A model generated the notes under the pieces. It searched no databases. It saw only the letters and a list, made by a program, of their open reading frames with translations, and was not told where the DNA came from. From NCBI RefSeq assembly GCF_037042905.1, contig NC_087251.1, forward strand, positions 5,458,001 through 5,522,000: a stretch of 64,000 nt of DNA, read 5' to 3'. The translations under genes and the position numbers were made by a program. Within the stretch, counting starts at the first letter, position 1, and every line of letters begins with the position of its first letter. Shown in pieces: positions 1 through 64,000 of the stretch. This stretch comes from Lytechinus pictus. Taxonomy: Eukaryota.

Positions 1-59
1 TGTGCAATAATCTCTAAAGTAATAATCAGTCATCAGTGTGCCAAAACGAACTCAGTGAT

Positions 60-900
60 GATCTGGCAAGTCTAACTCCTTACTGTGCTATAAATCATCT
101 CTGAGCCAATCCAAAAAGACCCCCAAATTATAGTGTATTCCACCTTAAAAACAGAGAGCAGATCAAAAACTGAGGGTCAGTTGGTAACAAGCAAACCTAC
201 CTTGGCGTCATTCTAGACCTTTTTTTTCATAGAAAGAACATGCTGCCAAAACAAATGCAAAATTTGGAGCAAGGAATATCATTCTGAAGAAGCTGGGAGA
301 CAGATGGGGAATTGACAGATGCCAAATCTTTCTGTACCACAGCTCTTGCTCTTTGCTTCTCCACTGCTGAGTACGCAGCCCTTGGTGCTATATTGACCCC
401 AAGTCTTGAATGGAGCTTGCAGAGCCATCACTGGCTGCTTGCGACTAACAGAAGTGGGTAATCTTTACCTACTCTGTATTATTGCCCCACCGTACGTCAG
501 AAGAGAAGTCATCAGCACAGATGAAAGAAAAAAACAATCAAGAACATAGTATTCCACTCGTCAACCATGAACCTGCCAAGAGACTCAAATCTAGAGACAG
601 TTTTCTCCGCTCAACAGAATCCCTTGATGACTCTGCACGCATGAAAGCGTCACCCTCTGGTCTAACAATCTCCAGTCTGTGATGCACAATCTCACCTATG
701 GACTTAGTACATCACTATCCAGGTCCAAGTGAAGAATGGCCTACCTGATCTTGTTTGAATCGCCAATGGGGCTACAATAGGGATGGAGAAACTACCTGCA
801 ACTGTAAGGATGATCATAGGATACAACACTTTTGTGTCTGCTCCCTCCTACCAGAGCTATGAACTGCCACTGCCTTTGCCACTGCACGAGAGTCTTTTCA
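60..900 (+). mobile_element. Degraded Ingi/Vingi-like LINE, 3' part (RT thumb and C-terminal region)
   Basis: Frameshifted translation gives VFHLKNRE..., TYLGVILD, KEHAAKT.AK.GARN.ILKKL, TTALALCFSTAEYA, ACRAITGCLRLT..NLYLL, IAPP.VRRE, RLKSRDSFL. These motifs are typical of Ingi/Vingi ORFs. Boundaries are approximate. Confidence 0.75.
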
Positions 901-1399
901 CAGGAAAGTTTCATGTAATTCTTGTACCATTAACAAGACATGATATCTTTAGTGACCTAAGAAGAAGTTTGTCATTAATTATCTTACTGGTAGAAGACAC
1001 CTATTTATGGTAATCTGACATTTGGGGAAAAAATGATTATTTGCTCAAGGGTTGTTGGATGGGGGAGGGGGCGGGGACTTAATTGGTTCCTGATGGGGTT
1101 GTCGGTTAGGCTAAAACTTTGCTGAAAATGTGCCTATATTCTGATTGTTAGTGTTTTAAGGTGAAAATTACAATTTGCCAGTGAATGAGCAAAGACATTC
1201 GATGCTAACAATCTTACCCCATATCTACATACCCCCAAAAGCCACCTTTTGGAGAGACAAACTCCTGCACACCTAGGCTCCCTTTGGTCATAGTATACTG
1301 CATGATTTTAAAGGGCAATATTTGCTCTGTGCCCATCTTCTCGGGTCACTACACAAGTCCTGTGTAGTAGAGGGATCAAGCAAGATCTGGCTTTTGGGT

Positions 1400-3790
1400 T
1401 GAACGACTCCAGATCTTTGGCAGCGCACGGCTCTGGTAGGGGGGGGGGGTGCAGACCAAAAGGTGATGCACTGTCTGATCCTCCCCTCAGTCGTAGATAG
1501 TGTCTGCATTCCTGCTGTAGCCCCGAACTGCATATTAAGGACTTTGCACCTTCCTGTTCCAGACCATAGGCGATTAAGACATAGTCAGGATGACCATTCG
1601 TCACTTGAACCTGGGGGCGTGATTCGCTAGGTCACATGGAAAGCTTTTGCGTCACAGACTGGAGGTGGTTTAACCATTATAGGGGGATCCTTTGACTGTG
1701 TGCATAGCCATCAAGGGATTCAGTCAAGTGAAACGAAGGATTCGAGTCTCTTTTTGGAAGGTTCATAGTTAAAGAGTGGAAGAAGGACATTTTTTTTTTT
1801 GCTTGTTTTTCCACCCATTCTGATACCTCTATGTGTGGGGGACTGTGCCACACAGTAGGTAAAGATCGTTTACTCTTTTGGTAGCGGACAGTCGGAAATT
1901 GCTCAGCAAGCAGCATTCAGGACTGGGTTAAACTTGAAGCATACAGCAGAGCTTTTGAACGGATGGTTTGGCATCTGCTCCCCATATCGTGTTAGCAAGC
2001 CTCTTTTTGATGTTGTTCCTTTCTCCAGCTTTTGCCTTTGTCTCGGCAATATGTTCTTTGTACGCAAGAGTGCCGTCAAGGTAGGCAGGCTTGCTGGAGT
2101 GTTTCATTCACTTTCAAGTTTCAACACCATCTGACCAGCAGTTTCCGGTCTGCATCTCTATTGTTAAGGTGGAAGACGCTAAGTTGGGTTTTCTCTGGAT
2201 AGTAAAGAGTCAGATATGCCAGAGCATCACTGAATGTTTTTTTCCACCTCTTCTGCTTTTATGAGGCAATGCACAGTTCATCAGCATAGGTAGCTCTTGG
2301 TGTTTGGGTGGATTAGTTGGTCGTTTGTGTATTTGGACAAGGACACTTCTTTGTTGGGGACAATTTTTCTGCCTCCACCATTTGCTGCTGGAACCACTGA
2401 GATTCACAAACAACCGGTTTGAGGACATGTTCTGAATTAGCCTTGTCAACTTGACGTCCTTTGTCATCACAATGACTTTCCTCGTAAGTAGGCCTACCCT
2501 ATGATTAACTGGTTCATAAGCTGCAGAGAAGTCAACAAAGGCTTCTCCAGTTTTCAGACCTTCCTCAAACCATCTGATGTACCGATTCAGATTCAGTACT
2601 GGATAAGTAAAGGACTTTTCTGGCCTGAATCTTGCCTACTTGAATGAGGAACTCAGTCACAAAGGGAGCAATGCGGTTAAGCAGGAGCCTTTCAAAGGGA
2701 TTGTGTGTGTGACAGAGTAGAGAGATAGTTCTGTAACTCCTTGGGCTGATTGGGTCTTTGCCTGGCTCGAGTTAGGCAACTACCCTCAATTTCCTCTTGC
2801 CATTTTTTTTCTCATGCAAACAGTCGATTAATATGTCAGCAGCCATTGGGCTGCAACAGGTCCAAGAAGTGTGATCTGCTCACAGAGGATATCTAATCCA
2901 GGTTCCTTGTTGCTCTTCATTATTTTCTTTAATAGCATAGCACAAGCAGACAAGACGTTCATGCTGAATTGTCTTGTGTTTTCAAATGACTCTTCAGTTG
3001 GGACGCTGTCTCTGCTCTTTTAGGGAGGTTGGCCCTTCGCGGGCAATAAATAGGGTGACCATGACTGTACACAAGAAGATAGTGGGTCACTTGGTCGGTG
3101 GTCACTAGGGGTATAGTTTGAGACTCGCATAGTCGTTTTCAAGGATCCGAATTGTTTTCCCGGCTTTTCTGCTGTAGTGAGTCATATCCATTGATTTGTT
3201 AAATCACTGTCACTTTCTTTTTTTACTATCCATAATGGCAGTTGTCTATTTCCCCCCACATTCAAGTGTATCGGCACCAAAGGGGTAATTCTAAAAGCTC
3301 CTGAAATATTTATTGTACAGCAGCTTCGTCATCCGTCAAGCCAGGAGAATAGTTTGTACGGCATCCTCGTGGAATATTTTTCTGTGATGATTTCTTCAAC
3401 AGCTTTCCAAATGTGCGTAATGAGTAGGGAGTGCTGGAAGATCCTGTGGGTAGGTATTCGGATCTATGACAAACTGCTCCCAGATTGCTTTCTTCAGGGT
3501 GAAACGTCTGTGAAAGGGAACTGTGCGTGGAGTAATGGCTGCATTCGCCTTCAGCCCAATCGGTCGATGTTGAGTGTGCGGGAGAGGGTCAAGCACAACC
3601 TTCTCACATTTTGTTCCGTGATGCAATCTGATTTGCATCTGACCAGTTCTCCACAAGTTCTCCATCTCGTTGGTTTATCCATACCCCCAGATAATGCTGT
3701 GACTGATTAAATCCCCAATAATTATATTTCCTCGATCGGAGGTGGCTTTACGGGGAAGGGAGAGAGATTGGTTAGGAGGTTTATAGAAAG
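1400..3790 (-). mobile_element. Degraded Ingi/Vingi-like LINE (APE endonuclease, RT, C-terminus)
   Basis: On the minus strand, APE motifs YKPP...IIIGD..SHS.IWGY (~3690-3790) and CEKVVLDPLPHTQHRPI...VPFHRRFTLKKAIWEQF (3396-3665). RT remnants WRQKN.PQ.SVL and a YADE-like motif (~2280-2400). Also SVFHLNNRDADRKL and CLNRLWSGTGRCK (~1540). Many stops and frameshifts. Confidence 0.8.
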
Positions 3791-6511
3791 AATTTAAAGA
3801 AATACTCATAAGTTCAATGGTTAGGACTTTGCCCGTTAGCTTGCTGAGAGGCCTACTCCTAATTAATTCTACTTAAACAGATATTTGACCTGTTAATTAA
3901 CTGCTGAAATCAGTAATGCCCATAAAGAATGTACAGGGACTAACCGGTTCTAGTGAGCAACAGACTCAGATTAGAGTAATTTTTGTTGTCTACTTGATAG
4001 ATGTACGACATACTGAGGATCTCTTGATCTGTGTTTAAATCAGGGCAGGTGATCATTTGAAAGCTTTTTTTTCACCAGGTTGTGCAGATAAACCAGCAAT
4101 ACTGCTTGAAGGTCTGCAAATAGTTTATTGTGTTACTGTCCCATTGCCCATGCATTGGTATGATAAAAAGGGAGGGGGGGGGGGGGAAAGAAAAAAAACC
4201 TTGCAGCACAGGAAAATTGCCAGATTTGCAGATAAAAACTTTGATAGATCATTGTGATTTACACATTTTAGTAGGTACCCCCAAAAGTAATTAGCTTTTG
4301 AGTTCACAATCACTACAGTTTAGGAATTATATTTGCCATACTGATAAATAATTTTGAATATTGAATGGTCTTGGATATGTATTTCCCTTCCTAACATGTT
4401 GTACGATCAAATGTTTCAAATAACAAACTACCCATTTCCTCTCCCATTGCCGTATGAAGTGAAAAGTTACATTTTTGACTGAAAATTTTCACAAAATTCA
4501 CCAAAAGTGTGCAGGATATCCTTCAATTTACTATGAAAAAGCGCCCCTTGCCAAACTCAGTAGCTTCGCTCCCTCGCTTTGTTTCTTTAAAAAAAATTAA
4601 TCGTTTTGCCACCCCAAGGAAAAAATTTCTGCATACAGCTATGCCCTCTCTCAATATGCCGACTGCCTGGCCAGATGGGTGAAACTAATTGTCATAAATG
4701 CTTAGAATAGTATAAGATGCATTTTGAGGACCAAAAAGGGAATTTTTGGGAGGTTACAGGCTTGAAATATCGCCAAAAAGTGATGGTTGCTAGGGAAAAT
4801 GCTGTTGCTAGGCAACATAATGGTTTCCATAGGTAACGGAAAAATCTATGAATAATCTATTATTTAGATTAGAACAGATAACATGACACAGCAGGGTATC
4901 TAAGAATGATTTAAAACAATATTATAAAATCCATAAAATGATGCCGATATAGTCGTAAATACACACAAACATATTAGTGATATCCGTCACATGCAGGGGT
5001 TAATCAAACATGGCAATAATGTAATTTTTCATGATCATAAATGCATTATACATCCTAGTCTTCCTCTTTTATCCCTTTTTCATAAAAATTCACCTTCTTC
5101 ATTAGTTTTTACAAATCAAAAACAAAAAAAAATGATAAAATGAATTAATCTGGTCAAAAAATAAGAGAATATTAAAAAATGAATATGGTTGCTAGGGAAA
5201 AAATGTTGCTAGGCAACAGTTTTGAAATCAAATACAGATGAAATATATGTTTGGTTGCTAGGCGTTATCATATCATTCAACCTGTAGTGATTTTATCCTC
5301 GTAAAGTCTATATTCATATATAAATTAGTGTAATTAATTAACAAATATAAATGATAAGTTACTGCTTTGCATTTATCACAAAAGTGGGCGTGGCCGATTC
5401 AAGGCTGGTTTCCATGGTGAAGCTACACTGTGCGACACTTTTAATTCTCAGTTCTAAAAAATTCAGAAAATTTCCTTAAAAATGATGCATGTTTTTGCTT
5501 TGATCCAGTCGGGGGGATTAAAGTCCCAAATTTTGGCCTCTCGCCGCTCACCTAATAGGTCTGTGATCTGATTTTGGAATAAAACGTAGTAATTCGATGC
5601 GAATATCGAGACATTGAACATCTTCCTGTTTAAAGTTCTAAATCATCGTACGAATACTTATATTCAAATGTGTAACTATGCTGCCATTATCATTAGAATG
5701 AAAACGAATTTAATATCTAGTCGTAATGACATCATAGAAAAAGTACGATTGACTACAATTTGAAACCAATGTCCGTCACCCAAATTTATGATAATCAAAC
5801 AAAAGCAGTCATCCAAAATTCTTATTCTAGTATTCTTACAGCTAATGTAAACCTTCGAAAAAGAAAATTTCATTCACATTTCAGAAAATAGGCAAAATGC
5901 GATTTGTTCCCAAATCAGATCGTGGACAGGTCGTAAGGTGTGCAAAGGCCTTCAGGTAGTTCGGGTTGTTGGGTGTGGACGTGTCGATAAGCTGGTGCCA
6001 GGTAAAAATGGCAGAGGTAATAATGGCAGAGGTAATAATGGCAGAGGTAAAAATGGCAGAGATAAAAATGGCAGAAGTAATAATGGCAGAAGTAAAGACG
6101 ATAAAGATTACGTCATAATAATTATTATCCTTGACCGGACTCTTGTCGACGAAATGGGCAATAAGAACTGATTAAATATTATGTTGTTTTTCGTCATTTT
6201 AGGTCTATACTTTGTCAATTATATGACTAAACTCAAGCATTATCTTGCCAAAATGAATTCAATTAGTGACTGATGAAAGGATCTTAAGTTCGTAAGCAGA
6301 ACAGCGCTTCACATGCAAACCCAACGATTTCGTTTATGTAAACACCAATGTGTGTATCCATTAACCCTCTGAAACGATCAAGTTCGGGTCTACTTCGGAC
6401 TGCTTTCATAATTTAACCCGGATAACTAAAAAAACAACTGAACATTCTGTAATAAAAGCAATTTTCTTTATTTCCACATCATGATGGATCATGATGAATA
6501 GATATTGATGT

Positions 6512-6758
6512 CACTGGCGGATCCAGGGGGCACAGCTGGCCCGTGCCCCCCCCCCCCCCCTTGAGAGGTACAATTACAATCTTAGCAAATATGCGGTACC
6601 AACTCAAGTGTGCCCCCTTTTTAAAGCGATGATATTTTTTTTGCTTGCTTACTATTTTTTGTGGACGAACTACCTTAAGTTGTAGGTGGAAAACTTCTTT
6701 GCGTGTAATTTTTCAGGAAAATGTGCCCTCCCTTTGGAAAATCCTGGATCACCCCCTG
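6512..6758. mobile_element. hAT-type MITE nested in the foldback element
   Basis: TIRs CACTGGCGGATCCAGG / CCTGGATCACCCCCTG. 8-bp TSD ATTGATGT / ATTAATGT. Confidence 0.75.
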
Positions 6759-6971
6759 ATTAATGTGATACGTTTAATCAAATGTAAATTATACAATTAA
6801 TGTTCAGTCTTTAGAGCAATACCTCATTGCAGCTAGTCCACGTGGATGTCAGGTTCCCAAACTAGTGTATATGGTAACTGTTACCACATGGATTTTGAAA
6901 TGTTTAGCGAATTAAGGATTCAAATTTATGGGTGTTTCTTATATAGGTACCATTCTCAGGGGCTGTTTTGC

Positions 6972-7424
6972 AGAGGTAGTTCGCCCTAATGAATAATAAA
7001 AATAGCAGAAAATATATTGGTGAAGGTCTGAGGAAAAAATCATCAAAGATCAAGAAAGTTATTAAGTTTTAGTCTGTGACGTCATATGGGAAGCTGCCCC
7101 ATGACATTTTATGCACTACAAAATGGTTCATAATTGTTTTTAAAAAATATTTCAGGAGCGTAAGTGAAATGATTTGTCTCTTGATATATACCTGTATACT
7201 GAATATAAAATAAACAACATTTTGATTTTTTTCTAGAAAATGACATTTCATTAAAAAAAATTTTACACCAAATATGCGAAAACTGCTCGCAAATGACGTC
7301 ATCATTAAAATATAAAAGTATAGTTTTTTTAATCTTTGATGGATTTCCTAAAACCCTCACCAATATTTTATTTATTTTTTGCTATTCTACAATGAATTTC
7401 ATGTGAGGTTGAACTTCCCCTTTG
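6972..7424. mobile_element. Degenerate palindromic MITE (Kolobok-like family)
   Basis: Inverted arms AAAATATATTGGTGAAGGTCTGAGGAAA / TTTCCTAAAACCCTCACCAATATTTT and internal TGACGTCA motifs. Layout resembles the elements at 41800 and 53383. Confidence 0.45.
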
Positions 7425-9346
7425 ATGAATTAAGTACAATTGCAATCTAGAGTGTGCCTCAAATTTGAATATTAGTACAGCGATTTGACATGGGAAGGCC
7501 GTCCATGAGATTCCAGAAAAAATAAGATATTCCAACCAAAAGATTATCAATTTGGTGCAGACGATCTATCTATGATTTAAAAAAATGTTACCCTTTCCAT
7601 TATTTTCCATTATTTATTATTTTTTTGCATGGGGGTTTAAGACTTTACCTATACCATTATGACCTCTGCCATTTCTACCTCTGCCATTATTACCTCTGCC
7701 ATTCTTACCTCTGCCATTTTTACCTCTGCCATTTTTACCTCTGCCATTATTCCCTCTGCCATTATTACCTCTGCCATTATTACATCTGCCATTTTTACCT
7801 CTGCCATTTTTACACCGAGCCGATGAGCCGCCGTGCGTGCTCTGTACTCCAGTACAGAACTGCATGACGGGATGTGATCTAGGATTGAGAAAAACAACCT
7901 TGGGTTATTTCAATCCAGACATTATGATTTCTTATAGTCTTCTCAGTAAGTATTAATCATTCACAAAAGTTTACCCAACATTAGGTAGAAAGGGAAAATG
8001 CATGTTTGCGGCGTAATTTTGTCCTCAATATTGGGCAAAATGCAAGTTTAAATGGTTAGTTTCGACGCAATATCGCGTAAAGTTTGCTAAGTATTTGGCA
8101 TCATTATCAAGCAGACATACATATTCCCATTTTACCCAATATTGTGTGAACTGTTTTAGAGTGTTCAGAGTTTGAATGTCAAGAAAAGATTCTAATAATG
8201 GAATATGTGCCGTTCACCATTTTTATTTTATTTGACTTTCGATGGATGAAGCGTGGGCGAATTTTTAAATTATTGTATACGTATAATGACATGACATGTT
8301 TTTTTGTCCTTTCCAAGTATTTCCCTCCCTTGTTTCATTCTCTATTTTCTATCTTCTTATCCTTTTCTTCCTTTTCTCAATGAAGAACATTTATTTCATT
8401 TCGACAAATGGGGTAGTATCCAAAAATGATGGAATGGTAAAACCAATAGCTTTCTTACCGTTAATTGAAATGGTCTGTGAGACATGTTTTCTCATTGACA
8501 AATATGCCGTTATCATAAACAAACCATAAAAAACTAATTAAAAGGAATTCTTTAGGGAAATAGTACTTAATGATCTTACTTTGAAAGGCTACAAGTTCTA
8601 GGTAACATGGGTAATTGAATATTCAATATAAAAACGATGTTATGGCTGTCAAATGGAACAAGATATACCCACCGAGGAATAGGTCAACTGGACATACTGG
8701 ATTATGATGTCAGTGTGTTTATTCAAATAAGAATATGTTATTCTAAGGTTGGACTGAGGTTAATTCGATCTTTGTTTCGCCTATGCGCCTACATTCCTCA
8801 ATTATTATCAAACCTTTGGCTACCAAAGTCTCTCTTCAAATTTTAGCAAAATATTGTAAAAATATTCCAGTCCTAAAAATCGATGAACTCTCGACAATAT
8901 CAGTGAGAATTAAGCTTGATAATTGGTTTTTGGCAGCTGGAAGTGAAATGCTAATTTTTTTTCAATGATCGCTGTTCGCGAGGGAATCTGCCATCTGCCG
9001 GAAATATATCACCATCATGTCTAAAGGTGTTGAGGAAAATCATTACCGCAAGCATCCCCTAACATTTGATATTGATGTTCTTTGTATATAATCATTTCAA
9101 AACATTCAGAAATATGTATAGTTTGGTGGTATGTGAGTTAGAGTATGGTTAGAATTTTTTCAGCTTCGGGTAGAGTATCCAACGTACTTCAGGATGTAAC
9201 CTAATAAGACGCGGAAACCACTCTGTTCATTATCCTTCTTGCGTTGGTTATTTCAATATTACCGATAACCATTCATTTTTAGATCATTGATGATTACATG
9301 AAGGTATCAATCAACCGTTTGAATTTGACCTTAAAGCTAGCATTAT

Positions 9347-9584
9347 CACTGTAAAAAATATCGGGTAAAACTTTTTATACCACGAGGGTAATTATGTTTC
9401 CAACCAATTTTGGGCAGTATTTTACCCAATGCGGGAAGCATATTGTCCAGTAGGGTTAAAAAAAAGCAGCAATTACTTTAGAATTGGCAACATATTTATC
9501 ACACTGGATAAATAGAAATGCCCATTGTTGGTTGGACACATAATTATCCTCATGGAGCACTTTTATCCTATATTTTCTATAGTG
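9347..9584. mobile_element. MITE with CACT...AGTG termini (CACTA/EnSpm-like)
   Basis: TIRs CACTGTAAAAAATATCGGGTAAAA / TTTTATCCTATATTTTCTATAGTG. Confidence 0.65.
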
Positions 9585-11203
9585 AAGTATTAATGATTTC
9601 TGTATAGTCATATTTTGACTCGGAGTGGAATCAAATGAGAGTCGACTCGAAATGAAAGTGATGCGGAAAACGAGTTACTTTAACACTAATGAAGTTTAAT
9701 TCCAACTTACATCATTTCTGAGTTAAAAATTGGCCCTGAAAAAAAATAATGTGTAAAATTCACCCTCTCTGTGTTTATCACTGAGAAGACACACAGTAGT
9801 TGTTAAATCAATTAATTTTGCACTTCATCTCTGTTCATGTTGTCAGATCTATTTCTGTTAATACATCCATACTTCCTTAACCATGTTAATGATACATGCT
9901 AAATGGCATCAGTGAGTGAATGCATAGTCTTGATCTTAACACTGAAAATATTTGATCTAAGGATAACCGTAGTAGCTTCGGAATAATTTGCGCTTTCCGC
10001 TATGACTAAAATTTAACTTTCATAATTTCTATGATGATGATCACATACTTGGACTGGTCAAATACTTCGCAATGTCATGAGCTAAACAGTCGAGAGTGTG
10101 ATGGGTTGATTATTCTAGTTTGTCGTCTTTTCTGCGGTGATAGTTTTCAATAATACTAGAAAGTAAAGACGAAGTGGGATTAATTTTGAGAATCTGTACG
10201 ATGGTCCTCTCTTTTCAATATTGGGATTTACCTGCACAAAATGGCCATGCCTGAAAGATGGACTAAAATCATATTTTAGCGGTTTGCTTGCGCGCAGACT
10301 TTGAAAGCTGAACTTGAAGATACGCTACCTGAAGTAGCGTGATTACTGTATAGACGGTAGCCGGAATTGCGATCATTTTTTTTAAAATCGTACATTGATT
10401 ACGGCATTGAACACATCTAATATCTTAATGTCCATTCTTAACAACAATAATTCATTCAGCGCAGATTATTACATCCATGAAAAATTAATTGAACCTTTAT
10501 ATAGGCGAGGATATTGTTACATTAAGAAAGAAGGAATATTTACTGTTGTATACATAGGAAAAGGTAAGTTTAACTTGTCTTTAATAACGGACGCCTAAAC
10601 ACGGCAATGAATGTCCCGAGCCAGGTCTTGATGTATTCGGTCTCCTCATAAACACGACTTGTCATTTCCTTTAGCACGTTTAGTCAGTGCTCCCACTGTG
10701 GACATTATAGGTAGTATGGACACATTTGATGGAAACAGATAAGCTTTACGTATATAAGCCCTGAGGGCGATTGATATTTTTTATACCGAAAATCACCCAC
10801 TAACAGACAAAAGTCCTTACTCACTTATTATATGTGTCTGTATACCAGTCAAATGATGAGTGAAAGTGAATATATCCATCGCTCTTTACTTAACGGTTTT
10901 TATTTCGCTCGAAGCTACAATTAAGAAAATCATTTGATGAGCCAAATTGATAATGCTCGCTCTAAAACGTTACTAGATTGTTGGTTTTCTTTAAAGTATA
11001 CATCCAAAGACAATTCACGAAAGTGATGATTATAGACAAATTATATATGAATGGAAAGGTCTTGTCTTTTTAAACACAAATATGTCACTAAAAAGTCTTA
11101 TTGATGTCGTGGAAATGCAAGAAATGAAATTATTAGAGACCCTTCTCAGCCCCCCAGCCGCCCCCAGACAGACAGTCACGCGATCAAAAACAGTCGAGAA
11201 TAA

Positions 11204-11211
11204 TGACGTCA
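11204..11211. promoter_or_regulatory. CRE palindrome TGACGTCA near the left end of the Kolobok-like element (mirror copy at 14358-14365)
   Basis: Exact motif at symmetric positions near both ends. Function is inferred only. Confidence 0.4.
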
Positions 11212-12146
11212 CATGATCGACTCACTCTGTGCAAGCCAGCAGTACACTGATAGCTGATTCACCTTCCTGGTCTCTATTTTTCTTCGAATTTACCGTTTTC
11301 TTCATGTATTGTGATATCCGAATTCTGTTTTCGAAAACTTCAGACTATAAGGGAACCAGAACTGTGTTATTTTGCCCGTTTTTTATTGAATTGTGAACTG
11401 GAAAGATCGATTTTGTCCACTCGACAGTCTTCGTTGTGTTGCTCTACTAACTATTGAAAAACTCCAAGCTGCACGATCCCATTCACTTGCTCCCGATGCA
11501 TGTTGCAGGCTACGCTGTTTGATCCAGTCAAAAGTCAAGGTAAGCATGTTTGGAAACTGTACTTGTTCTGACGATGCATTCAGGTCAGATGACAGATACA
11601 GATCTGATATAAGTTTAGAATCATGCATTTTGGCATAACTACTATTAAAATTAAAAAGTTTTTATTTTAGAAATAATGTTTTTGCACAATTCCAGCAGAT
11701 TTTTTCTTCAGATTTCTAAAACTGGTCAGGACTCAGGCAGGCGATTAAATTATTTAGGAGCACTGGTATGGACCATGGCTGAAAATCTGCTGTTTCAGAG
11801 GAATGTTTAAGTTTTTATTATACACAGAATTATATCACCATGATGCCGATGTCATGAAGCCAGACAAATTTTCAGCAGTGATTACCCTGATTCCTGGCCA
11901 AAAGCGTTTGGCAGTGGATTTCTAACTAGTGGGTCGCGCGTGCTGGGATCTCACTTCTTGGGTCCATGACTTCTATGGCTTGAATTTTCTGTGCGCGGCG
12001 GCATGTAATGAACCCTTGGGTGGGCCAAAATTAGAGTCTGGTGTTTCTTTCTGATTAGAGTGTTGCTGCATATATATATGCGTAATGCCTTCAATAATGA
12101 ATATAAATGCAATCTTTGTAATGACACAGAGACTCAGAGAGCACCG

Positions 12147-12295
12147 TACCTCAAGTGATGTTCGTGTAGTCTCCACCTCACTACTGCTACAGCCTACACT
12201 ACGCTACACACCTACCCGGGTAGGTGTGGCGTACATGTACGGTAGTGTAGCGGTAGTGAAGTGGAGTGGGGCCTACACAAACATCACTTGAGGTA
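12147..12295. mobile_element. ~150-bp palindromic MITE with TA TSD
   Basis: TA-CCTCAAGTGATGTTCGTGTAG ... CTACACAAACATCACTTGAGG-TA with central palindrome CACACCTACCCGGGTAGGTGTG. Confidence 0.75.
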
Positions 12296-13287
12296 GAGCA
12301 CCAGTGTTCTGAGTGGAACTTTTCAGGTGTCTAAACCTACTATCATTTGTTGTTGACCGGGAATTACATGCCACCGCACGTCATCAATCTCACGATAATT
12401 AAATTCATACTTTGATTTGATTATTTAAACTATTTCTTTTTTTCTCTCTTCTACACACAGATCTGCACACTTGCTGACTCTGGTGACTTTCTGGTCTCTG
12501 CTTGCTACCTCAATCTGGGAGATTCCATCATGTCCTTTTACTATGATTTGGATATAGCCATTTTTTTCTTCACTCTTTCCAGGACCTACGGTTTGCAAGT
12601 TGTGGACTGATAATGATACAAAAGAAAAATTTTCTTTATCAATCTTGGAAACAATTTTGAGCACAGTTTTGGAGAGAACTAAGAAATTTGACTTGGACAG
12701 GAATACAGCTTGTCAAAAATAATAACACACAATTTAAACGAACGAACAATTTTAATGTTACTAGGGCATTTTGCGAGAAATGTTATACTCAATCACACGT
12801 CCCAAATCAAGGGTAAGTCCTTTGATTAAACATGTAGCTGAATTGCGATTGCAACTCGACCTTATTACGCTTGAATTTGAATTTAAGACTTACGCTTGAT
12901 TTGCAATTGAACATAAGTTTCTTGCAGTGCCCCATAATTATGTTTTGTTATCAGATATTTAACGTGCTGATTTTTCTCGAAAGGTATAATATATTTGTCC
13001 TTTTAAACGGTATTTGAATATGGGTACGCCTTTTATTTGTTTTCCACAATATTTATTGCATGTATGAACAGAAGTGAAATATTTATTGTGAAGCACTGTG
13101 AATGTTGTGTGCTGTTGTGTGATGGTTCATCATTTTTGTTATAAGACTGAAAGCCTGGTGGATATGAGGAAGTGGCCTGGATGAAAGAAAACTTAGAAAA
13201 GTGAACATGTGTCCAATTACTGATTTGCATATTCTAAGACAATTTTGTTTCTGGATAAATTTTGCTATGCATTCCCTACATTAAGAG

Positions 13288-13624
13288 TAAAGGAGAAGTC
13301 CACGCAATCAAAAATTCATTTGAATTTAAAGAAAAATAACAAGATATTGCAGGAAATTTCATAAAAACTTTGATTCAAATTTATATAATTACTATTTTGA
13401 CAGTTCCGTAAATATAACCTATTGTGATCAGATGAAGAGTTTCCTATCGTCAAATCTGCAAAGAATAAAAAACAAAATGCCACAAAAAATAGAAACGAAT
13501 GTGATGTGAGTGACAACTCTAATTTGCATATCATTGTTTTGTGTATATGACTGTTTTGAGTAAAAACAACAAGGGAAATTACTCTATTCAAATAATTTTT
13601 AGTTGATGTGGACTTGACTTTTAA
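13288..13624. mobile_element. Kolobok-like MITE nested in the larger element
   Basis: Ends TAAAGGAGAAGTCCAC / GTGGACTTGACTTTTAA, same family as 53383-53973. Confidence 0.6.
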
Positions 13625-14761
13625 CTCTACCCCTCCCATCCCAAATAAGAGTAGAAATAATCTAATCAAGAACTTGAAAATCAAAAGCAGCAATTAAGAA
13701 GCAAGATTTGATAAATAAAGGTCTGAATAGAATTTCACAAGAAAATAAAAAGAGAAAAAAAGATGGGTAGGGACGGGGAAGGAATAAAAAAAAATACCCA
13801 GAAAAAAAAATCCGAGTTTCGAACCAGGGTCCTCGCACATGACAAAACAATGGCCAGCGCATTTGGCCACAGACCATCGCCCTATCGGGATGGCATTTTT
13901 AAGATATATGAAAGAAAATCCGCTCGCCGCTGTTTCCTAATAATGCTTCGGCAATTCAACTGCAATTTCAGTCATTTTGCGATGGACATTGCCGTGTAAT
14001 TTTTGTGGTTCCTGACTTTGCTACTTAATGAAATTTCATAATTTTTGTTCAGTCATAAAGAAGAATGTCTATGCTTTATATTGATTATAATATTAATGTG
14101 ACGCAAGTGTGATTTCTACGTGAAAATATGCTTTGTTTATTCACATATATTTCTTGAAAAAAAAAATTCTAAGCTAAATATCGGTTACCAAAATACGTTA
14201 AATGTGCACTTTTTTTCACTGTTCAGTAAATTCAAACTTTTATCTATATAACAAGACCAATCTTAAGAGGAATAAACAATTCTAAGAGCAAAAAAACGCT
14301 GATTGGAAAGATCGTCTCCAATGGGCTGCTGTCAGCTCATGCTCACTGCTCATTGTGTGACGTCACTCAGCTGGAGCTCGCAAGAGGACCGGTGGAAGGC
14401 AGAAATATGGCATGAAAATAAATCATTTTTGAGAGCTGATTTCTGCTTTTGAAAAGTGAAGTTATATATCTGATTAGTAATACTTCCCCTTTACAATGAT
14501 GACCACATAAAGTCATTATAAAATACTTTTGATTCTTCGGATGTATACTTTAAGGGTTGTTTTGTTGATTTCCGGGTTAGAATGCAACTGCCCCATTTCA
14601 GTACAAACTTTCAGTTATTTGAATTGTGCTTTACACATTTCTTCTACCAAAATCCCTTTTATATGATTGTGTGTATAAACAAATTGTCATCACTTTATTC
14701 AATATTAAAAAACAAACAAAGGAACGTAGGTGTATGCATAATAAAAATGAAACAAGCCCAG

Positions 14762-14932
14762 GGGATCGTTTCATGAAAGTTGTCAGCACTGACAAGTTGG
14801 CTTTCTCCGACAGTTACCATAATAACAGTTAGAGGCAAGTGCCTCACAGCCAATCAAAACCAAGGATATCACTGAAATTTTCAGCACCGATAATAAATTA
14901 TAGTCAGTGCTGAGAACTTCATAGAACACCCC
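14762..14932. mobile_element. PIF/Harbinger-type MITE
   Basis: Inverted arms GGGATCGTTTCATGAAAGTTGTCAGCACTGAC / GTCAGTGCTGAGAACTTCATAGAACACCCC, flanked by CAG on both sides. Confidence 0.65.
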
Positions 14933-16403
14933 CAGGTCACATGAAACATTAAATTACATGCAGGGCAAAAAATTTGAATTACAGAGAAAAGGAATCACAA
15001 TATAAACAATATAAAAAAAAATAGCAAAATGTAATAGATCAAGTTTTGGGCATAAAAACATAAGCAGATACGTATTTCAAATAAGTGTGTTTGACCCGAT
15101 TCCGGAGAATCGAGCATGAACCATCTCTAAGAGCGGGGGTGCGAGCACCAAGTCCTCATCGCCAGGTTTCAGGGATATGAAATTACTGAATACTGGTGAT
15201 GAGGGCCAAAACAGCTCGACACACCGCTCCCCATGTCAAAGCTTGATCCCCCGGAACCAAACCAAAACACACGTAGTTTGACACAAAATTACAAAGACAT
15301 CGTTAAGGCATATGCGGGGAAAAAACAACAAATTGGATTATAATTTTACTGACAATAAAATATCTCATGAGTTATGTCTATAATAATCTATGATAGATGA
15401 CCTTTAATTGCAATTTGTAGTGTGAGTAAATACAAAATTCATTAAATGTAATGGGTGTTGTTCGACACAGAATGGCAAGACATAGCATCATAATGATCAA
15501 ATAAGAAAGACAGAGAAAAGAAGAGAGTCATTAAGTGTGGGGCAGGCGCCACTCTATTATTCATATAAAAAAAGCTATGATATAATGAAAAAAAATTACG
15601 TCACAATTAATTATCCAGGATTACTTCATTGAGCTAATGAATAGCATGAAATTAGAAGTAGTGACAACCAACAGACATTATTGTTGCAAATGATAACATG
15701 TATTACACATTATACAGCTGTAAATGAATATTGTCTGGCTCCTCTTTTGGGGATTATCAAATGGTTCCATGACAATTGCTCCGCCGACATCTGCTCCGCC
15801 GACAATTGCTACGCAAAATACGACAACTGCTCCGCCGACAATTGCTCCGGACAGTTGCTCCGCCGACAGTTGCTCCGTCGACACTTGCCCCGCCGATATT
15901 TGCTCCGTCGACACTTGCTCCGCCGATATTTGCTCCGTCGACATCTGCTCCGCCGATATTTGCTCCGCCGACAATTGCTCCGCCGATAATTGCTCCGCCG
16001 ACATCTGCTCCGATTACACGACAATTGCTCCGCCGATATTTGCTCCGCCAAAATCTGCTCCGCCAATAATTGCTCCGCCGAAAATTGCTCCGCCGTCATG
16101 TGCTCCGATAATACAATTGCATGAACATATTATACAAATTGTTTTGTTGTTTTTTTTTCTTATTATTCGTTAATGTTTTATTTATTTATTTATTTCTCCC
16201 CTATCATCACAGCTTTCTGCTTAAAAAAAATGTTCTCCCTGCCGCCGCCACTTGACAAATTGTAACGCAAAAGGGGAATGACACCCTCCCCATTGAAATT
16301 GTGAATCTGGATTTTTGTTCATATATTATTATCATTGGTTTCAATCCGGACTTGAGCGGGGAGAGAATGGGGGGGGGGGGGGTGCTGGACACAATATCTC
16401 TTC

Positions 16404-18291
16404 CATAGGCGGATCCAGGGGAGGGGCCGAGGGGCCCGCCCCACAAAAAAAAACTATTGGCGGAGCAAAAAAAAAGATGGAAAAGAGAAGAGTAAAAAGA
16501 AAAGGAGGAAGACGAGTAAATAAAATAAGATGAGGGAAAGACTTGGAAAATAAAAAGAATCTTTCATGTCACTGTATAAAATTGCCTGTTAGGGGATTTT
16601 CATATCTTGTTCAATAATTATGGAGTTCAAATATCAAGTTTGGAAGTCAATATACAAAACATATTTCACCTCGGGAATCGAACTTTCATTATTTTGTGTG
16701 ATTTACAAATTGATTTTTAAAAAGTGCTCTGTAAAAATGTCAGTTTTATGGTCTGATTTTTAATATTTTCTGCTCGCGCTGCGCACTCGCAAATTTTGAT
16801 TTATCAGGTACCTATTATTTTCGTGTATTCCGTAAAGTTTTCAAAATATCCCTTTTCAGGTCTGATTGTCAAAACGTATCAGCTAGCGCTGCACTCGCAT
16901 TTGAATGGAGAGTTATGTATGTCTCAATATTGAATATACAAATAAACTTCTTAAAATCCCCATTTAATGACAGTTTATCAAAAAATTTGGCTCGCGATTT
17001 GCGCTTGCATTAATGGTTAAAAATATATTAACTGACGCATCCTATTCATGACTACAAGAGTGCTTGAAATGTCCAGTTTTCAGACCATAATATCATCAGA
17101 TTTCGTGCCGTCATTAGGCATTAATGAGTAAGATATTAATTTAGAAATTAAATTGTCCCTTTTGTTTTGTCTCACGCTTAGCAAGAGAAATAGGAAAATA
17201 GTCATCATTTTCATATGATGGCATGTCCTAAGGATGTCCCGGTCCTATATGTCAAAACTCAAAGTAATAATAGAACATATCAGCTCTTTATTAAATGCAA
17301 TCCATATCCACCTAACAATTTCCCTACAAAGTGCTTGAAATTGACTCTGTTTTTTAGTCGGAATATCAAAAAGTTTAATCTATTTAAATCATTATCCAGT
17401 TTCAGATCACAATATCAAAAATTTTCTGCTCGCGCTTTGTGCTCGCATTATCAAGTTAGGAAGATCCCATATTACTCATTCTTTTCATGATTTACAAAAC
17501 ATGAATAGAGTGTCCCGTTTTAGGTCTAAATCTCGATGTTTCCGCTCGCGCTTCGCGCTCGTATAAATTGGTTAGTTATATAGCCATCCTGTTCACGATT
17601 ACAAAAATTGATTGAAATTTTCCATTCTTTATGTAGAGATTTCAAAATGATTCAGCACGCGCTTCGCGCTCGCATTATTTGATTGTTGAAATATGTAGCG
17701 TCTTCATGGCTAAGTGCAAGCAGTCCTTAACAGGTACCTTTTCGATCACATTAAATGTATACATATAAAAATTTTCTGCTTGCGCTTTGGGCTCGCATTA
17801 TTAATGTAAGGAAGATCCCCAATTACTCATCCTTTTCATGATTTACAAAACATAGAGTGTCTCGTTCAGTAGGTCTAAATCTCGCGCTCGCATTATTTGA
17901 TTTTTAAAGTATTTAACGTCTTCATGGCTAACTGCAAGCAATATTTAACAGGTACCTTTTCCATCAGTTCATTTCTGCTCGCGCTTCGCGTTCGTAGTAA
18001 TTATTTAGTTGCATACACATCTTTTTCAGGATAACAAACATTGACCAGAATGTTCAAATTTTAGGAAAAATACATAAAATTTCCTTAAAAATTTAGCTCG
18101 CGCTTTGCGCTCGCATTATATGAATAAGGATAATATTATATATTTATGTTGATTTATAATAAAGCTAAGAAGTGATTATTCGGACTACCCCTTCAAAGAG
18201 ACCAAAATCATCATCGAGCGGCCGATCGGGGAAAATATGGTTTAAAAAAACCCGCCCCCCCCCCTATTGGCGAAGGCTGGATCCGCCCCTG
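16404..18291. mobile_element. Non-autonomous TIR element (hAT-like ends) with internal GCTCGCGCTTCGCGCTCGC repeats
   Basis: Ends CATAGGCGGATCCAG / CTGGATCCGCCCCTG. About 10 copies of the internal motif between 16770 and 18115. TSD not clear. Confidence 0.6.
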
Positions 18292-19193
18292 CTCTTATAC
18301 ACCATACATTCGCGCGTTCCCCTCTCTCTCGTTTTGTTCGATCACACTATTTATTTTCATTGGTTACCGCTTGATTTATTTCACATTTATCAGCATTATA
18401 ATTATTAATATTTTTATCAATATTTTTTAATATAATACGTCTTGGGCTTTATCTACCCTTGCACCTTTTTTCATTCAAACGAAAGCATGATCATCACTGG
18501 CGTACATATAGGGGAGGGGCGTGCTAGGGGTCACGGACCCCCCCCCCCCCCATTCTCCCTACCAATAAAAAAAAAGAATAAAGGAAAGGAAACTAAATGT
18601 CATCCTTGTCTGGCCCCCTCCATTTTTTTTTGGCTCATTACGCTACTGGTGAGTTACTATAAGACGAGACTTCGGTTGTATTTTATCATATTATGTGCAA
18701 TAGCAACAATATAAATATATTTCAATAAATGAATATATGTATGTATATCTCTCATAACGTATAAACAAATAATGTTGTTTTTAAAAGAAATAATATATAT
18801 ACATACCAGGAATAATATAGTAACATATTCATGAAACCCAATAACGCATCGCACTGAATTTATAATGCGAGCACGAAGCGCGAGCTGTTATCAACCTGGA
18901 AATGGGACATTTATACGCATTTTTTTTTAAATTGTAAACATGAAGCATACCTATTGAATTTCACCTGGAGCAAATATCTCCACTTCGGAGCATATTTCGC
19001 CAGAGCGATTTTGAAGCTAAGAAGTTTTCTTTGTACTGTTATAATAATTACATGAACACGCGTAATTTTTTTCATTTTAATCACCAGGCACGTAATAAAA
19101 CTTAAACAAATGCCCCCAAGGAATAAGAAATTAAGAATATCTATCCCTCCTTTGTGCTTATCCATTTTTTCTACTTCTTTCTATGTTATGTAT

Positions 19194-19325
19194 CAGGGGC
19201 CGGGAGCTGGGGGGCTTCAGCCCCAATTTTTTTCCAAAACCGTGTACAAAAACGTAAAAATTACCATATGATTGTGATTTTTAGCATGGTCGGCCCCCAC
19301 TTTGAAAACCGTTCCGCGCCCCCTG
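19194..19325. mobile_element. Short MITE CAGGGGC...GCCCCTG (second copy inverted at 58681-58830)
   Basis: TIRs plus a shared body (AAAAATTACCATATGATTGTGATTTTT..CATGGTC) with 58681-58830 in the opposite orientation. Confidence 0.65.
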
Positions 19326-20304
19326 TGTATGTCATGTTATATATCATGCAAGCATAGTTTAAGTTTACTTTGCATTGACGTCTTCATCCTGTGCTACAAT
19401 TGTTACGCGTATGAAAGTACGAATAGATGAATAAATAAATGTCGCATTATCGGAGCAATTTACGGCGGAGCAGAAGTCGGCGGAGCAAATATTGACGGAG
19501 CAGATTTTGGCGGAGCAAATATCGGCGGAGCAATTGTCGTATAATCGGAGCAGATGTCGGCGGAGCAATTATCGGCGGAGCAATTGTCGGCGGAGCAAAT
19601 ATCGGCGGAGCAGATGTCGACGGAGCAAATATCGGCGGAGCAAGTGTCGACGGAGCAAATATCGGCGGAGCAAGTGTCGACGGAGCAACTGTCGGCGGAG
19701 CAACTGTCCGGAGCAATTGTCGGCGGAGCAGTTGTCGTATTTTGCGTAGCAATTGTCGGCGGAGCAGATGTCGGCGAATAAAAGAATAATTTTGCCCTCG
19801 TCCACAGACTCCGACCAATGTGATTCTGTTGCGGGCAATGTATTTGATGTTCCCCTCAAGGCCAATCAATATTATGTAATTATTACCCGTATCAGTCATC
19901 TGAGCTGGTAATTTACAAAACCGTATTGCCCTAGATTTTCTGAATATCGGGAAGGGATAGGTATATTTTTGTAGTTTGCTCGGTCTTTATGCGCGTATTG
20001 ACTTAAATTTTGACATTTTTATATAACGAAAATCCAATTTTGTGATAGATTTTGACATACAATTTAGAAAATAATATTATATTTCACCTACCCCTCTCTA
20101 TTTTTCTTTCCTTTCTCTTTTTTTCTTGGTCGTGAAAAATGGGGGGGGGGGCAAGAGCCCCCCAAGCCCCCCCCCCCCCCATCTGTACGCCAATGCTTAT
20201 CTACCCCTCTCACGTGACGCACGTATGATTATTACAATTTTTTTCCTTCATAAATAGTAACATCTTAAAATTAGAAGAAAAAAAAATTCTCGTTCTAAAG
20301 GGGA

Positions 20305-20827
20305 ACTCGTTAACACACAAAACGGGTCCTTCTCAGGTGAAAGGGGTACAGAACACGTTTGTGAGGGGCACTTTTCTCGGGTAAAAAGGGGCACTGACTC
20401 GAGAAAGGGCACTTACAAGAAGGCAAGGGGCACTTGCTCACACATAAAACGGGTCCTTCTCAGGTGAAAGGGGCACAGAACAGGTTCGTGAGGTGCACTG
20501 ATACAAGAAAGGCACCTATTAGAAGGCAAACAGGCACTTGCTAAAGGCATAAAACGTGTCATTTATAAGGTATGAAAGGGGCACAGAATACGTTCGTGAG
20601 GGGCACTTTATTTGGGTAAAAAAGGAGCACTGATTCGAAAAAGGCACTAACAAGAAGGCAAGGGGCACTTGCTCACACATAAAACGGGTCCTTCTCAGGT
20701 GAAAGGGGCACATTTCACGTTCGTGGGGGGGGGGGCATTTTTCTTGCTTAAAAAGGGACACCTTTTTAGTGCTTCAAAAAGTGGGGGCACTTTGCCCCCG
20801 CCCCCTCCCCCCGGATCGCCGCCCCTG
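20305..20827. repeat. Degenerate ~110-125-bp tandem repeat (about 4 units) ending in a GCCGCCCCTG TIR-like end
   Basis: AAAACGGGTCCTTCTCAGGTGAAAGGGGCACAGAACA recurs at ~20320, 20447, 20551 (degenerate) and 20681. Confidence 0.65.
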
Positions 20828-21074
20828 AATATACGTCATAATAAATACATCACTGGATCCCTAGGGACTCAATGATTACAAGTACGTCAATGGTAAAACG
20901 GAGAGCATGATGGCCCCTGAAATAAACATGACACAGTATAGAACCATATTCATGAAAAAAAATATCTAAATTTTCATGATCAATTTATTTTCTCAGTAAT
21001 TGGATGTTTACTTTTTCATATATTATGCACATTTACATCTATTCGATGTTCGTACAGGTGTTTGTTGGAATGTA

Positions 21075-21260
21075 GTTGATAATAATGATTATTATGATAA
21101 TAATTTTAATGATGATAACAATGATAATAAGTTTTTAGCATTACCATTAATTGTTATTATTAATGTAGTCATCATCATTTTCGTTATCATCATCGTCGTC
21201 GTAATCATAATCATCATCATCATTACCATCATCATCATTATCCCATTCATTATCGTTACG
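21075..21260. repeat. Low-complexity (ATA/ATC/ATT)n trinucleotide tract
   Basis: Degenerate GATAAT and CATCAT runs seen directly. Confidence 0.7.
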
Positions 21261-21872
21261 TTCATATCACTATAAAACTTCCTTTAAAAATTATCAAGTG
21301 AACTATCTAAAGAGAGTAAAAAAGATCTGGGAGCTGAACAAACCCTTCTTGAAAATATCATCGAGTAGGAAACAATTTCATATAAAATTCCGAAAGCCAT
21401 TCATCTGTTTATGATACACTGTAACCCTCTCGCATAAAATATATCCACCTTTTACCTGTATTTTGTTTATTTGACCAAAATTCCCTCCGCTGATAGAGAG
21501 TGTCAATAATTTTAATGACCCTTCAAAAGTGAGGTTCGTTGACTTCAGCAGAGTCTTGGCAGTTAATACGTTGATGAATAATTAAATAATTTGGCCTATC
21601 ATATCGAAGAACCTCATGTATAATTGTCCATCGGTGACTGAAACTCTGCGCGTCGCCGCTGCCCGTATCTCACTTATCCATTCTGGCGTTACTCTCCGTT
21701 CTCTCATCAAATACTCCTCTTTAATCAGTGGTTGCAGTTGGTCTCTGACAAAAACAAAAAACAACTGCATAGCACTCAAAGAGTGGATACACCACTTGTT
21801 TGCCAATATAACGTGAAGGATTGTGTTGAGTTCTTCACTCGCTACATGCCCACTCTAAAATTTCGTGGGTGG

Positions 21873-21912
21873 ATTGGATACCAGCAGCTCACTTTTTTAT
21901 TTTCTATAAAGG
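21873..21912 (+). promoter_or_regulatory. Candidate core promoter of the prokineticin-like gene (inverted CCAAT plus TATA box)
   Basis: ATTGG at 21873-21877 and TATAAAGG at 21905-21912, ~220 bp upstream of the ATG, in sequence with no repeat recognised. Confidence 0.5.
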
Positions 21913-22132
21913 GAACATCGCTGAACCAATAAAGCCACGCATGCTGACAGAAGTATAGAAGATCGTTTTCTAGGAGGCACTGGAGTGAAGAAGTAGATAT
22001 ATTTCTCCTGAAGAGGACTTCACCGCGACAATTTATTCCATGAAAGGTGCAAGACAATAGTGATCCACTCTCCCTTGTCTCTTTCCCGAGCAAAGTCTTG
22101 TTTATTTCTGTATTACTGTGCTGTCTGTCAGC

Positions 22133-22351
22133 ATGTTTTCACCGCAAACGATGTTCTCCCACTGTTTAGCGACGAAAGTTGCCTTTGTAATTTTCGCGTT
22201 TTTTGTGTGCCTGAGTGGGTTAATAATAGAGACGAACTGTTCGCCATTACAGGATGAAACTGTTGATATTGGTGAAAGCTATCATCGAGGCATTCACCCA
22301 AGCTTCTTGGACCTACGGCCACAAATCGATAAAAGGTTTCCCAAAATGCTG
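22133..22351 (+). CDS. Prokineticin/astakine-like secreted peptide precursor, coding exon 1 (signal peptide, propeptide, KR, FPKML)
   Basis: MFSPQTMFSHCLATKVAFVIFAFFVCLSGLIIETNC-SPLQDETVDIGESYHRGIHPSFLDLRPQID-KR-FPKML. Hydrophobic signal and dibasic site. Ends at a consensus donor CTG|GTAAGT in phase 0. Alternative ATG at 22151. Confidence 0.8.
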
Positions 22352-22403
22352 GTAAGTATTCCATTTTGGTTAATCTGTATCCATACTCTGATTTCAACTA
22401 TTA

Positions 22404-22673
22404 TCTAAACGCAAAAGAGCTAAATAAATCTGGTCCATAATCACGTTTCCTTGGAGTGAGATGAACTCACTCATTTTCGAGTTAGATTTTTCATATTTCT
22501 AGAGTGGATTTCACCTCCTTTTTAGAGTGAAATAGTTTTTTTAAAGTGTTTAGTTTACTCCAGAAGGAGCTACAATGCACTCTATAAGGATGTAAAGTTC
22601 ACTCCAAATGGATTGGTCCCTACTAGAGGAGTGTGATTAGGGACTAGATTAGCTCTTATTGCATTTAGAGAGT
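22404..22673. mobile_element. MITE
   Basis: Inverted arms CTAAACGCAAAAGAGCTAA...GGTCCATAATCAC / GTGATTAGGGACTAGATTAGCTCTTATTGCATTTAG. Confidence 0.55.
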
Positions 22674-23982
22674 AAAGACTCGAAACAAAGCTGGTTTTTA
22701 AGTGATGAAGAGGGAATGACAGAGAACATGTTTCGTTTTTGTATTGGGTTTAGTCTGTAAATCAAGTACGTATCTAATGGATCGCCTAGCAAACAGTTCG
22801 TTGCTAACCGGGCTTTGTGAGATTGGTTCCTGGTTTGAAATGAGTAACATTAATTTGTTTACATTATAGGCCTAACATTTTAAAGATATGACAAAGCTGC
22901 AGAGAATTCAAACCTCTGAAGCCCGTCTAGTTTCTCTCATTAGAAATCCCGATGATACTACAAAGAAGGGGATTGGCTCTCCATCAAATTTAGCCAACTG
23001 GTCAAAGTCCTTTTATGGTTATTCCCCAACATAATCATTCTAATTTGATATATACTCCAAATAATTCAAATTTTAATTCATTATTTATTCGGCACTTAAA
23101 CATACATTTATACAAATTACAAAGTCAATTCAATATCAATTGCAATACAAAAGCATAATCATTGTACAAATGTGATGTGACAGTTTTTCAAGTGCATTAG
23201 TTGTCGACCAGAGAACAGAGGAGCAAACTTAATCACTGTAACCACGATAGTCCAGCCGTCCTACCAACCCATGAACTGGTAAAAATAAAGGATTAGGACA
23301 AATGAAATGACATTTATACGTGAAGACAAAAATACATGTAAATACAATAAAGAGATAACGTCTTGAAAGGCAATTTGTTCTACAAATAAACAAAAATGCC
23401 TGTAAAAAAATAAAATAAATAATGTTTAAAAAGTATGGCCTACCAAGCACTGATCCATAATGTGGGATTTTTTTCCAGCTTCTATTCGTTGTAAACCTGC
23501 ATGTATTATTCCGTCATTTAGGTCATAATTAAATACTTATAATCCCATGGGAATGGCATATTCAGCCTAGAATTGAATACAGTTACCTTTATAATTTTAT
23601 TCACTATTCATTTTATTGTATCAGTATTTAAAAGCACGGAGATATAAATACCAGAGAAAGCACAATTGGAGGCTAATTATTAGTACTGTTATTGTTATTA
23701 TCATCATCTTTAATAATAATATTATTTTTATATCAATATTCAGTTATTATTATAATTATCAATGTTCCCTTGTATATACAGACGTACCTTGGAAAATGAC
23801 ACAGAATAACGATATAGCTGACCTATTTGTTATCATGTAGGTTTGTTTGTATAGTACTTGTTTGGTGTGAAGTGCTAGTGCTAAAAAAAACTATACGAAA
23901 TGAGCCAACTTTGCAAGGTCGAGCCATCCAGAAATGGATAGATTCAAACACCGATTCAATTTGCAATATGCGATAAAAAAGA

Positions 23983-24388
23983 GGTTTATTTCCAATTCGT
24001 CCAATTACCAACTCGTCTACTATCATTTGGTCTACCATCAGTTCATCCACTCACCACATGGTCTACTTTCATTTATTCTAAAGCCATTCAGTCTAATAAC
24101 CAATTGGTTAGCCAATAGCCATTCAGTCCATGCACTATTGGTCTAATTGGACTTAGTGTTGAATTGTGAAAAATTGATGAAAATTAAATGAATATTAGAC
24201 CAACTGGTTATCAGAGGAAATGGTCATAGACAAAATAATGATTAAACGAAGCGATGATTGAACCAAAAGGTTAATGGACCAAAATGGTTGTTAGACGAAA
24301 TGTTGATGGATGGAACGACATTAGACTAAATGATAGTAGACCATGTTGTGAGTGGATGAGTAGGCAGTAGTGGAATTGGCAATTTACC
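23983..24388. mobile_element. Small foldback-like MITE with degenerate ~15-bp subunits and GG...CC ends
   Basis: GGTTTATTTCCAATTCGTCCAATTACCAACTCGTC at the left and GGAATTGGCAATTTACC at the right. Mirrored GGTCTA/TAGACC units. Confidence 0.65.
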
Positions 24389-26242
24389 AAAAAGGTATGT
24401 GTTAGAGTAATCAAATTCATTATAATTTTCTCCTCAGAAAAGAAGGTAAAAAGTTATATCTTGGAATTAGTGTCCTCTTTATAACAAAAAATATGACATG
24501 ACATTACACACACAAGTGTATTGTTCCTGAATATCTGTGTAATCACCTAAGCATTCTTATTGACTGAATATTAATGAAGGTTTTTATCGGATATCAGAGT
24601 ACTTGTTTTTAACATATTTTTAATGGTCGTTAATAATGCACCGCACTTTTCAAGATGATAACTAAACCATAAACTCATTCGGTTTTATTAAATGATTTAA
24701 AATTTACAATCATAAATAACATGGTCCAAACGAATATATATTAAGAAGGTGTGTTGTATGATATCAATTGTGTAGTTTTTTTTCCTGCTTTATGTTTACA
24801 CGTATTTCTATATTAGGGACCCCTCTGTAAAACAGCGTTGATATGTTATCAACGCTGTTTTATTATTGTAAATATATGTCTTTCTTTTAAAGTAAAATAT
24901 ATACAATACAATACAATACAAAGTGAAATTTAACTTGTGCTTAACATTATTTATAATACACATGATATATATTTTTACACATAAAACCCCCGGGTTAGTC
25001 AGTAAATGCAATAACATTCAAATCAAGCGAAGAACCGTGATTTAACTATCGTAATTAAACTCAAGGGGAAAATTGAGTAAAACTCAGCATCATCGGGATG
25101 TTCATTCATTTTTCCCTGGAGCTTAACGTTCGCTCTTATAGTCTCCATTCAAACATCATTGCAAGCTGGTATTCGTAAATAATCAAATTATGTCTCATTG
25201 ATAAATTCTGAAGAAGCGGATGACCATTGTCTGAATTTACAAAAACAAAATGAATTAAATTGAGGTTTAATTTCAGCAAAGAGTCTGATTGTTATTGCAT
25301 AGATTCGTCAAAAATGCACATATTTATTTTGTGATCTGGTCTGTAATTGTGGTTGCTTGTCAGAGACAGAATAGGCTTGGACTTCGCGATGAGTTACAAT
25401 ATCATCCCGGGATATTGAATTTTGTCTACGAGCTTAAAGGCCAATATCAGCTTTACTCTTACCTTAATTCTGACATTCAATAAATCTATAGATCTATCTA
25501 TCCATTGATTTATCAATTTATCTATTCATCCAGTTGTCCCCTTCTAGGATCCATGTATTCAAATGCATCTTTTATCACCTACAACTAACATGACTTTAAC
25601 ATGAATGTGCAATAGTTAATGTTTGTATACAGGGCATACCTAATTACCCACATCTTTTTTGTTGCTATTTGTAATGATGTGGGAAATAATAGAATTTTGT
25701 TTTGTTATCTTCTTTTTTCTATACTTTTCTTTCCGCTTTCTATCAATTGTTTATAGTGCATTTCATTTAACATTTTGGATTTCATGAATCCACCATTTAT
25801 CAATATCTCTTTCACCAAAACACCCAGTCCCTCTCCTCTCTCTTATTTTCATCTACCTTAACACCGATGCTATTGTGATATTTAATATTGCAACCCACCG
25901 TTCTATTCCATCCAGTGAGTCAAGCTTTTTTCTAACTCTTCTTTAACCCAGATATTAAATTATCTTTTTAACGGCCTTCACCTCTATGGAACAGGTGAAC
26001 AGAATCTAACATGGGTGTCTTCGTAATCTACCTGTAATTGATTTGAGACCTTTGATAAAAAGTGAGGTAGCATATTCTGCTGCTACAATAGTACGAGACG
26101 TACCCAGAATATATTTGTATTTACGTATGCATTTTTAGTGAAGATATTTCAAATATTTTACTAAATATTAGTTACTTCTGATATCAACATAATTTAGGCA
26201 TAGACATTTCTGACGATAATGATGATGATAAAAAGATAAGGA

Positions 26243-26313
26243 TACTACAACTACTACTACTACTACTACTACTACTACTGCTACTACTACTACTATACTA
26301 CTATACTACTACT
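26243..26313. repeat. (CTA)n microsatellite
   Basis: Seen directly. Confidence 0.9.
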
Positions 26314-27479
26314 AAAGTGATTAGAATAACGATAATGATTGTTTTGTAGCACGAATGGCTGTCAAACATGTCGAAGGGGGCAGCACGTTTTAGTAATTTT
26401 AATAAGAGTCGGCAGATAACGATAGAAAGGAGAACTTTTAAAGAGTGTATCCTATGACTTGTAGATGAGAAGATTGACTAAATTTTTTTTTTCATTTCTT
26501 GTTTTGTTATATTTCGTAACATATACGGATTAAATAAGTATGTTATAGTTATTAAGTTCGTAGTGTTGAAGGGAATGTATTTGCATAATCAATACCTTTC
26601 TACAGGGTGTAGGAAATGGACGACCTTTCTCACGCTTGGCTCGTGGGACATTTGAAATACAACATATACAATAATAAAACGTCTCGTATATCCATCTTTA
26701 TATAATGTAGGTTAATACAATTATTGCTTTCATGTGATGAAGGAACTTGAATGGAATTTTAAAAAGGACGTTACCCGTAAAACTATATATCGCCGGATAA
26801 AGTACCGGTTTCTGCAGTTCGGTAATTCGCCGTGCTTTGCATTAGACGGTGTTTACTCCGAATTCAGTGCTTCCTCTTCTGTCACACATCATTGAAATAG
26901 ACAACATTTCATGATGTTTCTGTAATTTGGTGTGTTCCACAAAACACCATGTATATCCAGTGTTCAAATCCTGCTCATCCGCCAAAGATCCTGAAATTAA
27001 ATATGAATTATTCATTTAAAATGTCTTTGTGGCACTTTTAAAGGGGTGATCACATTTCTCCGGATTAGATTATTGTTCATAGCGGGTCAGCAATTCGCTC
27101 TGTTCCGCTAAAGACCATGTTACATTAACACTTTACATAATCCTGGTCATTCGTCACTCATCCGCCATAAACCCAGAGAATCGCGCGGGAACCATCCCCC
27201 CAAAATGCATGTCTAGATATGAATACATAAACAAATGAATTAATAAGAAACAATATAATAAAATAAGATAAATAAATGTAATAAATAAATAAAACAGTAA
27301 TGATAGTGATAATAATAAATAAATAAATGAAGAAAAAAATAAATAAATAAAAATTAATAGATAACTAGATAAATGAGTACAAAATATAATATTTCAGTTT
27401 TCCGGGCAGTCTTGGCGGGAAAAGGGACATTATAAGCACATTTTGGTCATCATGATACGTACCTGTCTCGCTAAACAAA

Positions 27480-28160
27480 CAATGCGAGCGCGTAGCGCGA
27501 GCTGAAATTTTTGTATATATTGACGACAAACATGGACATTTTAATGACTATTTTTTAAGGAATCCATTATGAGTATTCATATATAACCATAGTCATCTTA
27601 TGCGATTGCCAAGCGCTTTCTGATTTTGTTAGAATAATTGCATCTAAACACATGAAGCACTTTTTGAAGCCATTGTAATCATGATTATCATACGCATCTC
27701 ACTATTCAAATACTGCGAGCGCGAAGCGCGAGCTGAAAATTTAGGATACTCAGACATGCAGAGGGGCATTCTAAGGCTTGTTTGTATGAAATTCACTAAG
27801 ACCATACGTATATTAGTAACCAAATGATGCGAGCGCAAAGCGCGAGCTGAAAATTTAAAATTTTAGAAAAAGGGACATTTTGAGGACTGATTTTACGAAT
27901 TCATGAAGAGCAGACATATCATACCAATCTACTAATGCGAACATGGCGAACGTAAGCTCGGACTAGAAATGTTTTATAGTCAGACCTTAAAAGGGGGCAA
28001 TCACTTTAAGTAGTCATGAAAAAGAAGCATATGTCACTACATAAAACAATAATAACTCGAACTGCGAGGAAATATATTTTGTGTATATTGGCTTGAAAAC
28101 GGGATGTTTTAGTACAACGGGAATAATAATCTCGTTAAACAGACAATGCGAGCACCAGGA
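27480..28160 (-). repeat. Second member of the GCGAGCGCGAAGCGCGAGC repeat family, inverted relative to 16.8-18.1 kb
   Basis: Motif copies at ~27484, 27715 and 27829, each followed by TGAAA(A)TT. Confidence 0.6.
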
Positions 28161-29819
28161 ACGATTAACACATAGGCCCTGAGCCACTAGCGTACCTAAG
28201 GAGGGAGGGGGCAGACTGCCCCCACCCCTGATGAGTCACAACTGATCCAGGGGACGTGCCACCGCCCCCCCCCCCCCCCCCTTTTGAGAAGAAAAATTAA
28301 ATTTTTTTTTTGCTTGTCAATTTTTTTTCTGGTACGAAATTCTTTATTTGTGGTTGAAGAATTTTTGGAAAATCCTGGGTACGCCGCTGCCCTGAGCAAA
28401 TTACGTTTCATAAAGTTATGAAAAAAAAATGCTTATGTAATATAACATAACATATATAATATAATACAACATATTACAATGTACAATAATTTATTATATC
28501 CCACTTTGTTTCTCTTCCTTTCTCCCTTTCACAGTTTTTGTAATTCGTTTTGGCCACTGGTTAGCAGTGTTAAAAAGTATCGAGAACGCAGTGGTTTCTG
28601 CCATCCTTGGGGCACTGTTCACGGCGATTTGAGAATTGCCATCTTTACCAGCGACGTGTAATTGCCCTTAAGCATTTTTGACTTGTACATATCCAAACGC
28701 CGCGAAACGTCGAAAATGCCTGCGTCTCATACGCTTACTTTATATATATAAACTGCGTGATTCCCGCGGCAGTGATCCGCCAGTCTTTGCGATGTTTCCA
28801 CGCCATCTACATAAAGTTAATAACATTGAAACTTGATGGGTGTATAGAGGGTGGAAGAGGATGGTATCGAAGCTTGTTTGAACCACCTCAGTACGGAGAA
28901 CATCTTCTATTTTTTAGAACACTAATTGCGCTGGTCCTATGTTATTAGATGCATTAAAATGGTCCAATTTCATCATGAAATTATGCTAGATTTTGATTAT
29001 TTGATTCAGAATGACGTTTGAGTGTTTTGGTTGGTCAAATTGACTGCACCGTGTCAATAAAGTAATTAATCTGTCAAACACTCAGTGATTGTCAGTATGA
29101 CAGGTGTATTGGTTTTCGGAGGTACAGACATAACTAACGTTTGATTTTCCACTCTGTCTTAGAAATGTAAAGGTCACTGTAATATCAGTTCTACAAAATT
29201 CAAGCATCGAGCTCGCTCCATTTGTCCTTGTCAAATGTATATATTTCAATGATTGATATAAATTTCAATCTCGCATTTCCTGCTACTACTAAATGACAGG
29301 CAGCTCTAGATGCATCATATTTCATTTCTAGATATGATCGTGATCATCACACTTCTAGTCATCACCTGCGCGCTATACCTCTCATAAAATGTAACGATAT
29401 ACTACTATTCCTGCTGCATACGATATGGCATTTCCTGAGTGACATCCAAGGACATTCCGGCACAAAGAGAGGTGAAAATATCATGGTGTTGTAAGGCATT
29501 ACTGGTGAGAAACTCTTGGTAAAAAAATGATCGTCTCCTTCGCTTTCTGCATGTAGTCTCTCAAACGCAGGGTGTAGAAAGTTAAATAGAGAGAATAGAT
29601 AATTCTCATTTGTGACACTTTCAGACACATAGAACTTTTCGTATATTAATACATGGTAGACCAGAGGCGTCGATCTTGGTGCCGGGGGGATCCCATTGCT
29701 CTGGGACGATGGGGTGCAGGGGCGTCGATCCATTTTTCAGATTGGGGGGGGGGGCGAAATCATGAATCAACGTTCCAAAGGCGCTCGATCAAACAAAACA
29801 AACAAACTCACCCATACAC

Positions 29820-30115
29820 ATTGGGGTTTTTTCTGCTGGTTATTTTGATATAAAGCGAGGGGTAAGATAGGGGGATCCCCTCTCCCCATATTAAATTTTG
29901 TTTCTGCTCTGTATAGAAATACTTGCTTTGGCAATAAGGAAATACAAAAATGTTGAAGGAATTCAATTTCAGAACCATGAAATAAAGCAAATTTTGTATG
30001 CTGATGATATATCATTGTTTGTAAAAAAAAAATACACATTCTTTAGAACGTCTTCAATACCTTTTTGAAGAATTCGAGAAAATTAGTGGTCTAAAAATAA
30101 ACAAAGGAAAATCAT
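29820..30115 (+). mobile_element. L1/Tx1-clade LINE RT fragment
   Basis: GYFDIKRGVR*GDPLSPY, LFLLCIEILALAIR, KGIQFQNHEIKQILYADDISLF, FEEFEKISGLKINKGKS. Confidence 0.8.
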
Positions 30116-30170
30116 GTTACCTGAAACTCATGCAAGATGATCATTGATACTTTATTACCCAAATCCTCTG

Positions 30171-31671
30171 GGGCGGTATTCTGAAAATCGTGTTAACTTT
30201 GGTGTTAAATATCGTGTTATCTCTCTGATTTAACACGCCCCTAACATACCCCCAAATCGGTATTCTGAAAACCGTGTTATCTGCGTGTTATCTCATTTCG
30301 TGTTATCTTCAGCTCCTCCCACTCTGCATTTATTTAATCCAATCAAATGCGCTGTTACAGAAACAAATCGAGCAAAATTTTCAGGGAAAAGGGGAGTGCG
30401 CGCTCGGTGACACGAAGCTTGCATTGTGACATCATTTTTGAAAGCGCATACAGCTATTAAAACAAAAGTTAGAGCAAGAAAGTCAGACGTGGGGAGGGGT
30501 GATTGTGACCACTGGCGTAAATCCCGAGGAGGGGGGGATGGCCTGTACAAACATCCCCCCACTTTTTACGAAAGAAATGAAAAAAAAATCACAAGAGATA
30601 ATTGTTTTATTACGAAATTATGACAGGAGACAGAGGCCTCGATCGATTGTGGAGCAGGCAGGGGACGATCGCCCCTAAAATATGGGGGCAAGCATAATTT
30701 ATACATGCCCCCAATACTAGTAATTTTAAGAACTTGAAAAAATAAATATGCAATGTAAATTTTGAAAAGCATGAAAAGCACCTTAAGAAAAATTAAACCT
30801 GACATAGAAATATCAGACATACAAAATTGTATTTTTTTTTCTTTATTAACATTTTATGCGTATAGCGATCAGCCCCCCAACAAAAAAAAACTTTTGCCCC
30901 CTCCCCTATCCGAAGCATATAGATTGACTGGCGGGATAGATGAATTAAGGATAACCTAGAAGCATTGAGAGTCAAAAAAAGTGTATTCATTGGAACCATT
31001 GAAAAAGGGGGAAAATTGTGAATATTATAGAAGAGTTCCCCAATCGCCAATTCTATTCCTTTTAATTTCTGTTTGTGACTTTTTTAAGACGTTTTAAATT
31101 TTCTTCCTCTCCTTCTGTCTTTTTTATATTATGGCAAAAAGTAACTAAATAAATAACTCATGAACATTTATGATAGTGATTTTAATTAATACAAATTAAA
31201 GATGCATTTGAAGTGTATTTTCACAGGAAATTCCAAAGAAATTGTTGTTTAATCATTGTTCGTAGAGAGAAAGGTAGATGGAAAATAAAGCTGGAAAAAT
31301 GAAAGAAAATTACAGTAAATTCTGCCAGACGATAGTTATATGCCCGTTTATGTTCTTTTTGACGTTTGCGTCTGCTAAAAAAGAGTGCAGCCATCGTCAT
31401 CCCTAACTTAACCTCTCCTTAACGCAGTGTTAAATGTTCGTGTTATCTTTGAACAAAATTTTAGCTAACACCATTTTCAGAATACCAAATTTCGTGTTAT
31501 CTTCCTCCCTAACACCGCGTATGGGGGGTGCGCGTTGCGCTCTGCGTATTTCATAACCTGCGCTGTGTTACCACTTGGGCCACGTGTTTTTCATGCTAAC
31601 ACGATTTTCAGAATACCAATCGTGTTAGCTAACACCGTTTTTGTGCTAACACGGTTTTCAGAATACCGCCC
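30171..31671. mobile_element. PIF/Harbinger non-autonomous element, 1.5 kb, CTG TSD
   Basis: TIRs GGGCGGTATTCTGAAAA / TTTTCAGAATACCGCCC with CTG on both flanks. Repeated subterminal CGTGTTA motifs. Confidence 0.8.
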
Positions 31672-31776
31672 CTGTAGGTTATGGTGAGTTTTCAAAAACT
31701 TAACATGAATAAATGATTAGCAAAATCGTGAATGAAACATAAGTTTAACATTTCTCTTACTAAAAGGTATGTCCAG

Positions 31777-31905
31777 GGGCCCGTAACAAAAAGCTTAGCA
31801 ATGATTGTAGAACACTTTTCTACGATTGATTGCATTGACTACAATGTACAATCAATCGTGAAAATCAAGCGTACGATCAATCGCTAACCTTTGTGTTACG
31901 GGACC
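31777..31905. mobile_element. PIF/Harbinger-type MITE, CAG TSD
   Basis: GGGCCCGTAACAAAAAGCTTAGC / GCTAACCTTTGTGTTACGGGACC, flanked by CAG. Confidence 0.75.
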
Positions 31906-32266
31906 CAGGTCACTTAATTTTCAACACTTAATTTGACCTTTAATGTCAGTTCGAGTCTGGAAATATGTAGAAAAATACAAGAAATATCATGAAAATGATT
32001 TTCTCTCTTGGATAAAGTTCATCATTTTTATACCAATGGATTCCGTGACCTCAGGAATGGTGGTTTGGGTGTCTAAATCAAGATTCTAGTTTACTTTGGC
32101 GGCCATTTTGAAAAGTCAAAGATGGCGGCCATATGGGTCACGGGTGCAAATGTAAACATTGTTATTCTGAATCCTTATACAATTACCTTTCCAAAAATGT
32201 ACAATTTTCAATTTCTCCAAAAAAATCGGGCGAAATTACATAGCAAAAGTGACTATAAGTGAAATG

Positions 32267-32985
32267 GGGTGATAATTTGTGGTGTCAGTTTTTGCACAGA
32301 TTGTCGCGAAATTGTCAGGAGTGACAATTTGTGCTGGAGTGACAAATTGTCAGGGGTGACAATTTGTGCTGGAGTGACAAATTGTGCAGGGGTGACAATT
32401 TGTGCTGGAGTGACAAATTGTCAGGGGTGACAATTTGTGCTGGAGTGACAAATTGTGCAGGGGTGGCAATTTGTGCTGGAGTGACAAATTGTCAGGGGTG
32501 ACAATTTGTGCTGGAGTGACAAATTGTCAGGGGTGACAATTTGTGCTGGAGTGACAATTTGTCAGGGGTGACAATTTGTGCTGGAGTGACAAATTGTCAG
32601 GGGTGACAATTTGTGCTGGAGTGACAATTTGTGCTGGAGTGACAAATTGTCAGGGGTGACAATTTGTGCTGGAGTGACAAATTGTGCAGGGGTGACAATT
32701 TGTGCTGGAGTGACAAATTGTCAGGGGTGACAATTTGTGCTGGAGTGACAATTTGTGCTGGAGTGACAAATTGTCAGGGTGACAATTTGTGCTGGAGTGA
32801 CAAATTGTCAGGGGTGACAAATTGTCAGGGGTGACAATTTGTGCTGGAGTGACAAATTGTGCTGGAGTGACAAATTGTGCAGGGGTGGCAAATTGTGCAG
32901 GGGTGGCAATTTTTTGTGTCAGTTTTTGAACAAATTGTCGCCAAGTTGTCGAGGTGACAATTTGTGGTGCAACAAATTTTCTGGG
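32267..32985. repeat. Minisatellite of alternating 17-19-bp units (GTGACAATTTGTGCTGGA / GTGACAAATTGTCAGGG)
   Basis: More than 30 units between ~32315 and 32910, bracketed by the direct repeat TGTCAGTTTTTG.ACA.ATTGTCGC. Confidence 0.9.
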
Positions 32986-35900
32986 GGTGCTACGTGTATT
33001 ATTCTCCTTGGAATTCTTGTTGGTGTGACAAAATGGAGAAATGTAATGAAACCCCCTTTTACCGGTTTTTTTTTTTTTCTGCTTGTCAAATTTCTCGGGA
33101 ACCAAATGATAGTCATCTTGTAGTGAACCCTCCCCCCTTATTTCTTTGCTTGTCAAATTTCTCGGGACCAAAATGACCTTAATTTTGTTTTGAAACCCCT
33201 TTTTTTGCTTGCCAAACTTGCATCAGCATCCCCTGGAAAAAAAACATCGTTCCCAGAGCCCTGGGGATCCCTCATGATCCCTCATTACAAGTCAATTACC
33301 TGATAAAAAGATCGAAAATGAATAAGATATTTGAAAGCTCTTATACGGTGGATCATGCACAGACCATAATAATGTGAGATTAAAAGGCTGACGATCTTGG
33401 ATTTTGGGACAAACTCGACCACTGACTGACTGGCCATGCGACTCGTTTCATTATATACATGATATACTTGACCCTGGAAGCAATAGTGTAGACATCTAAA
33501 TGATATCTCACAATGAGCTACATGTATGACCCATTTAAGTATCAACAGCGATAAACTCCATTTTGCAATCCATCTTGGATTTTTGGACATACCAGACCAC
33601 TGTCTGTCCTTGTGACTTATCTCATTTTACTTCTTGGCCATTGAATAGAAAAAGCCACAAAAATAATTAATAGATGAATTGTGGACTTTTGGGCTACAGC
33701 AGCCATTTTGGACGCCATCTTGGATTTTACAAGTACTCTGGAGATTATTATGTTCCCTCTAACATGTATCAACATATTTTTTTACCCCGGGCCCAGGCCC
33801 TAGACCAATGAATACGCACCAACATAGATTGCCTATGGTGGATAATGAATGAGTTATAACCCCTTTCCAGAATGCGAATTTTGGTGGATTTTAATATGCT
33901 ATTCCTGAGGTCAATTAGTACCAAAACAGTTTTAAAAAATGTTCATCCCATTTGATAGAAGGTATTGTACTTGTCTACCTTGACCCCTTTCGTTCCATTC
34001 ATATTGCTACTCATAATGACTCAAGCTTCGACAACACTAACCCACTCAACTCCCTACCCCCCCCCCCCTCCCAAAAAATGAAATAAAAATGGAAATAAAA
34101 ATAATAATAAAATCCCTATGACATTCCTCATATCTTTGATGATATTGCCCTCTTGTTTCCTCCCTTTTATTAACGATTTGATTTCCAAAGGAGAGCAATT
34201 TTGTATTTTATTATTCTTAATATCATGGATGTACAAAATGCATTGGTTTGTAATTCATAACAACACCTGGAATCCATTTCTGTCCCTCACATTCAAAGAA
34301 TCCAAAGTTTACTTTAATCTCCATCACGTTCTTTCTGCATTTAACCTTTGCCTTTTTCTTCATTTTCACATTCATTGATCAATAATGAATTAGGGAAGAC
34401 AAATATGTCCCCCCCCCCTCTCTCTCTCTCCCTCTCTTGGATCCTCACACAAACTCTTCCATAACAACCAGTCATCTTAACCATCATCTCAGAGAGGTCC
34501 ACGACCCATTTTTACGCCGATATCTCAACTCTCCCCAGTCTCTTATCCCCTATACCGCGACACATCTCCTTTACACCACAACCCATGCATAAACCACCCT
34601 CCAACATGCCTTTTCTCTCCCTAATGGTGTTACTTAATCCAGATTATTACGTGACAAAGTGGATAGTGAATATCCTCGCCCTCAGAGTAAAACAATCTGT
34701 TTTCCACCAATCAGAAATTGATTTCTTTTAACTGTCTCCTTTTTCAATCAATGTCCTGATGTAACACAAATGACTATGACATGAAATTTAGCAAGGTATG
34801 TCTAACCCCACAAACGTGAATGTCAGAGAAAGTGAAGTTTTATTCTAGAGTTGGAACATCCTATCAATCTGTCCCAACAAGTCAATTTTCTGCATTTGCC
34901 GCTCCGTTCCAGTGTGTTTGTGTGCACTAGCCTGACAATACATTGGTATTGTCGGCATAGATTGGCCAATTCAAGGTTTTGACTTTAAGGAGCGTATGGT
35001 CTTAGAAATTATGTTGCCGGTATTCAGTCATAAATTGCACAAAGATGAATTGACCGTGAGTGATAATGTTTCACTGGATTCATACGCACATCTTATGTCC
35101 CTCAGAATAGTCCAATCTCAGATTATTGTGTGTTTCATTCATTTAAGCGGTCTACCCATGACGTCCTGAATTTCTCCATATTTCATCAACATCCAAAGAC
35201 TTTCAAGATTGTATAAAAAACACAAAATGACACTGGATATCCTTGGGACATGTTTGTCGACAGATGATTTTCGCAACCACAAAAAATATAATGGAATCGG
35301 CAGTCATGTAACATCCTGAATTTGAGACATTTCTAAGACAGCGATATCATCTCAGATCATATATCACGAGATGGAATACAAATCCATGGATTTCGTTTCC
35401 TGAGCAAGGACGTGACTTTTCGATTGCAGTCAATCAAAGTTAGATTGTAGGTTGTTAACAATATGAGCTACAAAGTTTCGACATCAAAGAGGGCGATCAT
35501 CCTTTTCTGATTCATTTACATAAGGGTTGGTTTCTCCAGTTTTCGTCTCGATCTGCATTTTTAAAGGCCTCTATAATATGATTTTGCATAATGATTGAAC
35601 AGGCAAGGGGCGCCACTTTTAGGGGGCACAAACAATGTATAAACGAGAAAGATGATTTTACGAATATAAAGGGAAATAATGAAAGCTCAAGAAAATGGGT
35701 ACAAAAAATTAGAATTTATGAAAAGGAGGAGAAAAGGCCGAGAAGTGTAAACCTTTCTAACTTTTTTTTAATGGAAGGCGTGCAAATTCAACGCTAAACA
35801 TGTGTGGTGTTTTCTCTCTTTTGGGGGACGCCTTTTTTAAGCAGCTTTCGGATTATCGTAGCAATATTATCCCATATTTAGCAGACGTACAAAATATGTT

Positions 35901-36009
35901 ATCCATTTTGAAAACTTGGAAAGGTACGATTTGGAGCAATACATTCATTACCATTATGTAGTGCATGGTATCGACAGGAATTGGTTTCTGTTTATTCTTC
36001 TTTTTTTTC

Positions 36010-36058
36010 TTCTTCTCTCTCTCTCTCTCTCACTCCCTCTCTCTCTCTCTCTCCCTCT
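36010..36058. repeat. (CT)n microsatellite
   Basis: Seen directly. Confidence 0.85.
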
Positions 36059-36259
36059 TTCAAAGCCGAAAGCTTGGCAAAATGATTCTGTGGTTTACAA
36101 GCAACGTCCAAATTAATCGTCTTGTCTTTTCTTTCGTCCACATTATTATAACCATGTACCTTATTTCATACTTGTAATGTAACCATAAACTATCATGTCC
36201 AGTATTGGCTATTTAAAGCTATGGTCACAACCGTCCTAACCCAACGTTGGTTGGTTGGT

Positions 36260-37265
36260 TTTTATTGTCTCGCCTGCATAGCAGAGCGAGACTATAGGCG
36301 CCGCTTTTCCGACGGCGACGGCGACGGCGGCGGCGGCGGCGTCAACATCAAATCTTAACCAAAGGTTAAGTTTTTGAAATGACATCATAACTTAGAATGT
36401 ATAAGGACCTAGTTTATGAAACTTAAACATAAGGTTAATCAAGTATTAGTGAAGATCTTGCTTGAGTTTCAGGTCACGTGACCAAGGTCAAAGGTCATTT
36501 AGGGTCAATGAACTTTGGTCAAGTTGGGGTATTTGTTGAATTACTATCATAACTTTGAAAATTTATGGATCTAGTTCATGAAACTTGGACATAAGGTTAA
36601 TTAGGTACCACTGAATATCCTGTGCGAGTTTCAGGTCACATGACCATGGTCAATGGTCATTTAAGGTCAAAGAACTTTGGCCGTGTTGGGGGTATTTGTT
36701 AAATTACCATCCTAACTCTGAAAGTTTATGAATCTAGTTCATAAAACTTGGACATAAGAGTAATCAAGTATCACTGAACATCCTGTATGAGTTTCAGGTC
36801 ACATGACCATGGTCAAAGGTCATTAAAGGTCAATGAACTTTGGCCGTGTTGGGGGTATTTGTTGAATTACCATCCTAACTCTGAAAGTTTATGGATCTAG
36901 TTCATAAAACTTGGGATATAAGAGTAATCAAGTATCACTGAACATCCCCTGTGAGTTTCAGGTCACAAAACCAAGGTCAAAGGTCAGTTAAGGTCAATAA
37001 ACTTAGGCCATGTTGGGGTAATTGTTGAATTGCCATCATAACTTTGAAAGTTTATAGATAGAATGAATGAAATGTGGACATGGGTGTTGTTGACAAGTCT
37101 TAAGTCACCGTTCAAATGTCATTTATGGTCAATGAACGTGGTATTATGTCATTATATGAATGGTGTTTTTGTGAATGATTATTTTATAGTAGTTTTCAAA
37201 GTTAGGACTGCTGCTATATTAAATCGCGTAATGCAGGCGAGACTGCCAGAGGCGTTCCACTTGTT
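36260..37265 (+). mobile_element. Helentron-associated non-autonomous element (HINE/DINE-1-like) with ~163-bp tandem repeats
   Basis: 5' subTIR GTCTCGCCTGCA, adjacent IR GCAGAGCGAGAC and a (GGC)n tract. Repeat units start at ~36481, 36643, 36806 and 36970. 3' subTIR TGCAGGCGAGAC. T-rich flanks with no TSD. Confidence 0.75.
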
Positions 37266-39541
37266 CACGATTAAAAATGCATAAATAAAGCAAAATAAAC
37301 ATTACATGATCAAATAATTAAAAACAATAGAACAAATTAACAATATAACAGTAATCAAACTTAACAATGCATGTTATATAGAATCGTAGGGATAGACCCG
37401 TTTCAGATTGGTTATTAATAGCCAACCTTTTCTTCCCCGGGGTCGTGATTCTAATCCCTACGTTTTTAGGGGAGGCCATGACCACCATGTTTTTCTGAAA
37501 AAAGGTGACGATAGAGTCGCAAGAGTAAAAAAGGGGAGTACGTCAACACACGTTACTCTCACGGCCGGCCGTGAGCGGTTGCATGCCTCTTACTTTGTTC
37601 ATGGTAAGTGAGATGTACGTGCTTTCAACGTAAGGTCTCCATGCGATTCGTTTGGAGGGTGTACTTACACGCACTGCTCAAGTATGATGGGGTATCCAAA
37701 CTTCGCGGACATTACAAAATATTCATTCAGGCTAAAATTCGTTCACAAAATATTCCATGATCGAGATGAACATCGCAAATAGACCAAATCGCGAATATTG
37801 ACGACGAAATTCAAGACATCGTGAATTTCGTCGCCAATTTCGTCGTGAATTTGTTCAGCGGCGTAACAGGGGTCGGTGGCCAGGGGGGGGGGGCAAGAGC
37901 CAAAAATTTCCCGGTCATATCATGGTATGAACAGGCGTAATGGTGTAATGAGGCGACTATTTTGAAAAGGCCAGATATTGCGTATCGGGCAGAATTTATC
38001 TTTAAAAACAGTTGCGAGCGAGCGAAGCGAGCGAGCAAATTTTTTTGACCTTCTTTATACAAAAATCCAATTTTGTGATAGATTTTGACATGATATCCAG
38101 AAAATGAAATATTTCACTCTTCTCTCTTTAGATTCCTTTTTGTGTTCTTTACGCCACTGTGAACAGGATTCTTTGTGGCAGTAGCGTGAAGACTAAACAA
38201 AAGAAAAAAACAGGGGAGCAGTATAGCACATGTGCTAAAAAGCTGCTTTATACAAGTTCCGAGTGAGCGAAGCGAGCGAGAAAAAAATCACCTGTTCATG
38301 AGAATCTAACTTTGAGCTATTTCTTGGCATTATATTCAGTAAATAAAATCCTATCCTACACTTTTCCTTTGCTTTTCTTTCCTCCTTTTTTTATTCTTGT
38401 TTGTAGAACTTTTTGGGGCCATGGCCCAACCCTTCCATACGCAGTGCTGTGCGGTTGGGGTCCGGGCGGAGCCCCCGGAACCTGTTTGATATCAAAGCCA
38501 TTTAAACATTGCAGATTGCCGCTATTTGAATCAAATCGCGGTCATATACAGAATATAGCTTTTACACAACACATTTATTCAACCCAGTTTCATAATGAAC
38601 CAAATATTTTGAAGGGGCAAAATATAGCAATGTGGGAAAATTTGTATAAAAAAAAAAGTCGCCAGCATGCAAAGCGAGCTGGAAAAAAAATGCCAATTGA
38701 ATTAAATTCTAATTATGCGATAGCTTTTTCCATTATATTCAGCAAATAACGCATTTCATTGTTTCCATTCTTTTCATTATACGTTGTCTCCTACAATTTC
38801 TTTTATTTTCTTTTAGGTATGGAACCAAGACCCCCCCGCCTGTATGCCAGTGATTGATTGTGATTGAACGGGGGCGTTATAGAGCCATTTGAAGGTTATA
38901 AATGAAGAGCCCCGACTGCGTGGGGTCTGGGGTAAAGCCTTGGTAGCTTATTTGCATAAAATTTAGCAAGCTTATAGCACAATGTTGTATGCAGTCCATC
39001 TTTTTTCCCGCTCTTTAATTTCAATCATCGGCAGCCCGGTCGTGTTATTATTTTTCCCTTATCCCTTTTCTTTTCCAATTTAGCTTTTGACTAATATTAC
39101 TCTCTACCTTCGTTTCCCGCTATTGGTTGCCATTTTGTCATCTTTTCATTCATTTCCAACCGTGCTATTGCATTACATAAGCCTATATCGGAATGATTTG
39201 TTCTTTCTCAAATGTTCTTCTTTCGTATATTTTCCCGCTTTCCTTTTTTTTCCATCAAAAAAATGTTTTTTCTTCGTTTTCTTTTCCCTCTTCCTCCTTT
39301 CCTTTTCCCCTTTCCTTCCCCTTTCTTTCTCCCTCCTTTTTTTCTTTTCCCGTTTTTCTTTTATTTTCCCGGTGAAATCCGCCAGGGGGGGGCAACTTGC
39401 CCCCCCCCTGCCCCCCCCCCCCCCGCCTGTTACGCCACTGAATTTGTTGTGCTTGCTTGGGCGGTACGTGCATAATCATGGAACTCTTACCGAGACCTTT
39501 AACTATGCTTTCTGTGAAAATGGTACGTTTTAACTTCAAAT

Positions 39542-40061
39542 CCCGGGGGGGAGGGGTACTCGACCAAAAAAGTGGTATGTATGTGCCGCAGGCGAGACAA
39601 AAACGGGGGCCCTGGGGCGGGCTTATTGTAAAAAGGAGGGTTCTCGGAACGGGCTTCGGAACTATATGTTTGTGAAAACGGGGGTCCTTGGAACGGGTCG
39701 CCTGCGTGTGAGAGCGTATGTATCCCTATGGAACCAAGGAGATAGAGTGATATCTCCTTGATGGAACGGGCATACGTGCATGCAGCTGGCCCGGCGGCGC
39801 GGCATGCACGGGTGCGCTCGGGCAGAGCTAGAGGCGATGGATATAACGGTCGAACAGCGCTCTGCGGCCGCTTTTCACCAAAATTGCAGCTCTTTGTAGC
39901 GGATCAATGCGGCCGGAACGGATTTGGAGCGGATTTCTTCTTTTTTGTCGAGAAGAAGAAAATGCTATGCTTTGGAGCGGCATTCTTTGTTCTTTTTCTC
40001 AATAAGATAAAAAGCTATGCCTTGGAACGGAAATTTGAGTGTAAAAATAAGGGTTCCCTCC
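39542..40061 (-). mobile_element. Truncated copy of the CCCGG-ended MITE (inverted relative to 46594-47131)
   Basis: Colinear similarity with the reverse complement of 46640-47131. One end is missing. Confidence 0.8.
39735..39760. mobile_element. 26-bp hairpin micro-insertion with 7-bp TSD
   Basis: ATGGAAC-[CAAGGAGATA GAGTGA TATCTCCTTG]-ATGGAAC. The empty site is present in the paralogous MITE at ~46930-46945. Confidence 0.85.
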
Positions 40062-40829
40062 GTTCAATAGACATTCAATAGACATAAAAACATTATAATA
40101 TCATTTAAAATTGCAGATTAGAGACGCAAGACGAAATGAAGATGAGAACATCATGAAGAGAAAATAAAAGCAATGCTTGTAATCTACAGTTTCCTCATAT
40201 TATTAACTCATAAGTATCATCAATATGTTGTATTATGAATATTATTTTTTTTAATAGAGCGAGAGAGAAAAAATGAATATGCTTTAAAAACAGCGGGAAA
40301 GGAGAAGGTGAAATATGAGCATGATGAGGGTGGGCTGGCGATGTTTAAAATGAACATATAGCCCTGTGATTATATAAACCAAATTAATTTTTTTTAGAAG
40401 CAAAGAAAAAGTTTTACCCGGTAAATGAAGTATCCAAAATGTGTCATTACTTAGGTAGATCCGCCACTGGGTTGTGGCTAGAGTAAAGTTTTACATATTT
40501 TCTCACTATATAGGCCTACTTGGCTGTTCATATTAACGTTGAATTAAAGATCAGGGTAGCATTTCATAAAAGCACTTGTCGGACGTTTGATCTCATACAA
40601 ATTAGCATGGCCCTGGGATGATGGGGATGCTTCAGCACCCTCAAGATTTTCCTGGAGATACAAGCGCGTATTATTCTCCATAGGCAGTACCCCCAGGTAT
40701 TCCAGTAGTTGTAAAAAAAAAAGAGAGAAATGTAAGCAAAATGACCGCGTTTTTTTTTTTTTTTTTTTGCTTGTCAAATTTCTCGGGACCGAAATCACCT
40801 TCATGACTTTGTAGTGAACCCTTTTTTTT

Positions 40830-40925
40830 AAATGAATTATTTTAATCAATAAAGTCATGTGATCTTTACTTACGCCTGTCCGGCATGCTTTGCGCGCGGT
40901 TGAATTACTCTCATGTGCCCTATAC
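40830..40925 (+). repeat. ~95-bp direct repeat, second copy at ~42885-42979
   Basis: AATGAATTATTTTAATCA.TAAAGTCATGTGATCTTTAC.TACGCCTGTCCGGCATGCTTTGCGCGCGGTTGAATTACTCTCATGTGCCCTATAC, with about 2 mismatches. Confidence 0.85.
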
Positions 40926-41799
40926 TGAGGGTCAAAGGGAGAAAAGTTGAAAATGTTGGTCTCAAAAGAAAGAGTGGGTTCTCCTGAAGAGATTGGTACC
41001 TTGCATTCAATACCTAATCTGACTAAACGTCTTAAAAGAAAAGAAAACGTCTCATTAGACGCCCCTCGTTTAATGTAAAAATGCAGTGTTCCATTCACAT
41101 ATTTTGTGCGCTTCCTATGGTATTGCAGCTACTAGTTCTACCTGTTTGACGTCCATCAATGGGTTAAAATATAATGTGTGGCGTTACAACTTCTTGTTAA
41201 CATGTTTAATTTTGTTCAAAGTGATTTATTACATTTGTATTCGCATAAAAATAAACAAAGTAAATCAAAGAAAATTGATAACAAACAAAGAGTGTAAGCA
41301 TTTCTTGTGCTCATATCGCCTCTCTTCCTCATTATAACTCACAAGTTGGAGGAGGAGGGGGTGCTATAGATATAAACCATCAACCCGCCCTGCTTACAAG
41401 CCAGGAGGATGGGGTATGTACCCCGACTCGACCCCCCCCCCCCCCCCCCCGTAGCTTTCAACGAAGTGAATTGTATTCAAGCGCGCTATCTATGACGTAT
41501 AACATCTGACTGAGACAAGTTTATGTATTTCAATCTTTCATCTTTCTTTCTGGGGGTGGTCTAAACATTGAAAATAGGAATCCTTGATGATAATTAGTAG
41601 TTATTTATCATTTTGAAATCCATACTTATTTACTTTCGCACTCTCAAACCAACCAGATCTGATCTACTATTGGCAGTAAACTTCTGCATGATGAATGATA
41701 TTAAGCATTGAACATGTTGAATATGCATTTGAAAGCGTCATTTCAGCATACTAAGCGATAAATTCACTAAATGCCGAGTTATATACTTATCAACTGTTG

Positions 41800-42391
41800 T
41801 TAAAGGAGAATGAAACTCTTGGAGCAAATTAGCTTTTGTGAAAGCAGAAAAATCAAAGAATAAGATCAACAAAAGTTTGAGTAAAATAGGACTAGCAATA
41901 GAAGAGTTATGAGCATTTGAATGTCGAGATCACTAATGCTATGGAGATCCTCCCATTGGCAATGCGACGAAGATCTATGATGTCACAGATGAACAACTCT
42001 CCCCTTTTGCACGCTGAAAATATACCCCAAAACATCTCTTTTTGCTCATTCTAATCATATGACAAACGATTCATTAATGATATAATGTTGTGAAACCTGT
42101 GTACTTGTCCTCTCATAAAGAGAACACCTCACCTTGTGATAGACTCTATAAAAGTGAGAATATAAGTGAAATAAGTACTAAAGTAATGAGGGAGTTGTAC
42201 GTGTGTGACATCACAGATCTTGGTCGCATTGCCAATGGGAGGATCTACATGGCATTAGTGATCTCAATATTCAAATGCTCATAACTTTCTTATTATTCAT
42301 TCAATCTTCCTCGAACTTTCAACAATATGTTTCTTTGATTTTTCTCTTTGATATGGATTCAGCTGGTGTCAAGGGTTTCATTCTCCTTTAA
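41800..42391. mobile_element. Kolobok-like palindromic MITE, TTAA TSD
   Basis: TTAAAGGAGAATGAAAC / GTTTCATTCTCCTTTAA, with long internal inverted arms (41906-41987 vs 42204-42290). Confidence 0.85.
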
Positions 42392-45300
42392 ACATAACCC
42401 ATCACTTTGTATAAAACTGTTTGAAGCATTCTAACCACTGATTTCTAGCAGACGACGCTCAGCCATAGCAACGACAGTGTAGAAGTGTAGTCGCTCTATA
42501 AGGCTCACATGAGTATTACAGACCCCCACTCACTCACGTGTTAAATCATAGCTCATAAAAAAAAAATCATCAAAAATCAACCCTTCGATAGATTTTGCTT
42601 TAATTCACTGACATTAGTCACAATTAACAGTACATTAAGACTTGATATGTCAATCGGGTACTTGTCCAGCTCAATCAAAAGTTAAATGGCCTGAAATAAG
42701 ACTAACCATGATTTCGGCCAGTTCATTGCCAGAAAAACCCGAACTGCATTGTGGGTAATAATAATTAAAATGAAATACAAAAATGCAGTTTAGCCTCCCC
42801 AAAGGCCTTAACTATGAAAGAGTATGAACATGAAATTGTTTCTATCATATATATTTTGATATACTAACATTTTTTTTCTATTTTAATGAATTATTTTAAT
42901 CAGTAAAGTCATGTGATCTTTACGTACGCCTGTCCGGCATGCTTTGCGCGCGGTTGAATTACTCTCATGTGCCCTATACGATCCGACACTCTGGGGGACT
43001 AGCAAGATGGCGGCGGTGCACTGAAGCGAAAAACCGGGCCATTGAATTGACGACAATTCCATGCGTGCATTGCGGACGGGTGCAAGCCTCCCCCTTCCTT
43101 TTATTTACGTTTTTGGAAGTATTTTTATTTTTTCATTTTTATTTTATTCTTTTTTTGCTCTAATATGTCGAAATTGTTGAAAAAAATGATGAAAGGCCGC
43201 ATTTGGGATTTGTTATTTTTCAATTTTAAAACTGATCCATACATATGAGGTTTAAGAAGAATCTTAATACTGCATAGCATTGTGTGTGTTTTTTTTATAC
43301 TAGAGCAATTAAAACAATCCATACATATGAATATAAAGAATAACTGGAAAATTGACAATTATGAGGGGTATATACATTTATCCTGTTCGTGTTTTATTTA
43401 ATCTCATTTCTCATTATTATTTCCTTTTATCACATTCGAGACATAAAGAGCCTGAAAAAATAATCTCTATTTTACCTTTTACATCAGACTTTATCCACTA
43501 ATTATTTCCTGAATTACAGCTTATGGCATCGGATTTGACTTTATTTTGCATAACTTATACGCCGGCAATATGATCTCAACATAAACAAAGTATATAAAGA
43601 AAATGGCTTATCATAACTTATAAAAACCTCAGCGTTTCAGATAATTACTGCTTATTGAATAATTATTACAGCCCACACGACGATGTTAAGTTCCTTTTTA
43701 CGGAACAACAGAACAATTGTGACCCTCAGGCGATGCATGGAATATCCAAGAATATAATTTAATCTCATTCAAAATTGACTTTTGTTTGCTTCCCTTCTCT
43801 AATGCAACCATATACGAGCACTCATATATTTCCAAGAATAATAACAAATGTTATAAATATGAACCGTAAAAAAATATATATTTAAATTTTAGCATTTATA
43901 GATTATTGTCACTCCCACGTGATGATTAAAGGTTAAAAAGTGCTCAGTGTTTTCTTCTTCTTTAAAAAAAAAACCCAGAGTCTATGAATGACTTTAACTT
44001 TATATTATCTTAGAATATACAAGAATAGTATATACTGTTATCTATGTTCTAGTTATTATCCTCATCACTATCACCATCGTTATTGGGCATCATTTAAATG
44101 ACTTTTTTTTCGGTCCGAAAAATTAAAAAAATTGATTTAAAAAATACCGAACGTATAGATATAAAATGTATATTTCAAAAGAAAATTGTGTAAGCTTACG
44201 TAAAGAATTACAAACTACCTTATCTACCTCAATACCTTATTTAAAGATTTCATGATTTCATCAAGATTGAAATTTTTTATAGATTTTAATTTCACGTCCA
44301 AAGGAAGAGAAAAATTAAAATATTGTGCATCATCATCATGGATGTCTCCAGGAAGATTTACGTAAATGAAATAAGTTCTAATACAAAATACAGTTTTATG
44401 AAGATGCTTTTTGTTATCAAATCATCTCCCTGTATCACGCACGTTCATCTGACATATAATTTTGGTTTGTCGTTATCTCACATAAAAGATGGTCTTATGC
44501 AAACGAAATGATCGGATTTGCAAATGACAGCTAGACAACAAAAAGATACGCTTCGGGCTAAATTCCATTCTCTTGTTCGAATTTATGCGGGAATTGCACT
44601 TTTGAAGCCCGAAGGGCAAGATGTTGACAAGAAAGTTATTGCATCTCTTGCACACTCTATAACATATGATGAAATTGTTCAGCAACAACCGAACCCTTAT
44701 ACAATGAGATTGAAGAAACAAAATTTGAGGATATCCGATGCAGAGATCCATGCACTACTGAATAATGGAAAGTGACCAATATCATGATAATTCCCGAACG
44801 AAAATCTTACTTTTAATAAGAATTTACACTTGTAATGTTCTTTATTTTCATCGTGATCAAATATAAAGTAAATAATATAGGGACCACCATGTATACGAAA
44901 TTAATTTGTAAGATATTCTATACATCATTTTTAAAAACGTATTTCGACTATCAGTATGCTTAGTACTCCATCGAATTCGACATTATGTTGTGTTCTTAGT
45001 TTGATTGCCAAAATATACTTGTAAAAAGTAAGAGAATTCCAAGAAGCGTAAGCAATCAGTCTGTTCTATAACATTTGCAGACAAGCACAGATCTACCCGT
45101 ATACCATTTTAGGGCCAGGACCATATTGTTTTTGTACAATAGTGAGAGTCCCTCGAAACTACTGTGTCTAATTTGGCTTGATCCGTGCCTGTTTCCAGAT
45201 AATGAGACCAAAAATGTGTTGAAAATCCATTAAACAGTAACGATTATTATCTTTGTGTTATTTCTTGGTTTTATTTGCAAGCTGCTCTCACAATATTTTA

Positions 45301-46593
45301 TGGATGGATAGCTCATGAGATCAGTTTTATAATAGTACGTATCATGGGCGGATCCATGATTACCCAAATGGGGAGGCATATTTTCCTGATGGATATTTGA
45401 CAAGCAAAAAAAAAAGGTCCAAACTTGTGTATGAACGACACATTCCCGTTAAAAATATATGCCTTATGTGACAACTTTCATGCATTTTTAAAATATTTTT
45501 TTTGATGAGACAGAAGCTGATCAAAGTTGTCTAGCTGACCGAGCTTGTTATTATGTGATAACCTCCATGCATTTTTAGAAGATTTTTATTGTTTCTGATG
45601 AAACAGAAGTTGATAAAATGTGTTTAGCTGACCGGGCTTGCCCCTTATTGTCGATGAATGGAGCCGCAAGGAGGACGACACCAGCCATCACTACACTATA
45701 CTTTTACTATATTTTACGATACTTTCGTGCAATTTTAAACTACATTTTGGACAACAGCTGGTTATGTATCATCATACTATCTACGAGAACTGATTTCTTC
45801 AGGTCAAATTTTCTTCGTTGGAGACGATTATATTCACATTATATCGTAAGTTCATTTGTCATTTAACAAATTTCCGTACCCATAGTCCTAGACATGACAA
45901 ACGGAGTTCGTTCCAACAAATACCATGGCAAACCTGGAACTAAAACTTAAGTACAAACTGCCTAAAGGTGTTACACGTCATAGTATTTCATTTTCTCTCA
46001 GCCTAATTTTTGATTGCCATAAATCTGTACCCGAGGGACTTTTGTCTACAGACTTTTACCAGGGCGAACTATCACAAATCTATCCAGAATTGAACATTGA
46101 AATATGTCGCCATTTTGTCATCACTTACGAACATGAACGTCCGACTCACTCAACTGCATAAATGTCTAACGATGACGTCAATAGTTCTATTGCCAGCATT
46201 AACAATGACGAAAGTATTTTAATTGAAGATCCAATTGAAGATCGTAATCTCTCACGAAACTGCATGTTATGTAACTTGAAGTGTGACGTCACGGAGCACA
46301 TCTGTATGAAATGCAAATGCATCAATCAGCGCATCGAGCAACTGACAATAGATATGAAGCAGGTTAAGCACGCCATCGTCGCTATGCTTGACAACCCACA
46401 GTCAAAGGAGAAGTCATCGTCACCAACATCTCATCATCCATCATCCGGGCCATCATCTAACAGTCTCACGTCATCATCCCAACGACCTCCATCCTCAAAC
46501 ACCCACCCAAACTCACAGCCGTCACCCCCAGGGACATCCAACCTACCAATTCATCCTCCAAGGCCACGTAAGGGACCATCATCATCTCAACCC

Positions 46594-47131
46594 CCCGGGG
46601 GGGGGCACTCAGTATATAATGCATAGTGGGTATGTGCCGCGGAGGGGACCCCCATTTTTACACTCAAATTTCCGTTCCAAGGCATAGCATTTTTGTCCTA
46701 TTGAGAAAAAGAACAAAGAAAGCCGCTCCAAGGCATAGTATTTCCTTCTTATCGAGAAAAAAAGAAGAAAGAAATCCGCTCCAAAGCTTCGCATATTTTT
46801 CGTTACGCCGTTCCGGTCGCATTGATCTGCTACAATTTTGGTGAAAAGCGGCCGTAGAGCGCTTTTCGACCATCGCCTAAGCGCGAGCGCACCCGGCGGA
46901 GGCCGAGCTAGCTGCGTCATGCACGATTGCCCGTTCCATAGGGATGCATACGCACTCACAGAGATACGGAGATCCGTTCCGAGGACCCCCGTTTTCACAA
47001 ACATTTGTAGTTTCGAAGCCCGTTCCGAGGACCCTCCTTTTACAATAAGCCCGCTCCAAGGCCCCCGTTTTTTGCCTCGCCCGCGGCACACCCCTACCAC
47101 TTTTTTGGTCGAGTGCCCCCCCCCCCCCGGG
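46594..47131 (+). mobile_element. 538-bp MITE with CCCGG(G)nCACTC TIRs and an 8-bp TSD, inserted in LINE ORF1
   Basis: Perfect TSD CTCAACCC at 46586-46593 and 47132-47139. Confidence 0.9.
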
Positions 47132-47359
47132 CTCAACCCCCAGGGCTACAATCTCAATCTTTTCCTCGGACACCCCCAGCTCCTGTATACTCGCAATCTG
47201 CCACATCAGAGCTCTATCAGTACGCCTTCCCTCCCTTACGCCCATCGATCACGAATTATCCATATCCACCACAACCTCATCAGTACGCCTACGCGCCATC
47301 GCATCCTCTTCCACCCCCGATTTTCCAGAACACCCAGCCACCCCGCCCTTCATTTCAAC

Positions 47360-47383
47360 CAAGGAGAGAGTGATATCTCCTTG
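47360..47383. mobile_element. 24-bp hairpin micro-insertion with 7-bp TSD (second copy)
   Basis: TTTCAAC-[CAAGGAGA GAGTGATA TCTCCTTG]-TTTCAAC. It frameshifts LINE ORF1. Confidence 0.85.
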
Positions 47384-47649
47384 TTTCAACCATCAATGTA
47401 CAACTTAACATCAATACAACGATTGACTCCTCCCGCGACGCGCTTCGGTCCCCATGGAAACAGAGCCTACGCATCAGTAGTCCGCGGCACGCCTACCATG
47501 TACGGAAGATGTTGCGAATACTGTGGCGAACCGAATCATAGGGCTCACACATGTCGACACGGAATTCAGCTCCAATGTCGCCGTTGTAATCAGCTGGGAC
47601 ATAAAGAAAAGTATTGCACTAATAAAAAAATCGGCCAAGAAGAGAGTGC

Positions 47650-50414
47650 CCCAAACAGTAAAATAGAAATTGTATATGAACTTGATAAATCTATGTCTTT
47701 AATAACACATAATGGTAAGAAAATATGCAATGTTATTTTAACAAGAGACTTTAATTTACCAAGTTTGAAGTGGGTTAACGGATATTATGTTACATCCGAA
47801 AACTCTGAGTTAATAAAATGTTTTATATCAATAATTGAAAATAATTTTCTTTATCAGCATGTGAACCAACCGACAAGGATTACGGATAAGACTTGTAACA
47901 TACTTGATTTATTATTTACTTCTCATCCATCAGATGTGTCTAATGTTGATGTCATTCCTGGTATAAGTGACCATGAGGCTATAAGTTTTGATATTTGTTG
48001 TATGAGGAAAGGCGAATTAAAAAAGAAACATACATATTTTTATTCTAAAGCTAATTTTGATAATTTCAGAAAAGATTTGACAAGCATACTATTTTCTGAG
48101 AAAAACAGAGATGTAAAGGAATATTGGCAGTTTATCAAATCCACTGTAAAAAAGATATGTGATGCAAATGTACCTCATGGTAATTTAAAAAGAAGATCTA
48201 ATGTTCCATGGGTAGATAAAGACTTAAGGAAATTAATGAAAAAAAGAAATATATCCTTCAAGAAAGCTAAAAGGACAAACCAAAAAACCCATTGGGAAAA
48301 ATATAGACTTTTGAGAAAGGAAGTAAAGAAGAAAGTGAAAGTAAATTATGTAAATTATTTGCGAAATGATATATGTAGTAATCTAAAACATAGTCCTAAA
48401 CGTTTTTGGAACTTTATTAAATCTAGAAAATGTGATCGTGGTACGATAGATTGTTTAAACGTAAACGGCACAATCATAACAGAAGACCAACAAAAAGCTG
48501 ACGTTTTTAATGAACAATTTAATAAAATATTCAGTAATCGTTTAAGTCAACCCCAACCTAAATTAAAGAGTAATGTTCCTATTATGGATGATGTTCAGAG
48601 TACCGAAGAAGAAGTTTCAAAGCTGTTAAAGAATTTAGATGTATCAAAAGCGCATGGACCCGATGAATTAGCACTACGCTTGTTGAGAGAAGGTGCAGAA
48701 CAATTGGCACCAGCTCTCTGCAAGCTCTTTAACATGTCTTTGTCATCAGGTGTATTGCCAGATGATTGGCAAAGGGCTAATATATGCCCACTGTATAAAA
48801 AGGGTAACAAACAGGACCCTGGTAATTATCGCCCGATATCCCTTACATCAGTTACATGCAAAGTCTTAAAACGTATCATTTGTAAACATCTTATTGAACA
48901 CTTTAACGAAAATAACATATTATGTGACAATAATAATAATAATAATAATATAGAGTATTTATAAAGCGCCAAATCCACATTGATTATGTGCTCAAGGCGC
49001 TGAAATATACTTGGTATATTATTATTACCCCGGCTGTAGCTGAGCGGCCATATAGGCGCTAAAGCATTCAAGGAATAAATCCTACCGGGTACCCATTCAC
49101 CTCACCTGGGTCGAGTGCAGCACAATGTGGATAAATTTCTTGCCGAAGGAAATTACGCCATGGCTGGGATTCGAACCCACGACCCTCTGTTTCAAAGTCC
49201 GAAGACTAATCCACTGGGCCACAACGCTCCACAATCAACATGGTTTTCGTCTAAAGAGAAGTTGTGAAACACAACTTATAGAAGCAATTAATGATTGGAG
49301 TTATAATATGGAGTCTGGTTTAAGCGTCCATATTGCATTTCTTGATTTTGCAAAAGCGTTTGACAGTGTGCCTCACGATCTTTTAAGAACAAAACTTGAA
49401 ATGTACGGTGTTACTTCTCACAATTTAGAATGGATCATGATTTTTTTAGAGAATAGATATCAAAGAGTAGTTATAAATGGCGAATGTTCTTCATGGTACA
49501 AAATTAAATCAGGTGTTCCCCAAGGAACAATCTTAGGTCCGGTATTGTTTCTGTGCTTTATAAATGATATGCCTAATAATATTTCATCAACTATTCGATT
49601 ATATGCGGACGATTGTATATTATACCGCCCAATTTTTAACATAAATGATTGTAAGATGTTACAACACGATTTAGAAGTTTTAAGCAAGTGGTCTGAAGCG
49701 TGGATGCTCGATTTTAATGTATCTAAATGTAAAATAATGAATATGTCACGAAAACATCACGATATAACATATATGTATTCTATTAATGGACATGAATTAT
49801 CAAATGTAAAATGTGAAAAATATTTAGGTCTCGTAATAAACGATTCTTTAAACTGGAACGACCATTGCATGGATTTATATACAAAATGCAACAGGATTAT
49901 GGGAATCATCTGAAGAAATTTCGTTAATTGCCCAAAGTCTATTTTGAAATGTCTTTTTGAAACACTAATTCGTTCACGTTTAGAGTATTGTTGTACGGCA
50001 TGGGATCCTTATCGAGCCGCACACAAAGACATGATTGAACGTATTCAAAAACGCTACGTAAGGATGATGTGCAAAGATTGGTTTACGAGCTATAACGTAT
50101 TGTTAAAAAAGGTTAAACTGAATTCATTTATAGAAAAAAGACGAAAATACCATAGACTTGTTTTATACTATAAAATTGTAAAAAAGATTGTTAATGTAGG
50201 AGAAATAGATAGGTGCACACAAGCGAACAGAATAGGAAGAAATTATAATACTTTTAAAATGAATGTTCCATATGCAAGAACAGACTATTATATGAAATCA
50301 TTTTATCCTCAAACAATCAATGAGTCGAATCAACTCCCTGAAATTGTAGTTAATAGCCCATCTCTCAATACATTTAAATCGTCCCTGTTGAAACATCTCC
50401 AATTAGACATTTGA
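47650..50414 (+). pseudogene. LINE ORF2 (N-truncated APE endonuclease plus reverse transcriptase), interrupted
   Basis: VILTRDFNLP, NILDLLFT, GISDH (APE) and RT motifs 0-7. Split by a SINE at ILCDN|QHGF. In-frame TGA at 49911-49913. Confidence 0.9.
48932..49232 (-). mobile_element. tRNA-derived SINE inserted in the LINE RT
   Basis: Minus-strand head GTGGAGCGTTGTGGCCCAGTGG (A box) ... GGTTCGAATCCC (B box), (TTA)n tail and a short ACAAT duplication. Confidence 0.9.
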
Positions 50415-50747
50415 GTTATTGTTTCAAGCAATCTTAGTATTTTGAAGAATTATTTTGTGTATCCCTGATGTTGTACTTAAACTATAATCTTTTATCTGCC
50501 TTTATATTATGTATTTGTATTACTTGGTTAATGTCATCGATATGTTTTGTACTTCGTTTTATATATCTGGGATGCCAACTTGTATGGGTTTTCCTAAACC
50601 TTGTTTTGCAACCCGAGACATGTAAATATTTTATATTTTTATTTTTCTGTCTGAATAAATCAAATCAAATCAAATCAAATCACCAGGATGTAGCTAGGAA
50701 TTCCGGTGGGTGATGCAAAACTGTTGTTTATTTAAATTATGTTCCCG

Positions 50748-51172
50748 TCCGGAGGGGGGGGGCAGTCAAATTAATTGCTGTACACATGCGTGACCCCCAA
50801 AACGCGTTTAAAGGGGTGTTTTTGCAGTTTTGGACGCAAGCGTGCACCCGCTAAGGGTATCAAAAACATCGCTTTTCAAGAAAAAGTGTTAATTTGACAG
50901 ACTTTTCAATTGTCACTCGCGGGGTCAAACGTATTTAGGGTATGTTTTATTTTAAAGACTAGCCAAACGTGTTTAGGATATGTTTTTCCCCAAGCTTTTT
51001 CCCAGAGGTCATATTCTGGCGACAACTTGTTTAGGGGCCAAATTGTGTAAATAAAGCAAGCGAAAAACTTGTTTAGGGGTTATAATGCACACAGAGAAAA
51101 ACTCGTTTAGGGAGTGTTTGGAAATAATTTGGTCAGGCATGTGTACAGCAATACATTTGACTGGCCCCCGGG
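50748..51172. mobile_element. MITE with (T/C)CCGG...CCGGG ends and an 8-bp TSD
   Basis: Inverted arms CAGTCAAAT..ATTGCTGTACACATGC.TGACC. TSD TGTTCCCG / TCTTCCCG. Confidence 0.8.
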
Positions 51173-52339
51173 TCTTCCCGCTTGTATTTGTTAAGATATT
51201 TCTTCACTTCGTTTGCATTTACATTTGTTGTTGTTTATATATCCAAAGGAACTATCGCTGGGCTAGCACCATGAGCGTCTCTGGACGGTGTGTGCGCTCA
51301 TTAAGATATCGCAATTATTAGTATGCAACATTAATCACCACGCATCATGAAACAGGTATAAACTAATTGTTATTTTTGTTTGTTTGTTTTTGCTTTACTA
51401 AAAAGCATTATATCAGGCGCTGACCATTCTCTTGAATTATTAAACTCGGTTGTCAATTCTGATATATCACATCGCCCTTAATTACCACAGGAGTACACTT
51501 TTCATTCTCAAATCACTATCTTTTTTTCTTTGGTCAGCGCATCCCTCTCTGGAGTTTATTTTTTAAAAGCCCACGTATGATCACAGGAGTTCTGAGATCA
51601 ATTCCAACACAATTTATCAAGCAATTACATCTTAAGGATTTAAGCGAAATTGATAATTACTGATGTATGAATTTGGACCTCTAATGAGGACTTCGCCTGA
51701 CTGTTGTCTTCTCTTTTTTACTATTCCTCTCTCATTTATCGTAAAAAAAAGCTATTTAATTTGTGAAAGAATAGTATGAATTGCGCAGTAACACGATAGC
51801 ATGAACAGTTTCCCAAGGTTGATAGAAACATGAGAATAAAAAAACCGTTTGAATAATTTCAAGCTTGGATTCAAATGCAAAGGATATGGAACGATTGCTG
51901 TTTGTTGTGGGTTATCCTGAAGATCTCAAATATTTGTGAACAGTATTGGAAATAGAATACTGATGAAAGAGCCGAATAAATCCCTATTCCCCGTTGAAAG
52001 ATTCTATGTGATAGATCCTTGTGGTGTACTTTTTCGAAAAGGGTTGGATGACTAGATTAATAATAAAGATTGCTCATGTCATGAGGAAGGGGTGAAATAT
52101 TTGCCAGAATGCATTGTTAAGGGCAAATTGGGAATGGGTAAGCAACAAATTTCTTTGTTTAATCATCAAGAAATGGATTGGTGGGTCCAGGGGCAACGAT
52201 GTTGTGAAACCTTACACGCACACATATCCAAGATGTTCTCAAAGAAAGACGAAAAGGGGGATGAGAGATTATTTTGCATTACGTCAACAAAAGTTCTCTG
52301 ACAAAATGCGCCTATTTGCTATATTTTTTATTTGGCATG

Positions 52340-53085
52340 GATTTAAAATGTATATTGATAAGTCTTTGAACATGGATGCACATATTTCGTCTACCTGCAA
52401 AAGTGTTTTCTATCACTTGCGAAACATAACGAAGATTCGCAGATTCCTCTCTGAACCAGATGCTGCAAAAGTCATCCATGCCCTTGTCACGTCGCGAGTG
52501 GACTGCTGTAATGCCCTGCTTGCTGGTTTACCATTCTTCGGCCTCAAGACTACAAAGAATACTCAACAACGCTGCCGAGTTCTTAAAGGAGTGGGCAAAT
52601 ACGAACATATTACCCCAACCCTAAAAGAACTCCACTGGCTTTCTGTGTCGAGAAGAATTGAATACAAGATCCTGACATTAGTGTTCAAAGCTCTTCATGA
52701 CGCAGCATCTACTTACATCAAGGATCTTCTTGTTGTGAAGCAGGGCCACTATTCTCCAGACTATTCTTTACGATCTTCCACATCTACCATCCTTGTGATT
52801 CCGCGTACCCGGACCAGGCATTATGAAGATCGGGCTTTTAGCTATGTGGCCCCAGTCATGTGGAATAGACTGCCAAGTACTATCAGGAATATGAACACGC
52901 TTAAGACATTCCAATCAAGTGTCAAATATTACCTATTTTCACAATCATATTAGTGAAGTCCATGTCTTTTCCTCATATGAATGTTATACTTGATGTTTTT
53001 AATTGTGAATATTTCCAATGTTTTTGTTTATTTAATATGTAGCGCCTTGAGTAATGATACATTAGAAATACTCATTATTATTACT
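52340..53085 (+). mobile_element. L2-clade LINE 3' fragment
   Basis: IDKSLNMDAHISSTCKSVFYHLRNITKIRRFL...HALVTSRVDCCNALLAGLP...EHITPTLKELHWL...DRAFSYVAPVMWNRLP. 3' end GCGCCTTGAG...(ATT)n. Confidence 0.85.
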
Positions 53086-53382
53086 TACAGCAATACACCC
53101 GGTATGCGGTTGAATTACATATTGCATAACATAGAGCATTGAGGAGAGCAGAGTGTAATAGTTAAATACTAATAGTTGAAAATGTTTCAAATAAGACAAT
53201 TTTTTGAAGGTTGAAATGTATTTTATGTTCTTTTTATCATTGCTAGATTATTTTGCATGCCTGACAAAGAGGAAATGAAAATTACAGATTGCATAACATA
53301 AAACATTGAGGAGAGCATCTTCCCCCGAATTGTATGATCGATTACAATCTTTGTACTTTCTCTTTTTTTCCTTTTTTCTTCA

Positions 53383-53973
53383 TTAAAGGTCAAGTCCACC
53401 TCAGAAAAATGTTGATATTAATAAATAGAGAATAATCAAACTAGCATAATGGTTAAAATTTCATCAAAATCGGATGTAAAATAAGGAAGTTATGATATTT
53501 CAAATTTTTGTTTATTTTTCACAAGACAGTTATATACACAACTCAATGACATGCAAATGAGAGAGTCGATGATGTCACTCACTCACTATTTCTTTTGTTT
53601 TTTATTGTTTGAAATATAGAATATTTCAATTTTTACAGATTTGACAATAAGGACCAACTTGAATTAACCATAAAATGTTAAGGCGATGGTAATTCCATGT
53701 GTTCAGGGAGGAATGAAACTTTGTTTCAATAACACTGAGGAGAAAATGGGAATAAATCAATATTTCATATAATGAAATACAAATAAAATAGTGCATACTG
53801 ACCAGGATGTGCATAAAACTGTTTTGTGAAATTAAGCGAAACTTTAAAATGTCATAACTTTCTTATTTTACATCCAATTTTGATGACATTTTCAGTGTTA
53901 TGCTCGTTGAATTTTTCTCTTTTTATTCGAATCAACTTTTCGTTGGCATGGTTGGGGTGGACTTGTCCTTTAA
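53383..53973. mobile_element. Kolobok-like palindromic MITE, TTAA TSD
   Basis: TTAAAGGTCAAGTCCACC / GGTGGACTTGTCCTTTAA. Inverted arms CATCAAAATCGGATGTAAAATAAG / CTTATTTTACATCCAATTTTGATG. Confidence 0.85.
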
Positions 53974-54894
53974 CAATTTGATCAATGATCACTCATCCAT
54001 TTAGACAACGGGTTTGGTATTTGATTTTGATTACCTCCACCAAATTTTGCCATTATTTCCTGAAGTTTTTGTCGTAATTCAAAATAAATAAATTCAATGG
54101 ATTTTAGTTTGTCGCATTTAGAGAGTTGTGATCAGGGTTCAGTTCAGAATACTCATCTATAGACGTTGGAAAGATGATAATGCTGCTAAAATTTGAAAGT
54201 ATACCAAGTAATCATTGATTCTGTGTGACATTTTTTGCTGTCCTTGCTTCTTCTTTATCTGTGAAAACCAGGAGAATGCAGGCATATGTCGTTTTTGGAC
54301 TACATGTTCAGATTTGCGGATACCATCTTTATTTTTAATTACTGTTGTGCATTTTGACGGCTCGTTTATTTCGTTATGACATTAAAGCCAAATGTGATAG
54401 AGAATCCAATTCAATATTTGCATCATCTGTATTAAAGGCCAGGTAAAAGAATTCATACCCTCATTAAAATCATAGCATTAGTGAATTAACAAAGACCTTA
54501 CCATCTGCTAAGTTCATCAACGAGTCTCATCTCAATCATCTTTAGACAGCCAAGGCAACTATGTGAAATCTTATCAACTTACAATAGGTTTTGGAGACAT
54601 ATCATATTTCGGATGCTAATACATCTTAATCCACTTTGCTATTGTAGGCCTATTCTTTTACCAGGAGTCTACAACCACCTATGTTGAATGAGCACTTTGA
54701 TCAGGAGAAAGACGATGCAGGTCTCGTATTGTTTTGCATAATGAAGGAAATCATTTCATTTTCCCTAAAAAATAATACACATACCCACCTTCAATATATT
54801 TACAGCTGTGTTGAATAAACCTAACCAATCGCTTTGATATTGGAGAAATGGTAAAACAAAGGTTTTCATCTTTTTTCTTATTCTGTCATGTCTT

Positions 54895-55160
54895 GTGGAG
54901 CGTTGTGGCCCAGTGGATTAGTCTTCGGATTTTGAAACAGAGGGTCATGGGTTCGAATTCCAGCCATGGTGTAATTTCCTTCGGCAATAAATTTATCCAC
55001 ATTGTGCTGCACTCGACCCAGGTGAGGTAAATGGGTACCTGGCAGGAATGTATTCCTTGAAATGCCACCGCGCTGTAAAAGGCTAAAGCCAGGGTAATAG
55101 TAAGCGCATAGGGACGCATTTGGCAGTGATATGCGCTATATAAGCATGTTTTTATTATTA
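54895..55160 (+). mobile_element. tRNA-derived SINE (same family as 48932-49232)
   Basis: Same head with A and B boxes, shared core CCACATTGTGCTGCACTCGACCCAGGTGAGG, (TTA)n tail and ATGTCT on both sides. Confidence 0.9.
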
Positions 55161-57100
55161 ATATGTCTCATGATAGATCACTACATAGCTACAATCAAAT
55201 GCATGTTGCACTGAGTGTTCCGTTCACTTCATGAAAATTAAGGCTACACAGATATGATATGAACAAAAGGTTGATAAAACAAGAAGAGACGTTTGTATTT
55301 AGTCTTAGTTTGTATTTTCAAGTTTAGGCATTATTTATTTTTTTAGATCTGATGATGAGTACTTACAATCCTTCTAGAGGTTTCTTAATGGCCTTGACCT
55401 TGAAAATACATTTCAAGTTCTCCTTTCTAACCAGCGGCGATGAAGCTCTTGAATAACGATGTTCCAAAGTGGAAGACTAATGCGTCTTCCAACTAACTGA
55501 CGTATAAACTACTCTGGCTAAATGCATCAATTCGAAATAAATTCGGTTTGCTACTTTAAACATTATGAATAGAAACCTACTGATGAATATAATTATGATA
55601 GGTAAATCATACATTTGCAAACAAAATTATCGTCCTTGAAATTCATTTTTCTTTCTTCGAAAGTTTGTCTTTGGATGACAGCAATGCTTTTGCATGTAAA
55701 ATTCATGACAGCAGTTTATTCTTAATAATCACAATTTCCTCTGCTGATTCTGCTAAAGTTGTTTTTGGTTCATTTATTCATGTCATTCTGACAGTGATTT
55801 TTATTAATTCAGTTTTCAATGTATATGTGTAAATAATTATATGTTTCGGATTTTTTATACCCATTTGATGGAGTTGATGGATAATATGTAATTCTATATT
55901 TGAATTCATTCAGTCAGTAATCAAGGACGTATCAAAATGATGAGGTAAAAAAGGTTGATTCCCAGGTATATATATATTATTTTAATTTGCATGTATATTG
56001 GTATTCGGCTTGATTATCGTCATTTTTTTTCTCGAGCCAGCATGAATGAACATTTACAACTCACTTCCGAAGCTCTATTTGATTCTCCGAAGTCTAAACA
56101 GATCAGCAAACAAAATCTAATTTAATATTTGAAGTAATACAACTCAATGATATCAGATCATTTTTTTACCAAACCTCCTTCCGTACATAGCGTATCATTT
56201 TTTGAAATGTTCATATAAATATCCCAATATATTATAATATATCTGTAAAAAAATAAAAGACGAAGTTAAACTGATCGTATCATAATCGTTGTAATATATT
56301 ATCATTTTCGTTATTAATATTTATATTACAAAAGTTATTTTTTATTGTTTTCAATCGTATTATTCTAATATCAACATCATCATAATCCTCATTAATATCA
56401 TTTACACCTATTTTTAATGGTATATTCCGTATTGTAATCTGTATAAATAAATCATAACAAAACGATCGACGTACAATGCTCAGGAGATAGAGATTCGGAA
56501 TTGTATGACATTAGAGTCAACAATATGCTTTAAAGTTGATATAAGACTTGATAAAGAGTTTGATTTATACACTTGATAACTTGTTTGAATTTCATATCTA
56601 ACTTAGATTACACCATCACCATTATTTCATTCTAAAATAAACTTGGTTTTAAAATTGTTTTTTTTTAATGAATATTTATTCTTATATCATATGCAGCTGT
56701 TTGCAAACATCTAGATAACAGTCAATGGAAACATTCAATCAAAATTTAAAACACTTGCATTTAGATTCATTTAGGATTAAGATAAATTTGAACTATTTTC
56801 AATGGTTAATTTATAATGATTGAGGCAATTTTTTTCGGACTGAAAGATATATCAGATTAATGATTTATTTTCGATTTTGATAGTGTATGAAGTATTCATT
56901 TTCGTTTTGTGGGGTTTTTGTAAGTCATACAAATTAGTATCGTTGTTAACTTTGAACTCTACTCATAATGTTTCCCATCCTTTCCTGCCATTAATGAAAC
57001 CGGAAGGTCGTATGGACATTTCCATCTCGTTTTTGTTTGAACCTTTGCGCATTCTACGTACTGCGTTGATAAATGGTTAAAACTCAATAAACTTTTAAAA

Positions 57101-59180
57101 TATACACAACAAAAAAAGTAAGTCCCCCCTTAAACAAACATCAATAATTTCCGAACCAATGCGAGTTTTTAATATATTTTTACATGAGCGTGTAGGTAAT
57201 TTTATAGGCTACCCTCTGAGTAAATGTTATGGACGTATTTTACGTCATGCTTCAGTGAGCACGGTCATAAGGCAAAAATGTCACTTTTCAAAAGTCACAA
57301 GCCAAATATCATGACTTTGATTCCATTTTTATTGGAACTAATTCCACATTCTCATCATGAAAAATAGTCAGAAGGCTTGTAAAAGGTACTTTCTAAAAGA
57401 CAATACAACTTTTCTGGCTAAATTTCACGGTTGAATGAACACAAGTCCAAATTTGCTATAATTGAATTTTGTACACATTTCTATCAATAAAAATGATAGA
57501 ATATGATGACAGTTATTTTTGGGAAGAGTATCTTTAACAATATTCATTGTTTCACGGTTCAATGAACATTTATTGAAAACAAAAGATACGATTTTTAAAT
57601 ATCATAGGCAAGTATTGTTTCATTTTGGTAACTGAAAATGATCTTTTCTCAACTTTTTCGTTATGTTCATGACCAATTAACATGCTTCAATGATTCAAAG
57701 GCGTTTAATTAAACATTCACGCTTGAATGAACATGTGAAATGTGATTAGCTCTTTTTTACGTTATTGGAAAAAAGCAATTTGTAACTATGGGTATCTGTC
57801 ACAAACCTCCTTGCGTGGTTCATTTGATTAGATTTTTATGAAAATCCCGATGTTTAATGCATCAGTGAGCACACAATATTCGAAAAATTTTCAAATGAGA
57901 AGAAAGTTCAAGGCCCTGGCCCCACTCTGTGCCGTATCAAATGGTTATTTTGGTGTGCGCACATTTTGGATAGTGTTACACTGAAGCAATGTGCGAAGTT
58001 TCATGAAATAACTGTTGGCAGAAGTAACAAAAACCGTCCATGAAACAAACCCTCATTTCATATTTGTTAAAATGTTTACTTCCTCTCTCATAGACTTGTG
58101 TACATTATGGGTGCATATGTTTAAGAATAAGTAACCCCCTATTCAATGTGGTGGAACTTTTTTCAAGACTGTCTTTAGCAATGTCATTTGGCAGTAATGT
58201 TTATCAACATATGGGTAGAATTATGTGCAAAAATGAAATCGATTTGTTTATTTACGGATGAGTGAGCACACATCAAAGTGGGAAATTGGGTATTTTCAAT
58301 GTCACAGACCCATTTTAAATGATAATAAAGTGAATATTGGGGGCAAATTCTGTTTCAAATGTGACTTTAATTGCTGTTGTTTTTATCATCTATCATTTCT
58401 ATCACCACACACTTTCCGAAGTTTTAAAATGTTCATGGTTGAGCGAGCACATTCGAAAACTTAGGAATGAATACTCTTTATAGTGCATAAATGTATTTTT
58501 TCTTACAAATTCTCATGATCAGTTTAATTTATGGACAAATCAGTGGTGGATCCAGAATTTTAAAATGGGGGAGGGGCCTATAATCGGGGGAGCCACCAAC
58601 ATTTTCAAATTTTAACATGATCTAACAAGTTGTAGAGGATACTACCATAAACCCCTAAAGTTTGATGATACGTCACTATACAGGGGCCGCGGAACGGTTT
58701 TCAAAGTGGGGGGGGGGGGCTGACCATGCAAAAAATCACAATCGTATGGTCATTTTTACATTTTTGTACATGCTTTTGGAAAAAAAAGTGGGGGCTGAGC
58801 CCCCCCCCCCCCCCCCCCCCGCGGCCCCTGCATTATTGTGCTCACTCAACCATGAACATACGATATCAAAATTGTGTGTGGAGTGGCTAAATGATGGATA
58901 GTAAAACAGCATTAACACCATAAAATTCACCTAAAAGCAACTTTTGCCCAGCTTTGTATTTGCACAATCTGAAAAACGACTCTTGTGACTTTCAAAAATG
59001 GTCATTTTTAATTCAATCTTTAATTTCTCATGCATGACTCAACCGATCAATCTCATTTTTCCCCAGAGGTTGCTTAATGAGTGTAGAAAACCACCTACCA
59101 AATATCATATCTCAAAATAATTCCGTTCAAAAGTTACAGCAATTTGATTTAGGGGGGACTTACTTTTTTTGTTGTGTATA
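57101..59180. mobile_element. Tc1/mariner-type non-autonomous element, ~2.08 kb, TA TSD
   Basis: TATACACAACAAAAAAAGTAAGTCCCCCCT / AGGGGGGACTTACTTTTTTTGTTGTGTATA. Internal GTTGAATGAACA / TCAGTGAGCAC repeats. Nested MITE at 58681-58830. Confidence 0.85.
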
Positions 59181-59352
59181 GTTAACCTTGACGTTATCTG
59201 AAATATGTTGTGACCAATACAGTAGCGAAGCACGAGCAACATTTTTTTAGAGGTACATTATGTAGAGCCTACTACCTCAGGTGATGGTTCGTGTACATGC
59301 ATGGTGTAGGCTCCATGACACTTCGCTGCCGCTACACCGCCCCGAATAATTG

Positions 59353-59948
59353 TCGCTCTGATACTCCGAGTGACAAAGGTGCCACTTTGTGTGGGGAAAA
59401 CATAAAACTCATGCAAAAAATTACCATACAATTCATTGATAACAACTCATTTGTTTCACTCCCTTTCTACGCGTCTATCACTATCAAAATTGGTATATTT
59501 CTTCGCACCCCCTTAGCACGTATTGACAGTGTTCACTACCGAACCAAGACATCGCAAACGCAAATTGCGCAAGCGCGGGGATCGCGGGTCAAGACTGAGG
59601 AATATATTATGAGGTTTCCAGAATCTCGCGATCGGGAAAATAGCGAAACGATCTCGATATAATGGAATACTCATAAATATTCATGAGTCTTGACCTGCGA
59701 TCTCCGCGCATGTGCAATTTTCGTTTGCGATGTCGTGATTCGGCAGTGAACAATACGTGCAAAGAAATACTCTTAGCTACTGGATGTAAATCACCAATTT
59801 TGATACTGATAAAGTGTGGAAAAGGAGTGAAACAAAATGGAATGTAGGATGAATTGTTATGAATGAATTGTAAAGTTATTTTGTTTGCATGAGTTTTATG
59901 TTTCCCCCACATAAAGTGACACCTTTGTCACTCCGAGTATCAGAGCGA
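59353..59948. repeat. ~600-bp imperfect palindrome (MITE-like)
   Basis: TCGCTCTGATACTCCGAGTGACAAAGGTG..CATAAAACTCATGCAAA is mirrored at 59884-59948, and pairing continues towards the centre near 59650. Confidence 0.85.
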
Positions 59949-60099
59949 GTTATGTACCATGATTTTTTTTTTAAACAATTTTTTAAAAATATATTCATAA
60001 TCATACAAATCATACATGTATCACAAAACAATACAAGACGAAATAGATATTGCAAACAATTATTAAAGGTAACACTTTTGCTCACACTTGCTGATGATT

Positions 60100-60990
60100 A
60101 CAAAATAACATAAGAATGATATTATAAAACATTGTTTAATACATGTACATACTTTGGGGAAAAAAGTAATGATAAAAATGAACTATACGCATCCATTTGT
60201 TACTCTAAATCAATCTGTTCCCATTTCTGGATATGCATTGCCAAGGCAATCTTATATTCTTCTTCCTTACATTTTCTACAATGTTCTATCATTGTTTTTC
60301 CAACAGGTGACAAAAAACTGCTTCCTGCCTTGCAGAATTAATCTCTTTTTTAAATATTAAAATTACTGTACTTAAACATTTTATCCTATTTGAAGTTCCA
60401 GCAATCCCTAACAAATTGTCTCCCGTGGAGACTGGAGAGATTCTCCAATTCTTTTAACCTTGATTTATGTCCAATATTTTTTCCAAAGTGCTTGAACATT
60501 CGGGCAATCTTTAAGTGATCAAAAATTTCATGTTTTTGATAACAAAACAACATTTGTTAGATAAAATATAATCGATTTTATGAAGTTTATCATTTGTGTA
60601 AATAACCCCATGGAACTGTTAATATGTCGAATTTGTTTCACTGTTAAACAAGAGAAAATCCGATTGATTTTATGCACGTCATCCATCTTTTTCAAACCGT
60701 TAATGAAATATTTATATAACTGCTTTGAACAGACCTTGTCTAGTGTTACATTTTTCCCAATAGTTCTAAAGAGATATGGTATTCATGGGACTAATTACTT
60801 TGTAATGGATTAAGCCTAAATGAACGTTCCAACCAATTGGCAGAGCATCATAATTATATACCATATATTTTCAAAATATCATTAGAGTCCAAACCGCGGT
60901 TCGAAAAATAAAATACTGGCCAAGTGGCCGTTTCCATCAATCAAATCAATAAGTTTAAATTTGTTATATAGAGTTTTACATCAAATACCA
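60100..60990 (-). mobile_element. L1/Tx1-clade LINE 3' fragment (zf-RVT region)
   Basis: Minus strand, frameshifted: FHGVIYTNDKLHKIDYILSNKCCF...EIFDHL..DCPNVQALWK...LIFKKEINSAR...EEYKIA...KWE. Confidence 0.65.
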
Positions 60991-62864
60991 TTTTGCTATC
61001 AATGGTTCGGGTAGTTGTAGCGGTAGTGAAGTGCAGTGGAGCCTACACGAACCATCACCTAATGTAATTAATGTATGTACATGTACATGGTTTGTGTTTT
61101 TGATGTTGATTTGCCTACTAACATTGGAAATTTCATGTCCAGATTGCTTTCATTTTTAATATACATGGGATCTATATATATGAACCTGTTTATTAGATTT
61201 TTCTCATTTCCTCGTCGAAGTAGGAAAAGAAAATGATCGAAGTATCACTACACTTAACAATAACAAAGTATCTATTTTACATGATTTCCACGCTTACCTG
61301 CCTAATAATGAATAGTGTTTTCGCTTTTAGTATTGATTTATGATTTGGTAGACGGAAGGCAGGTGATATTGAAAAGTGTGAAGACTCCCTTCATAGTACC
61401 AACATATTATTGTTCTTACCAATTTGAATGAGATACCATCGCGTGTTACCAACGTAGGATATAGGCTTATTTTTTCTAAAAATTACAATTGATATGCAAA
61501 TTAAAGTTGCAGCATTTTTTATGCTTCCTTTTGAGCAGATTCTGCTTGATGTTCAAATCTACATCAACCGTGATTAAAGGAATTTCGAACAAGCATACTT
61601 TGAAAAAATTATGTAAATCGGATGTAAACTATAAGAAAGCTATAACATTTTACTTTTTTGCTAATTTTCACAAGAAACTTTTTTTTAAAGGACATGTGTC
61701 ATGTTTTGCATTAAATCATTAAATAAATAATCAGTGAAATACATAATCAGTTCAATCATTTTCTTAACCGTACATTTATGTGTATATAACTGATTTGTAA
61801 TCAAGAAAAAATAGAAATTTTCGTCCAATTTTTATGAAAAATGTCTATTTACTGATTTTTTTTTCGTTGAGGTAGACTTTAAGAGGTAAATGCCATATCC
61901 ATCTAGGTTTACATCAAGATATGACCGGTTCAAATTTGAATGTCCTTTGCATGGGCCATTAAATTGAGTACCAGATCAATCACGTGGTGATCTAAATTCA
62001 GTTTCATGAATAATAATGAAAAACCAATCCTAGAACATAGTTATATCTTGCTTTACCGTACTTAACCTTTCTGTAAAAGGTGTGAATTTTGCGTTGATTT
62101 CGTATCCGACCCTCTTCATGATATTGATTTTTACTGCAGTGCGCACTCTTTTGATATTAAGTACCATGATTGTTTCACTTTCGTTGTTAATTTCCATTCA
62201 GTACCAACCGCTGACACCTTTCATGAAATAACTTGGTCATCGACCCAGAGATAATTCCCAATACAACACTTTATATAACTGCCCACTCCTGGGACATAAG
62301 ATTAAGATGACGTCAGAAGTACAAGTTTTTAATTGTCCTCTTACGTAAATCGTTGATCTATTGAAACGCAATATGACTTGTTCCATCCAACGACATCGCC
62401 CTTGTAATAATCACCGTCGAGAGACGCTCATGGCGCTAGCGCAGCAACAGTTCTATTGGATACTACAAATATAATTGTAAACGGAGTCAACAAAGAGAAA
62501 TTACTACAAGTACAATTTTGCATCACCCACTGAGATTCCTAGCTAATACTGGTTGGGGCTGGTGCTCTCCTGCTTGCTGCTCCGTTCCCGACAATTTAAG
62601 GGGCAATCCCAGTCAGCTCAGTACTCACATCAGCTCTAGCAAACATAAGGGCACCAGTCCCCATAGGAAGCTAGTCAGACCAGTGAGCGATTACAAAACA
62701 AGATGTAGAGTGTACTTTACTTGTATACAAAGCAATTTTGTAATAAATGCACTCTTTAAAAGGTTTGGCAAAAAAGGCCCAATTTTCAACCATCACTGGG
62801 CAACATAGTGTCCACACAACTATTGGTTAAAATCTGTCCAAATTGGGTAATAAAACTAATAATT

Positions 62865-63290
62865 GGGTAATAAATAAGAAGTCTCGCACTGGAGTTTTGA
62901 TGAGAGTGCAATCTGTTTTGGTGTCGTTTAGGAAGTCCAAAGAGAATAGAATAATCTAAACGCGATGTGATTAATGCATGGAGTAAATTGTTCACATGCT
63001 TTTTTTAATCAAGAACCTATGTATCAATCCCAGGTTACGCAGTTGATATCTCGCTTACTACGAAATACTTTATACCTGCTCAATCAAAAACATGTTTCTA
63101 CCAAAGTTCCGTACACTTGAGGCACGATGAATGACTTTATCACCGTCCTACGTGCAGAACCAATTGATTGTGATTGGCCTTCATTAAGGAATTCTTGAAT
63201 CCCCAAATCACGAATTCAGTTTTAGTCATGAGATGACATGTTTCAAAGGGCTTTTCTCTGAGTTTACGTTTATTACAATGTCTATGATAT
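62865..63290 (-). mobile_element. Degraded L2-clade LINE fragment
   Basis: LLHALITSRLDYSILFGLPK..QNRLHSHQNSSARL, with upstream KTEFVI.G and LRNLG motifs. Confidence 0.7.
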
Positions 63291-63473
63291 CTGTCTCTAA
63301 TACTTATGAAAAATATTGCTTTTGGATTAGGTAATCTAGAAAAGACTTTTTCTGAGGGTTGAACATCTTAGGCAAGATTGGGGCCAATGTTGCCAGAGTA
63401 CTATTCAAGCTATAAGCAATAGTGTTGATTTTGTTTATCTAATTAATTGTTACTGTTCTTTTTATCTCTACAG

Positions 63474-63716
63474 ACCTGTAGAACGGACCTTGATTGTTTA
63501 GAACTTGATCGTCCCACGTGTTGCGTCCGTTCACGAATTGGTAACCATCGGGTGTGCAAGCCATTAGGTGGTCTTTTTGATCAGTGTAATACCCGAAGCC
63601 AATCTTTCCCTTGGTTTGGTGTTCGTGAGGGATACTACTGCCCATGTGCCATCGGTCTTCAGTGTGAAAACCAAGGAAGGTTAGGTGAACGAAGGCGAGG
63701 CCAGTGTGGATTCTGA
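63474..63716 (+). CDS. Prokineticin/astakine-like peptide, coding exon 2 (10-Cys colipase-fold domain to the stop codon)
   Basis: TCRTDLDCLELDRPTCCVRSRIGNHRVCKPLGGLFDQCNTRSQSFPWFGVREGYYCPCAIGLQCENQGRLGERRRGQCGF*. Spacing C-x5-C-x7-CC-x10-C-x9-C-x17-CPC-x5-C-x13-C with a CKPLG motif. Strong acceptor TTCTTTTTATCTCTACAG|ACC. Confidence 0.9.
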   Translation, partial: TCRTDLDCLELDRPTCCVRSRIGNHRVCKPLGGLFDQCNTRSQSFPWFGVREGYYCPCAIGLQCENQGRLGERRRGQCGF

Positions 63717-64000
63717 CGACAGACTTCCTCATGAGCTGAACCTCGTGTGTGTTCATTTGATTCACCTCTGGACCTATAATGGATATGACTATTGAGAGAA
63801 AAAAAACATGCGTCAAGGTGTGTTATTAGAAGTACGAAAGTTCAATACTGTGTTTTTAAAAATTGGATGGCTAACCAGAGGATATTGCCTTTGCCATCTT
63901 TTTACATAATTTGGCACTGTAAAACCGGAATTGCTTTACCAAATACCTGCATACAATGGCTCCTTACTTTGCATGGTAAAACGCACATTATGTAATTTAT

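Follow-up and report, generated by a model that had tools for sequence, protein, structure and literature searches.

The 64-kb stretch of DNA analysed here, hereafter the window, contains a gene of two exons whose product is a small, secreted signalling protein, rich in cysteine, that belongs to the prokineticin family; the source animal is probably an echinoderm and may be a sea urchin. The reading that we prefer, to which we assign a probability of roughly 0.78, is that the gene encodes the secreted precursor of an ambulacrarian-type prokineticin, from which a cut at the dibasic pair KR would free an 85-aa peptide whose FPKMLT end activates a PROKR-type GPCR. Ambulacrarians and Xenoturbella bocki have been described as sharing a K/R-RFP-K/R signature that adjoins the domain on its N-terminal side (Schiffer et al., eLife 2024, PMC11521371, Fig. 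8; X. bocki Prokineticin 1 from Thiel et al. 2018, PMC6188537), and tags of the KRFPK type are on record from echinoderms, acorn worms and Xenoturbella (PMC11521371). The window gene carries this signature, with KRFPK directly N-terminal of the domain (aa 67-71 of the precursor). An earlier note on this DNA had left open whether such a molecule was already known; the accessible text of PMC11521371 shows that this signature has already been published for prokineticins of ambulacrarians and Xenoturbella, and because of this the gene is a further member and no new kind of molecule. A literature search on prokineticins in echinoderms brought up no additional papers. What the gene adds to the published description, as far as the accessible text of the latter extends, is its structure, found in two paralogues: two coding exons and a phase-0 intron of 36-41 kb one codon before the first Cys.

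Splicing of 22133-22351 to 63474-63716 yields a protein of 153 aa (73 + 80), and the coordinates and reading frame that the earlier note had proposed proved exact, with a consensus GTAAGT donor and a CAG acceptor (Table 1). The frame of exon 1 begins with an ATG that has in-frame stops upstream of it, and exon 2 opens with ACC TGT at 63474, directly after a CAG (63471-63473) that is itself preceded by a pyrimidine-rich tract. The decayed LINE inside the intron was recognised by its domain matches (Exo_endo_phos_2, 33.9 bits; RVT_1, 97.9 bits).

Table 1. Positions in the window of the gene, its inferred precursor parts and the intronic element
Feature	Position	Strand	Remarks
Exon 1	22133..22351	+	ATG at 22133; last codon CTG, then donor GTAAGT
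Start codon and probable signal peptide, ~aa 1-29	22133..22219	+	hydrophobic core aa 15-30 (Kyte-Doolittle)
Propeptide, ~aa 30-66	22220..22330	+	sequence not conserved; one NCS sequon
Dibasic KR, aa 67-68, putative convertase site	22331..22336	+	aligned with dibasic pairs in relatives
FPKML, residues 1-5 of inferred mature peptide, end of exon 1	22337..22351	+	fits K/R-RFP-K/R signature
Phase-0 intron, 41,122 nt	22352..63473	+	GTAAGT ... pyrimidine tract-CAG
Decayed non-LTR retrotransposon (LINE) within intron	46826..50414	+	three successive open frames
Exon 2	63474..63716	+	Thr6 and entire 10-Cys prokineticin domain; stop 63714-63716

The prokineticin-type identity claimed from the DNA alone is borne out by both profile and structure searches. 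Run as the earlier note had suggested, a comparison with Pfam Prokineticin (PF06607) places exon 2 above the gathering cut-off (31.4 vs 21.6 bits, E 2.5e-7), and sequence matches in the PDB are to Bv8 (3.2e-7) and MIT1 (4.6e-7). The prokineticin cluster also ranks first in the Atlas, with a score of 0.90. The first nine Cys of the window protein align with those of MIT1, and the Cys columns are invariant across the 13 aligned sequences. Among five AF2 models the best reaches a pLDDT of 84.9, the other four lying at 57-62, and the top Foldseek matches of the AF2 model are 1imt (MIT1; TM 0.74, E 4.1e-4) and 2kra (Bv8; TM 0.69). The modelling supports a predicted fold of the colipase type that is nearest to MIT1 and Bv8 rather than to Dickkopf or to colipase itself; the Dickkopf C-terminal domain and colipase belong to the same fold superfamily and give weak Foldseek matches (TM 0.46-0.59, as against 0.74 for MIT1). 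Two further profiles stay under their cut-offs, namely Colipase_C (15.3 bits, cut-off 23.7) and MIT_LIKE_ACTX, the MIT-like atracotoxins (19.7 bits, cut-off 27.5), and exon 2 has no Dickkopf family match in Pfam.

Could the two exons nevertheless belong to different transcripts? Exon 2 might be part of another gene, for instance a Dickkopf-like one as the earlier note had considered, or the locus might not be expressed, and one can point to the very great length of the intron, to the LINE within it and to the protein collections, which hold no full-length product of the gene: among 5.8 billion proteins, none of 141-2000 aa was found. The only near match in the collection (P0003) is a genomic-contig read-through of the acceptor region from a related genome, yet it is 94% identical in exon 2 and has kept all 10 Cys. 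The absence of the gene from the protein collections may perhaps be due to its 41-kb intron. Within the 64-kb window there is no other Cys-rich domain exon and no Dickkopf_N-like frame, Dickkopf and colipase structures score lower than MIT1, the frames of both exons are intact and their splice sites follow the consensus. The join between the exons finds support independent of RNA in a paralogue and in annotated Glandiceps, Asterias and Patiria proteins, all of which are built in the same way. We therefore give scarcely any credence to a wrong or dead gene model.

The paralogue is located on another contig. Its exon 1 ends in NKRFPKFL followed by GTAAGT, and 35,635 nt later a CAG is followed by ACC TGT GAA, so that its intron lies at the same codon as that of the window gene; against PF06607 it scores 25.7 bits. 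The first exons of the two paralogues are alike only at their very ends (DKRFPKML and NKRFPKFL), and whole-genome protein search detected no paralogue of exon 1, the paralogue's first exon having been found by motif scan only. Annotated full-length proteins repeat the pattern in Glandiceps talaboti (P0007, RR-FPKIMT-C), Asterias amurensis (P0015, RR-FPRLHT-C) and Patiria miniata (P0010, RR-FNRLHV-C), whose domains are 39-52% identical to that of the window gene. These three models are listed as 'uncharacterized protein' at NCBI. The earlier note had asked whether orthologues might lack the spacing of a basic pair, six residues and the first Cys; this dibasic-x6-Cys register was found in all five ambulacrarian sequences with a readable N-terminus (the window gene, its paralogue, Glandiceps, Asterias and Patiria). 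The matches P0004-6, P0008 and P0009 are partial or intron read-through, hence uninformative on N-termini, and were left out of this count. Register and motif are not absolute, since Prok1 of X. bocki has EDR, in which one Arg stands alone and is separated from the first Cys by seven residues (R-x7-C), and Patiria has Asn where the others have Pro. In the alignment, the hexapeptides of the Glandiceps, Asterias and Patiria proteins share columns with the IIITGA of amphioxus. A small tree of ambulacrarian and amphioxus rows, with no astakine, Dkk or vertebrate rows, sets amphioxus apart (100/98) and groups the paralogue with the sea-star genes (85/88); its branches are long and the placement of the window gene in it is not settled.

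The layout of the precursor agrees with what had been described from the sequence: the part after KR comprises 85 aa with 10 Cys and has the first Cys at position 7, behind the six residues FPKMLT. The propeptide amounts to about 35 aa. Candidate signal-peptide cleavage sites according to the -3/-1 rule lie after aa 28, 29, 34 or 36, and in the homologues 30-40 aa separate the hydrophobic core from the dibasic site. Six-frame translation of the window contains six words of the form [KR]RF.[KR], and Pro occupies the fourth place only in the one at 22331, which lies within an ATG-started frame that ends two codons on at a consensus donor. The arrangement of motif and domain is more than chance.

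We infer that the precursor is cut at KR and that its FPK end then activates the receptor. Exon 1 would supply a signal peptide, the propeptide, KR and FPKML, and exon 2 the Thr-Cys with the rest of a ten-Cys domain of colipase fold. Once the signal peptide has been removed, a secretory-pathway convertase of the furin/PC type would cut behind KR and so yield the 85-aa peptide with the hexapeptide FPKMLT at the position of AVITGA, and the free FPKMLT end, together with the disulfide-knotted body, would then activate a GPCR of the prokineticin-receptor type. The same genome encodes P_proprotein domains (six matches, ~5 loci). What tells against this reading is that the site in the window gene is IDKR, lacking Arg at P4 and followed by Pro at P2'; R-x-[KR]-R occurs in four relatives (RTRR, RYRR, RNRR and, in the paralogue, RNKR).

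Alternatively, KR might be left uncut and the protein secreted with its N-terminal extension, K/R-RFP-K/R then serving as an internal motif that binds a receptor or the matrix. Schiffer et al. speak of a signature only, and neither 'dibasic' nor 'convertase' occurs in the main text of PMC11521371; in addition, X. bocki has EDR instead of the dibasic pair, and a basic residue also follows FP, which renders the motif basic on both sides. We nonetheless regard this as unlikely, given that the basic pair is kept in 5/5 ambulacrarian sequences behind a propeptide that is not conserved at all, that the furin pattern occurs in four of these five, and that the first Cys follows after six residues, just as it does behind the free end of AVITGA/IIITGA proteins.

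A further alternative concerns the receptor. The protein could act like an astakine of arthropods or oysters, as a growth factor for coelomocytes that signals via a surface protein other than a GPCR, in which case its N-terminus would be irrelevant to signalling. Non-vertebrate prokineticin-domain proteins that lack AVIT are indeed reported as haematopoietic cytokines, with F1-ATP synthase beta as the proposed receptor (PMC8398477). Against this, prokineticin-receptor GPCRs are on record for deuterostomes and xenacoelomorphs but not for protostomes in the accessible text of PMC6188537 and PMC8398477, and the ecdysozoan signature is reported to be missing from ambulacrarian sequences in that of PMC11521371. 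Arthropod astakines are described there as carrying a pair of signature sequences within the domain (Ericsson and Soderhall 2018, cited by PMC11521371), which the same paper states to be missing from ambulacrarian sequences. Our small tree set the ambulacrarian sequences against amphioxus only. We consider astakine-like action quite improbable.

Beyond the preferred reading of a convertase-released ligand for a PROKR-type GPCR, we tentatively propose, at somewhat less than even confidence, that ambulacrarians synthesise the ligand as a pro-form without activity, and that the furin/PC cut creates an FP[KR] hexapeptide that is the positional homologue of AVITGA, with an equal distance to the first Cys and an equal exon boundary behind residue 5, and that enters the receptor pocket in a like manner. 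If true, the length of the activating end and its exon structure would have been conserved across deuterostomes while its sequence and its mode of release, by signal peptidase or by convertase, were exchanged, and echinoderms would possess a proteolytically gated prokineticin signal. No new kind of system is revealed by this analysis. It does provide the window with a sound gene model, where the searched collections hold no protein of this gene from this genome or a close relative, and it sharpens the published signature into a testable claim, namely that a convertase cuts there and thereby exposes a new N-terminus with the same register and exon boundary as AVITGA. The model also suggests a route to an active ligand for de-orphanising prokineticin-type receptors of echinoderms and hemichordates.

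Compared with the known systems, the window protein belongs with the ambulacrarian and Xenoturbella ligands, with which it shares the ten-Cys domain, KRFPK directly before the domain, and a probable signal peptide plus spacer; it differs in having Ile at P4, where Glandiceps, Asterias, Patiria and the paralogue have Arg. The arthropod astakines and the oyster Cragi-prokineticins/CgAstakine are likewise secreted invertebrate prokineticin-domain proteins without AVIT (PMC8398477), yet these proteins, compared here by description, bear different clade-specific signatures, and K/R-RFP-K/R is unreported for them in the accessible text of PMC11521371. As regards the chordate prokineticins, the Cys spacing of the window protein (5,7,0,10,9,17,1,5,13) equals that of MIT1 in x5, x9, x17, CPC and x5, in line with the identity that the earlier note had claimed for these spacings, whereas the x4 and x11 loops of MIT1 correspond to x7 and x10 in the window protein. 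In the compared PDB sequences, Bv8 has CIPLG and SHKVPY, and MIT1 CTPVG and SHKIPF. Where chordate prokineticins begin with AVITGA, freed by signal peptidase, the window protein has FPKMLT after KR, putatively released through cleavage at the basic pair behind its propeptide, with the six residues before the first Cys retained as in the AVITGA/IIITGA ends. Finally, exon 1 of mouse prok2 is reported to end after AVITG, residue 5 of the mature peptide, and its intron therefore lies, in terms of residue position, where that of the window gene does; the mouse domain is split over exons 2 and 4, in contrast to that of the window gene, which is contained whole in one exon (PMC8876856, as far as its text is accessible).

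Reading the frames and splice signals of the window reproduced to the base the splice proposed in the earlier note, which joins 22133-22351 to 63474-63716 into a protein of 153 aa. Upstream of the ATG at 22133 the frame is interrupted by stops. The two exons meet in phase 0, and either of the remaining phases hits stops within a few codons. The spliced translation likewise contains the predicted KR (residues 67-68) followed by 85 aa with ten cysteines, spaced 5,7,0,10,9,17,1,5,13, and six residues separate this basic pair from the first cysteine, at position 7. A simple hydropathy calculation places a hydrophobic core at roughly residues 15-30, compatible with a signal peptide. Translation of the window in six frames contains six [KR]RF.[KR] words, of which KRFPK at 22331 alone has Pro and is thereby the sole [KR]RFP[KR] word. 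No full-length protein of the gene was present in the protein collections searched. A TATAAA word occurs at 21903-21912, about 225 nt 5' of the ATG, and the presumed 5' leader holds two short upstream ATG frames.

Coordinates of the window gene, its paralogue on contig C3 and further frames of the window (L007 and L002, pieces around the paralogue exons)
Feature	Coordinates	Strand	Remarks
Exon 1, coding	22133-22351	+	ATG at 22133; 73 codons, the last CTG, then GTAAGT
Acceptor	63449-63473	+	pyrimidine-rich tract closing with CAG
Exon 2	63474-63716	+	opens ACC TGT; 80-codon frame; stop at 63714-63716
Decayed LINE	46826-50414	+	endonuclease and reverse transcriptase spread over three consecutive frames; within the 41-kb intron, gene strand
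Open frames, 171-285 aa	52096-52953; 40544-41128; 3195-3710	+; -; +	intron and upstream region
Paralogue, exon 1	C3:66333511-66333711 (= L007:4165-4365)		two-exon build, intron 35,635 nt
Paralogue, exon 2	C3:66369347-66369583 (= L002:1501-1737)		as above

The assignment of exon 2 to the prokineticin family is borne out by the Pfam HMM PF06607, against which the exon alone scores 31.4 bits (cut-off 21.6); MIT-like atracotoxin and Colipase_C were rejected as identities, with Pfam scores under both cut-offs. A phmmer search of PDB sequences with exon 2 retrieved Bv8 (3.2e-7) and MIT1 (4.6e-7). AlphaFold2, supplied with a 13-row alignment, gave a best model with pLDDT 84.9 (the other four, 57-62), and Foldseek ranks MIT1 (TM 0.74) and Bv8 (TM 0.69) first for this predicted fold, with colipase and Dickkopf chains lower (TM 0.46-0.59). 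The prokineticin cluster also came top, at 0.90, in a look-alike search of the ESM Atlas. The alternative raised in the earlier note, that exon 2 is a Dickkopf domain spliced to another upstream exon, is not supported, because the window holds neither a second prokineticin-like exon nor another true Cys-rich domain frame; its Cys-rich frames are simple repeats.

A second basic cluster, RRG-x-C (ERRRGQC in the window, 63690-63707, aa 146-151), lies within a disulfide-closed loop, the last before the tenth Cys. It is kept in both genes of the genome (for the paralogue, in L002) and in close relatives (P0003, P0004, P0006, P0008, P0009), and is absent from the Glandiceps and sea-star proteins.

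Several Cys-rich frames arise from a short-tandem-repeat block at 32263-33222 on both strands, whose 190-aa frame has no Pfam match; nor was a Pfam family found in the three open frames of the table, which are probably decayed repeats. The frames at 15724-16170 (+) and 19463-19855 (-) are near-identical in translation and inverted relative to each other; in both, APPTIA... flanks enclose tandem CSAD/CSVD units, and the pair may represent an inverted duplication or mobile-element ends just 5' of the window gene. Elsewhere in the genome, at least 150 linker-histone H1 genes form tandem arrays with a period of ~7.46 kb on many small contigs (e.g. C57, C76, C95, C101), which we take to resemble sea-urchin early histone repeats. 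The H1 protein had no exact match in the protein collection, and a search of the assembly for COX1 found nothing. With the ambulacrarian affinity of the nearest named relatives, the arrays suggest that the host is probably an echinoderm, perhaps an echinoid.

Across the whole genome (812 Mb, 368 contigs) there is one paralogous exon 2, on contig C3, which is 49% identical, scores 25.7 bits against PF06607, uses an acceptor at the same codon (CAG|ACC TGT GAA) and starts TCETDDDC. Scanning the 100 kb 5' of it for the motif returned six candidate first-exon frames. One of these, 35.6 kb away, has an ATG followed by a hydrophobic core and spacer, and closes with NKRFPKFL|GTAAGT. Similarity between the two first exons is confined to the last eight residues, DKRFPKML and NKRFPKFL. 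In a small tree the paralogue clusters with sea-star genes (support 85/88).

The nearest named relatives are ambulacrarian. Among the 11 matches of an exhaustive HMMER search over 1.84 billion representatives, the full-length proteins annotated by NCBI come from an acorn worm, Glandiceps talaboti (P0007), and a sea star, Patiria miniata (P0010); a second sea star, Asterias amurensis (P0015), was added by a word-index search. A hydrophobic N-terminus precedes a spacer of 30-40 aa in each of them, and the proteins then read RTRR-FPKIMT-C, RNRR-FNRLHV-C and RYRR-FPRLHT-C, respectively; in the alignment their hexapeptides share columns with IIITGA of amphioxus prokineticins. The register of KR and six residues before Cys, expected of orthologues, thus holds as dibasic-x6-C in these proteins and the paralogue, and fails in Prokineticin 1 of Xenoturbella bocki (...TREDR-FPKTIQR-C). 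The order of parts is a putative secretory-type N-terminus, a spacer that is not conserved, then a basic pair and FP[KR]-x-x-T, both conserved, and last the domain. The paralogue build, the N-termini of the annotated relatives and the unique KRFPK word together settle most doubt over the 41-kb exon join, and we place the probability of the gene model well above 0.9.

From these sequences we infer that a subtilisin-like convertase would cut the predicted site after the basic pair, freeing an N-terminus with exactly six residues ahead of the first Cys, like AVITGA. Furin recognizes R-x-[KR]-R, and dibasic-only sites are of the PC1/3 or PC2 type. The furin pattern fits four of five ambulacrarian sites (RTRR, RYRR, RNRR and RNKR of the paralogue); against the convertase reading count IDKR of the window gene, which is dibasic without Arg at P4, the X. 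bocki sequence and the Asn that replaces Pro in Patiria. Convertase P-domains occur at about five loci in the genome. In both paralogues exon 1 stops after FPKML/FPKFL and exon 2 opens at Thr6; this boundary after residue 5, as at intron 1 of mouse prok2, where AVITG closes the first exon (PMC8876856), supports positional homology of FPKxxT and AVITGA. Purely by analogy, the FPK end could enter the orthosteric pocket of a PROKR-type receptor, as the AVITG end does (PMC8876856).

Altogether, the observation of the earlier note is confirmed and its interpretation supported as far as testable. Ambulacrarian and X. bocki prokineticin ligands are reported to have a 'K/R-RFP-K/R' signature in common and to lack the signatures of chordates, ecdysozoans, spiralians and cnidarians (PMC11521371). 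KRFPK is this signature, and the window gene is therefore a further member of an already published group. Neither 'dibasic' nor 'convertase' appears in the main text of PMC11521371; our modest additions are the explicit reading of the signature as a convertase site and a gene structure seen in two paralogues, whose very long phase-0 introns lie where vertebrate intron 1 does.

Prokineticin precursors are reported in xenacoelomorphs by Thiel et al. (2018), according to whom prokineticin receptors had previously been known from deuterostomes only (PMC6188537). Prokineticin-domain proteins of oysters and arthropods (astakines) have no AVIT and are believed to act otherwise (PMC8398477). With MIT1 the window gene shares CPC and the spacings 5, 9, 17 and 5 that had been claimed as identical; in X. 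bocki Prokineticin 1 one Arg stands alone and seven residues precede the Cys, where the window gene has a basic pair and six.
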